A DNA stretch of 64,000 nt from a virus. The stretch lies in the IMG/VR virus record IMGVR_UViG_3300005613_000030, positions 22,608 through 86,607 of that record. The stretch is one strand, 5' to 3'. A model generated the notes under the pieces. It ran no database searches. It was not told the DNA's origin and saw only the letters and a list, made by a program, of their open reading frames with translations. Positions 1 to 64,000 of the stretch are shown in pieces (positions within the stretch are counted from its first letter, which is position 1; every line of letters starts with the position of its first letter). Both the position numbers and the translations under genes were made by a program.

Positions 1-147
1 AAATTACAGAATAAATATTGGTTAGCATTTCAATCTGGTATGTATCAGGCATTAGCTGATGAAGGTATTTATAATACAGAAGTCACTTTTACTTTAAACG
101 TAGCCGATACTCTAGAAACTAAAATCGATTTCAACTTCTCATTCTAA
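1..147 (+). CDS. 3' end of a gene truncated by the window edge (...TKIDFNFSF*)
   Basis: Frame 1 is open from base 1 to TAA at 145-147. Confidence 0.6.
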   Translation, partial: KLQNKYWLAFQSGMYQALADEGIYNTEVTFTLNVADTLETKIDFNFSF

Positions 148-225
148 TTACACCTTATTATTCTTAGAAAATTCCCCTTATTGTATAATATAAAAAAGAT
201 GTTATTACACAGATAAGGATATATT

Positions 226-3200
226 ATGAATCTCTGCTGGATTGACTTAGAAACAACTGGACTCGATGAAAGAAAACACGATGTTATTCAGTTAGCTTGT
301 ATTCCGGTTATTAATGGTGTTCGTCAAAAAGCATTTAATGAATTTTGTCAACCATCTAATTGGGACACAATTGAACAAGAAGCATTAAATGTCCATGGGA
401 TTTCAAGGGAACAGTTAGCGACATTTCAATCGCAAGAGCAAATGCTAAATAATTTCATAGCTTATGTTAGTTCTTTTAATACTCGTTTTGGTATTGCTGG
501 ACATAATGTTGCTTTCTTTGACAAAAGATTTTTATCAACCTTGTTTAAAAATTATAATAAAAATAATGCGTTTTTTGCATTATTTAATTTAACTGTGCAT
601 GATACATTAGTACGAGCTAGATCATTAAAGGGTGTCTTAAAGACTGAAAATAATAAATTAGAGACATTAGCTAATCATTTTAATATTGAAATTCAAGCGC
701 ACGATGCATTATCTGATATATCTGCAAATATTGATGTTGACCGTGAATTAGCGAAAATATTACAAGAAAGCACTGAATTATATAAACCATCTATCGATAA
801 AAATAATATAGAAATCAATGAGAAGTTACCAGAACCAATGCAATTACACTTGCACTCTCAATATTCAATGGCAGGTGCAATTCCTACACCTGAAGATTGG
901 GCTAAATGGTGCGAAGAAAATGATGTTCCTGGTTTTTCTGTTGTTGATCATGGTTATGCTATATCTTTATTTCAAGTGGCTAATAATAAATCTAAAGTAG
1001 TCAGTATTCCAGGTGCTTGTTTAAATTTTAAATTTAATTTAGAAGATGAGGATTTTTATCACTTAAATATTTGGGGAGTTAATACAGCTGGATATTTTAA
1101 TGTAATGAAGTTAACATCATTGGGATGGGATAGTTTCATTACTCATGATAAAAAAGATATACCAATTATTACATTTCAGCAGATATTAGATCACAGAGAG
1201 GGATTGAAATTTGGAACAGCTGATATAGAAGGATATGTAGGTAAAGCAATTATTGAGGGAAAAGCTGAGATTGCGGAATTGAGATATAAGCAATTAATTC
1301 AAAGCTTTGGAAACGATCTATATATTGAATTTAATCCAATTGACATCACGCATTACTATGATAAAAAGATAGGATTTAAACCTGTAAGTAGCAATGCTAT
1401 AATTACAGACAATAATTCACAGAAAGCATATAATAACTTTTTATTTAGCATGCTACAATATGGAGGTAAACCAATTCCTGTATCAGGTGCTTGTTTTATT
1501 GATCATGATGATAAAATTCTGCAAGATTGCATATGTAAAAACAATAATAAAGATGGTAAATTCTTCCAAGAATCATATCACGCTAAAACTGCTAATACAT
1601 TATATAAAGAATTAAAAGTCCACTTACATGATAAAGACTTCGATATCTGTGTGTTTAAAGAGTGGATACAGAATACCATGGAATTTCATAAATCTGCAAC
1701 TGATATATCTGTGTCGTTTAAGTATCATTTAGCAGAGATAGAAATACCAGAGCATATAAAAACACAAACTTCTAGTTACGATGAGCAATTATATTTGTAT
1801 ACATTAGAACGTATTAAAAAACATGGACGATGGAATAATAGCGATAAATACCGTGAACGATTCTTAAAAGAATTAGATGTTATTGCTAAAAATAAAGCCA
1901 TGAATTTCTTACCTTACTTTTTAATGTATGATGATTTCGGTGAATTTGCAAGAAATCAAGGCTTTTTACAAAATATAGCACGTGGTTCTGCTGGTGGTTC
2001 ATTGCTATCGTATTACCTCAAGATTATCCACGTTGATCCTGTTGATAAGGATATCCCATTTGAACGTTTTTTATCTCATGCACGTATTAATGCTGGTTCA
2101 TGGCCAGACATTGATATGGATATATCTAAGTCCGCTAGACCACATTTAATGAGGTATATGAAACAAAAATATGGATCAGGTTTTGCACAAGTGGCTACAT
2201 TTTCTACTATGAAAACTAAAAATGCAATAAAAGACACAATGAAAGCTCTTTATGGACGAAATAGAAAAGATTTTGAAGTAGAAGCTGTATGCAAATCAAT
2301 CCCAGATTCTCCACAAGGTGTATCTGAAGCTAATTTCTTGTATGGGTATGAAGATAAAGAAGGGCATTATCATGAAGGTCAACTAGATACCAATCAACAT
2401 TTACAGACATTTTTTGAGCTGTATCCCGATGTAGCGAGTGTAGTTAAGCGCTTAATCGGTGTGGTTAGAGGGCTTTCTCGGCACGCTTCAGCATTTGTTG
2501 TATCAACACTGGATCTTCCAGCAGAAAGAGTTCCTACATTAACTATGTATGATAAAGGTATGGGAGAGAATATCCATGTAACTCAATATGATGCATCTAT
2601 GTGTGAAAAATCTGAGTTAGTAAAGGCTGACGTCCTTGGATTAAAGACATTATCAGTTGTAACTGATGCCCTTAAATTAATCGAAGATGTCGATTATAGA
2701 GAGCCTGATGAAAATGGTATGAATTTAATATATCGTTTACCTGAGGATGAACAAGTATATGCGAATTTTTACAATAAAAAGACTGATTCATCATTCCAAT
2801 TTAATACACCTGTTGTAAAAGCATCAATACAGAATTTTATTCCAACTGAAAGAAAGCACTTATCTGCATTAACAGCACTGTTGCGACCTGGAGCTATGGA
2901 TGCTAAAATGACTAGTATTGACGGTTGCGATAATATGTCAGCTACTGAATACTACATGCAAGTTAGAAGTGGAACACGCCAAGTTGAATATATTCATCCA
3001 GATCTTGAATATATTTTAAAAGACTCCAACGGCGTGTTTTGCTTTCAAGAGGAAATTATGCAATTTTTGGTTGAAATAGTTGGTTATACTTTAGAAGAAT
3101 CTGACCAAATTAGAGCAGCAATTGCAAAAAAGAAACATGATGTGATGATGGCAGCATTTGATCGTATTAGGGCTGCAACAGCAGCACGAGGCTGGAGTAA

Positions 3201-4206
3201 TGAACAACAAGAGGCAATATGTAATGTTATTATGGCATTTTCACGTTATTCTTTCAATAAAAGCCATTCTCACGCATATGCAGAACTTGGATATATCACA
3301 ATGTATTTAAAGCATTATCATAAATTAGAATGGTGGGCAGCTGTTTTAAATAATGAAGATAATGAGGATAAATTGCGACATTATATTTCTATTTTAGGTG
3401 ATTTAATTAAGCCGCCTTCAATGAAAAGCCCTATGGAAAGATTCACTATTAATGGCGAATATATAGTTGCACCAATATCAGTGATAAAAGGCGTTGGCCC
3501 TAAGACATATAATGAATTAACTGAAAAAGGGCCATTTACTGATATTCAAGATTATTGTAATAGAGTTGATCATCGTAAAGCAGATATCGGTGCAGTAAGC
3601 ATGCTGATTATGGCTCGTGCTGCAGATGATTTTATGGATAAAACTCTTGATTATGTAAGTGCTCGTTTTAAATTTATGGATGATTATAAAAAAGCTCGTG
3701 GGAATATTAAAACAAATTTTAAACCAGAATTAATAGCAAAAGATCCCTTAGATATATTGCTATTAGAGAAAAAAGCAAATACAGCTTTCAATAAAAGTGT
3801 TTTATCAGAGCCTGATTTAATGAATTTGATCCTATCAAAATGGAAGGGATTACAGCAAACAGGTAGAAAAGGCATACCATTGATGTTAAACGGTATACCA
3901 ATTTTAACTAATGTTAATGTTGCAGTTGGACTATTAGAAAAGAATTATGAAAAAGATATAGGTATGATTCTATTATGTGAAAAATCAGCTGTCCGTAAAG
4001 GGATATCTAAACGTACAGGGAAACCATATTGTTTTGTTAGTACTACATTAAATGACGGCTTTATGGACGTTGAGGCAACTGACTGGAATGCTAAAATTGC
4101 CTATAAATTCCCTAAAAATAGCTTAGTATATGTGCGTGGTGAGATAAAACAAGGTTGGAAGGCACCGATTTGTATAAATATAAAAGAAATTGAATTAATT
4201 GAATAA
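226..4206 (+). CDS. dnaE: Family-C DNA polymerase (DnaE/Pol III alpha-like) with N-terminal fused DEDDh 3'-5' exonuclease
   Basis: Exonuclease motifs IDLETTG, GHNVAFFD and HDALSD; PHP motifs LHLHSQYS and VDHG; RGSAGGSL; FERFL; catalytic PDIDMD and KADVLGL; FQEEIM; YSFNKSHS; C-terminal OB-like region. Confidence 0.95.
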   Translation: MNLCWIDLETTGLDERKHDVIQLACIPVINGVRQKAFNEFCQPSNWDTIEQEALNVHGISREQLATFQSQEQMLNNFIAYVSSFNTRFGIAGHNVAFFDKRFLSTLFKNYNKNNAFFALFNLTVHDTLVRARSLKGVLKTENNKLETLANHFNIEIQAHDALSDISANIDVDRELAKILQESTELYKPSIDKNNIEINEKLPEPMQLHLHSQYSMAGAIPTPEDWAKWCEENDVPGFSVVDHGYAISLFQVANNKSKVVSIPGACLNFKFNLEDEDFYHLNIWGVNTAGYFNVMKLTSLGWDSFITHDKKDIPIITFQQILDHREGLKFGTADIEGYVGKAIIEGKAEIAELRYKQLIQSFGNDLYIEFNPIDITHYYDKKIGFKPVSSNAIITDNNSQKAYNNFLFSMLQYGGKPIPVSGACFIDHDDKILQDCICKNNNKDGKFFQESYHAKTANTLYKELKVHLHDKDFDICVFKEWIQNTMEFHKSATDISVSFKYHLAEIEIPEHIKTQTSSYDEQLYLYTLERIKKHGRWNNSDKYRERFLKELDVIAKNKAMNFLPYFLMYDDFGEFARNQGFLQNIARGSAGGSLLSYYLKIIHVDPVDKDIPFERFLSHARINAGSWPDIDMDISKSARPHLMRYMKQKYGSGFAQVATFSTMKTKNAIKDTMKALYGRNRKDFEVEAVCKSIPDSPQGVSEANFLYGYEDKEGHYHEGQLDTNQHLQTFFELYPDVASVVKRLIGVVRGLSRHASAFVVSTLDLPAERVPTLTMYDKGMGENIHVTQYDASMCEKSELVKADVLGLKTLSVVTDALKLIEDVDYREPDENGMNLIYRLPEDEQVYANFYNKKTDSSFQFNTPVVKASIQNFIPTERKHLSALTALLRPGAMDAKMTSIDGCDNMSATEYYMQVRSGTRQVEYIHPDLEYILKDSNGVFCFQEEIMQFLVEIVGYTLEESDQIRAAIAKKKHDVMMAAFDRIRAATAARGWSNEQQEAICNVIMAFSRYSFNKSHSHAYAELGYITMYLKHYHKLEWWAAVLNNEDNEDKLRHYISILGDLIKPPSMKSPMERFTINGEYIVAPISVIKGVGPKTYNELTEKGPFTDIQDYCNRVDHRKADIGAVSMLIMARAADDFMDKTLDYVSARFKFMDDYKKARGNIKTNFKPELIAKDPLDILLLEKKANTAFNKSVLSEPDLMNLILSKWKGLQQTGRKGIPLMLNGIPILTNVNVAVGLLEKNYEKDIGMILLCEKSAVRKGISKRTGKPYCFVSTTLNDGFMDVEATDWNAKIAYKFPKNSLVYVRGEIKQGWKAPICINIKEIELIE

Positions 4207-4215
4207 GGAGGATTT

Positions 4216-4476
4216 ATGCCATATATTACAATTAAAAATAGAAAGCAATTCGATAAAATTCTAGATGAGGTAAAGAGTGCCTATCCTACTAATGCTGGAG
4301 AATTAAATTACTTAATCACATCAATATGTAAGATTTGCTTAGATAATAGTAGAAGAAAATATCAAAACTACAATGATGTTCTAGGGGCATTAGAGGGTGT
4401 TAAATTAGAGCTTTATAGACGATATATCGCAGAATACGAAGACGAAAAAATCAAAGAAAATGGAGATGTACAATGA
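4216..4476 (+). CDS. Conserved small phage protein (GELNY...LELYRR...YED.KI.ENGDV family, DUF6899-like)
   Basis: Motif recognition; strong SD aaggagg. Confidence 0.6.
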   Translation: MPYITIKNRKQFDKILDEVKSAYPTNAGELNYLITSICKICLDNSRRKYQNYNDVLGALEGVKLELYRRYIAEYEDEKIKENGDVQ

Positions 4477-4799
4477 GTCGAGAATTTGGAGATGATTGTG
4501 GTAGCTTTTTTCATGAAAAGATACGTAATGCGGTTAATAACTGCAAATATGAGGGTAACTATGAATTAACAAAAAAATGGGGTGAATTTTTACAAGAGTT
4601 TTATAACATTGCATATTCTATATCCTCCTGTGAAGCTAGTGATACTTGTGAGAGTGATCTTATCATGGATACTATTTACAGACTACCACTGTTGCAGGGA
4701 AAACTCGATGAAATACAACAATACGTACAATTACATAAAACAATAGCAAATCACGCTGTACGAGATTATATTAACAAGGAGAAAAAAGATGGCTGTTAA
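4473..4799 (+). CDS. Hypothetical protein
   Basis: ORF coupled by an ATGA overlap; SD ggag. Confidence 0.6.
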   Translation: MSREFGDDCGSFFHEKIRNAVNNCKYEGNYELTKKWGEFLQEFYNIAYSISSCEASDTCESDLIMDTIYRLPLLQGKLDEIQQYVQLHKTIANHAVRDYINKEKKDGC

Positions 4800-5274
4800 A
4801 TACTGTCGAGTAAATGAAGCGCCTAGTGATATTACGTCAGAAGAATATATTATCACTATGCCGAAGTTTTTTGAAGAGATTAAAAAAGCTAGTCGTTTTC
4901 GGGGACAACAGAGTGTAATTACTACAAACTATTTAAGAGCTATTTTTGTAGAGATAGTATCAAAATACGATATTGATGTCAATCCATATACTGACATGCA
5001 TTTAGCTCGTTATAACGGACGACCGTCAACAACTGATGACAGCACATCGGCAATTATAAATGAAATAATTCAAAAAGAAAAACCCGATATAATTGGTAAA
5101 GCCCTTGATTTTGCTATTCGTAATCGCCCTAAAAAAACTAAAATTATTTATTTTGTTGCGCCAGATTTTACTCATACTGGGGCTTTTATTACTAATGGAA
5201 TGGACAGTATCCAACTAAAAGAGATTGATACATTATTAAATAAGAAAAAGAAAAAGTCAGCTAAGAAAGAATAA
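4789..5274 (+). CDS. Hypothetical protein
   Basis: ORF with SD aaggag. Confidence 0.6.
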   Translation: MAVKYCRVNEAPSDITSEEYIITMPKFFEEIKKASRFRGQQSVITTNYLRAIFVEIVSKYDIDVNPYTDMHLARYNGRPSTTDDSTSAIINEIIQKEKPDIIGKALDFAIRNRPKKTKIIYFVAPDFTHTGAFITNGMDSIQLKEIDTLLNKKKKKSAKKE

Positions 5275-5354
5275 TATTATGGTATAATATAATTATGCCG
5301 AAAGGTAGAAATAATAACAATGCCACTTTAGGTAGCAATAAAAAAGGATTAAGC

Positions 5355-6425
5355 ATGGCAAAGATTTCCCTGAATATGGATTCCCTAAAACCTAAGAAAG
5401 AATGGAAACGTCACAAAGTTCAAGACGGTTCTAATACCTTTCGTTTTCTTCCACCTTTTGGACCTGAATCAAACGGTTACCATTATCGTAAATGGGGTGT
5501 AATTTGGGGTCTTGTTGATCCTGTTTCTGGTAGAAAGCGACCTTTTGCATCTACATCTACTTTTGAAGGTAAATGTCCAGTTTACGAGTATTTAGATGTC
5601 CTTAAAGTTCAGATTAAAACACTTGAAGCTCAATTGATTCAATCTGGTATGTCGGAAGCTGATATTAAAGCTCGTTTAAAAGATACTAATACCTTTATCG
5701 GTAACCTTCGTCCTAAAACTGTATTTGCTTACAATGCATGTGATAAATCTGGTACAGTCGGTATCTTAGAATTAAAGAAAACGGCACATGATGAGTTATG
5801 TAAATTGATTAATCAATATATTAGGGATTATAATCAAGATCCGACATCGTTAAATAGTGCTATGGATGATTCAGGTGTATGGTTTAATATTACGCGTGAA
5901 GGAACTATGTTTGAAACTAAATACGGTGTTGTTAAGAATCAAACTCGTGTAAAAGATCCCAATACTGGTGCATTATCGTATCAAGATGATAGAACTGCAT
6001 TACCGGAGCATGTAGTTACTGATTACGAGAATTTAGCATATGATTTAAATTCAGTTTATCAAAAGAAAACTTACGATGAATTAAAAGAGATCTTAATTGC
6101 TAATTTATCGTATCTAGTCGAAGACAATCCAGATTTAAAAGTTGAAGGGTTTTACGTTGATACTTCAACAATTCAGCAGCCAGCAGTACAACCAGTAAAT
6201 GCCCCCGTTACACCACAGGCTACATCAAAACAAGGTGCGGGTAAGATTAACATAAACATGGGTGCTTTAAAGACTGAAGATGATACTACAATTGCTGCGC
6301 CTGCGGCACCACAACAACCGACAGCAACGCAATCAGTCACTATGACCACCCAAGCGACACAACCAACTAGCACTGAAGATACAGATGACCTTCTTAAAAT
6401 GGCTGATGATATCTTCAATCAATAA
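5355..6425 (+). CDS. T4 gp32-like single-stranded DNA-binding protein (alternative start 5295)
   Basis: FRFLPP and CPVYEY motifs, Pro/Ala/Thr linker and acidic tail (DDLLKMADDIFNQ); located beside UvsY-like and RecA genes. Confidence 0.75.
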   Translation: MAKISLNMDSLKPKKEWKRHKVQDGSNTFRFLPPFGPESNGYHYRKWGVIWGLVDPVSGRKRPFASTSTFEGKCPVYEYLDVLKVQIKTLEAQLIQSGMSEADIKARLKDTNTFIGNLRPKTVFAYNACDKSGTVGILELKKTAHDELCKLINQYIRDYNQDPTSLNSAMDDSGVWFNITREGTMFETKYGVVKNQTRVKDPNTGALSYQDDRTALPEHVVTDYENLAYDLNSVYQKKTYDELKEILIANLSYLVEDNPDLKVEGFYVDTSTIQQPAVQPVNAPVTPQATSKQGAGKININMGALKTEDDTTIAAPAAPQQPTATQSVTMTTQATQPTSTEDTDDLLKMADDIFNQ

Positions 6426-6435
6426 GGGATAAATA

Positions 6436-6903
6436 ATGGCAGATCAAAAAAGTGCCATTGATAAAATCCATAAAGCTGTTGATGTGACTAAGCTCGTAAA
6501 GTACACTAACAAAATTAAAGATATAGGGAGTCTTCAGAAAATGATGGCTCCCTTATATTTAAGGGATTTTATTGAGGCAATCGATGTTTCTTCGACTATG
6601 CTATCTATGGCAATTCATGCTGATCATAAAGCTGATGCTTTAGTTAAAAATGCAGAAGCTATTGCGTTTTTAGATAAAGCAGGGGATTATCTTAAAGCTA
6701 AGGGAATTAAAGATTCAGCAGAAGCACGTAAACGATATATAGATATTGACAGCGATGTGGTAGCAGCTAAAGATGAAAAAGCTAGAACTACTGCACTGGT
6801 TAGTTTCCTTAAAAATAAGGTGCGTGTTTTTCAAGATGCGCACAATGCTATTAAGAAAATAGCATATGGTGATCAAAATATGACTGATTGGGAGGGCATG
6901 TAA
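6436..6903 (+). CDS. UvsY-like recombination mediator (helical)
   Basis: All-helical 155 aa with ARKRYIDIDSDV; lies between SSB and RecA. Confidence 0.5.
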   Translation: MADQKSAIDKIHKAVDVTKLVKYTNKIKDIGSLQKMMAPLYLRDFIEAIDVSSTMLSMAIHADHKADALVKNAEAIAFLDKAGDYLKAKGIKDSAEARKRYIDIDSDVVAAKDEKARTTALVSFLKNKVRVFQDAHNAIKKIAYGDQNMTDWEGM

Positions 6904-7274
6904 TGAAATATTTAATTGTATTGTTGCTGTTAATTGGATGTACTGATAATGAAACTGTAATGAATAAATTTGGGACTCTTAAAGAAGAATGTCAACAACT
7001 AGCTAAAAAATTAAATACAGAATATGATATTCATGGAAATTTAGAGCAGTCTAAATGTTGGATAGTTGATACACGAGTGGACTATAGGTATTCTATTGGC
7101 AATATAGATGCTACAATTGGTGCTAGTCGTGCCCTAGAAATACAAGAAAAATTAAAAACCAATATTGAATTTCATAACTGTGTTGAGATAAAATGCGCAA
7201 AGACATGTGATTCTGAATACACAACACATAAAACATATTCTGAGTGTGCAAAGCAGTTTAATAGGGAGTATTGA
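6903..7274 (+). CDS. Putative lipoprotein
   Basis: MKYLIVLLLLIGC signal/lipobox-like N-terminus; Cys-rich. Confidence 0.5.
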   Translation: MKYLIVLLLLIGCTDNETVMNKFGTLKEECQQLAKKLNTEYDIHGNLEQSKCWIVDTRVDYRYSIGNIDATIGASRALEIQEKLKTNIEFHNCVEIKCAKTCDSEYTTHKTYSECAKQFNREY

Positions 7275-7606
7275 TAATGGATAAGCAATTAATACAAGAT
7301 GTTGTTAATACAATATCACCAGAGTTAACATGGTTATTTATTCAAGGCTTTATGGCATTGTTTATCTTCTCTTTTATGAGAAACCTTTCTACAGCAGTTG
7401 CGAACTATCTTAAACTTCGTTTCTCATTATGGGGTTTGAACACAAAATTAAATATCGAAGGTAAAATCGGATATATACGGGATATTACATTTAAAGAGGT
7501 AATTATCCATGTAAGCAATAAAGAAACTATGTATATACCGATTGATCGTTTTTTGATATTAACTAAGACAGTGTATCATAACGGCTATACAGGAGAAGAT
7601 AAATGA
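7271..7606 (+). CDS. Small membrane protein with MscS-like beta domain
   Basis: One TM helix followed by IEGKIGYIRDITF...ETMYIP. Confidence 0.45.
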   Translation: MIMDKQLIQDVVNTISPELTWLFIQGFMALFIFSFMRNLSTAVANYLKLRFSLWGLNTKLNIEGKIGYIRDITFKEVIIHVSNKETMYIPIDRFLILTKTVYHNGYTGEDK

Positions 7607-7923
7607 TATGCAATAGAATCTGTGGAATATTATGTATACTACTAGTGATAGCTGCTTGCACATATGTGTTTATTAAAGGGCCTTCTATATATGATAAAGA
7701 AACTGTATTCTCTTATGGTCAGAAAGTTAAAGTGATAAAAGGATTTTATAAAGGTTATAACTGTTTCACTGTTCAGCATCAATACACTGATATACGCATA
7801 TTTACTACTGATAGATATTATTATGCCCTATCAAGCAAAGATAAGAATCTCAATATGATAATGGTATATGGCGATGAATTAGAATTAGAGGTTGATGGAG
7901 AACAATGTGATGCAATACAATAA
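7603..7923 (+). CDS. Membrane-anchored hypothetical protein
   Basis: N-terminal hydrophobic helix; GQKVKVIKGFYKG KOW-like motif. Confidence 0.5.
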   Translation: MICNRICGILCILLVIAACTYVFIKGPSIYDKETVFSYGQKVKVIKGFYKGYNCFTVQHQYTDIRIFTTDRYYYALSSKDKNLNMIMVYGDELELEVDGEQCDAIQ

Positions 7924-9049
7924 GCAATGCATTATTTGTAATAAAGATTTTGTATCGATGAGACGACATGCAAAAACATGCTCAAATATGTGTCGCAGTA
8001 GAGTTCATTCGAAGAAACATCGTAATAAGGTTATCATTAAATTGTGTGGTTATTGTAAAATAGAATTTTCATGCGGTGGACAGACACATGCTAAAAAATA
8101 CTGTTCTAAGAAGTGTAGAGATTCTAATAGATATATAGTCGATAAAAATAATCTTCATGAGCAGTTAAAGAAAACAATTAGATGTCGAGTAAATGACGCA
8201 TTAACTGATCGAGCAACTAGTTACTCTGTGGTTAAAAATCTAGGTTGCTCTATTAAGGAATTAAGGACGTATTTAGAATCTAAATTTACAGAAGGTATGA
8301 CTTGGGATAATCGGGGATATTACGGCTGGCATATAGATCACATTAAGCCACTAAGTAGTTTTGATTTAACTAACCCTGAAGAGCTTAAGAAAGCATGCCA
8401 TTATACCAACTTACAACCATTATGGGCAGAAGATAATTTAAAGAAAGGAAGTCAATGTGAAAGGCAATGCACCAATTGTAAGCAATCTTTTTATAGTAAG
8501 CAATATAATAAAAAATTTTGTTCTACAGAATGTCAAAAACGCCATTGGAATCTTAACAACAAAGAGCACAAATTAACTCTACAAAGAGAGTGGAGAAGAA
8601 ACAACCCAGATAAGGTGTTAAAAGATAGTCAAAGTTTAGGGCACAGTAAAGCAGTTAATAAATGGAAAAATAAAAACATAGAAAAGGTAAGACATTATAA
8701 TAATGAGTTTCATAAACGGCATCGACAAGAATCACCACAATATCGTATAGCTTGTAATATTAGGAGTCGTGTATCTAAGGTGCTACAAAAGAATATAAAA
8801 ACAGGCTCAGCGATAAGAGATTTAGGCTGCTCTATCTCAGACTTAAAGAAGCATCTAGAATCTCAGTTTACAGAAGGTATGTCCTGGGATAACTACGGCT
8901 CACATGGTTGGCATATAGATCATGTCAAACCGTTAAGCAGATTCAATTTAAATAATAAAGAACAATTTAAAGAAGCTTGTCATTATAGTAACTTACAACC
9001 ATTATGGGCAGAAGATAATTTAAGTAAAGGGGCAAAATATGACGAATAA
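7892..9049 (+). CDS. Tandem double HNH-like endonuclease (two Zn-finger plus nuclease modules fused)
   Basis: Two copies of LGCSI..L..(Y/H)LES.FTEGM.WDN.G..GWHIDH.KPL..F.L....ACHY.NLQPLWAEDNL.KG, each preceded by CxxC motifs. Confidence 0.85.
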   Translation: MMENNVMQYNKQCIICNKDFVSMRRHAKTCSNMCRSRVHSKKHRNKVIIKLCGYCKIEFSCGGQTHAKKYCSKKCRDSNRYIVDKNNLHEQLKKTIRCRVNDALTDRATSYSVVKNLGCSIKELRTYLESKFTEGMTWDNRGYYGWHIDHIKPLSSFDLTNPEELKKACHYTNLQPLWAEDNLKKGSQCERQCTNCKQSFYSKQYNKKFCSTECQKRHWNLNNKEHKLTLQREWRRNNPDKVLKDSQSLGHSKAVNKWKNKNIEKVRHYNNEFHKRHRQESPQYRIACNIRSRVSKVLQKNIKTGSAIRDLGCSISDLKKHLESQFTEGMSWDNYGSHGWHIDHVKPLSRFNLNNKEQFKEACHYSNLQPLWAEDNLSKGAKYDE

Positions 9050-10154
9050 ATGGATGTCAAAATTGACAAAAGATTTTGGTACGCTGGCTAGTGATTTACA
9101 TGAGCAACAAAATAAGGACATGGATCCTATTACATTAGATAGTCCATCGTTAAATTGGGCTGTTGGAAATGGTGGTTTTCTACCCGGTAAAGCAGTAATC
9201 TTATATGGTGCTGAAAGTGGTGGTAAGTCGCTTATTGCAATACTTACAATTATTGCTCATCAGAAAGCTAATCCAGATAGTATTCAAATAGTATTTGATG
9301 CAGAATATAGTTTTTCAACATCATGGTTTAAGAAGTTAGGTGGTAATTTGGATCAGTTGATTGTTAAGCAAACTAATGACCCTGTTAAGATATTTGACTT
9401 TATGTTTGAAGGCGGAGAATTACATGAGATGCTTCAAGATGGTTGTCCAGTTAACTGCGTAATGATAGATTCAATTAAATCAATTGTATGGCCGACTGAT
9501 ATAAAAAGTAAATCAACTAATATAACTATGGGTGGATCTGGATCTAAGTTTTTAGGATCAACACTTAAACGAATTCTTCCGGTAATCCGTGAATTTAATA
9601 TTTCTACACTCTTAGTGCAGCAAGTATACGAGGAGCTAGACCAATATAAAGCAATGAATAATCCTTATAAGATTCCCGATGGTCGGAATTTAAAGCATTT
9701 CGCTGACTACATGCTAGAAGTATCTAAGTTAGAAACTAAAGCCGGAAGAATAGAGGTAGGTAAAACTATGACTGGTTCAGCACAGCAAGTTGGTCATAAA
9801 GTTAGAGTGAAAATTAAGAAGAATCGCTGTGGTGCACCATATCGTGTAGCTGAATTTACATTGGATTATACGCAAGGCATTGCAAATACGGGTGAAGAGT
9901 TATTTGAATTAGCAAAATCTTTAGGTGTTATTTATCATCCAATTAATGAAGCAACTGGTAAATCCAATGTTCAAATGTGGCAATTTAGTAATTATGATGC
10001 TATTCGTGGAGAAGCGAATATAAAGAAATGGGTTGTTGAGCACCCTGAATATCATGCAGAAATAATAACTGCTTGTAACAGTGTCGGAGAAGAGATTGTA
10101 AATGCTAGAAATGAAAACATGGGGATAAATGACGATAAAATCGATCTTGGATAA
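9039..10154 (+). CDS. recA: RecA/UvsX-like recombinase
   Basis: Walker A GAESGGKS; FDAE; Walker B MIDS; KNR near the C-terminus. Confidence 0.9.
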   Translation: MTNKWMSKLTKDFGTLASDLHEQQNKDMDPITLDSPSLNWAVGNGGFLPGKAVILYGAESGGKSLIAILTIIAHQKANPDSIQIVFDAEYSFSTSWFKKLGGNLDQLIVKQTNDPVKIFDFMFEGGELHEMLQDGCPVNCVMIDSIKSIVWPTDIKSKSTNITMGGSGSKFLGSTLKRILPVIREFNISTLLVQQVYEELDQYKAMNNPYKIPDGRNLKHFADYMLEVSKLETKAGRIEVGKTMTGSAQQVGHKVRVKIKKNRCGAPYRVAEFTLDYTQGIANTGEELFELAKSLGVIYHPINEATGKSNVQMWQFSNYDAIRGEANIKKWVVEHPEYHAEIITACNSVGEEIVNARNENMGINDDKIDLG

Positions 10155-10470
10155 TATTATTGATCAAGCCCTTGATGCATATGAAGAAGGCTTTATTGCT
10201 AAGTGTATTTTGATACATCCAGTGCGATATCGCGAGTTATCACATGAATTACAGAAACGTAGTACGCGTAATAGTGTGCAGCATTGTGCGCCACAATATC
10301 AAGTTGTCTCACTTACACTACCGATGGGGCAAGTTGAATTAAAACTTGATAAAACAATCCCGCGTGATGGAGATGGTTTTTATATTGAGGGGCATAAAAA
10401 ACACATACTACATAAGATGCATCAGCAGGCTAATAAAATCTTATTAGGAGATATTGAAGATGAGCTTTAA
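10129..10470 (+). CDS. Hypothetical protein
   Basis: ORF overlapping the recA 3' end. Confidence 0.55.
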   Translation: MTIKSILDNIIDQALDAYEEGFIAKCILIHPVRYRELSHELQKRSTRNSVQHCAPQYQVVSLTLPMGQVELKLDKTIPRDGDGFYIEGHKKHILHKMHQQANKILLGDIEDEL

Positions 10471-10918
10471 ATACCATAAAATAAAGAATTTCTTATCAAT
10501 CGCAAAAGCAGTCGCAGAACAATCTCCTGATGCTGAAACTAAAGTTGGAGCAATATTAGTAAAAAATACTACTAATGCAGTTATAGCAACTGGGTTTAAC
10601 GGTTTTGTTCGTAAGGCACCGGATAAAAAGCTACCAAAAACTCGTCCTGATAAATATGAATATATGATTCATGCAGAAGTAAATCTAATTTTTAATTGTG
10701 CAAAAGAAGGCATTTCTACGGAAGATACCACTCTAATATGCACTATGAGTCCTTGTGAAAACTGTATGCGCGCATTATGGCAATGCGGTGTAACAAGAGT
10801 GGTCTGTGATAAACTATACACTGACCATGAAGATAATAAAGGTCTAAAAGATTTAGGATTAAAAGTACATAAACACGATTCATATTATATATTAGATTTT
10901 ATTGCTAAGGAGAAATAG
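10460..10918 (+). CDS. dCMP deaminase
   Basis: KVGAILV, TGFNG, HAEVN and SPCENC zinc-deaminase motifs. Confidence 0.9.
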   Translation: MSFKYHKIKNFLSIAKAVAEQSPDAETKVGAILVKNTTNAVIATGFNGFVRKAPDKKLPKTRPDKYEYMIHAEVNLIFNCAKEGISTEDTTLICTMSPCENCMRALWQCGVTRVVCDKLYTDHEDNKGLKDLGLKVHKHDSYYILDFIAKEK

Positions 10919-10920
10919 TT

Positions 10921-11910
10921 ATTAAAATATTATTTATAGGTGATCTACATTTAAAGATGAATAGATTTGATCTATCAGTTAATTGCCTCAAATGGATAGA
11001 AGACATCATTGATCTTCATAATCCTGATATTGTTGTCAATTTAGGTGATACATTTGACGGCCACAGTGTACTTAGATCTGAATTATTATGTGAATTTAGA
11101 AACCATATACAACGCATAAATAAACCACATTATTATATTCTAGGTAATCATGATTTTTTTAGACCAAAAGACAGTAAGTATCACGCTTTACAAGTGTTTA
11201 AAGATTATCCAGAATTTTATGTTATTGATGAACGTTGTGATATAGATAACATGACAATGGTTCCGTATATCGCAGATCTTAATAATTTTCCCTTAGACAC
11301 CAAAGAGATATGTATAGCTCATCAGACTTTTATTGGTGCAGATTATGGATATCATCGTCCAGATGCTGGAGTAAATGCGGATAATGTGTCAGCTGACATA
11401 ATCATTAGTGGACACGTGCATAAAAAGCAAGAGTTTGGAAAAGTTATTTACCCAGGTACACCATATGCGTGCGGTGCAAATGATTTAGATATGACTAAAG
11501 GGTTATTAATATTCGACACTAAGAGTTATGAACAGACTTTCATAGAATCTCCTTTTCCGAAATGGAAATCAATTGAATTCATTATTAGTAATGAACAAAC
11601 AATGAGTGACTTACACAGTATATTAAAAGAGACTATAAATGAACAAGATCATTGGATAATAAAAGTTGCTGGCCCTAAAGTTGAAATGTCAGCTTACTTT
11701 AAAAGTGCTCAATATAAGAAAATATCTAAAGGTAAGCATATTACTCTTAAATTAACAGCAACTGATAAAGAGAAAAAACAAGTAAGAATTAAAGCAGTTT
11801 CTACTCCAGATATAATTAAAGAGTACATTGATAAAGTATATAAAGGTACAATTGATAAAAAACAATTAGAATCTAAGGCCTTAGAGATCATTACAGGTCA
11901 AAACAAGTAA
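10921..11910 (+). CDS. SbcD/Mre11/gp47-like recombination nuclease; ATT start inferred
   Basis: IKILFIGDLH lies in frame upstream of the ATG at 10957; LGDTFD, GNHD, AHQ, SGHVH and YPGTP motifs. Confidence 0.85.
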   Translation: MKILFIGDLHLKMNRFDLSVNCLKWIEDIIDLHNPDIVVNLGDTFDGHSVLRSELLCEFRNHIQRINKPHYYILGNHDFFRPKDSKYHALQVFKDYPEFYVIDERCDIDNMTMVPYIADLNNFPLDTKEICIAHQTFIGADYGYHRPDAGVNADNVSADIIISGHVHKKQEFGKVIYPGTPYACGANDLDMTKGLLIFDTKSYEQTFIESPFPKWKSIEFIISNEQTMSDLHSILKETINEQDHWIIKVAGPKVEMSAYFKSAQYKKISKGKHITLKLTATDKEKKQVRIKAVSTPDIIKEYIDKVYKGTIDKKQLESKALEIITGQNK

Positions 11911-11953
11911 AATTAGCAATGATTATGGTATAATAGCTATAAGGAGTTCAGCA

Positions 11954-12412
11954 ATGAATGAGTTAGATAGTAAAACACAACAATCAGTTGATCATTGTAG
12001 ATGGCTAATGAATAGCGGTCTTGCAAATGACACTATTAAAAATCAATTGATTACTTATGGTGCAATTACTCATCCTGATATACAAGCGGTTGAATTAACA
12101 GTGGATTTTGAAAATAAAACAGTATTTTACAGATTGTATATAGATTCTAAACTTCTCAATAAGGTTGATAAATTCAAAGAGTTATCTAAAGCTACAAAAT
12201 TTTGGGGCTTATATAAATTTAAGAGATTACTTAAAAAGGAAGGCAATTTGAATTTTAATAGTATTTTAGATAAATTTATTAAAGACTATTGTGGATTACA
12301 ATGGAAAGCTGAGGTTGATATTTTGAATCTTAGTGAATATGATGACAAAGGATACGAGGATAGTAATGAGAGCGTTAACTTCAGTGACGAAAAAGATAAA
12401 CCTGTTAACTAA
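11954..12412 (+). CDS. Hypothetical protein
   Basis: ORF behind a TGGTATAAT promoter and SD aaggag. Confidence 0.6.
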   Translation: MNELDSKTQQSVDHCRWLMNSGLANDTIKNQLITYGAITHPDIQAVELTVDFENKTVFYRLYIDSKLLNKVDKFKELSKATKFWGLYKFKRLLKKEGNLNFNSILDKFIKDYCGLQWKAEVDILNLSEYDDKGYEDSNESVNFSDEKDKPVN

Positions 12413-12743
12413 TGATGAAGATCTAAGACAGGAACTGTGGCTGTATTATTTAGAGGGAAATCCTTTTGATACACTCTCAGAGCATTTCAATGTACTAAAA
12501 CGACGCATCCCAGAACAGAAATCAATTGATCGAATAGCATATGATCTAATAAAATCCCCTCTTTCAGATAATACAGCTAAAACTCTTCAGTACCTTACAG
12601 AATTAGAAAAGTCCATAATATTAATGTTATTATTAGATAGAGATCTTAGTGATATCTCAAAAGAAAAAAATATCAGTGAAATAAAAGTACAACAAATGGT
12701 TAATAATATAAAAAGAAATTCTAACTGGAATAGGATAGAATAA
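12366..12743 (+). CDS. Small sigma-factor-like protein (region-2 remnant plus region-4 HTH)
   Basis: DEDLRQELWL and LTELEKSII...LSDISKEKNISEIKV. Confidence 0.5.
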   Translation: MRALTSVTKKINLLTNDEDLRQELWLYYLEGNPFDTLSEHFNVLKRRIPEQKSIDRIAYDLIKSPLSDNTAKTLQYLTELEKSIILMLLLDRDLSDISKEKNISEIKVQQMVNNIKRNSNWNRIE

Positions 12744-13354
12744 TGGCACTAAAGAAAAAATTCACAGATGAGGAAATAGTTGGATTGACTCAAGAAGAAA
12801 TTAAATTAGGGTTAAAGTACTTGAGAAAACATAAAACAGCAGGTGCGGTTCCTGATGTAGAAGCGCTTAAACTATACGAAATGTATCTTATCGGCTGTAC
12901 ATTTACCGAGATTAGTAAGCAATACCCACAATATGAGTTAGGACAGATTATATTAACTGCTGCAATTCGAAAATGGGGTATGGATCGTGATCGTATGCAA
13001 TGTACTTTAAAAGATAGGGTACAGGCTAAAGTTGTTAAATCCGTAATTGAGCAAGTAGACTTTTTAACATCTATGTTAAGTGTCAGCTCTGCTGAACATA
13101 TTGAAGCAATGCGAAATTACATAATCAACCCGGATAAGTATCCTAAACCTGATATGAGAATAGCATCAATTAAAGAGTACAAAGATGTAACTGAAACTTT
13201 ATATAAAATTGTGTCAGGAGCAACTAGTAATTCTAAGTCTTCACCCATGTTTGGTGCATTAGGTTCAAAGCAACCACAACAAAAAAAGATAGAAGAAAAG
13301 AAAAAAGACTATGATATAGATTTAGATGATATAGAGATCGACAGTGATAAATAA
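12743..13354 (+). CDS. Candidate terminase small subunit
   Basis: HTH-like N-terminal region and helical body; directly upstream of TerL apart from an HNH gene. Confidence 0.45.
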   Translation: MALKKKFTDEEIVGLTQEEIKLGLKYLRKHKTAGAVPDVEALKLYEMYLIGCTFTEISKQYPQYELGQIILTAAIRKWGMDRDRMQCTLKDRVQAKVVKSVIEQVDFLTSMLSVSSAEHIEAMRNYIINPDKYPKPDMRIASIKEYKDVTETLYKIVSGATSNSKSSPMFGALGSKQPQQKKIEEKKKDYDIDLDDIEIDSDK

Positions 13355-14039
13355 GAAGTTATGTAGTAAGTGTGATAAATTAAAGCAGCTTTGTGAATTT
13401 ACAGCTCGTAAAGATGCTAAAGACGGATTACGTGCAGATTGTAAGGTGTGCCGTAATCAACATAACTTAGAATATTATTATAGTGAAAAATCTAATAGGC
13501 ATAATTGTTGTAAATGCAATACTGATCTTAATCTAGATACACAGCGCGTGCATAAAACATTGTGTCAGTCATGTTATAGAAAACAAGAAAGAGCTATAGT
13601 GAGTCAAAGAAGAGACAAAACTTGTATAGACTGCAAGTCGAGTTCATCTACTAAGTGGTATAATGGACCAACTTGTAGAAAATGCTATCGTGCATCTAAT
13701 TATGCTAAGCACCGTGAAAAAACAAGTGAAGTATATAGGAACAAACGAATTAAAAATAATTTACGGACAAGATTAAATATGGCAATTAAGAATAATCAAA
13801 AAGTAGGCTCAGCAGTTAAAGATTTAGGTTGTTCAGTTGAAGAATTAAAGGCTTATTTAGAATCTAAATTTACAAAAGATATGACTTGGGATGACTATGG
13901 TAAATGGCATATAGACCACATTAAACCGCTAAGTAGTTTTGATTTAAGTAATCCTGAAGAACTAAAGAAAGCATGTCATTATAGTAACTTACAACCACTA
14001 TGGGCTAAAGATAACTTAAAGAAAAGTAATAAATATTGA
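13344..14039 (+). CDS. HNH-like endonuclease with multiple CxxC zinc fingers
   Basis: WHIDHIKPL...ACHYSNLQPLWAKDNLKK cassette. Confidence 0.85.
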   Translation: MINKKLCSKCDKLKQLCEFTARKDAKDGLRADCKVCRNQHNLEYYYSEKSNRHNCCKCNTDLNLDTQRVHKTLCQSCYRKQERAIVSQRRDKTCIDCKSSSSTKWYNGPTCRKCYRASNYAKHREKTSEVYRNKRIKNNLRTRLNMAIKNNQKVGSAVKDLGCSVEELKAYLESKFTKDMTWDDYGKWHIDHIKPLSSFDLSNPEELKKACHYSNLQPLWAKDNLKKSNKY

Positions 14040-16484
14040 GACCAATATGCAAAAAAAAGTAACAAAATCTACTAAAAAGAAGAAAAAGACCTTAAAGGAT
14101 CTATCGATTGCACAGCGTGAAAAGCTTTTTTTTAAGAAATGTAAAACTAAACAGGAATTAAGTCGATGGATTAAGACTTTTCTCGGTTTATATATGCCAG
14201 ATGAAGTAGTATCTAGGTTTGCTGATTGTTCTCCATTAGATATGATATGGGAATTGTATGATATATGTGTCAATTGTAGTAATCCAGACAATATCATGGA
14301 AATATTGTTTGTTGCTGGTAGAGGATCAGGTAAAACATTAGGGTGCGCAATAGCAGAATTTATGATATTAATGCATGACCGCAGAGATGCAGTACACGTT
14401 GGAGCAGTTATGGCACAGGCTAAGCGTTGCTATGATTATCAGGTCAAATTCATGTTAAACGCAAATGTTAAATCGATAATAGATAATAGAGATAAACACG
14501 AAAGCGATAGAATAATACAAAAAATGAATATGGAGAAATCTATATTTAATTTTGATGGAGAGCAAGTTTCGCTAGAAATTTTACCATGTACATTAAAGGC
14601 ATTAAATGGTCCGCACGTACCATTAGTAACTATTGACGAAATTGACACTGTTTCAGGTGAAGGACTAAAAGCTTTTCGTGAAATTTCTGGTATGCTAGAT
14701 TCTAAAGGTGGAAAAAGAGCACTTAGAGTTGGTATTTCTACGAGAAAATCTAGATATGGATTAATGAATAAACAGATTGAAAACGCAGAAGAAGAGGGAA
14801 GAACTGTTCGCCGATGGACTGCATTAGAGTTCTCACAAAGATGTCCAGATTCTAGATCGGGAACAACACCCACAGTTGCATATACTATGTTAGAAGATAT
14901 GGAAATGATATCAGCTGAAGAATATAAGCGTAAAAATGCAAAGAAAAAACGAGAATATACGCAGGTAACTTTACCTGGAGAGAATTGTCTTACTTGTCCA
15001 GCTGCAGCTATATGTTTAGGTGATGCAAAAAAGCAGAAATCAAAATCGTGGATGCTTAAACCAATTGATGAGTATATACAGAAAGTTCGCTCAGAAGGTG
15101 CAGATTGGGCATTATCTCAATTAATGAACTTAAAGCCGTCATTAGAGGGCGTTATCTATAAAGAATTCGATCCTAGAATTCACGTTAAAACTTGGAACGA
15201 GATGTGGCTTCGTTTAGTAGGTAAAGAGTTTCCAGGTGAATGTACTCATGATATCTTTGTTAAGAAATGCCATCAATTAAAAATACCTTGTTACGGTGGA
15301 ATTGACTGGGGATGGAGTAAACCATCTACTATTACTTACGCTTTTATTGATAAACGAGATAATGTTTATGTTGTTAAAACAGATGGTATGACTTTTGTTT
15401 CAGATCCAGAATGGATCCATTATATAAAGCATAAATATCATAATATATATCGTCCACAACTATACTTCCCTGATCAAGCTAGTCAAGGATCTGTTATTGA
15501 GATGAGAAAAGCTGGTCTACTGTCACACTGTGATCCACATAAACCAGATGTAAATCCTGGGATACAAGTTATAAAGAAGTTGCTCCGTGTTCCTGGTTCA
15601 GCTGATACAAAGATTGTCTTAGCGAAAGAAACATGTCAATCATTAATTAACGAATTTGGCTTATATCACTTTAAGACATCAGCTGATGGAACTATATCTA
15701 ACATGATTGATACAGAGAATGATCACTGGCTCGATGGATTACGCTATATACTACATGAATTATTAGGTAAAGCACAGTTTTTATATACTGGTGAAGCATA
15801 TTCAGGCGATAATAAAGTAACAGATCAAGATGGTAATTTTTATCATGCACCAAATGCCGAAGAATATGCAAAAGTGATGGGTATTCAAGTAAACATTAAT
15901 GAAGAGGATATATCTAAATTAGGTAAAATTGGTACCTTAAACGACTTAGATGATGATGACGATGACGATGGTAGTGGTATGTTATGGAATTTTTAAATGC
16001 TTAATAAAGTATGTATAATGTGTGGTAATTTATTTAATGGATATGGTAGCAGTAATACTTGTTCATTGACCTGTAAAGACACACGTAGAAAACATAAACG
16101 ATTGCTAGCACAGCGTGCATGGAGAAAAGCTAATCGCGATAGAGATCGCAATAATTACAGGATATGGGAGCGTAAACAGTTAATCAACAACATACAGTAT
16201 AAAATAATCAGTAGATTACGGATTAGATTATGTAAGGCTATAGAGATACATCAAAAAGGCGGTTCAGCAGTTAAAGATTTAGGTTGTTCAGTTAATAAAT
16301 TAAAAATCCATTTACAACTTAAGTTTTATAGACGACATAAGAATGGTGAAATCATGTCTTGGGATAACTATGGCTTACACGGCTGGCATATAGACCACAT
16401 TAAACCGCTAAGTAGTTTTGATTTAAGTAATCCTGAAGAACTGAAGAAAGCTTGTCATTATAGTAACTTACAACCACTATGGGC
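13905..16484 (+). repeat. 101-bp direct repeat (13905-14005 and 16384-16484, 2 mismatches) flanking terL
   Basis: Nuclease-cassette DNA of the two HNH genes compared by eye. Confidence 0.85.
14047..15996 (+). CDS. terL: Terminase large subunit
   Basis: Walker A AGRGSGKT; Walker B VTIDEID; RNase H-like GIDWG and FPD; ENDHWLDGLRY; Cys-rich insertion. Confidence 0.92.
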   Translation: MQKKVTKSTKKKKKTLKDLSIAQREKLFFKKCKTKQELSRWIKTFLGLYMPDEVVSRFADCSPLDMIWELYDICVNCSNPDNIMEILFVAGRGSGKTLGCAIAEFMILMHDRRDAVHVGAVMAQAKRCYDYQVKFMLNANVKSIIDNRDKHESDRIIQKMNMEKSIFNFDGEQVSLEILPCTLKALNGPHVPLVTIDEIDTVSGEGLKAFREISGMLDSKGGKRALRVGISTRKSRYGLMNKQIENAEEEGRTVRRWTALEFSQRCPDSRSGTTPTVAYTMLEDMEMISAEEYKRKNAKKKREYTQVTLPGENCLTCPAAAICLGDAKKQKSKSWMLKPIDEYIQKVRSEGADWALSQLMNLKPSLEGVIYKEFDPRIHVKTWNEMWLRLVGKEFPGECTHDIFVKKCHQLKIPCYGGIDWGWSKPSTITYAFIDKRDNVYVVKTDGMTFVSDPEWIHYIKHKYHNIYRPQLYFPDQASQGSVIEMRKAGLLSHCDPHKPDVNPGIQVIKKLLRVPGSADTKIVLAKETCQSLINEFGLYHFKTSADGTISNMIDTENDHWLDGLRYILHELLGKAQFLYTGEAYSGDNKVTDQDGNFYHAPNAEEYAKVMGIQVNINEEDISKLGKIGTLNDLDDDDDDDGSGMLWNF

Positions 16485-16518
16485 AGAAGATAATTTAAAG
16501 AAAAGTAATAAAGTATAA
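15997..16518 (+). CDS. HNH-like endonuclease
   Basis: Same conserved nuclease cassette with an N-terminal CIMC..CSLTC finger. Confidence 0.85.
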   Translation: MLNKVCIMCGNLFNGYGSSNTCSLTCKDTRRKHKRLLAQRAWRKANRDRDRNNYRIWERKQLINNIQYKIISRLRIRLCKAIEIHQKGGSAVKDLGCSVNKLKIHLQLKFYRRHKNGEIMSWDNYGLHGWHIDHIKPLSSFDLSNPEELKKACHYSNLQPLWAEDNLKKSNKV

Positions 16519-16552
16519 TAAATAAAGAAAATATATATAAGAGGGAGTACTT

Positions 16553-18454
16553 ATGGGAATTTTCGGTAAATTTGGTGAATATTTAGCAAAGAGTCAGAAA
16601 GATCAAATAGATGAATTAATGAAAGCCGATGGTGATGATTTAGTTGAAACACCAATGACATTAGAAGATGAAGAAAATAAGATTGGTAGAAAAGCTATCA
16701 TTGATGATCCGTATTTTGATCATCAACAAACGTCAACTATTTATAGATCTAAGCAATCGCGTTTAACTAATAAGACGTTAAAAGATGTTTCTTTAAGAGA
16801 TTGGTTAGTAAGTGCTATTATTCAAGTACGTGTTGATACATTGATGCGCTTTAGTAGAAAACAGTATAAGAAATTTGATATGGGATATCGAATTATAAAG
16901 CTCGATCAATCACATGAATATACTAATGAAGATAGAGAAGAAATTGCTAATTTAGAAAACTTCATATACAATTGTGGTAGAACTGAAGGAACTCCTCCAG
17001 ATGATAAGTTGTTATTTGGTGATTGCTTAAAGAAGATAGTTAGAGATGCATTAACTTTTGGATACATTGCTGTTGAGAAAGTATCCACTAGAAGAGGTGC
17101 ACTACATCGTTTTAGACCATTACCAGCAGAGCAAATTTATCATATTAATAAAGAAACTGCTAAAAAACAAATAATTCAAGAAGCTGCAGCTGCTAGAAAA
17201 ATGTATAAACCAACATCAGATAATGACCCAAGAATGGATCATGAAATCAATGAAGTAACAATTGATAAATATAAATATTGTCAAGTGTCATTTGATAATC
17301 GCACGTTAGCAGTATTTGGTGATGAAGATATGGCATTTAAGTTATTTAATCCTCAGAATTTTGCCGATTCAATGGGGTATTGTTATAGTCCAGTAGAATT
17401 ATCAATATTAAACATATCAAACCATTTAAATTCTGAAAATTATAATGCTAATTTTTTCACACACGGTTATGCAGCTAGAGGATTACTACATCTTAAGGGC
17501 ACTGTAACTCAATCACAATTAATCGCCTTTAGAAGGCAATTCTACAATACTATCTCTGGCACACAGAACGCATGGAGAACACCGATTGTTGCTGGATTAG
17601 ATGATGTTCAATGGTTACCAATGAGTGGTAACGCACGTGATATGGAGTATATGAACTACAATATGCATTTAATGCGAGCCATATGCACTCAATTTCAAAT
17701 TGACCCTATTGAATTAGGTATGGATTTTCTTACCTCTGGTACAGGCAGAGCATCTGGAGCTGGTCAACAAGGGAATCAGCAAAAAATTGAATACTCAAGG
17801 GAAAGAGGTTTATATCCAATTTTAATGTTTATTGAAGATTTTATTAATTGCGATATCATACCTGCCATTGATCCTAAATTAGCAAAAAAATATTGCTTTA
17901 GATTTGAAGGATATACTGATGAGACACCACAAACTGAAGTAGCTTTATTGCAAGCTGAAATGACTGTTCATAAAAGTATGAATGATCTTCTTGATTTAGC
18001 TAGAAAAGACCGTATGAAGCATCCAATTGCTGATTTACCGATGAATGCAGCTTTTTGGGCTAATGTTGAAAAGCATATGACAAAAGGTGAAATACGAGAA
18101 TTCTTCTTCAATGATAAAGGCGCAGCAGAAAGAAAAGAACTCCAATATTTTCCAGCTGATCCAGCATTCTTAAATTGGCAGCAAATGTTAATGGCTATGG
18201 ATGCTCAAAAGAAACAAGAAGAAATGCAGAAAGAGCAAATGCAAATGCAAGCTCAACAAGCTAGTCATGCAGAAGAAGAGCAGAGACGAGCTGCAGAAGA
18301 GCATGAGGCTAATATGAGCGATAGATCAGCTCAACAAGCACATGCAGCTGTTTCTGCAGGGCGTGAAAATTTACGAGAAGAATCTTCAAAATTTGGCAAA
18401 AATGCAGCAACTAATATTAATGGAAAAGTGGTTAAAAATCCTTTAAATGAGTAA
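16553..18454 (+). CDS. Portal protein
   Basis: VSAIIQVR, YCYSPVE, NANFFTHG..ARGLL, AWRTPI, DMEY and FQIDPIELG motifs; follows TerL. Confidence 0.9.
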   Translation: MGIFGKFGEYLAKSQKDQIDELMKADGDDLVETPMTLEDEENKIGRKAIIDDPYFDHQQTSTIYRSKQSRLTNKTLKDVSLRDWLVSAIIQVRVDTLMRFSRKQYKKFDMGYRIIKLDQSHEYTNEDREEIANLENFIYNCGRTEGTPPDDKLLFGDCLKKIVRDALTFGYIAVEKVSTRRGALHRFRPLPAEQIYHINKETAKKQIIQEAAAARKMYKPTSDNDPRMDHEINEVTIDKYKYCQVSFDNRTLAVFGDEDMAFKLFNPQNFADSMGYCYSPVELSILNISNHLNSENYNANFFTHGYAARGLLHLKGTVTQSQLIAFRRQFYNTISGTQNAWRTPIVAGLDDVQWLPMSGNARDMEYMNYNMHLMRAICTQFQIDPIELGMDFLTSGTGRASGAGQQGNQQKIEYSRERGLYPILMFIEDFINCDIIPAIDPKLAKKYCFRFEGYTDETPQTEVALLQAEMTVHKSMNDLLDLARKDRMKHPIADLPMNAAFWANVEKHMTKGEIREFFFNDKGAAERKELQYFPADPAFLNWQQMLMAMDAQKKQEEMQKEQMQMQAQQASHAEEEQRRAAEEHEANMSDRSAQQAHAAVSAGRENLREESSKFGKNAATNINGKVVKNPLNE

Positions 18455-18484
18455 ATAAAATACTCCCACTTATTTGCTCTATTT

Positions 18485-18512
18485 AAAAGGGTCACTTCGG
18501 TGACCCTTTTTT
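18485..18512 (+). terminator. Intrinsic terminator after the portal gene
   Basis: AAAAGGGTCAC-TTCG-GTGACCCTTTTTT. Confidence 0.9.
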
Positions 18513-18559
18513 ATTTCACAATAGTATAATGTTTCCATGTATAAAAACACTAGGAGATT

Positions 18560-18757
18560 ATGATACCGCAGACACATACGAGTATAACGATTTGTAGCTT
18601 ACCATTATTATTTACTATATTTTTTATTCTATTGAAATTTACTAACTACATATTGTGGCCATGGTTTTGGATATTATCACCAATGTGGATGTCCTTTATA
18701 TTGATCGTATTACTTATATTGATTCATTTAAGTATTTTTATATATAAAAGCGTATAA
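18560..18757 (+). CDS. Small membrane protein
   Basis: Two hydrophobic segments; WPWFWILSPMW motif common in small phage membrane proteins. Confidence 0.6.
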   Translation: MIPQTHTSITICSLPLLFTIFFILLKFTNYILWPWFWILSPMWMSFILIVLLILIHLSIFIYKSV

Positions 18758-18767
18758 GAGATGCAGC

Positions 18768-19508
18768 ATGTTTGACGAATCAGATTACATTAAGAAGGGA
18801 AATCATAAATATTTTAAAGCTGTTTGCAATACTTGTGGTAAAGACAGAGGATATCAGCGATTATCTAGTGTAATTCGAAACTGTTTATCATGTGCTACAA
18901 AGAAGAGATTATCTGATCCTAAAAATAACCCTATGTATGGTAAAAAACATAAAAATACAGCGCAGTTCCGCAAAGATACATATAGCAATGTTGATTATAG
19001 TGATACTAAAATACGTTACAGTAAAAATGGTAATAAGTGTATTACCTATAAACAAAGATGTCCAATATGCAATAAAAGCGTTGGATATAGGCGTCATATT
19101 GATGCTAAACGCACATGTCGAGCATGTCAAAGCGATAAGTTACGTAAATACTCTAAAGAACATAAACGAATACGTTACTCAATGAAAGCTAATTTACACT
19201 CTAGGCTGAAGCAGCATTTAATTAATAAGAATAAGAAATCTACGTTCGATATATTAGGGTATACTGTAAATGACTTAAAAATACACTTAGAATCACTATG
19301 GGAACCGTGGATGTCTTGGGATAATTATGGCGCTTATTGTTCATATAAAAGAACATGGCAAATTGATCATATTAAACCAGATAGTTTATTTAATTATGAA
19401 TCGATAACAGATCCGGAATTTAAAGAGTGCTGGAGTTTAAGTAATTTACAACCCTTAGATAGCTTTAAGAACTTAAAAAAAGGCAACAAATATAATAAAT
19501 CAGTATAA
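18768..19508 (+). CDS. HNH-like endonuclease with Zn fingers and NUMOD3-like motif
   Basis: NNPMYGKKH; WQIDHIKP...CWSLSNLQPL...NLKKGNK. Confidence 0.85.
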   Translation: MFDESDYIKKGNHKYFKAVCNTCGKDRGYQRLSSVIRNCLSCATKKRLSDPKNNPMYGKKHKNTAQFRKDTYSNVDYSDTKIRYSKNGNKCITYKQRCPICNKSVGYRRHIDAKRTCRACQSDKLRKYSKEHKRIRYSMKANLHSRLKQHLINKNKKSTFDILGYTVNDLKIHLESLWEPWMSWDNYGAYCSYKRTWQIDHIKPDSLFNYESITDPEFKECWSLSNLQPLDSFKNLKKGNKYNKSV

Positions 19509-19546
19509 TTATATTGTAAAGATAATAATCACAATAAGGAAGATAT

Positions 19547-20380
19547 ATGACTTGGATTTGTTTAGAGGGCGTCGATCGTACGGGTAAAAGCTCTGTTGCT
19601 GAATATTACAAAACTCAAGGATACGAAGTTGTACATATGAATGCGCCAGATAAAAAGTATTCAGAACCAGGATATACTGGTCCTGGTTATGTCGATGAAT
19701 TATTAGAGACATATATGCAATATGATGGTAAAAAAGTAATTTTTGACCGTACTATCTATGGTGAAAAAGTATGGCCTACAGTTTTTGGTCGTAAATCAAA
19801 ATTATCTGATGAAGATTTTGATGCACTAAAGGACTTTGAAGATCAAAATGATACACAGTACATTTTAATGCATGATCCAAATTTTGAAGCTCATTGGCAA
19901 CGATGTGTAGACTGTAATGAACCATTAACTCGTTCACAATTTAATACAGCAATTGCTATGTATGAAAGGTTAATTAATGACGGCTTCGAAAAAAGAACTC
20001 TCCCCGACTTCAACACAGAAATATCAAGCTTATCAACAGAGAGAGTCGTGGAGGAATCTGATGTATCTGCTGTACAAACTGGAGATAATACAAAACCTAC
20101 TACAGACGTTTATAAACAATCCTCAGCAGTGGAAAAATCCACCCCAGTAGAAAAACGATTACAAAAAGCTAACGCTATTAATACAATATTAAGTAGTAGA
20201 ATTGTTAAACGAAAAGGTGATATATTTGATGACCTTGAAAAAGATATTCGTAATTTTTTAAACAGCAAATTAGATAGTATATTTGGCAATGAACAAAATA
20301 AAACGTTTACAGACGAGCAAGTGTTGATTCTAAAATCAATGGCGGATCGCATTGTAGAGAAACAAAAGGGGCAAAAATGA
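19547..20380 (+). CDS. Thymidylate-kinase-like dNMP kinase
   Basis: ICLEGVDRTGKSS P-loop; IFDRTIYGE. Confidence 0.75.
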   Translation: MTWICLEGVDRTGKSSVAEYYKTQGYEVVHMNAPDKKYSEPGYTGPGYVDELLETYMQYDGKKVIFDRTIYGEKVWPTVFGRKSKLSDEDFDALKDFEDQNDTQYILMHDPNFEAHWQRCVDCNEPLTRSQFNTAIAMYERLINDGFEKRTLPDFNTEISSLSTERVVEESDVSAVQTGDNTKPTTDVYKQSSAVEKSTPVEKRLQKANAINTILSSRIVKRKGDIFDDLEKDIRNFLNSKLDSIFGNEQNKTFTDEQVLILKSMADRIVEKQKGQK

Positions 20381-20598
20381 TTTTTATTCATAGAAAAAAT
20401 GGTAGTATTGTGATTGCTGAACGAGATGGTATATCCTTAGATGATCAGCATGGTAGTTATGAGCACGTTGGTGGCTTCATAATGTATAACAAGTATCCAC
20501 GAACTGTGCACTTACATATAGAAGATATAAAAGGTGATATAAACTTTTACTCATTAGAAGAGTTATTAGACAAATATGACTTTATTGGATGTTTATAA
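20377..20598 (+). CDS. Hypothetical protein
   Basis: ATGA-coupled ORF. Confidence 0.5.
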   Translation: MIFIHRKNGSIVIAERDGISLDDQHGSYEHVGGFIMYNKYPRTVHLHIEDIKGDINFYSLEELLDKYDFIGCL

Positions 20599-20610
20599 TA
20601 GGGAGACATT

Positions 20611-21255
20611 ATGAAAGGTTTTAAACAGCAAAGTAGTCCATCGACTAAAAGTAAAATGCACGACTTAGAAAAGAATTTACAAAATGCTCAAATGGCTGTA
20701 AATGTTACTCAACAAATGACTAAACAATTAATGAACAGTGTAACTATGTTGAGTAAAGATTCTAATAATATTTTGAATTTAGCTAATGATTTACAATACA
20801 GAACTCTTGCGATGATTCAATTGTTAAAAGTTGATGTAGATGAATTAGATAAGCTAGCCGATGCAATTAAATTAGAAGAATACAATAAGTTATCTGATGA
20901 AGAAGATGCAAGAATGAATTATTCAATCGGTGATATCGTTAAAGAAGAAAGTATCATTATTATAACATCGACTACTGATACTGAGCAAGACCACGGTATC
21001 TTTAGATCAAAGATTGGTGTGTCTCAAATTCCTTATCCAGAAATGAAAAAAGATATAATTGGTAAAAAAGCTGGTGATAAATTTGATGCAGATATTCAAG
21101 GAGTGCTTCATCATATCGAATTGCTAGGTATTCGCGAACTACCTAAAAAATTAGAAATAGTCGAAGAAGAAACAACACCTAAAAAATGGGCTCATAAAGA
21201 TTGCGAGTGTGATAATAAAGATTGTGGGGATAATTGCGCCTGTGAAAAAAAATAA
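20611..21255 (+). CDS. Coiled-coil protein with C-terminal GreA/FKBP-like domain
   Basis: N-terminal heptads; IIGKKAGDKF...IELLGI. Confidence 0.45.
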   Translation: MKGFKQQSSPSTKSKMHDLEKNLQNAQMAVNVTQQMTKQLMNSVTMLSKDSNNILNLANDLQYRTLAMIQLLKVDVDELDKLADAIKLEEYNKLSDEEDARMNYSIGDIVKEESIIIITSTTDTEQDHGIFRSKIGVSQIPYPEMKKDIIGKKAGDKFDADIQGVLHHIELLGIRELPKKLEIVEEETTPKKWAHKDCECDNKDCGDNCACEKK

Positions 21256-21685
21256 CGACGAATCACAAATTGTCAAAGCTAAAATGGACAAAAGATGCCC
21301 AAGGAAATTAGAACATCATCCTTGCTCCTTTTGTCCATTAGCTGTTTTACGTCTTAAACAGCTAAGAAACGCTGGGCATGAATTAACTGAAGAAGAAGAA
21401 AGCAACCTTCCAGGGTGTCCTTGGGCTATCAATCATCAAATGTCAGATTATTGTTTTTTCAAGTTTGCAGCAGAGTATCTTGATTCAGGAAACCCACCAA
21501 CTGATATTGAGATTGCTCATATGAATTCAGTATCAACTGACACAATTAAGAAAAGTTTTAAATTAGGTCTTGAAAAGATAAAACAATCAGATATGATGCA
21601 GGAAATTAATGAATCATACAATGGAGATGGTGTTCTTGATTCTACTCAGGAAAGTGATCCCGAGTATGAAATAAAGTATCGTTAG
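21209..21685 (+). CDS. Cys-rich protein with sigma-region-4-like HTH
   Basis: Several Cys pairs followed by TDIEIAHMNSVSTDTIKKSFKLGLEKIK. Confidence 0.45.
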   Translation: MIIKIVGIIAPVKKNNDESQIVKAKMDKRCPRKLEHHPCSFCPLAVLRLKQLRNAGHELTEEEESNLPGCPWAINHQMSDYCFFKFAAEYLDSGNPPTDIEIAHMNSVSTDTIKKSFKLGLEKIKQSDMMQEINESYNGDGVLDSTQESDPEYEIKYR

Positions 21686-21708
21686 GGGTAATAAACAATG
21701 GAGCCAGT

Positions 21709-21966
21709 GTAACTTTTTGGTCAATAATTGGATGGATAGCTGCTTTAGCTGGCTTATTTTATCCACTTCCACAAGTAAAAAAATGTATTAAATATCGTAG
21801 TGCTTTAGGTATTAGTCGATATTTTTTATTTTTGTGGTTAATAGACAAAGCATTAACATTAGCATTAATGATCCATATGGATAATACAGCAATGATAGTT
21901 AAATATGGATGCGGATTGGTGTGCGTGTTGATAATCATATACTTTAAGTTTTTTGGAAATAAGTAA
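21709..21966 (+). CDS. PQ-loop/SemiSWEET-family membrane protein (missed by the ORF track; no canonical start)
   Basis: Manual translation: TFWSIIGWIAALAGLFYPLPQVKKCIKYRSALGISRYFLFLWLIDK...YFKFFGNK*. Confidence 0.7.
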   Translation, partial: VTFWSIIGWIAALAGLFYPLPQVKKCIKYRSALGISRYFLFLWLIDKALTLALMIHMDNTAMIVKYGCGLVCVLIIIYFKFFGNK

Positions 21967-22033
21967 CTTATATTACTACTTATAATTTATAGGTTGTATC
22001 TCTGATATAATATTTTATGGATAGGAGTGTTAT

Positions 22034-22576
22034 ATGGCTAAAACTTGTGAAATTTGTTCAAGAGTCATATGTGAATTATCAAAACAAAAAAAGTATTGCT
22101 CTAAGCAATGCCGTGCTGTAAAAAAAATAATTACAGCTAAACAATGGAATTTACAGAATAGTGTAAAACATGCAGCACATCAGGAAAAATGGCGTAAGAA
22201 TAATAGAGAATTAGATCGCATTAGATCTTTAGAAAGTAAAAAACGAGCTACAGTTAAGCAGAAATTAAAAACAAGAATAGCAACTAACCTGCGCAGTCGT
22301 ATTCGTAAGGCTCTTCAAAAAGAGCAAAAAACAGGTTCAGCAGTGAGAGATTTAGGCTGTTCTATTGTGGATTTTAAGCAGCACTTAGAATCTAAATTTA
22401 CAGAAGGTATGACATGGGATAACTACGGTAGAAATGGCTGGCACATAGATCACATCAAGCCATTAGCTAGTTTCGATCTTGAAGATCTTGAAAAGTTTAA
22501 GAAAGCTTGTCATTATAGTAACTTACAACCCCTTTGGGCTAAAGATAACTTAAAAAAGAGTGATAAATATGAGTAA
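22034..22576 (+). CDS. HNH-like endonuclease
   Basis: CEIC..YCSKQC finger plus the conserved cassette. Confidence 0.85.
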   Translation: MAKTCEICSRVICELSKQKKYCSKQCRAVKKIITAKQWNLQNSVKHAAHQEKWRKNNRELDRIRSLESKKRATVKQKLKTRIATNLRSRIRKALQKEQKTGSAVRDLGCSIVDFKQHLESKFTEGMTWDNYGRNGWHIDHIKPLASFDLEDLEKFKKACHYSNLQPLWAKDNLKKSDKYE

Positions 22577-23996
22577 AAATAAATCATTAGAAGTCGATAT
22601 GTGTGCTGGATCTGAGTTATGCGACTCGCAAGGTGAAACACTTTCAATTGAGGGTGCCGACATTAGTGAGTTAGAAGCTGGACGTGGAAGATTAAATGAT
22701 AATCACGGGAAATCATATATGTCTAGCATTGGCCGCGTAACTGGTGCTAAAAAAATATTTAAAGCTGAAGACTGCGAAGATGAACGTCAACTGTATTATT
22801 GGGATAAAATAAAAGCTCCATATTTATATGTTAAAGGTGTTTTATATAACGATGAAGATCACTCTAATGCAAAAGCGGCTGCAGCAATTTTAAGAAATAT
22901 CCATAAATCTGATTGTCCATTAAGGATTAAAGCCTCGGTAGAAGGTGGCGTAATAAGTCGTGGTGTTAAAGATCCCAACAGATTAGAAAGAACTAAAGTT
23001 CACTCTATAGCGCTGACGTTCACGCCTGCGAATCAAGCCACGTTAGTAGAACCACTTAACTTATCAAAATCATTAGATCCTAATCAGAATAAAATAGATG
23101 AAAATCTAATTAAATCAGTTATACATTTAGCTAAAAAAGACGAAGAAATACCATCTTTTAGACATGTACAACGAAATGCTCAAGCAGAAAAAATAGTAGC
23201 TAATATAGATAAAATACAAAAATTAGCAAAAGCAACAGGTATTGAAGTACAATTTAAAACAACAGATCCAGGGTTATTAATAAAAAAAGCGATTGAATCT
23301 AAGGTATTAAGTAATGTACAAAAAATTAATGCCTTAATGAAAGCAATACGGACTAAAAACAATACAGCATATGGAATACGTCAACCTAGTGCTGCTTCTA
23401 AAACACCTGTAACCCCACAAGCTGGGAAGACATATAATGCTGATAGAACATCTAAAGTAGTTAAGCCTGCTCAACCAGCTATAGCTAAAGATACTTTTCA
23501 TAATGACAAATCTAGTGGCCCACTAACCGAAAATACTCCTGCAGGTGGAACTGAAACTTCTATCCCGTTAAAGACTGGAAAACAGTTTGTACAGAGACAG
23601 CTGATACATAGTATTGCAAAAGGTATCCATGAAGGTACACATAATATTAATGACATACAAAAGCAATTAAATGATAAAGGAATTCATCCAGATCGAGTTA
23701 GCAAAATAATAGCACATTTACATGATTATTCATCTAAGTTTCATAAATCAATAGACGAGATTGATGATCTAGATAAAGCACTAATGGCTGGCACTGGTGG
23801 AGCTGGAGCTCCAACTGATTTAACGGGTGGTGGTGTTTTTCAATCTGAATCATTAGAGGGTGATGGACGTTTTAAATACATTACTTGTGATAACTGCGGT
23901 AAAGAACAGATACATAGTAAACATCAAGTGAAATGCCGTGATTGTGGTAAAAATTTCAGTCTAAATAAGTTATTCAACACTATGGTACAAAAATAA
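22569..23996 (+). CDS. Prohead (capsid maturation) protease with C-terminal extension
   Basis: DSQGE, NDNH, ASVEG and ALTFTPAN motifs of the HK97/herpes-fold protease; position between portal and scaffold/MCP. Confidence 0.8.
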   Translation: MSKNKSLEVDMCAGSELCDSQGETLSIEGADISELEAGRGRLNDNHGKSYMSSIGRVTGAKKIFKAEDCEDERQLYYWDKIKAPYLYVKGVLYNDEDHSNAKAAAAILRNIHKSDCPLRIKASVEGGVISRGVKDPNRLERTKVHSIALTFTPANQATLVEPLNLSKSLDPNQNKIDENLIKSVIHLAKKDEEIPSFRHVQRNAQAEKIVANIDKIQKLAKATGIEVQFKTTDPGLLIKKAIESKVLSNVQKINALMKAIRTKNNTAYGIRQPSAASKTPVTPQAGKTYNADRTSKVVKPAQPAIAKDTFHNDKSSGPLTENTPAGGTETSIPLKTGKQFVQRQLIHSIAKGIHEGTHNINDIQKQLNDKGIHPDRVSKIIAHLHDYSSKFHKSIDEIDDLDKALMAGTGGAGAPTDLTGGGVFQSESLEGDGRFKYITCDNCGKEQIHSKHQVKCRDCGKNFSLNKLFNTMVQK

Positions 23997-24203
23997 AATC
24001 AATTATTTCATATATTTATAATCTATATAAATAAAAAAAAATCACATTAATTTTAACTAATCTTTAAGTCAACTTAAGGTTGGGTATAAGTATGCTTAAG
24101 CAGCCACTTATGGTATTATGAAATCTTAAGTTAAACTGTAAGGTATTAATATTAACAATGTTCTGTTTATTTCAAGGGTAACAGAACGATAAAGGAGATT
24201 AAA

Positions 24204-24578
24204 ATGGGTAACAAAGTAGCAATCCTAGACAAACTCAAAAGAAACCTTGACATGAGATCTATTTCTTATGTTGACAGTGGTTCTTTTATTGTTGTTGATA
24301 CAGATTGGACTATCTCTTATGAAGACGCTAGCATTCAAAAGCCTATGGGTGGAATAGATGATAGTTCTTCTCCATTTCTAGGGATTGGCATTGGTAATCC
24401 TGGAAAGATTAAGATAGTTGATTCAGCTAATTTACTAAATGTTATGATAGATAGTGAAGTAAAGCAAATTGTATTTGCTTTTGTTTGTAGTTTCGCTAAT
24501 GATAAACTGTTAGTTGATAGTGGCGCCAATGAACGTGTTGTTCCTGGACATTCAGATTTTAATGGTTTAGGACAATAA
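24204..24578 (+). CDS. Putative head-associated structural protein
   Basis: First gene of the capsid operon; strong SD. Confidence 0.45.
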   Translation: MGNKVAILDKLKRNLDMRSISYVDSGSFIVVDTDWTISYEDASIQKPMGGIDDSSSPFLGIGIGNPGKIKIVDSANLLNVMIDSEVKQIVFAFVCSFANDKLLVDSGANERVVPGHSDFNGLGQ

Positions 24579-24602
24579 TTTACTCTATCTAAGGAGACTG
24601 AG

Positions 24603-25322
24603 ATGAAAAACGAAGAATTAACGAAATCTCTTGTTAGTCTCATCGATGAAACTCTAGAGGAACTAGAGGAACTGAAGAAGTCAAAATTTACTGCTGCAGA
24701 AATCAAAATTGAAGGACCAGGAGATAAAGATGTTGCTGGCAAACCTACCAATGGCGAATTAGATGCTAAAAAAGCAGAAGATGAAGATGAAGAAGACGAT
24801 GAGAAAAAAGTAGAAAAAGGCGTTTTAGACGAAGCTGAAAAGTCTGAAAAAGACGAAAAAGACGAAGAAGACGAAGATAAGAAAAAAGATAAGAAAATTG
24901 CTCAAAAAGAAATTGATAAGCATAATGAAAAAAAGCATGGCGAAAAAGAAGATGAAGATTCTGCTTATAAGTCAATGCCAGAAGAAGATAGCTTAAAGAA
25001 ATCTCTAGAAGAACAAGAAGAACTTATTAAATCTTATGTTGATTCTAAATTTGCTTCTTTTGAAGAAAAAATTGCGGGCTTGATTAAAAAGATCGATGAG
25101 ATCGGTGATGCTCCTGTTGAAAGAAAAGGCGTTTCTGCTGAAAACTTTAGTGCTCTTAAGAAATCTGAAGAAGAAGTAGCACCTCTTTCTAAGGCGCAAG
25201 TAGCTGATAAGCTTTTTGAACTTAAAAAATCAGGAAATATTGTAGACACAGAAGATATTATCAGGGTTGAAACTGGCTCAAATGCAGACTTGATGTCAAT
25301 CGCTGAAAAATATAAATTATAG
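24603..25322 (+). CDS. Scaffold protein
   Basis: Highly charged coiled coil with many L-x-K-S/A sites and a PVERKG motif; immediately upstream of the MCP. Confidence 0.75.
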   Translation: MKNEELTKSLVSLIDETLEELEELKKSKFTAAEIKIEGPGDKDVAGKPTNGELDAKKAEDEDEEDDEKKVEKGVLDEAEKSEKDEKDEEDEDKKKDKKIAQKEIDKHNEKKHGEKEDEDSAYKSMPEEDSLKKSLEEQEELIKSYVDSKFASFEEKIAGLIKKIDEIGDAPVERKGVSAENFSALKKSEEEVAPLSKAQVADKLFELKKSGNIVDTEDIIRVETGSNADLMSIAEKYKL

Positions 25323-25345
25323 TAAACTCTTAAGGAGAGAATAAG

Positions 25346-26800
25346 ATGAACAACGACATGGTTAATCAAATTTCAAATGGATTGAGTCAGGGTCTAGTGT
25401 CTCCAGAGGACGTTGAACGACTTAATAAGGCGATCACAGCAGGTTACGGCGGAGCCGGAAAACCTACGGATCTTACTTACGGCGGCGTACTTCAGGCAGA
25501 ATCACTTGAATCAACTCTAAAATCAATTACTTTCGACATGAAAAATCTTAAGTTTTGGCCTGCTGTTGCAGTAGACAAAGCTTATAACTTGTTCGAGCAG
25601 TACAACAGACTAGTTGGATACGGATCCGATTCTAGTCCTTACATGGGCGAAGGCGGAGCTCCTCAAGAAGAGGATTCTACTTACATTCGTGATGGACAGA
25701 GAATTGTATTCTTTGGAACACGAAGAAAAGTATCCCATCAAATGACTTTAGTTAGAACTACAGTAGGTGATGTTGTAGCTCAACAAGCTAAAGAAGGAAC
25801 AATGCATCTCCTAAAGAACATCGAAAGAGAACTTTATTGGGGACATGCTCATTTCGCTAATGTTGCTACTGGTGCTCAGAATGGATCAGTTTCCGATCTT
25901 CCTGCTAATTCAATTGCTATGAATGGTCTTCTTCAACAACTGTTGAAAGGCGACGATGATGAGCAACATAAATCAGGTGATTTCGCTGGTTTCGGAGATT
26001 TCCGATCAATAGCTCAAGATCTAGGCGGAAACGTTATGGCTCAAGATGATATTGAAGATCTATCAGTTATTGCTTTGGAAAACTTTGGTAATCCAAATGA
26101 ATTACATGCTGAACCTCTAGCTATATCTGCTTTTATTAAGCAATTTTATCCACAATTCAGAAGCGCTCCAGGAATGTCAGCGCAGACAGTTGGATATGAT
26201 GTGAATAAAATGACCACATCAGCTGGTACTGTAGATTTTAAACCAAATCTATTTTTACGTCCACGTTATCAAGCTCGATCAAGAGCCGTCAATGCTAATG
26301 CTCCTGTATTAGGTGCTGCTTCTTTCACAGCTGCTGCTGCTGGAACTGGTGGAAATATTCCTGCTGGAGATTATCAATATAAAATGACTTTTGTAAATGA
26401 CTTTGGTGAGTCAGCTCCTATTCAGTTATCTGGTGGAGCAGTTACAGTTGCAGCTGGTGAAGTTGTTTCTTTAACTTTAGCAAATGTTCCTTCAAATGTT
26501 AAATCTATAAAAGTTTATAGAAGTAATGCTGGTGGAGCAGTTGGTGCAGAGTATTTTATTGCTAACTATAAATTAGCTGGTAGTGTTTATGTAGATTCTG
26601 GAGCTAAAGAGCCAGGACTAGGTGAAGCTTTCTTACTAGATATGAGTGCTGAATGTTTACGCTTTAAGCAACTTTCCCCACTTAGTAAGATAAATTTCGC
26701 GATAGTATCTACTGCACTTGAGTTTGGTATTGTACTATACGGAGCTCTATTTGTTTATGCGCCGAGATTTAATTGCGTATTTAAGAATGTCGGTCGTTAA
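25346..26800 (+). CDS. Major capsid protein (Twort/SPO1-like) with inserted Ig-like domain
   Basis: LNKAITAGYG...GGVLQAESLE resembles the Herelleviridae KSFxTGYG N-arm; IERELYWG; YQYKMTFVNDFGESAP insertion; followed by a strong terminator. Confidence 0.9.
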   Translation: MNNDMVNQISNGLSQGLVSPEDVERLNKAITAGYGGAGKPTDLTYGGVLQAESLESTLKSITFDMKNLKFWPAVAVDKAYNLFEQYNRLVGYGSDSSPYMGEGGAPQEEDSTYIRDGQRIVFFGTRRKVSHQMTLVRTTVGDVVAQQAKEGTMHLLKNIERELYWGHAHFANVATGAQNGSVSDLPANSIAMNGLLQQLLKGDDDEQHKSGDFAGFGDFRSIAQDLGGNVMAQDDIEDLSVIALENFGNPNELHAEPLAISAFIKQFYPQFRSAPGMSAQTVGYDVNKMTTSAGTVDFKPNLFLRPRYQARSRAVNANAPVLGAASFTAAAAGTGGNIPAGDYQYKMTFVNDFGESAPIQLSGGAVTVAAGEVVSLTLANVPSNVKSIKVYRSNAGGAVGAEYFIANYKLAGSVYVDSGAKEPGLGEAFLLDMSAECLRFKQLSPLSKINFAIVSTALEFGIVLYGALFVYAPRFNCVFKNVGR

Positions 26801-26827
26801 TAACTAGTTGAAATTATTACGCAAAAT

Positions 26828-26853
26828 AGGGGTCACGTAAGTGACCCCTTTTT
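26828..26853 (+). terminator. Intrinsic terminator after the MCP gene
   Basis: AGGGGTCAC-GTAA-GTGACCCCTTTTT. Confidence 0.9.
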
Positions 26854-26925
26854 ATTTCCCTATATCAACATAGTTATATATCGTTATAGTACAACATAAT
26901 AAATATCAACCATTATGGAGTTATT

Positions 26926-27684
26926 ATGTTTAATCGTGAACGAACTAAAGAGCTTTTTGGATATGATTTAGATCTTTCAGTTACACGCCGTACTAAAAAA
27001 GAAATTGAGCAATCAAATGGTGTTGTTAGAAAGCATCTAAAAGTTGTAGATAATTGTCCTATATGCAATATTGAAAGAATTATATTACTTCGGCAATCAA
27101 GAAAAAATAAACCATGTAGTAAATGTTTCCATAATCTACCAACGACAATAGCGGCAAAAAGAAATCAAACTAAATTTGTATCTGAAGAGACTAAGCAAAA
27201 AATGAGAGATAATCATTGGTCTAAAAATGGTGGAGTATCTGCATTTAAAGGTAAAAAACATACAGAAGACACTAAAAATAAATTGCGATTACATAGACAG
27301 CGACAATGTTTAAATTACACAGACGAACAGTTAAAACAGTTTCATATTAAGGCATCTTGTACTGTTCGTAATATTTCAATAGAGGATTTTGATGGCTTCT
27401 CTTCTCCTAAAAACACATTAATTAGACAATCAGCAGAAGGTAAGCAATGGCGAATAGATGTCATGGCTAAAGCAAATTTTACTTGCGATAACTGTAATGT
27501 ACGCGGAAAGAGTTTAGTAGCTCACCATCTTGAGGCATTTCATTGTAATCCGGAATTACGTTTTGATATCAATAATGGTGTCTGCTTGTGTCGAGATTGT
27601 CATGCTGAATTTCATACACAATACGGAAAGCGAAATAATACTAAAATACAATATGAAGAGTTTCATTGTAAAAATAAAAGTTAA
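26926..27684 (+). CDS. HNH endonuclease with NUMOD3 motifs
   Basis: FKGKKHTEDTK; CDNC..LVAHH...NGVCLCRDCHAEFH. Confidence 0.85.
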   Translation: MFNRERTKELFGYDLDLSVTRRTKKEIEQSNGVVRKHLKVVDNCPICNIERIILLRQSRKNKPCSKCFHNLPTTIAAKRNQTKFVSEETKQKMRDNHWSKNGGVSAFKGKKHTEDTKNKLRLHRQRQCLNYTDEQLKQFHIKASCTVRNISIEDFDGFSSPKNTLIRQSAEGKQWRIDVMAKANFTCDNCNVRGKSLVAHHLEAFHCNPELRFDINNGVCLCRDCHAEFHTQYGKRNNTKIQYEEFHCKNKS

Positions 27685-27756
27685 TTCACTATAATCCTAT
27701 CTATTTTCATCAGTGGTGTTAATTGCTATTTGGTATAATATCATGAAGGAGATAAC

Positions 27757-28968
27757 GTGATTATATATAAAATAACTAATCTAATTAATAACAAAATATA
27801 TATAGGTCAAACAACACAGCCATTAAATTGTCGATGGAATGATCACTGTCATTCAAAAAGAAAAAATAACGCTATTACAAATGCTATTCGTAAATATGGT
27901 AAAGATAATTTCTCAATAGAGGTGTTAGCAACAGTGTACAAAACTGACGATTTAAATAGATTAGAGAAATTTTATATAGAAGAGTTTAACTCTTTGGCAC
28001 CTAAAGGTTACAATCTTAAAACTGGTGGTCAAGATCACAATCGATACACAGATGAAAGTAAAAAGAAAATGAGCAGTGCTAGAATTGGTACTACTATGCC
28101 AATTGATGTACGTAAAAAAATAAGTAAAACACACAAACAAAGATTTAAAGATAATCCGTTATTATCACAGCAGAGAAGTGAAATGGTAAAAAAAGCATGG
28201 ACAGATCCACAATACCGAATAAATAAGAGTATTAAGCAAAAAGAATATTGGTCTGATGACATTAATCGTAAACGGCATAGTGCAATAGGGAAACAACTTG
28301 TTTCTGATCCTGAATACTTAAAAAAAGTTAGCAATGGTGTTAAGAAGGCACAACAACGCCCAGAGGTAAAACAACGCATGGAACAATTTTATAAAACTAA
28401 ATGTAAAAAAGTTATCAATGATTTACAAGAAATATTTGATTCAATTAAGGATGCTGCAGAGGCATATGGTATTCAATCATCTTCAATCACAAAACAAATT
28501 CAAGGTGAATACAAAACAGCTGGTAAAAGAACTTGGAAATACTTAGATGACCGTCAAACAGTGTACATGTTAATTGGAGCTCCAGCATCAGGTAAGTCAT
28601 GGGTAGCAAATCAATTATTAGATCAATACGATTACGTATCGTATGATAAAAATCGTAAAAAAGACCATTTACAATTATTAGCTAATCCTTCTGATAAAGA
28701 TAAGTTATACGATCCGACATTTAAAATTAGTACAATGATCAGACGACATTCAGATGAATTTAATTTTATTATAGTATGTATTCACGAATCGGAAGATGTA
28801 TTACGAGATCGTATAGCAAGTCGAAATGGTCAATGGACCGACACAATATTAAAGCGAAATGAGCAAGTTCGTAAACGATATGAGAAATATGGAAATGGTG
28901 GGATTATTGGCACGTCTAATGAAGTATTAGAATATTTAAAATCGTTAAATAGAGTAAAAGATGAATAA
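27757..28968 (+). CDS. GIY-YIG endonuclease fused to a C-terminal P-loop kinase/NTPase
   Basis: IIYKITN..KIYIGQT, GYN, NUMOD-like helices, FDSIKDAA HTH, then MLIGAPASGKSW. Confidence 0.85.
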   Translation: MIIYKITNLINNKIYIGQTTQPLNCRWNDHCHSKRKNNAITNAIRKYGKDNFSIEVLATVYKTDDLNRLEKFYIEEFNSLAPKGYNLKTGGQDHNRYTDESKKKMSSARIGTTMPIDVRKKISKTHKQRFKDNPLLSQQRSEMVKKAWTDPQYRINKSIKQKEYWSDDINRKRHSAIGKQLVSDPEYLKKVSNGVKKAQQRPEVKQRMEQFYKTKCKKVINDLQEIFDSIKDAAEAYGIQSSSITKQIQGEYKTAGKRTWKYLDDRQTVYMLIGAPASGKSWVANQLLDQYDYVSYDKNRKKDHLQLLANPSDKDKLYDPTFKISTMIRRHSDEFNFIIVCIHESEDVLRDRIASRNGQWTDTILKRNEQVRKRYEKYGNGGIIGTSNEVLEYLKSLNRVKDE

Positions 28969-29617
28969 ATCAGAACACATAATTAAACGTTATGAAAATG
29001 GACTAGTTCAATATGAACAGTGGCTAGTTAATGATCAGTTTCATAGAGTTGATGGCCCAGCTTATATTAGTTACCATAAAAATGGGCAAGTTAAATGTGA
29101 ACAGTGGCATGTTAACAGCCAGTTACATAGAGTTGATGGCCCAGCTTATATTAATTACTACGAAAATGGACAAGTTAGTTGTGAACAGTGGCGTGTTAAC
29201 GACCAGTTGCATCGAGTTGATGGCCCAGCTTATATTAGTTACTACAGTGATGGTGAGGTTGAATATAAACAGTGGTATGTTAACGACAAGCGGCATAGAG
29301 TTGATGGTCCAGCTTATATTAGTTACTATGAAAATGGACTAGTTGGATGTGAGCAGTGGCGTGTTAACGACCAGTTTCATCGAGTTGATGGCCCAGCTTG
29401 TATTAGTTACTATGAAAATGGACTAGTTAGATGTGAGCAGTGGCGTGTTAACGACCAGTTGCATCGAGTTGATGGCCCAGCTTATATTGGTTACTACAAA
29501 AATGGGCAAGTTAAATGTGAAGAGTGGAGAGTTAACGGTAAGCAATTAACTAACGAACAAATAGAAGAAATCAAATGGAGTTTACAATTTAACAAAGACT
29601 TAGAAGAGATACTGTAG
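28961..29617 (+). CDS. 24-aa tandem-repeat protein (HRVDGPA; YwqK/MORN-like beta-hairpin repeats)
   Basis: Seven HRVDGPA units of the form YENG.V..EQW.VNDQ.HRVDGPAYISY. Confidence 0.8.
   Translation: MNKSEHIIKRYENGLVQYEQWLVNDQFHRVDGPAYISYHKNGQVKCEQWHVNSQLHRVDGPAYINYYENGQVSCEQWRVNDQLHRVDGPAYISYYSDGEVEYKQWYVNDKRHRVDGPAYISYYENGLVGCEQWRVNDQFHRVDGPACISYYENGLVRCEQWRVNDQLHRVDGPAYIGYYKNGQVKCEEWRVNGKQLTNEQIEEIKWSLQFNKDLEEIL
28990..29540 (+). repeat. 72-nt tandem coding repeat, about 7.5 units
   Basis: gagttgatgg(c/t)ccagctt recurs at 72-nt spacing. Confidence 0.9.
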
Positions 29618-29678
29618 AAACTGAAATTTATTTTTAAAATAGTATAATCATATTAAATATTAACATCAAAGGAGTTTT

Positions 29679-29918
29679 ATGCAGGCAGCAAATAAAGAAG
29701 CAATATTAAAGTATTTACAAGATTTAACTGAAGTAGCACTTAAACATGGTATTATAATGGGGCAAGATTTAGCAACCATAAGTCAAACCCCTGATATGGG
29801 TTTACAAATTGGATGGGATGTAACAACACAAGAATATGTTGCAGTAGATAGCACTGGAGAATATAGAAATTCTACTTCTATTAATGTATCAGACGATACA
29901 GATACTGAAACACCATAA
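29679..29918 (+). CDS. Hypothetical protein
   Basis: GTATAAT promoter and SD aaggag. Confidence 0.6.
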   Translation: MQAANKEAILKYLQDLTEVALKHGIIMGQDLATISQTPDMGLQIGWDVTTQEYVAVDSTGEYRNSTSINVSDDTDTETP

Positions 29919-30231
29919 ATTGTATTGTGGTAAGTGATAACTTAATTTATTTAGATATTAAAGATATTTTTAATCTAATAGTAATAAAATTAAAATCTTA
30001 AAGGTTATTGCTGATGAAAAATGACAATAATAAAAATCAATGTGAACAATGTAAAAAGAAATCGTCAGAATTATATGCAACAAATGCACATACACCATAT
30101 TGTGTTTTTTTATGTAGAAAATGTTATATAAAGAAACATGGTCAAGATGACTTCAATGAGTTTAATAAGTATGACACACACGATGATTAGTTTACACCAT
30201 AAATAATGGTATAATATTTTAAGGAAACTTT

Positions 30232-30615
30232 ATGTCAAATGATCTAAAAGCAATTGCTCAACTTATTTGTAATCGACATGGGTATGAGATACAACATGAA
30301 ACAGAAAAGTCGATCTGTTTATCTCTTAAAGATAAAATTGCACGTATTGTAATAGTAGACAAAGATAATAATGCAAATGAATTAGATGTGACTTTTAGTT
30401 TAATAGTTCCACCATCTGAATCAGCTACTTTAATGCAGACATTAAATAAAATGTTATATGTTATAAATGTTAATCAAGATTTTTACTGTGCTCAAAATAA
30501 AAAAATATATCAAGGTGAAGACGCCATAACACAATATCAAGATGATATATATGCAGAGATAGAAGTAACGAAATATAAAAGCAGTTTTGATGATGGAAAA
30601 TATACTATTCAATAA
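30232..30615 (+). CDS. Hypothetical protein
   Basis: TGGTATAAT promoter and SD aagga. Confidence 0.6.
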   Translation: MSNDLKAIAQLICNRHGYEIQHETEKSICLSLKDKIARIVIVDKDNNANELDVTFSLIVPPSESATLMQTLNKMLYVINVNQDFYCAQNKKIYQGEDAITQYQDDIYAEIEVTKYKSSFDDGKYTIQ

Positions 30616-30626
30616 AAAGGGATACT

Positions 30627-31109
30627 ATGGAAGAGATTGTTATAAATTGTAAATGCTTAGATTGCGGTTTGCAATATATGAGTAAAGATATAGAATCTAC
30701 CTGTGTATGCGGTAGTACAAATCATGAAGTAATTAATGATTTTGGAAAAGTTAAAAAAAATTCTAATGAAATAGATGGTAATGCTCAAAGATTTAATGAT
30801 AATAAACTAATGATGAATCTTGTTCCTGTATCAGCTGTTAATTCACTAGCACGGGTATTAACGTATGGTGCTAAAAAATATGATGCTGATAACTGGAGAA
30901 GAGGTTTTAATTATAGTGTTCCATATGCATGCTTAATGCGCCATATGATGGCATTTTGGGATGGTGAAGATATAGATCCAGAATCAGGGCTATCTCACCT
31001 AGATCATGCTATAGCTAATTTAGCAATGCTAATTGAATTTGAACGTGAATGTCCACATCTAGATGATCGTTGGACGACACGCGTAAAACAGAATAAGGCA
31101 GAGAAATGA
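30627..31109 (+). CDS. dATP/dGTP diphosphohydrolase-domain protein (DUF5664-like) with N-terminal Zn ribbon
   Basis: GAKKY..DNWRRG, LMRH and GEDIDPESGLSHLDHA motifs. Confidence 0.85.
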   Translation: MEEIVINCKCLDCGLQYMSKDIESTCVCGSTNHEVINDFGKVKKNSNEIDGNAQRFNDNKLMMNLVPVSAVNSLARVLTYGAKKYDADNWRRGFNYSVPYACLMRHMMAFWDGEDIDPESGLSHLDHAIANLAMLIEFERECPHLDDRWTTRVKQNKAEK

Positions 31110-32785
31110 AAAAAATAGCAAAAAAATCTAAGAAGACCGTAGTTAAAATTGCTTCAAAAGCAGAAGCAAAAAAGATAATTAAGAAAAAAGCTTCTGAAAA
31201 AAAGAAAGCAATTCGTCGAGATTACGCTAAACTACGTAAAAAGATGAAATCTGATCTTAGCATGGAAGACTTTACATTGAACACACAGTATACAATTGAT
31301 ATGTTAAAGTATCACTGGGGGTCATTAGCTGCATTAGATAAGGCAGCACGAATAAAATACCCTAATATGTTTTCAGATGTTAGAATTGAAAATATAATAT
31401 CTCCCAAGAAACGAAAAGCTCTTAGATCTACTATTGCTAAAAATCAACGATTTTTTATTACTACTGCTGTAACTAGTTGTGATTTAGATGTTACTGCTTA
31501 TAAAACAGCTAAATACTACTGTAAAAAAAATAACGCAAAAATGTTGATACTTGTGTCGTCTGATCCTGCTCATAACTTAGATAAAGACTCATTAGGTCGA
31601 ATTGATAAGCGATTAACAGAAGAATATATTGTTGTAGAAGATTCCACATTAAATTCAAATTTATTCTTATCTACTATTAAGTTATCTGCAAAACAAATTG
31701 ATCCAATAACTGGATTGAGTCGAATTGGTCAACGCGATGGTTCTTTTATTTTTGCATCACCGAAACAACGATTAAAAGGTACAGCAGTATCAAATCAAAA
31801 AATGCCACATTTTTTAATGACCACTGGTGCAATTACATTACCAGATTACTCCTCTACTAATTATATGTCTAATCGTACGGCTGTTATTGCAGATAGTGAC
31901 CATGTGATGGGTGGAGTAATTGTTGAAGTTGTTGATGATACTTATTTTCATTTTAGGCAAGTTCAGTTTGATAGTAAAGGTAAATTTATTGATTTAGGTA
32001 TTGAATATTCTAGTAGAGGTACTAAAAAAGTAGCACCAGAAGCTTTTGTATTAGGTGATTGGCATGCAGGTGATACATCACCAATTGCTAAACGGTGTTG
32101 GCAAGAAGTATGTGAACAGCTTAAGCCTAAAAGTATTATATTGCATGATTTATTCAATGGAATGTCAATAAATCATCATATTGATAACAATATTGTAACA
32201 CGTGCACAAATCGCTAAACAAGGATTATTAGATCTAGGCATGGAATTACAGCATGTACGAGATGATTTAAATGAATTATCTACGTGGGTAAATAAATTAG
32301 TTATCGTTAAATCTAATCACGATGAATTTTTATCTAGATACTTAGAAGAAGCTAGATATGCAAAAGATCCGCATAATCATGCAGTTAGTCTTAAGTTAGC
32401 TGATGCTATGGTTAATGACGGTAAGGATCCTTTAAAATTTGCGATTGTTGAGCTTTATGGTTTAAAGCGGTCTAATAAAATTAAATGGTTAGAGCGTGAT
32501 GAAGACTATAAAGTAGCTAGAATACAATGCGGTAATCATGGAGATAAGGGTGCTAATGGTGCTAGAGGATCAATCAAGAGCATGGAAGATGCATATGGCG
32601 ATTCGGTATCTGGGCACTCTCATAGTCCAGAGATATTAAGAGGTGCATGGAAAACTGGTACTTCGACTCATTTAAAATTATTATATAATAAAGGACCAAG
32701 CTCATGGATGCAAACATCATGTCTAATATATCCAAACGGCTCGAGACAATTGATCAGTGTGATCAACGGTTATTGGAAACTTTAG
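31106..32785 (+). CDS. Large calcineurin-like metallophosphoesterase
   Basis: GDWH, LHDLFNG, SNHD, NHGD and GHSH motifs; Lys-rich N-terminus. Confidence 0.75.
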   Translation: MKKIAKKSKKTVVKIASKAEAKKIIKKKASEKKKAIRRDYAKLRKKMKSDLSMEDFTLNTQYTIDMLKYHWGSLAALDKAARIKYPNMFSDVRIENIISPKKRKALRSTIAKNQRFFITTAVTSCDLDVTAYKTAKYYCKKNNAKMLILVSSDPAHNLDKDSLGRIDKRLTEEYIVVEDSTLNSNLFLSTIKLSAKQIDPITGLSRIGQRDGSFIFASPKQRLKGTAVSNQKMPHFLMTTGAITLPDYSSTNYMSNRTAVIADSDHVMGGVIVEVVDDTYFHFRQVQFDSKGKFIDLGIEYSSRGTKKVAPEAFVLGDWHAGDTSPIAKRCWQEVCEQLKPKSIILHDLFNGMSINHHIDNNIVTRAQIAKQGLLDLGMELQHVRDDLNELSTWVNKLVIVKSNHDEFLSRYLEEARYAKDPHNHAVSLKLADAMVNDGKDPLKFAIVELYGLKRSNKIKWLERDEDYKVARIQCGNHGDKGANGARGSIKSMEDAYGDSVSGHSHSPEILRGAWKTGTSTHLKLLYNKGPSSWMQTSCLIYPNGSRQLISVINGYWKL

Positions 32786-33060
32786 TGAGTAATTTGGAGT
32801 ATATGAATGCTCCTAATATTGGTAAATTTAAAGGGTATAATGTGCGATATAAGCTGTTAAAGATATTTAAAACTTTAGGCTTATCGGTACCAATTGAACA
32901 ATCATTTTCAGCTGGCACACCTGTATACATAGATGATAATGGCAATTTATCTGCAACTCCAGCTATAAAAGCTAATAATATAGTTATTCAAGTTGGTATA
33001 GCTTCTGGCTGTGAAGATCAAATTATTATTCAACCTCAAATAATATCTTTTAATTATTAA
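32785..33060 (+). CDS. Hypothetical protein with capsid-cement-like beta motif
   Basis: AGTPVYIDDNGNLSATP...QVGIA. Confidence 0.4.
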   Translation: MSNLEYMNAPNIGKFKGYNVRYKLLKIFKTLGLSVPIEQSFSAGTPVYIDDNGNLSATPAIKANNIVIQVGIASGCEDQIIIQPQIISFNY

Positions 33061-33134
33061 CAGATATTTCTAGTCTGTTAACACTCAGATATGGTATAAT
33101 AATTCTTATAGTTTTAGTAATTATAGGAGTTATT

Positions 33135-33467
33135 ATGTCTGTCCCCAAATCATCAATAAGAAAAGTTTACTCTAACAATGTCAATGATATAGCACAAGGT
33201 CTTAACGGAATTGTATTTCCGGGAGATGTTATTACTGATGATATTAGTGCTGCAGGTGTTAGTGTTGGTAAAGGTAATATCTGTCGAATAGAAGTCGGTG
33301 GTGCTGATATTTATGTCGCTTTTGGTGATAAAGATATAGCTGCTGTAGATGTTAATACTAGTCCGGCATTAAAATTAAAAGCTAATACTATATATCATGT
33401 GTTATCTTCTGATTTATATATACGCGCAAGTGTTAATCCGATTAGAGTAGAAGTTATTTATACTTAA
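33135..33467 (+). CDS. Small beta-rich putative virion protein
   Basis: Promoter and SD present; amino-acid composition. Confidence 0.45.
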   Translation: MSVPKSSIRKVYSNNVNDIAQGLNGIVFPGDVITDDISAAGVSVGKGNICRIEVGGADIYVAFGDKDIAAVDVNTSPALKLKANTIYHVLSSDLYIRASVNPIRVEVIYT

Positions 33468-33482
33468 TATATGGAGTAATTA

Positions 33483-34538
33483 ATGAAGATTGATAGCTTT
33501 AGAGAATTATTAATTAAAAAAGCACATGATAAAAATCTTCAAACTCTTATTAAGCATGCTAAAGATGATTTCTTAGTAATGAGTTTGTTAGAATCGTTAG
33601 AAAAGATGGCTCGCTGGTCGACTCATAGAAATGCTAATTCTGCAGTCCAGCACTTTGGTGCTGAAGTAGATCCCGAATTACACCCTAAGATGATCCATGA
33701 TGCTGTTAGTCATCATGCATCACAATATAAAGCAGCATTGAACGCGAAAAATGACGCAGTTGCTAATAAGCATGCACGTCAGCTTTTTAAGTATATGCAT
33801 TTTTTACATAAATTAACTGATGATGGTGGGGTTAATCATACCGATGGCGCGTTAAAAGTAGAAGCCGTTGATCCTAAGCCATGGGAAAGAAGTAAATACA
33901 GCACTGTAAATGATAAAACAGGTAAATTTAAAACAGACACTAAAGGATGGAGTAGAGACTCTACAGATTACTCTTTTCTAAAAGGTGCACCACACGAAGC
34001 TTACAAAACTGAAGTAAGTCGTCATGGCCATAATGAGGCATATCCATTAGAGCAGATCAAAGTTAACGGTAAACATCTTCATATTGAGGATCCACAAGAG
34101 TTTAGTGGACAATATGAATCACATCCATTTGACAATCATCCTATTTTACAAAAACCAGCTGGCTCAAGAACTAGTCATTATGCAATGCCATCTCGTGCTC
34201 ATACTGAAGATCATCATCACGCATACTTAGAAGGCGTTGATGAGTTTCATAATAGTCCACATATGGATACTTTTTTTGATAAACATGAGAAATTAGAATC
34301 AGAAAATCCAGAAGCATATGCAGCAAGAGGTTCAAAACCTAGTGATAAAGTGCATGCACCTATAGATAATCCATTAGATTTTTCTTCTAAACCTAAAGAT
34401 ATCGCCCCAGCTAAATCTCCAGTTACTGAGCAAAAAGCTGCTGCTCCAGCGCAGAAACCTACAAAAGCAGCTGCTGTAGATATAGAGAGTTTACCACCAG
34501 ATATTGCTAAAATGCTGAAAGATAGAGGGCTTATATAA
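33483..34538 (+). CDS. His-rich putative capsid-internal protein
   Basis: N-terminal LIKKA and LEKM sites; His/Lys-rich. Confidence 0.45.
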   Translation: MKIDSFRELLIKKAHDKNLQTLIKHAKDDFLVMSLLESLEKMARWSTHRNANSAVQHFGAEVDPELHPKMIHDAVSHHASQYKAALNAKNDAVANKHARQLFKYMHFLHKLTDDGGVNHTDGALKVEAVDPKPWERSKYSTVNDKTGKFKTDTKGWSRDSTDYSFLKGAPHEAYKTEVSRHGHNEAYPLEQIKVNGKHLHIEDPQEFSGQYESHPFDNHPILQKPAGSRTSHYAMPSRAHTEDHHHAYLEGVDEFHNSPHMDTFFDKHEKLESENPEAYAARGSKPSDKVHAPIDNPLDFSSKPKDIAPAKSPVTEQKAAAPAQKPTKAAAVDIESLPPDIAKMLKDRGLI

Positions 34539-35821
34539 TGAAAAAAATCATAAAAACATTAAGTGATATAAGAGATATCATTGTTAAAAACAATGACTTT
34601 TTACAAGAAAACCCTGAAATTACAGCTGGCATTTTAAGTCAATTACAAAAAGCAATTGATGACGATGCAGATAGTTGGCTTAAAGAAAATGATCCATCAT
34701 ATTCGGAAGACCAATATGACGATGACGATGACGATGAGTATGCTATTCCTGTAGATGAAGAAGGATCAGAAATGTTTGATACTGATATAGATGATGAAGA
34801 TATTGATGCAGACGATGAAGATGCTGAATATATTAGTCAAGCGCCAAAGCAGTATCAGGACATTGAATCTGAAGAGCCAACTGCTGAAGTTAACGAACCT
34901 GTAACAGTGTCGGATAAGCCACAAGAAGAAGCGTCAGTTGATTTGCAAACGACACCTAAAAAGAAAACATCTTCTGGATACAGAGATTGGGAACCTCAAA
35001 AACAGTATTCTGCAGAACATCAAGCGAGTATAGATGAGCACATGAAAAATGGATATTCGCACCGCGAAGCTGAAAGATTAGCCGGTGCATATCAAGGACC
35101 ACATAACATTAAAGATGCCCTTAGCCATCAAGTAAAACCATCAGATATGTCTCCTAAAATGTTAGCGGAATTAAAAGAGTTAACTGGAGAATGGTTGGGG
35201 AATGCAAGACGCGTTTCATATGATAAAGCGTCTGCTGAAAAAAATCCTATTAAATATGCAAAAGGTAAAACTTTAAAAGCGCATGAAGAAGCTATGGGTG
35301 ATTATAAAACTGCATTAAAAGAATATCAAAATTCCGATGAACTGAAAAGTATGAAGATGAGAGATAGACATAAAGCAATTCAAAATTGGAAGAAAGAATA
35401 CAAAGAACAAAACCCTGACTTTCATGGTAAGGCAGCAAGTGTTGCAACTGCTCATAGCACATCTAGTAATGAAGCTAGTCAAGCTAGAAAGCAACTATTA
35501 GATGATCGATTGCATAGTATTGCAACTGCTGGGTTAAGTGATGGTGATAATCAAATGAATTTTCAAGAAGCTGCTCAACATGTGGGCGGTGGTAAAGCGG
35601 ATGAGGGCTATATAGCATCGTCAATTAAAGACCCTGCTGCATCATTTGCACAAGCTAATCCTGATTATATGCAGAGTAAACAATTTAGAGATCGATTAAA
35701 AGGCGCATTACCGGAGGATGCTTTAAATAGATTGAAACATGTAGATAATGCTGCAAAGCACCAAGGTATTGAAAGACAACCAAAAATAAAGAAACCTGGA
35801 GACGATAATGGCGAGAAGTAA
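34538..35821 (+). CDS. Putative capsid-internal protein with acidic tract
   Basis: LQKA site followed by a poly-Asp/Glu region. Confidence 0.45.
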   Translation: MKKIIKTLSDIRDIIVKNNDFLQENPEITAGILSQLQKAIDDDADSWLKENDPSYSEDQYDDDDDDEYAIPVDEEGSEMFDTDIDDEDIDADDEDAEYISQAPKQYQDIESEEPTAEVNEPVTVSDKPQEEASVDLQTTPKKKTSSGYRDWEPQKQYSAEHQASIDEHMKNGYSHREAERLAGAYQGPHNIKDALSHQVKPSDMSPKMLAELKELTGEWLGNARRVSYDKASAEKNPIKYAKGKTLKAHEEAMGDYKTALKEYQNSDELKSMKMRDRHKAIQNWKKEYKEQNPDFHGKAASVATAHSTSSNEASQARKQLLDDRLHSIATAGLSDGDNQMNFQEAAQHVGGGKADEGYIASSIKDPAASFAQANPDYMQSKQFRDRLKGALPEDALNRLKHVDNAAKHQGIERQPKIKKPGDDNGEK

Positions 35822-36638
35822 AACACCAGAGCAAAGTCCTTGGCCTGCTAGATACACTAACCAAGAAGGTGATGTTAATAGATATACATCACTTCCGACT
35901 CCAACTGTGCTTAAAACTACAGCTTTATTTGGAATTCCATTGCGTAGTGCATTAACAGGTGAAGAAGTTACAGATGATGCACTACAACATTATATTAATG
36001 TCGCTATAGGTGAAATTGAAAGTGAATTTGATTTGTACATAAACCCCGTAGAATTCTATGATAGGTACGACTATGACGCAGAAATGTTTAGACATTCATT
36101 TGCCTTTCTTCAATTAAAGCATCCTAATGTGTTAGATGTTGATCAAGTTGATTTAAGTTTTAGTAATGAGCCTGATACTGAAATAGTAGAATTTCCGATG
36201 GAGTTTGTATATGTTAATCATCAAGAGGGTAATCTTCAACTCGTACCTGCATACGGTACTAGTTTTAGTGGGTTTTTATTATCTGCATTTTCTGGCGCTC
36301 AATATCATGCATTGAAAGCTACACTTCAAAACGGTGGAAAGTTCCCTGGCGGTATCTGGGTAAAATATAGATGTGGATTTAAAGAAGACGAAGTTCCAGC
36401 TGCAGTAGCAGGATTAATTGAGAGCTTGGCTGCATATAAATTACTTAGCATGTTAGGCCCAGTATTATTTCCTTTAAATTCTGTCGGTATTTCCATCGAC
36501 GGAGTTAGTCAAAGTACCGGATCAATGGGACCACAATTCTTAGCAACAAGAATGGGTGATTTAGAGAAAATAATTGAAGCACAAAAGAATGCAGTTAGAG
36601 CAGCATTCCAAAGAGGCATTTTAGTGGATTTTATATAG
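35808..36638 (+). CDS. Head-tail adaptor/neck protein
   Basis: YINVAIGEIE, VKYRCGF, VPAAV and ISIDGVSQS motifs typical of myovirus neck proteins. Confidence 0.6.
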   Translation: MARSKTPEQSPWPARYTNQEGDVNRYTSLPTPTVLKTTALFGIPLRSALTGEEVTDDALQHYINVAIGEIESEFDLYINPVEFYDRYDYDAEMFRHSFAFLQLKHPNVLDVDQVDLSFSNEPDTEIVEFPMEFVYVNHQEGNLQLVPAYGTSFSGFLLSAFSGAQYHALKATLQNGGKFPGGIWVKYRCGFKEDEVPAAVAGLIESLAAYKLLSMLGPVLFPLNSVGISIDGVSQSTGSMGPQFLATRMGDLEKIIEAQKNAVRAAFQRGILVDFI

Positions 36639-36647
36639 GGTACAGAT

Positions 36648-37631
36648 ATGAAAAAGAAATTTATAGAAATAGCACCAGATGGCAAACGATCTATTGAACC
36701 AGGTAATGAGCCATTAGATAAGCAACCTATAGAAGAGCAACAAGCTCAATCTGCATATTATAATGCTGAACAAGCTCGCGACGAAGAAAAACGAGCCGAT
36801 AAGAAAAAGAAAAAAAAGCTAAACAATATTAAGAAATCAATTCTAGAAGAATGGAAATTATTGAAAGCTAAATTAAATCACGAAAAGGCAATTATGTCTA
36901 TAGGGGATGATGAAGATGAGCAAGATCAACTCGAAGGTCAACCACAAGAGGACGAGAGTGGCACAGAAAATATAGATCCACAAGCTGAAGAAGAAGCAGC
37001 AATGCAAGCTGAAGAAGAAGCAGCAATGCAAGGTGAAGAAGAAGCAGCAATGCAAGGTGAAGCAATGCAGGGTGAAGAAGAAGCAGCAATGCAGGGTGAA
37101 GAAGAAGTTCCTGATGATGTTGCTCAAGAAGCTGAAGCAGAAGGTAAAGATCCTGAGCAGTTATCTGAAGAAGATATTGAAGAAATTATGGAGCAATTAG
37201 GTTATTCTCCAGCAGAGATAGCACATGTTATACATGGACACGCTGCACCACAAGTTGACCCTAAACAGCAGCATGAATTAGCAAGCTTACAACAAAAGAG
37301 TGACCATGCACAAGCTCAGCATGAACATGACTTAGAAGCTAAAAAACAACAAGTTGTAGCTAAGCAGCAAGAACAAGAATTTAAACTTAAAAATGCTAAT
37401 GAGATAAATGAATTAACAGTAGAGCATGAGCGACGAATGAGAGACATGGAATACGCTATGGCACGTCGTGAAAAAGAATTAGAATTAAAATACAAAGAAT
37501 TAGCGTTAAAGCAGAAATTAAATCATACAAAATCAGAATCAGATATTAAATTAAAGCATAAGCATGAAGCACACAAAGCGAAATCAGCACAAAACGCAAA
37601 AAAGGAAGATAAAGATGTCGAAAACAAATAA
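36648..37631 (+). CDS. Acidic/coiled-coil putative head protein with EEEAAMQ(G/A) repeats
   Basis: IKKS and LLKA sites; tandem repeat; C-terminal coiled coil. Confidence 0.55.
   Translation: MKKKFIEIAPDGKRSIEPGNEPLDKQPIEEQQAQSAYYNAEQARDEEKRADKKKKKKLNNIKKSILEEWKLLKAKLNHEKAIMSIGDDEDEQDQLEGQPQEDESGTENIDPQAEEEAAMQAEEEAAMQGEEEAAMQGEAMQGEEEAAMQGEEEVPDDVAQEAEAEGKDPEQLSEEDIEEIMEQLGYSPAEIAHVIHGHAAPQVDPKQQHELASLQQKSDHAQAQHEHDLEAKKQQVVAKQQEQEFKLKNANEINELTVEHERRMRDMEYAMARREKELELKYKELALKQKLNHTKSESDIKLKHKHEAHKAKSAQNAKKEDKDVENK
36981..37107 (+). repeat. 24-nt tandem coding repeat (about 5 units, one shortened to 15 nt)
   Basis: ca(a/g)g(c/g)tgaagaagaagcagcaatg repeated. Confidence 0.9.
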
Positions 37632-38073
37632 AAACGGCCCAGGATCTTTAGATTGGTCAGATTTGTACGCTGGTAAAGTTGGTGAGCCAGAAGATCCACG
37701 TTCTAAACCAGTGGAGAAAGATTGTCATAAAGGTGGAGAAAAAATCACAAAAGACGATCTAAAGAAAGATGCTCAACGAATTCTTGATGGTTTTAATGTG
37801 CCAGGTAAAAAGCAACCCAATAAAGCAGAATTTGAAGCAGCTCTTAAATTAATGTACCCAGAATTAAATAAAACAGATGAAGAATGGGATCAAGTTGAGA
37901 AAAGATGGAACAACATGTTTCAGGATTGGATGAATACAGCTGCAAATGTATCAATTGATAATAAATCTGTTGAATGGGGTAATGGTAAATCATTTAAAGA
38001 AATGCTTTCTGAAGAAGATTTAGAAAAATATCAAGAAGAAGAAAAACAATTGAATAAAAAGATTACGGAGTAG
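37615..38073 (+). CDS. Hypothetical protein (possibly head-associated)
   Basis: SD aaggaag before the ATG at 37615. Confidence 0.55.
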   Translation: MSKTNKNGPGSLDWSDLYAGKVGEPEDPRSKPVEKDCHKGGEKITKDDLKKDAQRILDGFNVPGKKQPNKAEFEAALKLMYPELNKTDEEWDQVEKRWNNMFQDWMNTAANVSIDNKSVEWGNGKSFKEMLSEEDLEKYQEEEKQLNKKITE

Positions 38074-38251
38074 AAGAGTCAGATGATTGCTCATTTTGAA
38101 GTATTTCATCTAATGCATTTATAGCACCTACAATTTGAGCTAATCGGGTCTCAATATCAGATAACTGTTGTTTGATACCTTTTCCAACTCTAGTTAAGGT
38201 TTCTGCTTCTTTTTGTAATTCTAATATCTTATTTTGTATTTGTGTTTTCAT
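38063..38251 (-). CDS. Small coiled-coil protein, apparently leaderless
   Basis: Heptad pattern; ATG 6 nt after GTATAAT. Confidence 0.6.
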   Translation of the reverse strand: MKTQIQNKILELQKEAETLTRVGKGIKQQLSDIETRLAQIVGAINALDEILQNEQSSDSSTP

Positions 38252-38335
38252 ATAATGATTATACTTAAAAATATGATATTATAGTAGTTAAAGATATATT
38301 TACACAACGGGTGTAAACTTAGGTTTGGGAAATTT

Positions 38336-39322
38336 ATGGCTACAAGGCAACTAATAGTAGAGAAGCGCATTCTCGCGATCCCTGCTGTACCATTGACATT
38401 AGACGGAGATACACAATATATAGGACGCATTGACGTTGAAAAACGTTGTGAATTCCGTGTTGGCCAGATGGTTATCCTAAAATCTAGCACTCAACCCTCA
38501 ATAACACTTCAAATCAAGCGAATAATTAATCAAGATCATGTCTCTCCCTATGATCCAGTAGGTATTTACCTTGGTCCAGCAGATAAACATATTAGAGAAA
38601 GAACAGATGTATCTGCATACAGAATAGCTGATGGTGCTACATTAGAAGCAAATGAGCAAATGAGGCCAAAAGTACCTGAACAAGAAATTGAGCGGGCTAC
38701 ATACGAAGAAGAACCAGTAGTTGCTAGAAGATCTATATTAGTTGATAAGTGTGGTAAGCATTACACAGTCGATAATCCAGTGCCTGTTCAATTATCAGAT
38801 GGTACAATCAATATTGGGAGTGTAAATGCTGAATTAGAAGTGCAGTTATCTCACTTAGATAACTTTCCAGATGTTGGAGATATACATGATTCTGTGCGAA
38901 TTGGTGATGGGGAAGATTTATTAGAGATTAACCCTGATGGCAGTATTAATGTTGTAATACAGTCATCAGCTGATATTCCAGTAATTCATAAAGAACCTAA
39001 TACTTATATAGGTGGTGCTGAACAAACTGTTGCTACTTTTACTACAACTGACGACAATACTAATGTTATTAAGATCTTTGGTGAAGCTCAAACTACGGGG
39101 ACCTGGAAAATATATGCTGACACTGTTACAGCAGCGAACTTATTTGGTGTAACTAGGACATCAGCTATGCATAGAAATGCAGAAATTCACTTTGTTCAAC
39201 CTGAAAGCATTCCTACTGCAGGTACAAAAGTATTAGTAACTTTTACGCCGGATTCCTATCGTGTGTGTAGAATGGGTGGATTAGCTCACTCTACTTTTAC
39301 TCGAATTGAAATGGCTAAATAG
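38336..39322 (+). CDS. Putative virion protein
   Basis: DSVRIGDG..LEINPDGSINV; beta-rich; within the structural cluster. Confidence 0.5.
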   Translation: MATRQLIVEKRILAIPAVPLTLDGDTQYIGRIDVEKRCEFRVGQMVILKSSTQPSITLQIKRIINQDHVSPYDPVGIYLGPADKHIRERTDVSAYRIADGATLEANEQMRPKVPEQEIERATYEEEPVVARRSILVDKCGKHYTVDNPVPVQLSDGTINIGSVNAELEVQLSHLDNFPDVGDIHDSVRIGDGEDLLEINPDGSINVVIQSSADIPVIHKEPNTYIGGAEQTVATFTTTDDNTNVIKIFGEAQTTGTWKIYADTVTAANLFGVTRTSAMHRNAEIHFVQPESIPTAGTKVLVTFTPDSYRVCRMGGLAHSTFTRIEMAK

Positions 39323-39330
39323 GAGATTAT

Positions 39331-39684
39331 ATGTTAGTTAAATATGTTAAGAGTGCTTTAAATGCGCATTTAGAATGTGGATTATTGGAAGATATTAACT
39401 TAACAGACGAGCAAAAAGATGAATTAGCTTTGATTAGTGATTTAGTTGAAGGCATTAAAAAAGAATATTTAATATTTTTACGTAAATATAAGGTTGAAAA
39501 TATTAAAGATCTCTTAGAAAAGGCTAAAACTGATAAGAAATTAGAAGATAGTATTAAAAAATGGATGGATGGAATTTATTCGCGTAAAAATAAAACTATA
39601 CAGAAAGCCGTTGATAACTTCAATATCAAACACAATGAATCATACGCCAAATATATGAAATCGCTATCTAATGAAAAGAAATAA
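39331..39684 (+). CDS. Hypothetical helical protein
   Basis: SD aggag. Confidence 0.55.
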   Translation: MLVKYVKSALNAHLECGLLEDINLTDEQKDELALISDLVEGIKKEYLIFLRKYKVENIKDLLEKAKTDKKLEDSIKKWMDGIYSRKNKTIQKAVDNFNIKHNESYAKYMKSLSNEKK

Positions 39685-39820
39685 GTTAACTATCAAGTAT
39701 TATTTACATCTACATTTATATATAAAAACAATTAAGGTTGCATGTGAGTTAAGGTTAAGTTAATGCTATAATTAATTTGATACGTATATCATATATAGTA
39801 AAACATTTTTGGAGGAAACT

Positions 39821-41161
39821 ATGAATGACTTCGGGTTGCTAATTGCTTATTATAACTCAACTTTGCCAGATCTAACACTCTGCGACAACTCACCTCATGA
39901 ATTACAGGTTGATTCAAGTGGTAGACTAATTATATCTGGTAGATATTTTGAAGATTCTCAACACGTTAGTGGTGATGCTGGCTTGTTCATCATGGGTGTT
40001 CGTGACGATGGCGTAGCATCGTCAGTAGTTTACGATACAGTTACTTTTACAGCAGTTACACCTGGTGCTGATAGTAATGCTATCGATCTAGTTTTCAATG
40101 GTAGTGATGATATTGATACCGTTGTTAATGCTTGGAACGCAGCTAATCCTAATAATCAAGTTTCTTTTTCTGGCCAAGCTGGTACTTATATACCTACAAG
40201 TGGTACTGCAGATTTAGATGGTGGCGCAGATGATACTATTTTTACTGATGCCAACTATGACTACACCCCTTTTGCAACAGATAAATACGGTCGTTTAAAA
40301 GTTGTTGCTGATTTAGATGTAGATTTTGACTTTATATATGCTGAAGATTCTGTACATAATTCAGGTGATCTTGGCTCTTTTCAATTATCAATTAGATTAG
40401 ACGATCTAACTGCTGATAATAGTGCACAACTTGCTGGAACAAATGGAGACTATCAAGGCTTTTTCACTAATGATAAAGGCGAGCTCTATGTAAAAGATTC
40501 TGATGTATTGGCTCAATTAGTAACAATAGATAGTGTATTAGATGCTATTAAAGTTGATACTGGTAATATCGATGTTAATATTGGTGATATCGAAACTTTA
40601 ATTAGTGCCTTAAGTCACAGTGAAGATGATACTCACGTTAGTGGCGATAATGGAATCATGGGGTTAGCGGTTCGTAATGACGCTGATACCAGTTTAGTTG
40701 ATGCTGATGGTGATTACTCTCCACTTCAGGTTAATAATGTTGGTCGTTTAAAAGTTACAGCAGTTATAGAGCCAAACGGTACTGAAGATTATGTAGTCAC
40801 TGATGCACTAGCTGATGGTGGTGATGGTCTTGAAACTATTACAGCTGCTGGGACTCCTTGGGTAACAGTTGCAAGTTACGCTAATGTAGCCGGACAATCC
40901 GCTGAAATTTATGGTTGGCAATGGGCTGCAGATGCTAATGCTGTCGCTAGATTAATTACAGACACTGATGGAACTATTAACGTATATAAAATTGATCTAA
41001 ATAGCTCTGCTCAACCTGGAAAAAGTGAACATTTCGCAGATGGTGGTAACATTGAAATAGTTGGAGCCACAAACCAGATAGTTAAGTTACAAATTAGAAA
41101 AAGAAATGCTGGTTGCGGTGATGCACAAGGTAGTGGTTCTGTCCATATAAGAAAAATGTAA
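39821..41161 (+). CDS. Putative fibre/decoration virion protein with three EDS.H.SGD.G repeats
   Basis: Internal repeats EDSQHVSGDAG, EDSVHNSGDLG and EDDTHVSGDNG, each followed by a DY..F/L...G.L motif. Confidence 0.6.
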   Translation: MNDFGLLIAYYNSTLPDLTLCDNSPHELQVDSSGRLIISGRYFEDSQHVSGDAGLFIMGVRDDGVASSVVYDTVTFTAVTPGADSNAIDLVFNGSDDIDTVVNAWNAANPNNQVSFSGQAGTYIPTSGTADLDGGADDTIFTDANYDYTPFATDKYGRLKVVADLDVDFDFIYAEDSVHNSGDLGSFQLSIRLDDLTADNSAQLAGTNGDYQGFFTNDKGELYVKDSDVLAQLVTIDSVLDAIKVDTGNIDVNIGDIETLISALSHSEDDTHVSGDNGIMGLAVRNDADTSLVDADGDYSPLQVNNVGRLKVTAVIEPNGTEDYVVTDALADGGDGLETITAAGTPWVTVASYANVAGQSAEIYGWQWAADANAVARLITDTDGTINVYKIDLNSSAQPGKSEHFADGGNIEIVGATNQIVKLQIRKRNAGCGDAQGSGSVHIRKM

Positions 41162-41196
41162 TTAAGATTTTTCATATCATTTCAATAATTTAGTTT

Positions 41197-41230
41197 AAAG
41201 CCCATTCTTAGGAGTGGGCTTTTATTTTTA
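41197..41230 (+). terminator. Intrinsic terminator
   Basis: AAAGCCCATTC-TTAG-GAGTGGGCTTTTATTTTT. Confidence 0.85.
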
Positions 41231-41249
41231 GGTTAAGTATAATTAAAAC

Positions 41250-42029
41250 ATGAATAACTATGTTATATATAGGATTTGCTTTCCAAATGGTAAATATTAT
41301 ATTGGTCTCACTAAAGACTTCAAACGACGTAAAAAAGATCACTTAGCGAATCGCTTACATAAAAAGTGTGTAATTGAGCACGCATTAAGTAAATATAAAA
41401 ACGAACTACAATGGGAAATACTACATAAAGATTTATCATTAGAAAGAGCTAAAACACTTGAACAATTAGAAATCAATCAACATAACTCCTATATAAAAAA
41501 TAAAAATTCAAATGGATATAATTGTACACTAGGCGGTGAAGGCACAATTGGATATAATTTATCATATGAAACTAAAGTAAAGCTCTCTAATAATAAGTTA
41601 TTTTATGTCTTTAATATGGTCAATGGTGATAAAATCGGAGAATGGATATTACGAAGTAAATGTGCAGAGGATTTAAACCTATCTAGCTCAGGAGTAATTG
41701 GATCTTGCTTACGCGGTACAAAACCGCAATATAAGGGGTATACCTTTGTATATGCTGAAGAATATATTGGCCAATGCATGAAGTATATTAAACCGAATAC
41801 TTGGAACAAAGGGATTAAAGCCAACAACGAATTGAGAAAGAAGCTATCCTTAGCACAGGGTGGTAAAAAATTTGCTGCTTATGACAAAAATACTAATAAA
41901 AAAGTAGGTGAATGGATAAATCAAAGAGATTGCGCAGAAGATTTAAATATCAACCGTAAGAGCATAACTAAGGCCTTAAAGGGTTATTTAAAGTCTACCC
42001 ATGGTTATGTATTTAAATACATAGATTGA
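41250..42029 (+). CDS. GIY-YIG homing endonuclease with two NUMOD1/HTH repeats
   Basis: VIYRI..GKYYIGLT, GYNCTLGGEG; two GEWI...CAEDLN...GY.F.Y repeats. Confidence 0.85.
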   Translation: MNNYVIYRICFPNGKYYIGLTKDFKRRKKDHLANRLHKKCVIEHALSKYKNELQWEILHKDLSLERAKTLEQLEINQHNSYIKNKNSNGYNCTLGGEGTIGYNLSYETKVKLSNNKLFYVFNMVNGDKIGEWILRSKCAEDLNLSSSGVIGSCLRGTKPQYKGYTFVYAEEYIGQCMKYIKPNTWNKGIKANNELRKKLSLAQGGKKFAAYDKNTNKKVGEWINQRDCAEDLNINRKSITKALKGYLKSTHGYVFKYID

Positions 42030-42091
42030 TATCGCCTAATTATTCAGAGTGGGCTTTTATTTTTTACATAGTTATAAGGTATAATGGTTTA

Positions 42092-42478
42092 ATGAGCAAA
42101 CTAAACTTTAAACTAATCAAAGACAACGAGTTACTTAAAGAGCCTTTTAAAGCTTTTCTTCCGAAATTAAAATGGCAGAAAAAAATCCGTAAGTTAGGTA
42201 CTTTAGAAGAAGTGTTTTATATTGGTAAATATGATGGCACTAATAAAGAAGTAACTGTAAAAATACGACCATCTTTAGAGATGGTAGTTTATGAAACATA
42301 TAAATATGTTAATAAAGATACAGCCGAACAATGTGATCCTAAGAAGACACCAGCAAAAAATATAGTCAGCCATAGTGCATCGGCAGAAGTTAAAATATCG
42401 CAAGATTTTTTAGATAAGATGCTAGAAGGGATTGAAATAAATTCTCTTAACGAGAAAAAACAATGTTTGGAGTGGTAA
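42092..42478 (+). CDS. Hypothetical protein (leaderless start at 42092)
   Basis: In-frame ATG 6 nt after GGTATAAT. Confidence 0.55.
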   Translation: MSKLNFKLIKDNELLKEPFKAFLPKLKWQKKIRKLGTLEEVFYIGKYDGTNKEVTVKIRPSLEMVVYETYKYVNKDTAEQCDPKKTPAKNIVSHSASAEVKISQDFLDKMLEGIEINSLNEKKQCLEW

Positions 42479-42832
42479 ATGGCTAATTTTAGTGATTTTG
42501 ATATCGAAATTCAGGACGAAAAAGATGCTAAAGTAGAGCAAATTAATGGTTCTGTAACGACAGCTGGCAGTGCTGTAACAGTTGCTCCTTCAAGTGGATT
42601 ATTATTTAATCAAGCGCTCATAGTTAATCAACCTATTGGACCTAATGCTAATGCTTATGGAACTTATTTAACTATAACAGTAGATGATAATACAGATATA
42701 ATTACTATTAAGCGCGGTGGTCATGTTAGAATTGATGGTCGTGGTAATAATATTAAAATTGATTCCAATGTGAGTGGAGCTAAATTTGAAGTAATTTTCA
42801 CTGTTGAAGGATGTGTAGAAGATGAGCCTTAA
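42479..42832 (+). CDS. Putative virion protein (beta-sandwich)
   Basis: Composition and cluster context. Confidence 0.45.
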   Translation: MANFSDFDIEIQDEKDAKVEQINGSVTTAGSAVTVAPSSGLLFNQALIVNQPIGPNANAYGTYLTITVDDNTDIITIKRGGHVRIDGRGNNIKIDSNVSGAKFEVIFTVEGCVEDEP

Positions 42833-43358
42833 TCGTAAACATGATATTCATATTCCACCAGATGCCAAAGATGTTGAAGTAGACAATTCGGATATACCAT
42901 GCTTATCAGAAGACGCAGTTAATGTCTATGAAGCAATTAAAGAGTTATGCCAAATACAAGCACTATCTAATAGTCCTGGAATTGCTTTTGGTAGAGATGG
43001 AAATACTAGTGGTAGTACTATCAATCCTGGTTTCTTATTGAATAATCAAGTTTTTTCAAACAAGACTGGTGTACCATTTGGTTTAAATGATGGGGCATTA
43101 AAAGAAATTTGGATTGGCGTTCAAGATCCAACTGATGTAACGATTCGTTTTTATTATCATGACGGTAATGAGATTAATTTAACATCTTTAGCTACAGTGA
43201 ATTTAGTAGTTGCAGATGGTAGAAATAAAACATTTGATGTTGGTGATTTAGGGGTTATTAATATACCTAAAGATAAGCAATTAGCAGCAGCAGTAATAGG
43301 TGGCAATGGTAAAAATATAAAAGCTTTTGTTATTGTATCTGGGATTAGAGGTACTTAA
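42822..43358 (+). CDS. Putative virion/fibre-associated protein
   Basis: AKDVEVDNS...AVNVYEAIKEL fibre-type motif. Confidence 0.45.
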   Translation: MSLNRKHDIHIPPDAKDVEVDNSDIPCLSEDAVNVYEAIKELCQIQALSNSPGIAFGRDGNTSGSTINPGFLLNNQVFSNKTGVPFGLNDGALKEIWIGVQDPTDVTIRFYYHDGNEINLTSLATVNLVVADGRNKTFDVGDLGVINIPKDKQLAAAVIGGNGKNIKAFVIVSGIRGT

Positions 43359-45661
43359 TGTCAAAAAAAATTATTCTTAAGAACACTACTGTATCAGAAA
43401 TTGGTTTCAAAGAGTATTCTTTGTTTATTCCGGCTAATGGACAAATAGAAATAACTATTTCAGAATACTTAAATTTAGCTAATATAGAATCTATTAATGA
43501 AATAGCGCCATATATTGCTAATGGTACTATTGTTGTAAATAATGGCTACATTGATTTAACTAAAGAAGCTGGTCTTAATCATATTAAGGCTACATATAAA
43601 ACATCATTAGAAAGAAATTTTTATGTTAGTAGTAATGGAGATGATACATTAGCTGATGGTAGTTTATCTAATCCATTTGCTACAATTAATGCATGTATAA
43701 CTTACATTAATGCAAATTATACTTTATCTGCTTCTAATAACGCAGTTATTAGAGTTGCTGCTGGAGAATATATTTCGGATACAATAGTGCTCCCAGCCTT
43801 TTGCTCAATATGGGGGCATCATTATAGAACAAGGATATCCGCATCTAGTGGAGATATTGACTTAATTCAGTCTGCTGGTTCTCATACTATAAAAGGACTC
43901 TTATTAACAGGTGTTACTGATCCAGATAATTACCTCATTCGTATTAGTACTACCTCTGCAAAACGTGTGACTCTTCAAGATTTATCATTATCGACTTATG
44001 AAGCAAGTGGATTTGTATCCAATGGTATTTACATAACGTCTACGGTCGCTACAACAACCGTTAGAGTCAAACAATTAGATTTTAATGATATCACAGGGAA
44101 TATTATTTATTTAGATCAAAACGTTAAAGTAGCTGTTCGAGGTGCTCAAATATTCGAATGTCCTACAGCTACTTTTTTAAACGCTAATAATAATTCTGCA
44201 TATTCAGTATTTAATGTTGATATAGATAACGTAGCTATTGGTGTTATTCACAATAATACAGAACCATCAGAATCAAATAATGTTAATTTAATAGGTGCAA
44301 CTATTCCATTAAGGAAGTTAAATAACTATCCTTTAGTAGCACAAAGTAATACCATTAGTTCAACAACAGCCCAAATATCAACACTCGAAGGGGTTGTTGG
44401 ATATTGGAATGATATCGTTGAAGGGGATACATCTTTTAGAGTGGCTAACGAATTAGCAGTTGGTACTTCAAATGAAGGTAAAGAATCAGTTTTTGGTGAA
44501 GGTGATAGTTACACTATAGGTATGAATGTATATACTAGTGATGGTACAGATACACTTACAACAGAAGGAACTCTTACAGATGTCACTGTAAAAGCGTCTT
44601 CTAAAGATACAGATTACTTTGGATTTCAGAGTAATACTGCAAATCATTGCATATACGTATGTTCAGATGTACAAAATGCAGCATTTGGTTTAGTAGATTT
44701 TGCTAGAATTATGGGATTAAAAATAGACCAAATCACAGCTTGTGTTGAATCTATAGAAAAATCTATAGTTATAGAATCTTGGAATGGAAGTTCTTGGGTA
44801 GAAGGTAGTACATTTGCAAATCAGGCTTCAAGATTTTATAGATATGGAAATGATTTATTTATAAGAGCTAATAATTCAGAGCATATTAGATTTGGGTTAT
44901 CATTAATTAGAGACAATAATGTAAAAAAGACTATTATTGGTAAAGAACGATATTGGATTCGTTTGAGGATTAAAAATAATTTAACTATTGCTCCAACATT
45001 TAACAAATTTAAAATATCAAATAATCGTACTGAAATTAATGCTGATGGTACTATAACTATGCATGGATTAGCAAGGTATACAGTAGCAGTTAATTTTCAA
45101 TCTAATACATTTGGGGAAACCGGTGGAGTAACAAACTCTAATATCCCAATAGGGACTGGATCTGATTGGCCACATGATCATTGGATTCACAGTATGAAGA
45201 GTAATCAATTAAATGGACAAAATGATGCTATTTATGCAAATACAATTATACCTGAAGGTTGTTGTACAGCCTGTCCTTTTAACTTAAAAGTAAAATATAT
45301 AGTACTCAATGAAGGCGCTTCAACTAATGGAGAGATTAAAGTGTCTGCGTTTCCTGCACAGGGTTTAGGTATACCGATAGCTAATAGAAATGGAGCAATT
45401 GAACCGATAAATAGAACTGATGCTTTAACAGCATCATTAACTACAGGAGTTGCCCAAGTTAATACAATCCCTATTAATTTACAGATAACTAATAAAGTTG
45501 AGACAGCAGATACTGCTACATTTGATGTTTCTAATTATTATGAAGGGGATTTAATCTTTATACGTATTGGATTAAATGATAATGGAAGTGGTAATAAGAA
45601 AATATCTATTGTTGGTGTTGATGTAGAATATGTAAAATGGACATTAGGTATAAGGATATAA
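43358..45661 (+). CDS. Tail spike/fibre with right-handed beta-helix (pectin-lyase-like) region
   Basis: FYVSSNGDD..ADGSLSNPFATI..A and IRVAAGEY motifs; Asn/Ile/Thr-rich. Confidence 0.65.
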   Translation: MSKKIILKNTTVSEIGFKEYSLFIPANGQIEITISEYLNLANIESINEIAPYIANGTIVVNNGYIDLTKEAGLNHIKATYKTSLERNFYVSSNGDDTLADGSLSNPFATINACITYINANYTLSASNNAVIRVAAGEYISDTIVLPAFCSIWGHHYRTRISASSGDIDLIQSAGSHTIKGLLLTGVTDPDNYLIRISTTSAKRVTLQDLSLSTYEASGFVSNGIYITSTVATTTVRVKQLDFNDITGNIIYLDQNVKVAVRGAQIFECPTATFLNANNNSAYSVFNVDIDNVAIGVIHNNTEPSESNNVNLIGATIPLRKLNNYPLVAQSNTISSTTAQISTLEGVVGYWNDIVEGDTSFRVANELAVGTSNEGKESVFGEGDSYTIGMNVYTSDGTDTLTTEGTLTDVTVKASSKDTDYFGFQSNTANHCIYVCSDVQNAAFGLVDFARIMGLKIDQITACVESIEKSIVIESWNGSSWVEGSTFANQASRFYRYGNDLFIRANNSEHIRFGLSLIRDNNVKKTIIGKERYWIRLRIKNNLTIAPTFNKFKISNNRTEINADGTITMHGLARYTVAVNFQSNTFGETGGVTNSNIPIGTGSDWPHDHWIHSMKSNQLNGQNDAIYANTIIPEGCCTACPFNLKVKYIVLNEGASTNGEIKVSAFPAQGLGIPIANRNGAIEPINRTDALTASLTTGVAQVNTIPINLQITNKVETADTATFDVSNYYEGDLIFIRIGLNDNGSGNKKISIVGVDVEYVKWTLGIRI

Positions 45662-45662
45662 A

Positions 45663-46316
45663 ATGGCACGATTTGATTTATTATATGAGCAAGAGTTTAG
45701 TAATACCGATGAAATAGTAGTAACACACAATTTAACTCGATATGTTTTTAATGTCAGATTGATCATCTCAGGTGATCCTAGGTTATCTCAAAGGCAGTTA
45801 GTTCAAGATATTAGATTAGATGATACTACGCCACTTGATAAATGTATTGTTGAATTAACAGGTGTTTACACAGGTACAGTTCAAATAATAGCGGAAGACA
45901 CTATTCAATCACCATATTATACAGTGTATGAAAAGCTTTTATCTCAAAATCAAACACCTTTAGCAGGTACTGCACCTATTAAATTTGAATATGGCGGTAA
46001 AGCAAATACTGGTAGAGTATTAGAATATATTAGAAGTGATGATTCCATAGATGTAAGCTTTGTTATTATATCTGATGGGTTTTTAAAAGGGGTAACTTTT
46101 AATTCATTTGCAATTGGTACAGGGTCTATTGGAATTTATGCAAAAAGAGGCGTAGGTGCTGACGTCTTACTTCATACTGTTTCTTTTACTAATTCTAAAA
46201 AGGAAATAAATAAACCATTAAATGTATCTCTTTTAGAGAATGATGAGATTTATATAAAAATGGATAGTGGATCAGTTAATAAGCCGACTATTGTTATTTA
46301 CGTACAGACTATATAG
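45663..46316 (+). CDS. Putative virion protein
   Basis: VVTHNL motif; C-terminal beta domain resembling that of 42822..43358. Confidence 0.45.
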   Translation: MARFDLLYEQEFSNTDEIVVTHNLTRYVFNVRLIISGDPRLSQRQLVQDIRLDDTTPLDKCIVELTGVYTGTVQIIAEDTIQSPYYTVYEKLLSQNQTPLAGTAPIKFEYGGKANTGRVLEYIRSDDSIDVSFVIISDGFLKGVTFNSFAIGTGSIGIYAKRGVGADVLLHTVSFTNSKKEINKPLNVSLLENDEIYIKMDSGSVNKPTIVIYVQTI

Positions 46317-46323
46317 GATTTTT

Positions 46324-46995
46324 ATGATAGTTAAAGCAAAGAATTTAGATGTCGTCAATCAAAGTTATCCTGGTTGGGTTTTATTACCAGGGCAAGAAAT
46401 TGAATTAACTAATGCAGATATAACTAACTGGAAAGCAGCTAACAAAGTTATAGATGATATATCAAATAATATATTGCAAATAGGTGATGATACACAATAC
46501 TTTTCAACACATGCTGAGCAAATATCTCACTTGTTTCATTTAGATACTTCAGAAGTAGACGCCCATATTTTCCCATTTACTGAGAAAAAAACCAAAGAAG
46601 GAAAAAAGATATACAGAAGAAAATATGGTTTCTCAATAAGCGTTAATGCGAATACGTATTTTGAAAAGGTATTAACTGTACCATATGCAAATGTCAAAAT
46701 AAATGAATTAGAGCTATGTAATTGCTCTATTGGTGATTCTGTAGATTTATCAGTGTATGATACAATTGATGGCTTATATCAACAGTCCCTTGGTGTACCA
46801 GCCGAAAGTGTTGATACAGACTTAATGTTAAATCAATTTGGTTTTGGTGTGAGACTTCCAGAAGGTTTCTATAAAGATGTTTCTTCGTATGATGCCGATT
46901 TAATTTACGGAATGAGAATAAAACTTAATTATGTTAACAATACAAATAATAATGTAATTATATATGGTAACATTATATATCATGAGGTAAAATAA
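46324..46995 (+). CDS. Putative virion protein
   Basis: N-terminal module resembling that of 43358..45661. Confidence 0.45.
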   Translation: MIVKAKNLDVVNQSYPGWVLLPGQEIELTNADITNWKAANKVIDDISNNILQIGDDTQYFSTHAEQISHLFHLDTSEVDAHIFPFTEKKTKEGKKIYRRKYGFSISVNANTYFEKVLTVPYANVKINELELCNCSIGDSVDLSVYDTIDGLYQQSLGVPAESVDTDLMLNQFGFGVRLPEGFYKDVSSYDADLIYGMRIKLNYVNNTNNNVIIYGNIIYHEVK

Positions 46996-47582
46996 TGAAA
47001 TTTCTATGGTTTGAGTTTTTAAGAAAACTCACAACAATTATAGCAAAAATAATTACACCTATACATTCTCCATATAGTCATAAATATATAAAATATGACC
47101 ATGTTATGCGGGCAATGACTTATCTAAAATCTGGTGATATTATTTTAACTAGAACGCATGGTGATCTTTCGACAGTTGTAATACCTGGTTTTTGGAAACA
47201 CGCTGCAATATACGCAGGTGATGGTAAAATCATTGATGCTACGAGCGTTGGTGTAACAGAGCGACACTTAGCAGATTTAATGATGACAACTGATAATGTT
47301 GCAGTTTTGCGAGTTGCTAATGTCGTAGAAGATTTAAGCAAGGGCCAATTAATGGTAGATTATGCTAGATTACAGATTGGTAAAAAATATGACTTAGAAA
47401 TGCGCGTTAATCGAACTGATGCTATGTTTTGTAGCGAATTAGTATATCATGCGATTTGTCATGTATTTGGTAAAGATTACATTGAATTACGTGAAAGAAT
47501 GGGGATTAAGACTTTAACCCCCGATGATTGCTATAAAGCTCATGGTAAGTTTACTGTTTTTTTGAAGATAATTAAAGATTAA
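46995..47582 (+). CDS. Permuted papain-like NlpC/P60 amidase (YiiX/YaeF family)
   Basis: GDIIL, WKHAAIY, YD and FCSELV motifs. Confidence 0.85.
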   Translation: MKFLWFEFLRKLTTIIAKIITPIHSPYSHKYIKYDHVMRAMTYLKSGDIILTRTHGDLSTVVIPGFWKHAAIYAGDGKIIDATSVGVTERHLADLMMTTDNVAVLRVANVVEDLSKGQLMVDYARLQIGKKYDLEMRVNRTDAMFCSELVYHAICHVFGKDYIELRERMGIKTLTPDDCYKAHGKFTVFLKIIKD

Positions 47583-48055
47583 GAATCAGATAAAATAGGC
47601 TCAATACCCATTAATAAATTAGCATCAAAATCACTTGGACAATCGTCTAATTTAATCTTATAAAATTTAATTTTAACTTCTTCCATTGATATTTTTCTTA
47701 ATTTTTCTTCTCGCTTTATTTGATTGTCTAGTGTTTCTTTATACTTAAGCCTTAATGCTGATATTTCTTTCATAAAGGATTCTTGGTCTGCTATTGAGAA
47801 TCTACCGTTATCCTGTATAGGTTTGCCATTTTCATCTAATTCAGCATGTTTATGACAAATAATAATTCGCTCGTCATTAAAAGCTTTAATTTCAGGTAAC
47901 GGATTCTTTAATTCTAATATCTTATTAAGTTCAACATCTACTTTTTTCATGTTCTTAGCAATTGCATAAGCAAACTTGGTATTCTTGATATTGGATATTT
48001 TCTTCATATTGACTTTTAATTCAGCTAATTCAATTCTTTTCATGTATACCCTCAT
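47579..48055 (-). CDS. Conserved phage coiled-coil protein (possible fibre chaperone)
   Basis: KFAYAIAKN...DENGKP; has its own minus-strand GGTATAAT promoter at 48077-48084. Confidence 0.5.
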   Translation of the reverse strand: MRVYMKRIELAELKVNMKKISNIKNTKFAYAIAKNMKKVDVELNKILELKNPLPEIKAFNDERIIICHKHAELDENGKPIQDNGRFSIADQESFMKEISALRLKYKETLDNQIKREEKLRKISMEEVKIKFYKIKLDDCPSDFDANLLMGIEPILSDS

Positions 48056-48193
48056 TTTTGTTAATATATTATATTTATTATACCTATATATATATAGTTT
48101 AACTATATAATCTGATAATATTAAGGTATCTGTATTGATATTAGACCACGCAACAGAATGACACTGTTTTGCTTACTATGATAGGAGAGTATC

Positions 48194-48514
48194 GTGGAGG
48201 AATACAAAATGATTATTGAAGGATTACGCAATTTAGATCGTAAAATAGATAAAGTGCAAGATGATATAACACAGCTTAAAGTTGAAAATGCTAAACAAAC
48301 TGCATGCATTAAGCAAAATACAATTGATTTAACAGAACATAAAGAGGGTGTAATCCAAAATCGTGGACGTATTCGACAGTGTGAAAAATGTATTTCTGTT
48401 ATTAATCAGCCAATTTCGGCTAAAAAACTATTTATTAGAGTCGTTGCTGTGTTTAGTGGTATCAACGTAATGCTTGGAGCATCATACACAGTAATTAAAT
48501 ATTTTTTATTATAA
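48194..48514 (+). CDS. Coiled-coil protein with C-terminal TM helix (holin/XhlA-like)
   Basis: Heptads followed by a hydrophobic C-terminal helix. Confidence 0.45.
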   Translation: MEEYKMIIEGLRNLDRKIDKVQDDITQLKVENAKQTACIKQNTIDLTEHKEGVIQNRGRIRQCEKCISVINQPISAKKLFIRVVAVFSGINVMLGASYTVIKYFLL

Positions 48515-48563
48515 TAATTTGATGTGCCACGGTGTATCCGTGTCTTAACTATTGGAGAATGTT

Positions 48564-49172
48564 ATGCAACACAAATCAACTTTAAAGAAATCATTAAGAT
48601 CAGCTTTACGTCATAAGCAATTAGCTGATAAATTATTAGATAACATTGTTGAAATTCAAAGTAATCACAATGTTATTATGAATAAGTTAGATGCAGATAC
48701 TGGCGCTGCTTTAGATACAGACTATGCAGTTGATTTCGTATCAGAGTATGACTATGATCAATTAGGCAGTGCTCAACATAAAGCAAATCTTAGAAAATCA
48801 TTAATTAATGCTTTATCTCATAAGCGATTAGCTAATGAAATTATTGATAGTATTGAAGAATTAAGATATATTTATGAGCAATTAGTTGCAAAATTAAATG
48901 CAGAAGCTGGTACTCTAAATGATACTGACTACGCAGATACATTTGCAACTATTGCTATTGATGCAGATGTTAAAGGTCATGATGCTCAGCATAAATCATC
49001 ATTCAGAAAGTCCTTAAGATCCGCTTTAAGTCATAAAAGGCTTGCTGATGAAATAATTGATTCAATTGCTGGATTACAGGGAAATTTAAATGATGCACTT
49101 GCAGTATTAGATACTGGAACAATTAACGGTTTAATGGCTGCTTTTGTAGTTTCACCTATTAACCCAGAATAA
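48564..49172 (+). CDS. Three-repeat helical protein
   Basis: QHK..L/F.KSL..AL.HK.LA....D.I repeated three times. Confidence 0.65.
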   Translation: MQHKSTLKKSLRSALRHKQLADKLLDNIVEIQSNHNVIMNKLDADTGAALDTDYAVDFVSEYDYDQLGSAQHKANLRKSLINALSHKRLANEIIDSIEELRYIYEQLVAKLNAEAGTLNDTDYADTFATIAIDADVKGHDAQHKSSFRKSLRSALSHKRLADEIIDSIAGLQGNLNDALAVLDTGTINGLMAAFVVSPINPE

Positions 49173-49188
49173 TACCAAGGAGTAAGAA

Positions 49189-49344
49189 ATGAAACGACGA
49201 GATAATATAAAAAGATTAAAAGAACTTAAATTTGAAGTTAAAAAAGTAAAAAAAATAGAAAAGAAATCAGAATTCAAGAAAAAGAAAGAAAAGAAAATAA
49301 TTAAAGAAGAAGAAGAAGAAGTTCAAGAAGAAGTTAAAGAATAA
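49189..49344 (+). CDS. 51-aa Lys/Glu low-complexity protein (not in the ORF track)
   Basis: SD aaggag; MKRRDNIKRLKELK...EEVKE*. Confidence 0.55.
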   Translation: MKRRDNIKRLKELKFEVKKVKKIEKKSEFKKKKEKKIIKEEEEEVQEEVKE

Positions 49345-49348
49345 AATC

Positions 49349-49374
49349 AAGGGTCACGTAAGTGGCCCTTATTT
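49349..49374. terminator. Terminator at the convergence of the two gene arms
   Basis: AAGGGTCAC-GTAA-GTGGCCCTT. Confidence 0.8.
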
Positions 49375-49740
49375 ATTCAACTCTACATACGGTTCATACT
49401 TACCTTCCCCTATTAATAACCAATCAGCGTAATCAGGATCTAATTCGTATTTAGTATATCGTAAGTCGCCATTCATTAACGGTATTTCTTTTTTTGATAA
49501 GCTACCATCTTTTCTAACACGCTTTACAAAGTGTATGCCAAACTCATCTTTATATGTTACGACATATTTCCGCGGTGTTTTAGTTTTGCCAAAAGATTCT
49601 ATCGCTCTGTGATAACTATTTGAGTTAAGCACTTTTATGAGATAATCACCTACATTAAAACTATTATCACACACATATTGTAAATATGCATAGATTATTT
49701 CACCTTCGTGAGATAGTAATGTCTCTCTTTCTGCATCCAT
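49369..49740 (-). CDS. Hypothetical protein
   Basis: SD aaggagg before the ATG at 49740. Confidence 0.6.
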   Translation of the reverse strand: MDAERETLLSHEGEIIYAYLQYVCDNSFNVGDYLIKVLNSNSYHRAIESFGKTKTPRKYVVTYKDEFGIHFVKRVRKDGSLSKKEIPLMNGDLRYTKYELDPDYADWLLIGEGKYEPYVELNK

Positions 49741-49741
49741 G

Positions 49742-49906
49742 TTATTCCTCCTTTTTAGCTTGATACGCGTTTGATCCTGCAACTGCAAGTACTATTCCAG
49801 AGATAGCCATAGAAACATCAAGACCTTTTGTGTAACCTAAAAAAGTAAGAACAGATATACCAATTAATGCAATACTGCTTCGTCTACATCTTAAAATATT
49901 ATACAC
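49742..49906 (-). CDS. 54-aa two-TM membrane protein (holin-like; not in the ORF track)
   Basis: GTG after ggagg; MYNILRCRRSSIALIGISVLTFLGYTKGLDVSMAISGIVLAVAGSNAYQAKKEE. Confidence 0.55.
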   Translation of the reverse strand: MYNILRCRRSSIALIGISVLTFLGYTKGLDVSMAISGIVLAVAGSNAYQAKKEE

Positions 49907-50157
49907 TATTCCTCCGAATCAATTAAGTCATTAATATTTTGTTTATTTATAGATGATTTTTCGATTCGGTCAATAATATTATTGCCAATTATGTGGTTAT
50001 TTATTGGCTGTTTAGTTGTACGATACTTTGTTATTTTAACACGTTGCTTAATTGTTTTACCGGTTTTAGGGCATATATATTCTACGTCTTCCCAGTATTC
50101 TTTTTCAACTTCTGCTTCTATTGTGTATGATTTTGATTTTTTCTTAGGTCTTGACAT
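49906..50157 (-). CDS. Hypothetical protein
   Basis: SD gggag. Confidence 0.55.
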   Translation of the reverse strand: MSRPKKKSKSYTIEAEVEKEYWEDVEYICPKTGKTIKQRVKITKYRTTKQPINNHIIGNNIIDRIEKSSINKQNINDLIDSEE

Positions 50158-50170
50158 TAACTGCTCCCAT

Positions 50171-50779
50171 TTATATAGTGATTATCTTCTTCAATGAATT
50201 AATCGTTTTCCAATCTGCCTTTAATAATTGTTCAATAGCAAATCTATATGCTTCTACGGGTTTAGGTAGGTCTTTTTGTTTGATATATAGTAACCAATTA
50301 TGCAAAGATCCATGAACAAGTGCAGTTGTGTACATACTAACTGGCATTTGAGTTTGTGATATAGCTTTATTACAACCATCCATTGTCATTCCTTTACTAT
50401 TTAAAATTAATGCTTCGGTAGTGGTGGCCATGTATTCACTTATTTCTCTTGCTTTATCTAAATCATCACATTCAATCTCTGATATATTTGGTAAATATGC
50501 ATCTTGATTAGCGTCTGTGATTGGAATGATCTCTAAATTGAATCTAGATATATTTAAATGTACAAAAATTGGCATCTTTACAATAAATGTGGCATTAGCT
50601 ATACGTAATAATTGAATTTTAAAATCAGTGCCAAAATAAGTAGACTGTATACGCTCTAGCTCTTTACCGGTATTAGTTGATGAAATACAACTAACATGAC
50701 CTTTATCGAGTACTGGTTGTAAATTAGTTAATATATCTGATTCTTTTTTCTCTGAAAGCTTAACATTTTTTTTAGTCAT
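50171..50779 (-). CDS. Degenerate ThyX-fold protein
   Basis: VLDKGHV, ATFIVKMPIFV and MPVSMYT..HGSLHNW match the ThyX framework; the RHRx7S catalytic motif is absent. Confidence 0.6.
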   Translation of the reverse strand: MTKKNVKLSEKKESDILTNLQPVLDKGHVSCISSTNTGKELERIQSTYFGTDFKIQLLRIANATFIVKMPIFVHLNISRFNLEIIPITDANQDAYLPNISEIECDDLDKAREISEYMATTTEALILNSKGMTMDGCNKAISQTQMPVSMYTTALVHGSLHNWLLYIKQKDLPKPVEAYRFAIEQLLKADWKTINSLKKIITI

Positions 50780-50780
50780 A

Positions 50781-51113
50781 TCAATCCTTATAGCATTTAA
50801 CTATACTATAGTTACTCTCTAACGTTTGACGTTCTTGATCATAGTAACCTGACATATGTGTAATTGTGTTATCGTGCTGCGTTGATAATATTGTAATATA
50901 GCGCTTTTCTTCATTGTCGATACCTGCTATAAAAAGCTGCCATTGTGATTTAGTGTTATGATGCTGAATACAATCGCCTACACTAAAAATTGGTTGAGGA
51001 TTTAACGAGTAATATATTTTTTTATTTATTGGCGTCCAAAACATAATTAAAGCTATATTCACAATTATGAAGCTCCAAGATTTCCAACCTAATGTATTAT
51101 GTTTATTGCTCAT
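50781..51113 (-). CDS. Membrane-anchored hypothetical protein
   Basis: N-terminal TM helix; FSVGDCI. Confidence 0.5.
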   Translation of the reverse strand: MSNKHNTLGWKSWSFIIVNIALIMFWTPINKKIYYSLNPQPIFSVGDCIQHHNTKSQWQLFIAGIDNEEKRYITILSTQHDNTITHMSGYYDQERQTLESNYSIVKCYKD

Positions 51114-51115
51114 AT

Positions 51116-51595
51116 TTAATCTCCAGAGTTATCTTGTAATTGCCATTTGTTTTGTATATAAGTGGTGTATTTTTGATATATATTATCATTATCATTAATG
51201 TTCATAGTGTAATCTTTATGCCCTACAAATAAGAAATCAGCTGTTGCATTTAATTGTTGAATATTTAATCCAGCTTTTAATAAACCTATTTTACATGCAT
51301 GATCTTTATTTTGTAATGAAGAAAATACGTCACATAAATGTAACACATAAGATAAGTGGTTTTCAAAGTTATCTAAATTACTATATGTCCATTTTGTAGA
51401 AGGATGATTGATGTGACGCGTCGCTTTATATGGCGTACCAGTTTTAGTAAAAGGCTTTTGAAAACCAAATTTATCACAAGCTACAGCGATCATTTCTGTA
51501 CTTTCTAATATTTGCTTATTAGCTCGTTTAAAGTCATTATTAAAAAACCATTTAGCAGACTCATGAAAATTATTATCAAATATAAAGATATTCAT
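51116..51595 (-). CDS. Pyrimidine-dimer DNA glycosylase/endonuclease V-like protein
   Basis: MNIF...KQILES.EM...YK...HINHPSTKW. Confidence 0.65.
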   Translation of the reverse strand: MNIFIFDNNFHESAKWFFNNDFKRANKQILESTEMIAVACDKFGFQKPFTKTGTPYKATRHINHPSTKWTYSNLDNFENHLSYVLHLCDVFSSLQNKDHACKIGLLKAGLNIQQLNATADFLFVGHKDYTMNINDNDNIYQKYTTYIQNKWQLQDNSGD

Positions 51596-51831
51596 TGCTC
51601 GTTGTCCTTAAAAGGTCTATTTTGACGCTCAGAGAAATCAACCTCTTGCATCCATCTGATTTTCTCGATATCTTGTCTCATGCGTCTTTGACTATCTGAT
51701 TCTAAATTTTTATTACAATCATTATACATGCAGCGTGCCGATTCACTGTTCTTTTTAATGTCTGGTAAACAGATTAAAATTGTCAATAATGCGATTGCAA
51801 CACCTATACTAATAACAATAAATAGTTCCAT
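51592..51831 (-). CDS. Small membrane protein
   Basis: N-terminal TM helix. Confidence 0.5.
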   Translation of the reverse strand: MELFIVISIGVAIALLTILICLPDIKKNSESARCMYNDCNKNLESDSQRRMRQDIEKIRWMQEVDFSERQNRPFKDNEQ

Positions 51832-51834
51832 ATT

Positions 51835-52059
51835 TTATTTCTCCAATAATATTCTATCCACTTCTTCACTAGTTTCTTGACCATCAGTAATGTTATTAAT
51901 CAAATTCCATATAATATTCTGTAATACTCTTTTTAGTTCCATATTAACATGCTCTGCATGATTAAAAGCTGTTTGATGTTCATCGCACGCCCGTATATTT
52001 AAATCATTAATTGTACATATAAGATCATTATATAATTGCTCTCTATCTTTCTTCAGCAT
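51835..52059 (-). CDS. Hypothetical protein
   Basis: Coupled ORF. Confidence 0.5.
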   Translation of the reverse strand: MLKKDREQLYNDLICTINDLNIRACDEHQTAFNHAEHVNMELKRVLQNIIWNLINNITDGQETSEEVDRILLEK

Positions 52060-52432
52060 CTTCGTCGCTCCCTGTTAATATTTTTGCTTTCATAGTTTTA
52101 TTATTAGTTAACTGTGATTCAAACGTGGCTTCAAAAACAATATTTTCCCAATGAGCTTCTAAATAATCTGTAGTATCTTCATCTAAAAATTGATTTAACT
52201 CATTCTCATTAGTTGTTAAAATAATAACTTTAGCATGATGTTGATGTTCAGTATACATTTTTCCAACGCGCTCTACCATATTGGAGAAATCGTATGGACC
52301 TTTAATAGTACTACATAGCATTTTACATTTATCTCTTTCACCTGTATTTACACCAACAATAAAAGACTTATCATATAACTCTGACAAATCCATTTCACCT
52401 TCATGTAGTTCTGCAATAAAATCTTTACTCAT
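52043..52432 (-). CDS. Hypothetical protein
   Basis: GTATAAT promoter (52449-52455) and SD ggagg. Confidence 0.6.
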   Translation of the reverse strand: MSKDFIAELHEGEMDLSELYDKSFIVGVNTGERDKCKMLCSTIKGPYDFSNMVERVGKMYTEHQHHAKVIILTTNENELNQFLDEDTTDYLEAHWENIVFEATFESQLTNNKTMKAKILTGSDEDAEER

Positions 52433-52508
52433 ATCTCCTCCCTATATAATTATACAATTATATCGAATCGGTTGTAGTGAAACATAAGATTATTAAAAGT
52501 ATGAAATA

Positions 52509-53150
52509 TTAATTATCGAACCAGAAAACTAAGCGAACTTCTGGCACTATATCAAATAGACCATTTGGGCAATAATGAGTATTATCGTGTATATATTTAT
52601 CTAAATATACTGCAATATCCCTATAATCAGGTAACTCATAAAATTCATATACTGCTTTACCAGGGGGTATAGTTTTATAAAGCTCTGCATAGTTGTAAAA
52701 AATATCTTCAATTTTAGTTTTACTGTTAACTAATTTATTATTGAATTTTTCATCATACTCTTCTTGAGTTATCTCACCTTCACGCAATGCATCGTTCCAA
52801 TCTTCTTTAAGCTCTATATCTTCTTGTTTATAGCATTGTTCTAACTGATCCACTGCGTTTTTAAAGGATGCTAGAGATATATGATTTGGTGAGTGTGCAT
52901 CAATGCCCCAACTACAATATTCTTTGTCAATCAATTCACATGCATCGTCAGGGAAACCATTGTCATTGCAAAGCGCTTTACCACCTCGCACTCCATTCAA
53001 TAATCCAAACATAGTATAGTTGCGGTTAGCTGCTTGTATTTCATACGCATAATATTGATCATCCTCTTTGTTAAGCGTATGTTTTGGATGAGCCATCCAT
53101 GGTCCATTACCATAACGAATCTCACAAAACATATGAACATCACATCCCAT
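52509..53150 (-). CDS. Conserved phage hypothetical protein (MGCDxH...RLVFWFDN family)
   Basis: Family motifs RNY..F..L.GVR, HS and RLVFWFDN. Confidence 0.65.
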   Translation of the reverse strand: MGCDVHMFCEIRYGNGPWMAHPKHTLNKEDDQYYAYEIQAANRNYTMFGLLNGVRGGKALCNDNGFPDDACELIDKEYCSWGIDAHSPNHISLASFKNAVDQLEQCYKQEDIELKEDWNDALREGEITQEEYDEKFNNKLVNSKTKIEDIFYNYAELYKTIPPGKAVYEFYELPDYRDIAVYLDKYIHDNTHYCPNGLFDIVPEVRLVFWFDN

Positions 53151-53161
53151 AATAACTCCAT

Positions 53162-53353
53162 TTAATCTTCAGTATTTAGCAAACTTGCATCTATAAGTAT
53201 ATCGATATCTACAGGTATATCGCCTTCTGTTTTATATTCGCTCCATGGTAACTCTGAGATAACATCACGTAAAAACGCTTTCATTGTACATTTACTATAA
53301 CACCGCGCATAATAAATATGCTTATATAGTTTTGGCGTTTCTTTAATTTCCAT
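53162..53353 (-). CDS. Hypothetical protein
   Basis: SD aggag. Confidence 0.5.
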   Translation of the reverse strand: MEIKETPKLYKHIYYARCYSKCTMKAFLRDVISELPWSEYKTEGDIPVDIDILIDASLLNTED

Positions 53354-53361
53354 TAATTCTC

Positions 53362-54147
53362 CTAATATTTGTTACTTTTCTTTAAATTATCTTTAGCCCA
53401 TAGTGGTTGTAAGTTGCTTAATGCATTTACTTTTTCTATATCAAAGCATTTATTCTTAATGAACCAATCAATTGGTTTGATATGGTCTATATGCCATTTG
53501 CCATAGTTATCCCAAGTCATACCTGTAGTAAATTTAGACTCAAAGTGCATTTTAAATTCTTGCCAAGTATAGCCTAATATATCTTTTGTCTTTCGATTAG
53601 CCTTAACAAATCCACCTTTCTTGCATACATTAGTCATATTACTGCTAAATATTTTTCTAATTTTTTGGCATTCAAGATAATATGCTCTATTATCTTTAAC
53701 GTATCTACCATTGTTAATACCAGATCGTTTATTATTTTTAAACGAGCATTTTCTACATTGTGCAGCTGTAGTTGTCTTTTTATTACCACATTGAGGGCAC
53801 ACACTATTACCCGTCCAAGCAGGGTTTTTATTACCCATTTTGTTATTAGATCTTACTATTTTTAAGCATATACCACAATATTTACGCTTACTAGGAATAG
53901 TAATACTACATATATTACATTTACCCTGCATAACCTGCGCTTTCCCATATTTCTCACTAATTATATATCCTTGCTTTATAGAAAAACACTTTCGACACAA
54001 ACCAGATCCATTAATACAATCTCGATATTGCTTTAAATGCTCTCTTTTGCAATTATCGCATTGAAACCATACTTTCTTGCCACTACCATTAGATAGTGTT
54101 TTAATATCAATTTTTAGATCTTTAAGAGTTTTATCAATATTAATCAC
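53362..54147 (-). CDS. HNH-like endonuclease with multiple Zn fingers
   Basis: GSGKKVWFQC zinc ribbon; WHIDHIKP...NLQPLWAKDNLKKSNKY. Confidence 0.85.
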   Translation of the reverse strand: MINIDKTLKDLKIDIKTLSNGSGKKVWFQCDNCKREHLKQYRDCINGSGLCRKCFSIKQGYIISEKYGKAQVMQGKCNICSITIPSKRKYCGICLKIVRSNNKMGNKNPAWTGNSVCPQCGNKKTTTAAQCRKCSFKNNKRSGINNGRYVKDNRAYYLECQKIRKIFSSNMTNVCKKGGFVKANRKTKDILGYTWQEFKMHFESKFTTGMTWDNYGKWHIDHIKPIDWFIKNKCFDIEKVNALSNLQPLWAKDNLKKSNKY

Positions 54148-54887
54148 TACTTACCCATCATTTTCTCAACAATTTTGAAACTTCTTTCATAAATATGCAA
54201 TGAATCAGAGCTAAAAGTGAAAGTACCAATAGATAGATCTTCATAACTATCTTTTAATTCATTCAACATCGTTTCTTGTAATCGAATAAAGAACGGCCAA
54301 TCGTAAACCACTCCAAAGTGTAAATCTGAACTACGCATGCGAACTGTAAAATTTAACTTATTATCTCTAATATGAAAATTAGAATACATAGTACATACAA
54401 AATCTTTATTACCAACATAACAATGCTTTGGCTTATTAAAACGCATAATAGCTTGACGTGTGTCTTTATCTCTTAATAATGATATTTTTGCCCATTCAAA
54501 AGGAGTACGTAAGCAATCTGGATTAGGTTCCATTACTGGCCAACCTTCAGATTCATCCTGTAACACTAAGTGCCCATAGTTAGAATTAATAGTTCCATCA
54601 GGGTTAGCGAGTTGTCCCCAAAACTTAGATATTTTAACGGCATCTTCTACATCTCTAGATCCACTTAAATACCATTTCATTTCATTTTTAGTGTAACGAT
54701 CGATGACACTGTTTCGTTCAGTATCTTTAGTTATGATTGACTCAGACTTAGGATTTAAGATCATAACTTGATAATTCATCTTTTCTCTAATTGCCATCCC
54801 ACGCGGTGAGCACATAAATTCTGGATTATTATATACATCTGCCAAAGTTCCTAAATATGCCTCATGTATATTGTTATATCTCTTCAC
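54147..54887 (-). CDS. Thymidylate-synthase-family enzyme with dCMP-hydroxymethylase (T4 gp42)-like signature
   Basis: INSNYG, DFVCT, RSSDLHFGVVYD and SLHIYE motifs. Confidence 0.8.
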   Translation of the reverse strand: MKRYNNIHEAYLGTLADVYNNPEFMCSPRGMAIREKMNYQVMILNPKSESIITKDTERNSVIDRYTKNEMKWYLSGSRDVEDAVKISKFWGQLANPDGTINSNYGHLVLQDESEGWPVMEPNPDCLRTPFEWAKISLLRDKDTRQAIMRFNKPKHCYVGNKDFVCTMYSNFHIRDNKLNFTVRMRSSDLHFGVVYDWPFFIRLQETMLNELKDSYEDLSIGTFTFSSDSLHIYERSFKIVEKMMGK

Positions 54888-54898
54888 GATTGCTCCTA

Positions 54899-55090
54899 TT
54901 ATTTATTGGTAATTCTAGCTAAAACTTCACCAGGTTCATCACTGTACGAATCATTATCCATAGTGATAATACCTAAATTATATAGTGCTTGATTAAAGCG
55001 CATATCTGGATTTTCACGTAAATACGATTCAAGTATTTGCATAATCAATATGTTGTCCATTTGCCTAATCATTCTTAATTTTAGATCCAT
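54899..55090 (-). CDS. Conserved small phage protein (NPD.RF.Q.L.NL family)
   Basis: ENPDMRFNQALYNLG. Confidence 0.55.
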   Translation of the reverse strand: MDLKLRMIRQMDNILIMQILESYLRENPDMRFNQALYNLGIITMDNDSYSDEPGEVLARITNK

Positions 55091-55116
55091 GTGACCACCT
55101 TATGGTATGATATGCC

Positions 55117-55497
55117 TTATTCATCATTATTATACTCACGTAATACCTCTTCCAAGTTATTAACCCAACATCCGTAACCCATTGATTTTTTAGTTAATTT
55201 CTTCATTAATTGACCAATTCTATTAAAAAGATGACCATATACAAAAGTACTTTCTTTAGCTTTTCTTGTGCTATCATAATTTTTTAATGCAATCACTACT
55301 TCACATCTAAGGTGCTGACGAATATCATTCATAGTGTAGCCAGAATTACCTAATGCTGTATCACCATCATATTTTTTAATACTTGCTTCATTCCAATTCT
55401 TGATAACGCTTTTTCTTAACCACGATTCAATCATGGGGTCATATTTTTTAATATCTTCATTAGTTACAACTCTATTGGTTCTAGTTTTAGTAGCCAT
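55117..55497 (-). CDS. Sigma70 region-2-only protein
   Basis: MNDIRQ...ALKNYD..RKAKESTFVYGHLFN. Confidence 0.55.
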   Translation of the reverse strand: MATKTRTNRVVTNEDIKKYDPMIESWLRKSVIKNWNEASIKKYDGDTALGNSGYTMNDIRQHLRCEVVIALKNYDSTRKAKESTFVYGHLFNRIGQLMKKLTKKSMGYGCWVNNLEEVLREYNNDE

Positions 55498-55507
55498 ACT
55501 TACTTCC

Positions 55508-56002
55508 TTATTTTAAATATTTCTTAATTAATTGTGTTAATAACATTAACATGATTGCGTTATATTTTTTCGTCTCGGTTGCATCACGCTTATTATATCT
55601 AGTATTCATCCAATAACTATATATTGACAATACAGAGTTATTAAGCTCTATACAGTCATTGCAATTACGGCGTATAAGATCATAAAGTTGGTTATAAAGT
55701 TTTGTTTGTCTAACCCGTTTTACAGATGATACATTTCTTAATATACATAATAGCTCACTATTCACATTACTCATTAATTGATCGTATGTTCTTTTTGTAT
55801 CAATAGTGTACTTCATTGTAGATTTATCTAATCGTTGCTGCACATTGTTAATAATAAGTTGTGAAAATGCGTTTTCACCGTGATACTCTACAGCATCATT
55901 GCAACTAAAAAATAAATTACCATATGAATCAGTTAAATTAAATTTAGATGCACTTGGTTTGATTGATTCTATTTCTTTTTTAATGAACTCAACATTTTTC
56001 AT
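55508..56002 (-). CDS. Hypothetical protein
   Basis: SD gaggag. Confidence 0.55.
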   Translation of the reverse strand: MKNVEFIKKEIESIKPSASKFNLTDSYGNLFFSCNDAVEYHGENAFSQLIINNVQQRLDKSTMKYTIDTKRTYDQLMSNVNSELLCILRNVSSVKRVRQTKLYNQLYDLIRRNCNDCIELNNSVLSIYSYWMNTRYNKRDATETKKYNAIMLMLLTQLIKKYLK

Positions 56003-56724
56003 AACTCCTCCTCATTATCTAAGCTATAAATTGGTGCTCCATTTAACATTAAGATCTTAAACATGCAGAGATTCTTAACTGCAGCCATGTTATTATGACG
56101 AATATAACTCACTAACCAATCAGTGAATTTAATGCCTAAATTGTAATTACGTATATTAATTCTTTGCTCTTTAAACTGGGTTAATAACCCGTCAATAAGT
56201 AAAGTTCGTTTATTTCGCATTGAACGCATTCTGTTCATGCCTGTAATATCGAATATCTCAGCAATCTCATTAATGTTAGCTTTATGACACTCACTAGCTC
56301 GATATGTTGCATTGCGTAATTTTCTTTTTAAATTGTGTATAATTTTCTCTAATAGTTCTTTGTCAGACATGCCATCACGGCATTTCTTTAAAGTTACTTG
56401 CCCAACTAAAACACCTTCATCAAAATCGATATAACATTCATCAGCGAAATTAGGAGTAACTTGGATTTTAAAGAAATCGCATAAATTAAAAGTATCGAAT
56501 TTACTGCAATCGATCTCTAATTGATTAGCTAGTTTTCTGATTATGGATTGAGGCCTAATTGAATCAATATTCCAATATCCAGCAGCACTTAATGATTTAA
56601 TCATTTCATAGTCTAAGTTGATTTCTTCTGGTACTTTTCTTAACTCATCATTGAAATCGCACTGAAAAGGCTCAATCATCTTAGATATATCATCTAAATT
56701 TTCAAAAACACTATCAGTAAACAT
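55999..56724 (-). CDS. Hypothetical protein (start at 56724 after ggagg)
   Basis: SD position. Confidence 0.55.
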   Translation of the reverse strand: MFTDSVFENLDDISKMIEPFQCDFNDELRKVPEEINLDYEMIKSLSAAGYWNIDSIRPQSIIRKLANQLEIDCSKFDTFNLCDFFKIQVTPNFADECYIDFDEGVLVGQVTLKKCRDGMSDKELLEKIIHNLKRKLRNATYRASECHKANINEIAEIFDITGMNRMRSMRNKRTLLIDGLLTQFKEQRINIRNYNLGIKFTDWLVSYIRHNNMAAVKNLCMFKILMLNGAPIYSLDNEEEL

Positions 56725-56776
56725 ATAACCTCCAAAAAAACACATATTATTGGTATGGTAATATATCGAATCGGTT

Positions 56777-56965
56777 TTATTTTTTAGGTCCGTAATAGAA
56801 TTCTGGTGAGGTATCGTCGTTATATTGCTCTTGAGCTTGTGGGTGATGAACACGTAGATAATTATGAATTAAACTTAGGATATCACCCCATTGCATATCA
56901 TGCTCAATACACATTTCTTCGGTGATTTCTTCAATATCAGAAATTATATCGCCTAACGGTCGCAC
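56777..56965 (-). CDS. Hypothetical protein
   Basis: GTG start overlapping the upstream stop. Confidence 0.5.
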   Translation of the reverse strand: MRPLGDIISDIEEITEEMCIEHDMQWGDILSLIHNYLRVHHPQAQEQYNDDTSPEFYYGPKK

Positions 56966-57213
56966 TATTCCCCCTTATATTGATTTAAAAAATATTCTTT
57001 TGGTATCTCCGAATACGGCATTTTACACGATGTATCACGGTGCACCTTCATAGTGTCTCCTTGAATCTCATAATGCCAAGCTACACGGACCATGCCATGA
57101 TATAAAAACACGGGGTAAAACTTATCTTGATGCTCATAAACACAGATTGTATCGACATCGTCTAAATTATAAACTTGACATACATCTCCGTTATTAATTG
57201 TTGTAAAATACAT
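56965..57213 (-). CDS. Hypothetical protein
   Basis: Coupled ORF. Confidence 0.5.
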   Translation of the reverse strand: MYFTTINNGDVCQVYNLDDVDTICVYEHQDKFYPVFLYHGMVRVAWHYEIQGDTMKVHRDTSCKMPYSEIPKEYFLNQYKGE

Positions 57214-57219
57214 ATTTAC

Positions 57220-57918
57220 CTACTTTGGGTTAACATCGGGTAATTCCCGTAATATTTCATAAATATCTCTAATTCTTTTAATATCACCATCTTCTACTTC
57301 TATATTCATTTCAGTTGCTATTTCATCTAAATTACGATTATGAGCTGCATCTACTAAAAATACGTTTTTCACTTTACTTTTATCCATAACCTTTAATACT
57401 GTTTGAGCACGATCGTCAGCAAAAGCTCGAATATTGTATCGTTTACTTAATTCTTTAAGAATTTTAACTTTGTCACTAGAAAAATGTAATTCATCATATA
57501 CGACTTTTTGATGCATGGCATTAATTTCAGTTTGTTCTTTATATTTCTCATCTCTAGCTGTTAGTATTATGACTTTATAACCCAACGTTCTCATATCGTA
57601 TATTGCTTTTCTAGCCTCTCTAATAACTGGTAATGAAGCATAAATTCCATGCTTTTCATATGTCTTAAAGGTGTTCATTAATTCTTCACCAGTGACAGTA
57701 TTACCTCTTGCATCTGTTAATGATACTCCTTTAAAACCCCAACCTTTGACGTCGTTTTTAGTCATGCATGTTCCATTATAGAGATTATGAACTGAACATA
57801 AGAAGCCCATGAAATCGACGACTGTGTCGTCGTAATCTAAGACAACCGCATGAGGTTTACGTTTACGTTTTGGCTTATCATTCTTCATTTCTGATGCCTT
57901 TGGTTGAGTTTCTATCAT
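57220..57918 (-). CDS. HAD-family 5'(3')-deoxyribonucleotidase (NT5C-like)
   Basis: VLDYDDTVVD, ILTAR, K and FADD motifs. Confidence 0.8.
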   Translation of the reverse strand: MIETQPKASEMKNDKPKRKRKPHAVVLDYDDTVVDFMGFLCSVHNLYNGTCMTKNDVKGWGFKGVSLTDARGNTVTGEELMNTFKTYEKHGIYASLPVIREARKAIYDMRTLGYKVIILTARDEKYKEQTEINAMHQKVVYDELHFSSDKVKILKELSKRYNIRAFADDRAQTVLKVMDKSKVKNVFLVDAAHNRNLDEIATEMNIEVEDGDIKRIRDIYEILRELPDVNPK

Positions 57919-57968
57919 ATCAATCCCGCTTTATTTATAATCAGATATTAGAAGCTTTATACTGTCAG

Positions 57969-58268
57969 TTATTTCTTTATAGTATATCCGAGTTCTTCAG
58001 CCCGCTTTACTGATAATTCTCCACGCTTTTCATCAGCTTTTTTAGTACGTATATATTTTAAACGGTCAAAGTTTACAAATTTACCAGTTTGCTCTTCTAT
58101 TAAGAACACTTGACCTTCATCAGATTGAAAATGCGTACCAACCCCTAATGTCTCAATGGCTTCTTTTAGATCTTCATAATACTTTTTAATTTCTGCTTTT
58201 TGCTCATCTAACTCTAATAATCTTTTAATTGCTTCTTCTTTAGTCATTATATTCTCCATATAGTTCAT
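57969..58268 (-). CDS. Hypothetical protein
   Basis: ORF in a tightly packed operon. Confidence 0.55.
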   Translation of the reverse strand: MNYMENIMTKEEAIKRLLELDEQKAEIKKYYEDLKEAIETLGVGTHFQSDEGQVFLIEEQTGKFVNFDRLKYIRTKKADEKRGELSVKRAEELGYTIKK

Positions 58269-58605
58269 TGATTTTATTAGCTATTTCAAGTAGTTTTCTC
58301 TTAGGGATTTCTTGACAACCAACTTGTGCCCCTGTTAATGAAAAATATATATCATAACTTTCGCTTAACTGCATTTTTCGCGTACCAAATATAAATTCTA
58401 ATAACATTGTTTCAGGTTTAACTACGTTTATCTCATGTAGGCATACCATGCATTCCCATCCATCAAACCATTGTATACGATAACGATATGAATAATCGCT
58501 TTGCTTTTCTATATCACTAATTACTCCATAAACACCTTTTACTGAATCATAGTGTGATCGATTAGTGGAAACTACAAAATCTCCAATTTTTAATTTACGG
58601 TTCAT
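58240..58605 (-). CDS. Hypothetical protein (SH3-like beta barrel)
   Basis: LKIGDFV...GVI...YRIQW. Confidence 0.5.
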   Translation of the reverse strand: MNRKLKIGDFVVSTNRSHYDSVKGVYGVISDIEKQSDYSYRYRIQWFDGWECMVCLHEINVVKPETMLLEFIFGTRKMQLSESYDIYFSLTGAQVGCQEIPKRKLLEIANKINELYGEYND

Positions 58606-59243
58606 ATCTCCTCCCTTAATTCTTCAAGTGTCATTTTGTTCCAATATCGTCTATGTTTAACTCTAATTAAATCTTTTAATTCAGTCATACCATTAGCTTT
58701 AGCGAGCTTAACAATAAATGAGATATTTTTTTGATAATACTCTATTTCATCAAGTATTAAAGCTCTACGCAATTCATCGGCGGTTCTAAATTTACGTAAC
58801 CATTCTTCTGTACTTAACATGGCATTATCAACTAATTCTTTTTTAGTCATAGTAGACGCCATATATTTACATTGATCAAGAGGAAAGCCTTCAAATACGT
58901 ACTCGTTTCGTTCAATTCTTTGTCGAGTGATTTTAGCTAATAATAATTTTTCTTGATCTTCTGTTATCTTAGATGTTCCCACTATTTCCCCTATTACCTT
59001 TGCTGATACATATTTAGTAAATTGTTTTTCTGATACTTTTAATTTGCCATAATATGCTTTAGCTTCTTCTCTTAGTTTAAATTCAAGTTGCTCTGATATG
59101 GGTAATATGATTGAAATTGTTCCATCTTTATTTAATGTATGTAATTCATCGCATCCACAATAAGAGCATACTTTTAATTTCATATTTTTATACGTTCGTG
59201 AACAATTAATGCAATATTTTTTCATCTCTATTCTCCAATTCAT
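58602..59243 (-). CDS. Hypothetical protein with N-terminal Zn ribbon
   Basis: CINC..CSYCG. Confidence 0.55.
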   Translation of the reverse strand: MNWRIEMKKYCINCSRTYKNMKLKVCSYCGCDELHTLNKDGTISIILPISEQLEFKLREEAKAYYGKLKVSEKQFTKYVSAKVIGEIVGTSKITEDQEKLLLAKITRQRIERNEYVFEGFPLDQCKYMASTMTKKELVDNAMLSTEEWLRKFRTADELRRALILDEIEYYQKNISFIVKLAKANGMTELKDLIRVKHRRYWNKMTLEELREEI

Positions 59244-59772
59244 CGTTGTCTTCTACTAAATATAAATGCGACTTCTTTGATGGTTTAACATCATTAGATA
59301 CTGATGCACTGTGTACATCTTTTAATTGATCTAATACATCTTTTAATGAGCGTGTTTTAGTTGTGCCATCTTCTAATAGAATCTGTACCTCTGGATTATG
59401 GCCGCTATCTAATATCTCTTTAATGATTTTTTGTCGTTTTAAATCTAATTCTCTCATCTGCCTAACAATATCATTCTTATATTTAGAGTGAGCAGCATTT
59501 TTACTAGGCTGATTGCATGCTGCTTGTAATTGTAGCATTTGTTCAGATATTTCTCTTACTTTTTGAAACTTAATCTTTGTGTTGATTGTCGATAAAGCTT
59601 CGTCTTCACTTTTATTGTTAGTTTTATTATCAGTTTTAAATTTATCTAATAATTTTGTTAATTGTTGTCGTTGCCTACGAATAGATATGGTAGCATAAAA
59701 ATACATTGCAAATAATGTAGCTATTGAGCTAACAATAGCTGTAATCACCAATAATAAGATATTCATTTCCAT
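59206..59772 (-). CDS. Membrane-anchored coiled-coil protein
   Basis: N-terminal TM helix. Confidence 0.55.
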   Translation of the reverse strand: MEMNILLLVITAIVSSIATLFAMYFYATISIRRQRQQLTKLLDKFKTDNKTNNKSEDEALSTINTKIKFQKVREISEQMLQLQAACNQPSKNAAHSKYKNDIVRQMRELDLKRQKIIKEILDSGHNPEVQILLEDGTTKTRSLKDVLDQLKDVHSASVSNDVKPSKKSHLYLVEDNDELENRDEKILH

Positions 59773-59910
59773 TTCTTCTCCTTTTTTATATAAAAATCGA
59801 ATCGGTTATGATTAAATATGTCACGTTTAAGAAAATATGCTTGTCGAGTGTCAGGTATGACACCTAATTTAAGAAACAAATCAACAAACACACATACAGT
59901 GTAATAAGGA

Positions 59911-60500
59911 TTATTTTCTTGCTCTTTCCCGGCAAAAAATCGCTTCAATTTCGCCAATATGAACTGGACGAAGCCACGCATCATACCCCACATGGATACT
60001 CCTGCCATTTAATCTCTCCTTTGAATGTGTATGCCCATGAATTAGCCAACCACCTTTATCTACTGGGCAAGCGTCTCTAAGTCTATACCATTTCTTATGT
60101 TTAATTCGATATTTTAAATTTCCCCACCAACTTATTCTATAAGGATAGTGACATATTTTGACTCTTTCACCAGCAATATCCATTTCTAACGAATCACAAG
60201 AGAATGAAAAACCCTGTGACATAGCTTGAAAATGCGATGATTTATCATGGTTTCCTCTTATTCTGATTTTACTACCATTAATTCGTGATAAAATTAGTTT
60301 AGTTTGCTGAGTACCACAGAAAAATACATCTCCAACGATAACTAATGTATCATTGGGCCAACAACTTTATTAATACGTTTAATTATTTCTTCGTCATGAT
60401 CTTCAACATCTAATCCGGGTCTATCAGGGCAAAATAGCTTAATATTTTTATGGCAAAAGTGTAAATCACTAATAAACCACACGTGATGACTTCGTTTCAT
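59911..60500 (-). pseudogene. Calcineurin-like phosphoesterase split by a 1-nt frameshift near 60345-60365
   Basis: 5' frame MKRSHHVWFISDLHFCH...KVVGPMIH*; the -1 frame continues PNDTLVIVGDVF...RGNHD...CHYP...IHGHTH...VGYD. Confidence 0.75.
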
Positions 60501-60517
60501 AATTCTCCCTTAAACTT

Positions 60518-60672
60518 AATAGTGAGGGCTTTCCACCCTCTCGCTGGGTTTGGTACACATGAGTCAGTCACCTACTCTTTTACACTGATTACAGTAACCT
60601 TGCGGGATTTGTTTCCACCAGACTATTGAGATGCTGTCTTGACCATAAAGGAATATAGGCAACATCTCTCAT
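60518..60672 (-). ncRNA. Putative structured RNA or leader of unknown family
   Basis: GC-richer intergenic tract behind a GTATAAT promoter, with several nested helices, two GNRA tetraloops and two UGGAAA motifs. Confidence 0.55.
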
Positions 60673-60690
60673 AATAATATTATACTGATT

Positions 60691-61155
60691 TTATTTCCAA
60701 ATAGGGCGTAAGTTAGTGTAATGACATATTTTATTGAATTGTTCTTGTGTGGTTAATTCTAGATTAGATAAAGAAATGCAATAATCTATATACCATTGAC
60801 CGTGATTACTCCAAGTCATTGGTTCATGTGTTGTCGGATGGGGAAAAAATTGATCTGATAACGAACTCTTAAGTTGAATTATATCATAATCAAGGTTTTT
60901 TAATAAAACTTTAAGTTTATTATCATTATTAATGGATTTGTTGAGTTGACTTCTAAAGCGTTTAATTTGCTTGATATGAGCATCAGCCTGTCTATGTTGC
61001 CAATGTACCTTGTTGCGGTCACGTGTACTCTCTAAGTTGCCAAATCGCTTTAAAGAGGCGCATGATCGACATAGCCCATCTATATTGGCTTTAGTTTTAT
61101 GTCCACGGCAATCACCGCAATTAGAACAGAATGCTTTATATTTTTTCGTTGTCAT
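60691..61155 (-). CDS. Degenerate member of the HNH cassette family
   Basis: WYIDY replaces WHIDH; truncated at LRPIWK*. Confidence 0.7.
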   Translation of the reverse strand: MTTKKYKAFCSNCGDCRGHKTKANIDGLCRSCASLKRFGNLESTRDRNKVHWQHRQADAHIKQIKRFRSQLNKSINNDNKLKVLLKNLDYDIIQLKSSLSDQFFPHPTTHEPMTWSNHGQWYIDYCISLSNLELTTQEQFNKICHYTNLRPIWK

Positions 61156-62053
61156 TAATCAATTCTACTAATTGATTATCTGTTAAGGTTTCTAAGGTCT
61201 TAGCTAATTCAGGATTAGAATCATATGCGTGACTTCGAAGCAGTGTCAAAAAGTCGCCTAATTCTAGGCCAGACTTTTGAACTACTTCTTTTAATTGCTT
61301 GATATATTGATTCATTGCTTTAGCATTTTTAAATTCTTTAGTTACCATTTCACCAGTCTCTGGGTGTTTATGGGTATATTTAACTGGATTAGCTGCAGAT
61401 TTTCTTTTCATGTTGTTAGCTTCTTTTTGTGCAGCGCTTGGACCAGAACCGCCATATTTCTTAGTACGATTCATTGATTGAATTCCAGTGTTTTTATCAG
61501 TAATTATATTCTTGGCTTTTCTTTTGACATTATCTGCTGTTGTATAGCCTTTATAATTAGATTTTTCTATATCATCTGATTTCTTCATTTTTTTACGCTT
61601 ATTCCAATCTGCTAGCTTTTTACTATCTACAGTATGACGTCCACGATTTAATTTCTCTGGCACTGCTCTTGTATTAGACGCTGCATATCCTTTATTATTA
61701 TCTTTACGATCAGGGGATAACTTTTCGCCTGTTTTTTTCTCAGCAGATTGTATTTGCTTAACTATAGATTTTCTAGTTCCACGCCCAGATGACTTATGCG
61801 ACGACGTAGGTGTATCACCATTTTGGCGACGCAGTGCATCGTCGGCCTTTGTCTGAGCTCGCTGCCAATGACCTGGAGTTTTTTTAGCTGTCTTTAATTT
61901 CTTCAAACAGGCTGAACATCGACCAGATGGATTACTAGAATTAGCGCTTGACTTACCACACCTAGGACATGCTTTTTCTAGAGGCTCAATAGCCTTAACA
62001 TCTTCAAGTAATTCTTCTAATATTTCTAGAGATTTATTAAGATCATTTTTCAT
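61136..62053 (-). CDS. Basic putative capsid-internal polyprotein with Zn-finger/HNH-like module
   Basis: LNKS, LEKA, MKKS, IEKS and VQKS sites; CPRC...CSAC; LSPDRKDNNKGY...N. Confidence 0.5.
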   Translation of the reverse strand: MKNDLNKSLEILEELLEDVKAIEPLEKACPRCGKSSANSSNPSGRCSACLKKLKTAKKTPGHWQRAQTKADDALRRQNGDTPTSSHKSSGRGTRKSIVKQIQSAEKKTGEKLSPDRKDNNKGYAASNTRAVPEKLNRGRHTVDSKKLADWNKRKKMKKSDDIEKSNYKGYTTADNVKRKAKNIITDKNTGIQSMNRTKKYGGSGPSAAQKEANNMKRKSAANPVKYTHKHPETGEMVTKEFKNAKAMNQYIKQLKEVVQKSGLELGDFLTLLRSHAYDSNPELAKTLETLTDNQLVELINDNEKI

Positions 62054-62687
62054 ATTTATTGCCTTTCTTTAAATTATCTTTTGCCCATAGTGGCTGTAAG
62101 TTACTATAATGACATGCTTTTTCTAATTCTTTAGGTTTTAATAAATCAAAACTAGCTAATGGCTTGATATGATCAATATGCCATTTGCCATAATTGTCCC
62201 AAGACATGCCTTTTGTAAACTTAGATTCTAGATGTGACATTAACTCTTTAAAAGAACAACCTGTTAATGTCTGTGTATTTTTATGTTTAATTCTACCCTT
62301 AAGAAAATCATACAACCTTGATCTTAAATTATGAGCAATTTTATATAATGGATCTTTGCGTTTTTTAGCATAATACTGATTTTCATAATCTCGATTTTTA
62401 TGTCGCCATTCTTGAACTTGTTTCTTTATTTGCTTTTTATGGGCACTATAGTATTCGCGTCGGTATTGCTTTTGATCCCAATTAGTCGTTCTTTCCCATC
62501 GCTCTCTATAGCAAGTAGAGCATAAACCGCTCTTATTAACTCTACCTGATAAGGTTACGCTGCATTCCTGACATTCATTTACAATTTCAATAGGCTCTTT
62601 ATGACCACCTTCTACTACATGGCGATAATGAGTTCGACACCATCCTCTTGCATATATTTTTTTATTACAGTTATTAACACTGCACAT
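62043..62687 (-). CDS. HNH-like endonuclease (start at 62687)
   Basis: CSVNNC...ARGWCRTHY finger plus the conserved cassette. Confidence 0.85.
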   Translation of the reverse strand: MCSVNNCNKKIYARGWCRTHYRHVVEGGHKEPIEIVNECQECSVTLSGRVNKSGLCSTCYRERWERTTNWDQKQYRREYYSAHKKQIKKQVQEWRHKNRDYENQYYAKKRKDPLYKIAHNLRSRLYDFLKGRIKHKNTQTLTGCSFKELMSHLESKFTKGMSWDNYGKWHIDHIKPLASFDLLKPKELEKACHYSNLQPLWAKDNLKKGNKYEK

Positions 62688-62689
62688 AT

Positions 62690-62851
62690 TTATTCCCACG
62701 ATGCAAAGCTTGTAAGCCATATATTAAACCAATCTACAGCCGCGAACTGTTCATAAAACACTTTAAAACTAGTTACTTGAGTTCCATTTTTATGAAATAT
62801 AGCCCAACGACATGTACCAACTTTCTTCAACTTAAACGGATGTTTATTCAT
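62690..62851 (-). CDS. 53-aa hypothetical protein (not in the ORF track)
   Basis: SD aaggt; MNKHPFKLKKVGTCRWAIF...FASWE*. Confidence 0.5.
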   Translation of the reverse strand: MNKHPFKLKKVGTCRWAIFHKNGTQVTSFKVFYEQFAAVDWFNIWLTSFASWE

Positions 62852-62898
62852 ATGTTACCTTAGTTTTTAACTGATTAAGCAGCTAAGTAATTATTATA

Positions 62899-63096
62899 TC
62901 AGGTTTTCTGCTTATTTTTCTTATCTAACGTAAGATCTAATAAGTGTTTATAAACATTACGATCCACTATGGCTTCGTGTGGTGTGCCAAAGGTAGCAGT
63001 AGTATAACGCAATGCGTCTAAGATATGATTATCATTATCGTTTTCAACTATTCTTAATTTTCGTAATATTTTCCAGAACATGTATTTTGTACGCAT
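62899..63096 (-). CDS. 65-aa protein carrying a terminase nuclease C-terminal motif
   Basis: ENDNDNHILDALRY; SD gagggtg. Confidence 0.55.
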   Translation of the reverse strand: MRTKYMFWKILRKLRIVENDNDNHILDALRYTTATFGTPHEAIVDRNVYKHLLDLTLDKKNKQKT

Positions 63097-63103
63097 ATCA
63101 CCT

Positions 63104-63430
63104 CTATTGCAGTAACGAACCCATTAATATGGTCAAAGTATTCCACAGCACGATACCAGTAAATACTACACATATAAATTGCCACAATATTCGTGAGCTA
63201 TATAAAGATATTATAAATACCCATTTAACTAGCATTAATGATATTAAGGTTTTAAAGCAAAAGAAAATATTAAAACCAAAAATAGTTATTATTTCTCTCA
63301 TAAGAGGATTAACTTCAAATGCCCCAAAATACTTAATAGCAATTACTGTCAATAATGCATCTAACACATTCAATACAGCAAATAAATATATTAATCTGAT
63401 ATTCTGCTCCATATTCATGTCCCTTGACAC
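63104..63430 (-). CDS. DUF5658-like membrane protein
   Basis: LNVLDALLT...GAFEVNPLM; three hydrophobic segments. Confidence 0.7.
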   Translation of the reverse strand: MSRDMNMEQNIRLIYLFAVLNVLDALLTVIAIKYFGAFEVNPLMREIITIFGFNIFFCFKTLISLMLVKWVFIISLYSSRILWQFICVVFTGIVLWNTLTILMGSLLQ

Positions 63431-63636
63431 TGCTTCAGAGTATCAATTAGTGATTGATTCTCTCTTTTAAGCCTATCTGTTTCTCTTTTTAATAATAGAT
63501 ACAACTTGTCTTGCTTATCTAGTTGCTCGTATAATTTCTTAATTGTTTTATTCCGCTCTTTAAGAGCGTTCTCTAATAAAATGATTTTAGTTTTCTCATC
63601 TTCTGAAAAATTACTCATTCTTATTCTCCGCTTCAC
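63415..63636 (-). CDS. Small coiled-coil protein
   Basis: Heptad pattern; SD ggag. Confidence 0.5.
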   Translation of the reverse strand: MKRRIRMSNFSEDEKTKIILLENALKERNKTIKKLYEQLDKQDKLYLLLKRETDRLKRENQSLIDTLKQCQGT

Positions 63637-64000
63637 TAATGTGCCCTAACAATATGAGGTCTTCAAGTGCTTCTATTCTTTAAAACAAGCGTTCAATGAC
63701 TGTGTTTAAATCATCTCCTTTATATCGTCTTGCAAAGCCATTTTTCATATCTACGTACTGCACTTTAATTGGTCGTTTTATTGGCTCATTATTATAATAA
63801 TCTCCGTAATTATTTTATTACTTTATATTGAGCTATACATTCATAGCTAAACGTGAAGCAAAAAGGACTTTGTTCTCTATCAATATCTTTTACTGTGTAA
63901 CCAAAAGTATCTAAGCTAATTATTTCATACTTACTGAAATTATCAGTAAAGATTGTTCCAATGCTCATTTCATTTCGTTTCATATTTACCTCGATATTAC

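Follow-up and report, generated by a model that had tools for sequence, protein, structure and literature searches.

Probable free-standing HNH homing endonuclease genes wedged among essential genes of an uncultured phage

Eight HNH genes and their junctions

Eight genes for HNH-type nucleases are wedged among essential genes in the DNA of an uncultured phage of ~170 kb. The window, by which we mean the whole stretch of DNA analysed (64,000 nucleotides), is part of an 86.6-kb record. A record-wide search found nine modules of a C-terminal His-Me/HNH nuclease cassette common to the eight ORFs, all of them within the window and two of them in the tandem fusion at 7892-9049. All eight are stand-alone intergenic ORFs between conserved genes and are co-oriented with their neighbours, which are the genes for UvsX/RecA, TerL, portal, prohead protease, and a thymidylate-synthase-like protein, among others. 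They are listed below, with homing endonuclease gene abbreviated to HEG, and are referred to by their lower coordinate.

7892..9049, + strand: putative tandem-fused double HNH HEG with two Zn-ribbon + nuclease modules; cassette matches at aa 97-187 and 291-383
13344..14039, + strand: putative HNH HEG, site A, between conserved g12743 and terL
13656..13664, + strand: extended -10-like box TGGTATAAT inside HNH 13344, about 390 nt upstream of terL
15997..16518, + strand: putative HNH HEG, site B, between terL and portal
16513..16519, + strand: -10-like GTATAAT box formed with the final codons of HNH 15997 (K-V-stop); the portal ATG lies 34 nt downstream
18768..19508, + strand: putative HNH HEG, site C, between portal and g19547 (thymidylate-kinase-like)
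19503..19509, + strand: -10-like GTATAAT box overlying the HNH 18768 stop codon, with the g19547 ATG 38 nt downstream
22034..22576, + strand: putative HNH HEG, site D, flanked by g21209 and the gene for the prohead protease
53362..54147, - strand: putative HNH HEG directly downstream of a thymidylate-synthase/dCMP-hydroxymethylase-like gene (54147-54887)
60691..61155, - strand: degenerate HNH copy (alignment A1)
62043..62720, - strand: putative HNH HEG upstream of conserved g61136

The genes are tightly packed against their neighbours. The stop codons of 7892, 22034, and 62043 overlap the ATGs of UvsX/RecA (9039), the protease (22569), and g61136 (62053), respectively, while a small ORF (53353) begins 8 nt past the stop of 53362. 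The GTG start of 13344 overlaps the g12743 stop, with the terL ATG 7 nt past its own stop, and 15997 begins with an ATG immediately after the terL stop and ends inside the GTATAAT box. A further GTATAAT box lies 5 nt past the 60691 stop (60685-60679). A preliminary description of this DNA had reported the eight ORFs with their common C-terminal cassette, these 3' ends, and the GTATAAT boxes (16513, 19503, and that near 60691), and our analysis bore out each of them. An HNH stop near the next ATG is nevertheless ordinary here because 55% of the non-HNH gene junctions in this genome show a gap of <=8 nt or an overlap.

Regarding the -10-like boxes, GTATAAT at 16513..16519 is a candidate embedded promoter for the displaced portal gene, and the same word upstream of portal is conserved in both empty and filled relatives. 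TGGTATAAT at 13656..13664, a word with only six occurrences on the + strand of the window, is also a candidate embedded promoter. The seg and mob genes of T4 are promoter-less intergenic cassettes that use upstream transcription and carry embedded promoters for downstream genes (PMC2988022), a precedent matched by the -10 boxes at the HEG 3' ends in the present study. The earlier suggestion that the cassettes take over the expression signals of their neighbours is supported by the nested overlaps and 3' -10 boxes, an anatomy already described for the seg/mob genes.

The nuclease cassette, its fold, and its copies

In alignments A1 and A2 (68 sequences), D139, H140, N163, P166, and K175 are invariant and H137 and N172 nearly so. 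The D-H pair with the catalytic His at the end of beta-strand 1 corresponds to D139 and H140 (strand E136-140, spanning WHIDH), the strand-2 Asn to N163 in NLQPL (strand E164-168), and the metal-ligand position of the following helix to N172 in DNLKK (helix H169-175). These catalytic residues are intact in eight of the nine modules. The exception is 60691, in which WHIDH is replaced by WYIDY, so that both His are Y, and which lacks the DNLKK helix at the C terminus; this copy is also the weakest cassette match, with a TAA within the match, and forms the longest branch of the cassette tree. The AF2 model of the 22034 protein (pLDDT 87) showed a beta-beta-alpha pattern, and its residues 109-180 gave a weak structural match to Cas9 HNH domains, which headed the list of alignments (Z 4.4, rmsd 3.1-3.2 A over 62-63 residues). 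The top of the Foldseek list consisted of HNH-type nucleases only, as weak matches with E>0.5.

The cassette family comprises 39,412 representative clusters at E<=1e-3. In Pfam, the gathering score of PF01844 was not reached, the sole match being 15997 with 18.1 bits against a cut-off of 21.4, and PF02945 (Endonuclease_7) did not match the window cassette. The NCBIfam search gave no match to the cassette, and the PDB sequence profile search retrieved nothing relevant. HNH proteins of the window, including that of 7892, matched PHROG 1035, which is labelled 'endonuclease VII', and PHROG 28061. The architecture consists of a variable N-terminal zinc-ribbon/helical DNA-binding part and a conserved cysteine-less C-terminal 'H-N-N' nuclease (WHIDH ... 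NLQPL ... DNLKK). The N terminus of 53362 is a treble-clef zinc finger (PF14311), and 18768 has an N-terminal domain of its own, which is common to the same-site copies of relatives.

The preliminary description had proposed an expansion of the family in this lineage, and nine modules are indeed present here, as against one copy, or only a fragment, in each of two complete 176-kb relatives. Within the cassette, the window paralogues are 72-77% identical in amino acids and 70-86% in nucleotides, and are closer to one another than to same-site copies elsewhere, with weak tree support; their full-length identity is only 26-59%. The two modules of 7892 form an internal DNA repeat (76% over 211 nt). 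DNA homology among the paralogues is confined to the 3' cassette (the 3' 150-300 nt) and goes no further than the stop codon, and a comparison of the copies at the DNA level revealed no shared 5' end or flank. Since the homology covers only the 3' cassette, the copies have no element termini, and in this respect they lack the defined ends common to all copies of a transposon-like element. The cassette tree (93 columns) is poorly resolved, with no starred branch, and within-genome expansion and concerted evolution appear inseparable with it. Degenerate copies comprise 60691, the site-C copy of L001/L029, and a 67-aa fragment in L019, as would fit a cycle of invasion, decay, and loss.

Occupancy of the same sites in related phages

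The comparison set comprised about 20 related contigs with TerL 46-65% identical, and the occupancy of sites A-E was scored across L001-L016, L029, and L031. Sites A-E, G, and H were found to be filled, empty, or occupied by other HEG types. The 7892 site is empty in L004-L008, L016, L029, and L031. At site A, L001/L029 and L015 carry a copy, and L002 and L010 an HNH gene of another type; the site is empty in L004-L009, L012, L016, and L031, in which g12743 and terL overlap by 1-23 nt. Site B is filled in L001/L029, L010, and L015, and its empty alleles retain the putative GTATAAT promoter in the interval from the terL stop to the portal ATG. At site C, the copy of L015 is 51% identical over aa 8-242, another copy is present in L031, and that of L001/L029 is frameshifted or decayed. 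Site D is filled in L011 and L029 and empty in L004, L005, L008, and L031, and in L007 it is taken by an Endonuclease_7 gene (PF02945). The 60691 gene is absent from L021-L025, in which TGGTATAAT-N6-7-ATG directly precedes the g61136 homologue without an HNH gene. LAGLIDADG inteins lie within TerL of L014 and L015. At least four kinds of element occur around the terminase, portal, and protease genes, namely this HNH cassette, a second HNH type, Endonuclease_7, and LAGLIDADG inteins. All relatives proved too diverged for a nucleotide-level comparison with an empty allele, the nearest TerL being only 73% identical. The presence and absence of the genes at the same intergenic sites bear out the earlier view that they are mobile selfish nuclease genes.

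We consider the eight genes to be free-standing HEGs of the HNH/His-Me-finger superfamily that most likely spread by 'intronless homing' and have expanded in this lineage, and assign a probability of roughly 0.8 to this explanation as a whole. In a mixed infection, the HNH enzyme would nick or cut a conserved neighbour gene of a HEG-less phage, the targets presumably being the UvsX/RecA, TerL, portal, protease, or thymidylate-synthase-like gene, and recombinational repair would then copy the HEG and its flanks into the cut genome. Multiplication within the lineage may have proceeded by the joining of the same nuclease cassette to new N-terminal modules, with gene conversion between cassettes being probable. 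Surviving insertions would be those that do not disturb their neighbours, that is, HNH ORFs that nest with overlapping starts and stops between translationally coupled genes or carry the -10 box of the next gene in their last codons.

The pattern seen here has long been known from T4, in which segA is located at uvsX and mobE at nrdA/nrdB, and segD separates genes 23 and 24 (PMC2988022). The T4 mobA-mobE (HNH) and seg (GIY-YIG) genes are likewise intergenic, co-oriented with conserved essential genes, present in many copies, and sporadic in relatives. However, the nuclease of the window belongs to another HNH subfamily, is C-terminal and without cysteines (H-N-N), and is combined with N-terminal zinc ribbons; moreover, the phage lineage is unrelated (TerL is 27% identical to that of Myxococcus phage Mx1). 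Barth et al. 2023 (PMC10448857) describe HEGs that lie in clusters close to terminase, structural, and replication genes, undergo expansion within lineages, and exchange domains. Their HEG-dense lineages, with T5orf172 and IPA-HNH HEGs in ICP1-like and other phages, resemble the present case in lineage expansion, in clustering near these three gene classes, in homologous nuclease domains joined to unrelated DNA-binding regions, and in tandem or duplicated modules, whereas the nuclease described here is of a different family. The HEGs with the F-CphI/Endo VII motif (DHHRN; PMC6083498) are also free-standing phage HEGs with a C-terminal His-Me-type domain, and a link to them is seen in the PHROG 1035 matches and in the true PF02945 gene at site D of L007. 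In contrast, the motif of the window, WHIDH...NLQPL...DN, is closer to the classical PF01844 HNH than to D-H-H-R-N, and no PF02945 match was obtained.

An unlikely alternative to homing is that the HNH proteins serve the phage itself and are not selfish, acting as packaging factors similar to HK97 gp74, in the breakdown of host DNA, or in the exclusion of competitors. HK97-like phages possess terminase-associated HNH proteins of the gp74 type, and terminase-linked HNH proteins act in DNA packaging. The gp74-type gene is, as in the window, directly beside the terminase and portal genes, and two copies here flank terL while one precedes portal; the intact catalytic residues in eight of the nine modules are also in keeping with a function, and HEG nucleases may help their carrier in phage-phage competition (PMC10448857). 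Unlike the gp74 type, however, the window copies are not conserved at their sites, extend as nine modules over other loci, and have variable DNA-binding N termini. Assignment to the gp74 type was considered and rejected, sites A and B being empty in most relatives, including complete genomes. Most relatives, including the two complete genomes with one copy or a fragment, lack the genes at these sites, and no copy is therefore required for packaging. Nine paralogous modules, different DNA-binding parts, and decayed copies favour selfish turnover over a fixed function.

Flanking repeats and the mode of spread

The preliminary description had also interpreted short direct repeats around several of the genes as signs of insertion by a new mode of mobility with target-site duplications. 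Every repeat string that it quoted is present at its position. Gene 15997 is flanked by the 11-mer TAATAAAGTAT at 16002 and 16506, and 62043 by the 10-mer AATAAATATG at 62694-62685 and 62060-62051. We examined the longest word common to the start and end windows (-20..+40) of each gene. The mean length did not differ between HNH genes (7.25) and 68 others (6.34; Mann-Whitney p=0.17), and mismatched HNH start/end pairs matched equally well (off-diagonal mean 6.8; the 13344 start and 22034 end share 11). Against composition shuffles, six of the eight genes were at or below the expected length, while 15997 (11-mer, P=0.006) and 62043 (10-mer, P=0.007) exceeded it, with a family-wise P (at least 2 genes >=10) of 0.009. 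When real gene starts paired with HNH ends were the background, in which words >=10 occur at a rate of 4.8%, the family-wise P was about 0.05 by our arithmetic. In 12 HEGs of relatives, flank words were 5-9 nt (mean 6.6, background 5.9), and the lone 9-mer was the TATAAT promoter word.

The right-hand repeat word always lies within the K-K-S/G-N/D-K-Y tail. Since this tail is conserved in all paralogues, the right-hand copies belong to the element by inheritance and do not represent duplicated target. The repeats differ from case to case in length and in their offset from the ORF ends, and the earlier pairing of two ORFs ending in '...KSV*' was coincidental, involving a small hydrophobic ORF. 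Direct repeats that stem from the target and bracket the gene are not above chance, apart from the two cases that exceed the shuffles. We regard the flanking repeats not as target-site duplications but mostly as chance words of AT-rich DNA, with those of 15997 and 62043 only loosely explained. In this view, the repeats arise from A/T-rich words, AAT AAA (Asn-Lys) and GTATAAT, that recur at HNH N termini, in the conserved HNH tail, and in phage start and promoter signals.

A very unlikely reading, that of the preliminary description, is that the cassette is a non-transposase mobile unit that uses AATAAA(T/G)ATG-like words in start or promoter signals to enter new loci, through microhomology or a short duplication, and regenerates the signal of the displaced gene. 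Its possible routes are Campbell-type circle integration and illegitimate double-strand-break repair, which would leave 8-11-bp direct repeats. The two long words are improbable under the shuffles, and TAATAAAGTAT occurs only twice and AATAAATATG three times in the window. Furthermore, site B without the insert and one repeat would read terL stop, 12 nt, GTATAAT, 34 nt, and portal ATG, which resembles the empty alleles, and illegitimate repair at microhomologies is a published ectopic route of T4 introns (PMC2988022). This reading is opposed by the absence of enrichment over other genes, the equally good mismatched pairs, the short words in relatives, the origin of the right-hand copies in the cassette tail, the varying repeats without a shared 5' terminus, and the family-wise P of only about 0.05 against real gene starts. 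We assign a similarly low probability to a narrower form, in which recombination at a word of 10-11 bp, common to the cassette 3' tail (…AATAAA[GT]AT…) and the start-codon or promoter signal of the target, brought 15997 and 62043, the youngest-looking copies, to their new sites; the word would be left on both sides, and the family would spread within the genome by microhomology capture of translation and promoter signals besides ordinary homing between genomes. The least probable reading, that the copies are relics of an old HEG burst, now immobile and tolerated for signals serving their neighbours, fits the full-length divergence of the paralogues, the clearly dead 60691, and the 3'-end -10 boxes, which would favour keeping the genes, an argument made for T4 segG/gene 32 (PMC2988022), but not the invariant catalytic positions retained in eight of nine modules or the cassette DNA identity of 70-86%, which suggests ongoing selection or gene conversion.

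Taken together, the observation of a shared HNH cassette made in the preliminary description holds, whereas the novel insertion mechanism fails, there being no good evidence for it. The two repeats, if real, would bear on how free-standing HEGs reach new loci. Because no Pfam or NCBIfam model matches the cassette above threshold despite about 39,000 representative clusters, annotation pipelines will miss it. The phage provides a clean example of HEG density beyond the T4 and ICP1 models, and a few junctions at terminase, portal, and protease genes are contested by at least four kinds of selfish nuclease in this uncultured ~170-kb phage family.

The shared cassette and its host phage

The preliminary description assigned one nuclease cassette to eight ORFs, named here by their starts (7892, a double gene, 13344, 15997, 18768, 22034, 53362, 60691 and 62043), and this was confirmed: all were present, with an alignable C-terminal stretch in common, ...LGCS..ELK.HLES.F..GM.WDNYG.WHIDHIKPL..F.L....ACHY.NLQPLWA.DNLKK.... 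One member, used as query against the entire record, returned nine modules, all within the window and two of them in 7892-9049. The cassette matched phrog_1035 ("endonuclease VII") and phrog_28061 in PHROGs, and one member only scored against Pfam HNH (18.1 bits versus a cut-off of 21.4); an NCBIfam search with the cassette proteins gave no match, and a PDB profile search with the cassette gave nothing relevant. Aligned together with 62 relatives from the databases, the proteins showed invariant D139, H140, N163, P166 and K175 and nearly invariant H137 and N172. The AlphaFold model (pLDDT 87) placed a strand-strand-helix fold across WHIDH, NLQPL and WAKDNLKK, and its best structural matches were Cas9 HNH domains (Z 4.4, rmsd 3.1-3.2 Å, 62-63 residues); Foldseek returned no match at E<=0.001, its top ranks all being HNH-type nucleases, weakly matched. 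In our reading the cassette carries the classical HNH motif in an H-N-N form that lacks cysteines; it belongs to a very large family, comprising 39,412 representative clusters at E<=1e-3.

The source IMG/VR record is 86.6 kb long and estimated to be 51% complete, and the window (bases 22608-86607) is AT-rich (30-37% GC), densely coded and largely on one strand. A megablast of 10 kb of the window against 50,697 phage records found no DNA match, and tblastn with TerL reached distant relatives only, such as Myxococcus phage Mx1, the TerL of which is 27% identical. In a collection of 5.8 billion proteins, the closest TerL (P0002) was 73% identical and most others were 59-66% identical, many being encoded on contigs of 160-180 kb. 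The phage thus falls within a large family of uncultured phages with genomes of ~170 kb, and had no close relative in these searches.

Occupancy of intergenic sites in related phages

Viral and metagenome contigs supplied loci around TerL, RecA, g61136 and a TS-like gene, onto which the window proteins were mapped (these loci carry L numbers; L029 and L031 were the sole new loci contributed by the metagenome scan). Sites A-D are the intergenic positions of 13344, 15997, 18768 and 22034.

Occupancy of sites A-D in the window and related loci
Site A, between g12743 and terL: cassette in the window, L001/L003/L029 and L015; second HNH type in L002 and L010; empty in L004-L009, L012, L016 and L031
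Site B, between terL and portal: cassette in the window, L001/L029, L010 and L015; no other occupant; empty elsewhere (L002, L004-L009, L011-L014, L031)
Site C, between portal and g19547: cassette in the window, L015 (51% identical over the full length) and L031, decayed in L001/L029; no other occupant recorded
Site D, between g21209 and the protease gene: cassette in the window, L011 and L029; PF02945 Endonuclease_7 gene in L007; empty in L004, L005, L008 and L031

The site upstream of recA and the sites around g61136 were empty in every relative seen. The second HNH type at site A (L002:1622-2149 and L010:3372-3908) carries the motif VDHIIPL...NLQLL...DNLKKGN, and the Endonuclease_7 gene of L007 occupies 16003-16545. 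TerL itself is interrupted in some relatives by in-frame LAGLIDADG inteins, three in L015 (1795-7251) and one in L014 (27-2795), of which the one common to both lies at the position of residue 408 of the intein-free window TerL; intein Pfam domains also occur in many database TerLs of about 1,000-1,070 aa.

The sporadic filling of fixed intergenic sites beside conserved genes, the presence of rival endonuclease families and the decay of some copies point to free-standing homing endonuclease genes (HEGs), and, judged from sequence, the eight genes are free-standing HNH HEGs, a new member of a known phenomenon. The same picture has been described for the seg and mob genes of T4, with capsid genes on either side of segD and with segA at uvsX (PMC2988022), and the window HEGs resemble these in their sporadic occupancy beside conserved genes, including the uvsX neighbour. 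Barth et al. reported that HEG expansions are specific to lineages and cluster at terminase, structural and replication genes, and that DNA-binding modules are exchanged on a constant nuclease (PMC10448857).

Several further features were observed at or near these sites.

Genes and gaps neighbouring the HNH genes
12743-13354: g12743, 51-65% identical in all relatives but one, overlapping the terL start in HEG-free relatives; a family-model search gave no match, and its position suggests a small terminase subunit
18485-18754: interval between portal and HNH 18768, with a strong terminator hairpin (18485-18510) and T run, a GTATAAT box at 18524 and a small, very hydrophobic ORF (~66 aa) ending ...YKSV*
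21686-22033: 348-nt gap without a called ORF, between g21209 and HNH 22034
61136-62053, minus strand: g61136, 305 aa, exceeding its L021-L025 homologues (158-219 aa) by ~100 aa, with a lysine-rich stretch (residues ~174-254) as the additional part; the homologues are preceded by TGGTATAAT-N6-7-ATG, a leaderless or short-leader arrangement
L009:4747-5931, minus strand: IMP dehydrogenase/GMP reductase gene (PF00478, E 8e-97), reversed, at site C between portal and the g19547 homologue
L011:6064-7191: site-D HNH gene running on for ~150 residues with a P-loop (GQSGVGKTT), through either fusion to a kinase-like domain or loss of the stop codon

The upstream ORF ending ...KSV* was considered as an HNH remnant and rejected, being a small hydrophobic ORF without similarity to the cassette.

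Flanking repeats and gene ends

The preliminary description envisaged a mobile cassette that enters start codons and promoters and is bracketed by short direct repeats. The repeat strings that it quoted are all present in the window; a general pattern was not borne out. When a 60-nt start window was compared with a 60-nt end window for each gene, the longest shared word averaged 7.25 in the HNH genes versus 6.34 in 68 other genes (p=0.17), and in composition shuffles six of the eight genes were at or below expectation. When the start of one HNH gene was paired with the end of another, the mean was 6.8 and the longest word 11, and words of at least 10 occurred in 4.8% of pairs between real non-HNH starts and HNH ends. 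The flanks of twelve HEGs in relatives shared words of 5-9 nt, the sole 9-mer being a promoter word, TATAATAGA. In the double gene, CAATGTGA was rejected as a boundary repeat, being 8 nt long, placed in different frames and no commoner than background.

The right-hand word always fell within the conserved tail K-K-[SG]-[ND]-K-[YV], the words of which are homologous (AGTAATAAATAT, AGTAATAAAGTA, GGCAATAAATAT, AGTGATAAATAT and AGTAACAAATAT), so that it represents element sequence rather than a duplicated target. The left-hand word had no fixed offset: it fell at the end of g12743, in codons 2-6 of 15997 and, for 62043 in its long form, in codons 10-12. No 5' or flank homology marking an element end was found among the copies. 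Mobility that generates duplications is thus unsupported.

Two repeats exceeded shuffle expectation, and it is to these words, TAATAAAGTAT and AATAAATATG (11-mer at 15997; 10-mer at 62043), that a microhomology or duplication model would apply. The window contains just two copies of the 11-mer (P=0.006 against shuffles) and three of the 10-mer (P=0.007); the family-wise P was 0.009 against shuffles and about 0.05 when we derived it from the 4.8% seen with real sequences. For T4 introns, ectopic invasion through illegitimate repair of double-strand breaks at microhomologies has been proposed in the literature (PMC2988022), and entry of 15997 and 62043 by recombination at microhomology is in our view very improbable. 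The most economical reading is that the N-terminal M-x-N-K, the C-terminal N-K-Y/V and the GTATAAT and start contexts of this phage are built from a common set of A/T words. Neither a reconstruction of the empty site B nor the start of g61136 was matched in exact-pattern scans of viral contigs (0 matches), which yielded no near-identical genome, and the best filled and empty pairs among the fetched loci, at 65-76% DNA identity in alignments of >100 nt, were too diverged for junction analysis.

The HNH 3' ends do lie on or close to the next ATG or a GTATAAT box as described; this is not a special trait, since 55% of the non-HNH junctions in the genome have a gap of <=8 nt or an overlap, and a stop near the next ATG was accordingly rejected as an HNH-specific property. 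What stands out is the way in which the HEGs fit between their neighbours. In empty site-A alleles g12743 and terL overlap by 1-23 nt; the HNH start at this site overlaps the upstream stop, at the terL start position of the empty alleles, and L002 and L015 have the HNH stop and the terL ATG overlapping as TAATG. A GTATAAT box lies ahead of portal at site B in empty and filled alleles alike, and the box of the window (16513) includes the last HNH codons; further GTATAAT-like boxes lie on the 18768 stop (19503), after 60691 (60685) and inside 13344 (13656). The promoters of displaced genes become embedded in seg and mob ORFs in T4 (PMC2988022), an arrangement that these candidate -10 boxes at or in HNH ORFs match.

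Copy number, possible spread and decay

The notion of an expanding family holds for copy number, as two complete 176-kb relatives carry one copy each (one being a 67-aa fragment) versus nine modules in the window, in which the 60691 copy lacks both histidines and the last helix. The window cassettes share 70-86% DNA identity over 150-300 nt, in the 3' nuclease part only. In the cassette tree, 13344 and 15997 formed one pair (77% aa), and 22034 and the second module of 7892 formed another (72%); these pairings join window paralogues, not the same-site copies of relatives, and no branch was well supported. Spread within the lineage and gene conversion among the cassettes are inseparable here. 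Site C differs in that three other lineages have its N-terminal domain in their same-site copies too, which is what a HEG staying at one site would show.

Follow-up and report, generated by a model that had tools for sequence, protein, structure and literature searches.

The gene at positions 54147–54887 of the window (the whole 64,000-nucleotide stretch of IMG/VR record IMGVR_UViG_3300005613_000030 that was analysed) likely encodes a folate-dependent deoxycytidylate C5-hydroxymethylase, which would use the chemistry of T4 gp42 (EC 2.1.2.8) and lead to 5-hydroxymethylcytosine (5hmC) in the virion DNA. This assignment, made from sequence, draws on the fold of the protein, its active site residue pattern, the conservation of that pattern across its clade, and gene linkage. 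The phage itself is uncultured and distantly SPO1-like; a megablast search with 19 kb of the window against a phage collection gave no match, and the contig is about 51% complete.

The thymidylate synthase-fold protein and its clade

The open reading frame (ORF) begins with a GTG codon, preceded at 5 nt by the Shine-Dalgarno sequence TAGGAG, and its TAG stop shares one base with the GTG of the next ORF. As the initial annotation of the window had proposed, its product is a thymidylate synthase (TS) homolog, matching Pfam PF00303 (E=3e-12), phrog_160 of PHROGs (E=1e-32) and, in a phmmer search of the PDB, T4 dCMP hydroxymethylase (dCH; 1b49; E=3e-18); real ThyA structures score about 1e-3 to 1e-6 in the same search, and entries called thymidylate synthase reach 7e-6 at best. 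The motifs DFVCT (with the catalytic cysteine), INSNYG, SLHIYE and RSSDLHFGVVYD are all located in this ORF, and HMMER pairs them with sDFMCT, INSNYG, SLHVY and RSNDVVFGFRND of T4 dCMP hydroxymethylase, matches which, given the PF00303, phrog_160 and 1b49 E-values, are far beyond chance. MAFFT alignments place C165 on Cys146 of E. coli ThyA and D196 on Asn177, so that the Asp substitution read from the letters at the latter position stands.

The AF2 model of the TS homolog has a pLDDT of 95.5 and a pTM of 0.92. Foldseek matches to the model are led by MilA (TM 0.81) and T4 dCH (TM 0.72), with every ThyA entry ranking below, the Foldseek probability being 1.0 for MilA, T4 dCH and ThyA alike. 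As modelled, the ORF product is a real, high-confidence enzyme of the thymidylate synthase fold. It is encoded by the only TS-family gene that a whole-contig Pfam search recovered, a result which also rules out ORF 18768–19508, likewise of 246 aa, as a second TS copy.

The group to which the protein belongs is a large uncharacterised metagenomic clade, with relatives at <50% identity falling into over 1100 representative clusters (E<=1e-10). The phylogeny that the initial annotation had suggested as a check places the query inside a starred 43-row metagenomic clade, on the side of T4 gp42 and Xp15 and outside the starred clade of dUMP hydroxymethylases that holds the SPO1-type enzymes, with weakly supported deep nodes. 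Monophyly with gp42 is not established by this tree, in which the branch leading to gp42 is very long and the deep forks are weak.

Neighbouring genes and syntenic relatives

Neighbourhoods were drawn from IMG/VR loci, giving 83 related loci, and 11 syntenic relatives of 97–177 kb were identified, each with one TS-type gene and a dCMP deaminase. Since this TS homolog is the sole TS-family gene in the 11 relatives, and 8 of them have a true ThyX, it would not be needed for dTMP there. True ThyX and ThyA are both missing from G001, the nearest relative with a complete genome (166.6 kb, terminal repeats), and neither was found in the contig (~51% complete). The features of the window that bear on the predicted pathway are collected in Table 1.

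Table 1. Predicted pathway genes and neighbours of the TS homolog (positions of the window)
Feature	Coordinates	Strand	Length	Matches, residues or remarks
Predicted dCMP C5-hydroxymethylase (5hm-dCMP synthase), TS fold	54147..54887	-	246 aa	
Same gene, key residues in own numbering				E69 Y104 R144 D162 C165 T166 R185 S186 D188 D196 H231 Y233
Thymidylate-kinase-like P-loop protein, candidate dNMP kinase (5hm-dCMP to diphosphate)	19547..20380	+	277 aa	
dCMP deaminase family protein	10454..10918	+	154 aa	PF00383 E=8e-22; phrog_174 E=2e-35
HAD-superfamily (deoxy)nucleotidase-like, nucleotide-pool enzyme	57220..57918	-	232 aa	PF03767, PF06941 NT5C; phrog_420, 415, 2643
PolC-like family-C replicative polymerase	226..4206	+		exonuclease + PHP + Pol III alpha + fingers + HhH
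DUF5664 protein	30627-31109			PF18909
Degenerate ThyX-fold protein	50171..50779	-	202 aa	conserved downstream of the TS homolog, a few genes away
Zinc-finger/HNH homing-type endonuclease	53362..54147	-		phrog_1035, phrog_28061
Conserved flanking family c26	55999-56853			
Conserved flanking family c15	55117-55497			
Conserved flanking family c16	52043-52432			

The dCMP deaminase and the HAD nucleotidase named in the initial annotation are both borne out by profile matches. The dNMP kinase that it placed at 19547 fares less well and is retained as a candidate: the protein has a clear P-loop EGxDRTGKS (EGVDRTGKS) and a phrog_761 thymidylate kinase match (E=1.6e-5), but no Pfam match. In 31 of the 83 related loci, the TS homolog has a thymidylate-kinase-like gene as its neighbour. 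The DUF5664 protein is likewise present, and nothing was found to link the supposed diphosphohydrolase to the pathway; as a candidate for the missing dCTPase it was rejected, BLASTP giving no similarity to T4 gp56 and PHROGs describing it as a dATP/dGTP pyrophosphohydrolase. The degenerate ThyX-fold protein is without the ThyX motif RHR...S.RY, and we infer its membership of the pathway from linkage only. The HNH endonuclease, the start of which overlaps the TS homolog stop by 1 nt, is a mobile passenger and not a pathway enzyme; in one related locus (L042) HNH homologs lie on both sides of the TS gene. For the flanking families c26, c15 and c16, PDB profile searches returned nothing usable and Pfam and PHROGs nothing, and c26 had no match in a protein atlas.

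Searches for pyrimidine-pool and tailoring enzymes found no PRA-PH in the contig (~51% complete) or the 11 relatives, and a dUTPase-family gene that lies upstream of the window is similar to ordinary dUTPases. The beta-glucosyltransferase family PF09198 was not found in the contig or the 11 relatives, the T4 and vipetofem positive controls being detected; GT1 was not found in the 11 relatives, GT2 was not found in the contig and occurs in one of the 11 relatives, no carbamoyltransferase was found in the phage group, and a search for AGT, run without a positive control, found none. Unannotated genes could still tailor 5hmC.

The deaminase, which matches PDB entries 2hvv and 7fh4 (E about 1e-16), supplies dUMP, or possibly deaminates a modified nucleotide. 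The latter role opens a different outcome, in which 5hm-dCMP is made and a large share is then deaminated at the mono- or triphosphate level, giving 5hm-dUMP or 5hm-dUTP, such that 5hmU, alone or with 5hmC, enters the DNA and an SPO1-like result is reached by another route. The deaminase is present in 12/12 genomes of the group, and about 50 of the 83 related loci have it no more than 10 kb away from the TS homolog. In this genome the two are 43 kb apart, which counts against the main assignment. The combination of deaminase, dUTPase, nucleotidase and hydroxymethylase is one that we take to resemble that of hmU phages (SPO1/SP8-type), and the distantly SPO1-like capsid and the missing true ThyX and ThyA of the contig and of its closest complete relative point the same way. 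Of the deaminases associated with Asp-type TS homologs, many favour 5m-/5hm-dCTP, and seven gave 5hmdU in vivo (10.1101/2024.12.05.627091). However, the published modified-substrate deaminases were connected with 5mC phages making dTTP and not with hmU genomes, the normal ThyX of 8/11 relatives fits ordinary dTMP synthesis, and the best solved relatives of the deaminase, being ordinary or bifunctional dCMP deaminases, do not discriminate. We consider this outcome unlikely.

Active site and predicted product

With residues numbered as in E. coli, the active site of the TS homolog comprises E58, Y94, R126, D143, C146, T147, S167, D169, D177, H207 and Y209. These residues together with R166 are common with T4 gp42, the residue of which is thus found at 12 of the 13 scored positions; the exception is R127, replaced by a Gln that is also present in SPO1 gp29 and ViI. 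The nucleophile (C165, equivalent to C146) and the general acid/base residues (E69 and Y104, equivalent to Glu58 and Tyr94) are in place, and each is invariant or nearly so across 263 homologs. Asp occupies position 143 in all 263 homologs, position 169 in 259 and position 177 in 251 (Asn in 8). The sugar-binding pocket, formed by S186 (Ser167), R144 (Arg126′), H231 (His207) and Y233 (Tyr209), is of the deoxyribose type. Following the Tyr209 equivalent there are 14 residues in the TS homolog, 29 in gp42, and 56–62 in ThyA and PaMx74. The C-terminal tail of ThyA closes the active site for hydride transfer.

By the published rules, Asp in place of Asn177 confers a preference for cytosine over uracil, and an acidic residue in place of Leu143 gives water access and hence a hydroxymethyl rather than a methyl product, a relationship for which the source paper gives correlation only. 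The cytosine specificity proposed in the initial annotation is upheld by all of the residue tests, and its three candidate products are narrowed, a reduction supported by the residues, to predicted 5-hydroxymethyl-dCMP: Asp143 and the near absence of a ThyA C-terminal tail argue against 5-methyl-dCMP, and position 169, being Asp where the hydroxylases have Asn, speaks against 5-hydroxy-dCMP.

That the protein is a dCMP methyltransferase functionally like those of Xp12 and PaMx74, which would make 5-methyl-dCMP while the deaminase converts some of the 5m-dCTP to dTTP, appears improbable. Asp177 by itself fits methyl and hydroxymethyl products, such an enzyme would account for the missing ThyA and ThyX of the closest complete relative, and five deaminase-linked Asp-type homologs from metaviromes made 5mdC (10.1101/2024.12.05.627091). 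A further point against the hydroxymethylase assignment is that PaMx74, the enzyme of which is the 5mC-type reference in our alignment, has Asn and not a hydrophobic residue at position 143. Nonetheless, D143 is invariant in the clade, as it is in every hydroxymethylase aligned, whereas ThyA has Leu; T147 is as in gp42, whereas PaMx74 has N143/P147; and the C-terminal tail of 14 residues contrasts with the 62 of PaMx74. Identity is 21% to PaMx74 compared with 28–37% to gp42, Xp15 and RsoM2USA, and the six-frame Pfam TS score is E=5e-44 for PaMx74 and 5.7e-14 for the TS homolog here.

Action on dUMP (as a TS or a dUMP hydroxymethylase) or on ribonucleotides (as a CMP hydroxymethylase like MilA or BcmA), leaving canonical cytosine in the DNA, is very unlikely. 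The gene is the sole TS-family gene of the contig, the top structural match is MilA, and some relatives are labelled thymidylate synthase or dUMP hydroxymethyltransferase in public records; these labels are, however, automatic, and those relatives that were aligned show Asp/Thr. The uracil-type references all combine Asn177 with Asn or His at 147, the four dUMP hydroxymethylases (SPO1 gp29, M6, ViI and phiW-14) having Asp143 with N147/N177, and ThyA and RB69 td having L143/H147/N177, where the query has D143/T147/D177. The Ala176/Lys133 pair of MilA is replaced by Ser186/Arg144, and ThyX is also present in relatives. Least probable of all is that the protein belongs with the flavin-dependent 5-hydroxy-dCMP synthases RB69 gp48, DLP3 gp80 and HY126 AfhB. 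It shares Asp177, an acidic 143 and Thr147 with RB69 gp48, and a solved hydroxylase (9iqu/9iqc) is among its Foldseek matches. However, Asn in place of Asp169 is diagnostic of these synthases (PMC13326640; E143/N169 in the RB69 enzyme, D143/D169, with Asp188, here), the hydroxylase structures score E 7e-6 against 3e-18 by phmmer and 4e-14 against 1e-20 by Foldseek for T4 dCH/MilA, and searches for arabinose/NDP-sugar genes and glycosyltransferases found none.

For the favoured dCMP hydroxymethylase, we propose that Cys165 attacks C6 of dCMP, with Asp196 reading the N3/4-amino face of the cytosine and Asp188 helping to hold the methylene-tetrahydrofolate that would provide the one-carbon unit. 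With Asp162 predicted to lie at the active site mouth and the ThyA C-terminal lid missing, water, not hydride, would add to the exocyclic methylene, resulting in 5-hydroxymethyl-dCMP. This product could be converted to the triphosphate by the phage thymidylate-kinase-like dNMP kinase and a host NDP kinase. The phage PolC-type polymerase, which would need to accept 5hm-dCTP, may then insert it such that 5hmC replaces some or all C; replacement may be partial, since no dCTPase was found (contig ~51% complete). The dCMP deaminase, together with ThyX (in most relatives) or a host enzyme, presumably provides dTTP. A usage not yet described is also conceivable in this phage group (150–177 kb), though we regard it as unlikely: either bare 5hmC without a gp56-like dCTPase or glycosyltransferase, or hmU by dCMP hydroxymethylation followed by deamination, and in either case the ThyX-fold protein would be a new functional partner and not a dead paralogue.

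Significance and comparison with known systems

Pathways of this kind have been described before in many phages and in metaviromes. What is added here is a large metagenomic clade of predicted dCMP hydroxymethylases (>1000 clusters at 90% identity), in which the published rules at positions 143, 147, 167, 169 and 177 jointly yield one unambiguous product call. The DNA of these phages is predicted to resist many restriction enzymes and APOBEC/bisulfite deamination and to be sensitive to 5hmC-dependent nucleases, which bears on virome sequencing bias and on studies of host defence. The conserved ThyX-like protein nearby, and complete relatives with no recognisable tailoring enzyme or dCTPase, are possible new leads.

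T4 gp42 (1b49, 1b5d, 6a9a) has the same fold and a length of 246 aa, and no other solved structure matches the query better in sequence, although identity is just 28.5% and Arg is present at position 127 where the query has Gln. Its C-terminus is also short compared with that of ThyA, that of the query being shorter still. The genomic contexts differ: the query phage has a distantly SPO1-like capsid and a PolC-type polymerase, and a gp56-type dCTPase and alpha- or beta-glucosyltransferase were not found in it. The pairing of the enzyme with a family-C polymerase in place of the family-B polymerase of T4, pointed out in the initial annotation, holds, but not as a novelty, the same pairing being present in Enterococcus phage vipetofem.

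Vipetofem, a siphovirus of 85 kb with a 1293-aa Pol III alpha-type polymerase, encodes a TS homolog of ~31% identity with the same 13-position pattern save for Arg at position 127. A T4-like beta-glucosyltransferase adjoins it, which was not found in the query or its 11 relatives, and in the tree the vipetofem homolog falls on the other side from the query, in a 9-row group with the dUMP hydroxymethylases. The cytosines of its sister phages VPE25 and VFW resist bisulfite conversion. The proteins of Xanthomonas phage Xp15, Acinetobacter phage Effie and Ralstonia phage RsoM2USA, at 33–37% identity, are among the closest from cultured phages; they form their own starred clade and again differ from the query pattern only in having Arg at position 127. 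We found no report on the DNA chemistry of these three phages. In Xp15 a dCMP deaminase and a carbamoyltransferase adjoin the TS homolog, the latter not found in the query group. More distant relatives sharing the signature therefore have known 5hmC-tailoring genes as neighbours, for a beta-glucosyltransferase in the case of vipetofem and for a carbamoyltransferase in that of Xp15.

The pairing of an Asp-type TS with a dCMP deaminase has been published as the hallmark of metavirome contigs shown by experiment to carry modified cytosine (MetaGPA; PMC8670742, 10.1101/2024.12.05.627091). These contigs match the query in Asp177 and a non-His residue at 147, the two most discriminating positions of that paper, and have in common with the query clade a viral metagenomic source and linkage to a dCMP-family deaminase. 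Their neighbourhoods typically contain PRA-PH, PolA and sometimes a carbamoyltransferase, whereas the query phage has a family-C polymerase and the other two were not found; moreover, 5mdC was the product of the homologs assayed in the preprint, whereas the query has the hydroxymethylase pattern.

The best structural match, MilA (5jnh, 5b6d; 28% identity), acts as a CMP 5-hydroxymethylase in the making of mildiomycin; it belongs to bacterial secondary metabolism and is ~320 aa long. Its Asp143 and Asp177 are as in the query. The preference of MilA for ribose is reported to be set by Ala176 and Lys133′, with Ser/Arg marking the deoxyribose type, and it is the Ser/Arg pair of the deoxyribose-specific enzymes that the query has.

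The thymidylate synthase homolog and its predicted product

The 64-kb window forms the right-hand part of an IMG/VR viral contig (86.6 kb, estimated completeness ~51%) in which a contig-wide search finds a single gene of the thymidylate synthase (TS) family, here termed the query. A ribosome site, TAGGAG, precedes its start codon by 5 nt, and its TAG stop shares one base with the GTG from which a gene for a zinc-finger/HNH endonuclease begins. The initial annotation had recognised a TS homolog; every motif quoted there is present in the translated ORF, and the assignment holds by profile (Pfam Thymidylat_synt, E=3e-12; phrog_160, E=1e-32), fold and residue alignment. The best sequence matches with solved structures are T4 dCMP hydroxymethylase (gp42, T4 dCH; 3e-18) and MilA, a CMP hydroxymethylase (8e-18). 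The top PDB entry named thymidylate synthase (7e-6) is actually the phage HY126 dCMP hydroxylase, and the entries for E. coli-type ThyA do no better than 1e-3. An AlphaFold model from 40 homologs has very high confidence (pLDDT 95.5, pTM 0.92); Foldseek ranks MilA first (TM 0.81), then T4 dCH (TM 0.72), then ThyA entries.

Replacement of Asn177 (E. coli ThyA numbering) by Asp selects dCMP, an acidic residue in place of Leu143 accompanies hydroxymethyl products, and Asp169 to Asn marks flavin-dependent 5-hydroxy-dCMP synthases (PMC13326640). Positions 177 and 147 best discriminate cytosine-modified from unmodified metavirome contigs (PMC8670742), whilst Ser167 with Arg126′ denotes deoxyribose use, and Ala with Lys ribose use (PMC5175136). 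The query was aligned with enzymes from public records, including that of PaMx74, whose DNA is described as fully 5mC-substituted.

Residues at diagnostic positions; tail, number of residues past the Tyr209 equivalent
Enzyme	143	147	169	177	Tail	Remarks
Query	D	T	D	D	14	Keeps E58, Y94, R126, C146, R166, S167, H207, Y209
T4 gp42	D	T	D	D	29	Identical to query at all scored positions but 127
dUMP hydroxymethylases (SPO1, M6, ViI, phiW-14)	D	N	D	N		
E. coli ThyA, RB69 td	L	H	D	N	56 (E. coli ThyA)	
RB69 gp48	E	T	N	D		5hodCMP synthase
PaMx74	N	P	D	D	62	

All 263 homologs have Asp143; Asp169 and Arg126 each occur in 259 and Ser167 in 258, and at position 177 there is Asp in 251 and Asn in eight. The C-terminus of ThyA shuts the active site for hydride transfer. 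The query has no such tail, its own being shorter even than that of gp42, which fits a hydroxymethylase. Of the three products initially proposed, 5-hydroxymethyl-dCMP is favoured by the residue pattern, its conservation amongst homologs and the short tail, whilst 5-methyl- and 5-hydroxy-dCMP are disfavoured. The comparisons thus support the query as a predicted 5hm-dCMP synthase, sharpening the original cytosine-type interpretation.

Phylogeny and gene neighbourhood

No close relative of the query was found among cultured phages. At the top of the phage records stands a 462-kb metagenomic phage without annotation (45% identity); next come RsoM2USA, Xp15, Aeromonas T4-like gp42 and Acinetobacter phages (33–36%). 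Metagenomic relatives are numerous, with 1095 clusters at E<=1e-5 among word-sharing clusters (nearest, 65% identity) and, in a set of representatives clustered at 50% identity, 1123 with E<=1e-10. In a quick IQ-TREE analysis of 87 sequences rooted on ThyA, the query belongs to a starred metagenomic clade (43 sequences), on the same side of the tree as T4 gp42, RB69 gp48 and the Xp15/Effie/RsoM2USA clade, and outside the starred dUMP hydroxymethylase clade. Deep forks are poorly supported, and gp42 and gp48 sit on long branches; the tree supports a cytosine-type assignment within a separate, uncharacterised clade, not strict monophyly with gp42.

An alignment-based IMG/VR scan confirmed 554 stretches encoding a relative, from which 80 loci were retained; with 3 from a single-protein scan, these gave 83 related loci. 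By ORF clustering, ~50 of the 83 have a dCMP deaminase no more than 10 kb from the TS homolog, and 31 have a TMK-like kinase. Some 20 of the closest loci (L012–L043, L062; 45–53% identity) share a conserved block of ORF families, c26 - c15 - TS - c16 - c9 - c23 - deaminase.

Features of the contig; window positions, or L108 coordinates for features upstream of the window
Feature	Coordinates	Strand	Remarks
PolC-like family-C polymerase	226-4206		In window
dCMP deaminase	10454-10918		
Thymidylate-kinase-like P-loop protein	19547-20380		
DUF5664/dGTP_diPhyd_N NTP pyrophosphohydrolase	30627-31109	plus	phrog_801 (dATP/dGTP pyrophosphohydrolase), E=2e-39
c9, ThyX-fold protein	50171-50779	minus	202 aa; profile and AF2
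Zinc-finger/HNH endonuclease	53362-54147	minus	Starts 1 nt inside TS-homolog stop codon
TS homolog (query)	54147..54887	minus	246 aa, GTG start
c15	55117-55497	minus	126 aa; directly upstream of TS homolog in almost every syntenic relative
HAD/NT5C nucleotidase	57220-57918		
ResIII/DEAD helicase	L108:8514-11042	plus	842 aa; split by intein with LAGLIDADG endonuclease domain
Trimeric dUTPase	L108:12021-12560	plus	PF00692; best PDB matches all ordinary dUTPases
N6/N4 DNA methyltransferase	L108:12682-13398	plus	PF01555
GroEL/Cpn60-like chaperonin	L108:14118-15818	plus	

The contig also encodes RecA, DnaB and primase (the latter two upstream of the window), and a major capsid protein ~32% identical to SPO1-like Herelleviridae counterparts. 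The DUF5664 gene lies 3′ of the capsid gene, distant from the other genes of nucleotide metabolism.

The endonuclease abuts the query gene, and in one related locus (L042) the TS gene lies between homologs of this endonuclease, which suggests homing-endonuclease traffic as at T4 nucleotide-metabolism genes. Conservation of the c15 protein is unusually high (56% mean identity per alignment column; 84% with the closest relative), with no match in Pfam, PHROG or PDB-profile searches; judged by eye, its consensus bears a candidate likeness to sigma-factor region 2.

The c9 gene lies 2–6 genes downstream of the TS homolog, a position conserved in at least 16 related phages. As a single sequence c9 has no Pfam or PHROG match; a profile of 16 homologs matches T. 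maritima ThyX at 2e-9, its AF2 model (pLDDT 87) matches ThyX structures at TM 0.74, and in a protein atlas it falls among viral Thy1-like clusters. The family spans ~39 unannotated clusters, and no true ThyX sequence scores better than E 1e-7. Its members keep LDxGxV and KxPxF near the N-terminus; at the sites of the HTSPFE segment, the RHR...S.RY motif and the two arginines further on, other residues replace those of true ThyX, so c9 is probably no thymidylate synthase.

Thymidylate supply and alternative routes

Eleven syntenic relatives, five at least 91% complete and two with terminal repeats, were searched over their entire sequences. All 11 carry exactly one TS-family gene and a dCMP deaminase, and seven a dUTPase. 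Eight also encode a true ThyX, a strong match, at another genomic site; its co-occurrence with the gene shows that in most of the group dTMP does not come from the TS homolog. The ~51%-complete contig yielded no true ThyX, PRA-PH or gp56-like dCTPase, T4-type beta-glucosyltransferase, GT2, carbamoyltransferase or AGT. Amongst the 11 relatives GT2 occurs once; beta-GT (T4 and vipetofem positive controls were detected), GT1, PRA-PH above cut-off, carbamoyltransferase and AGT (searched without a positive control) were found in none.

Many deaminases linked to Asp-type TS homologs prefer 5m- or 5hm-dCTP (10.1101/2024.12.05.627091), and both the contig and the closest complete relative (G001) lack ThyA and ThyX; together these make two other routes conceivable. 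Hydroxymethylation followed by deamination would place hmU in DNA, and seven such deaminases gave 5hmdU in vivo (10.1101/2024.12.05.627091); ThyX in eight relatives speaks against this as a general route, which we consider improbable here. An Xp12-type 5mC/dTTP scheme appears equally doubtful, as the query residue pattern opposes a methyl product. The best structural relatives of the phage deaminase do not discriminate between routes.

Comparison with known phages

Synthesis of 5hm-dCMP, the preferred reading, has precedents. In metavirome work, Asp-type TS homologs and dCMP deaminases are the strongest markers of contigs with experimentally established cytosine modification, with a deaminase within 3 kb of a TS gene in 70% of modified and 6% of unmodified contigs (PMC8670742; 10.1101/2024.12.05.627091). 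The genes of Agathobaculum phage AB434P2 (L095:2908-3570) and Bacillus phage G (gp319; L096:2986-4032) bear the annotation dUMP hydroxymethyltransferase or thymidylate synthase, and both sequences carry the cytosine-type pattern D143/T147/D177; gp319 adjoins genes for thymidylate kinase and CMP/dCMP deaminase. This pattern suggests that both genes may be mis-annotated and that cytosine modification is possible in these cultured phages. In more distant relatives that share the query's signature, known enzymes of 5hmC tailoring lie next to the TS homolog: vipetofem has a beta-glucosyltransferase there, and Xp15 a carbamoyltransferase. Vipetofem has a Pol III alpha-type polymerase, comparable with the PolC-like enzyme encoded here, and cytosines of its relatives VPE25 and VFW are bisulfite-resistant; the combination of modified cytosine with a family-C polymerase is thus already on record.
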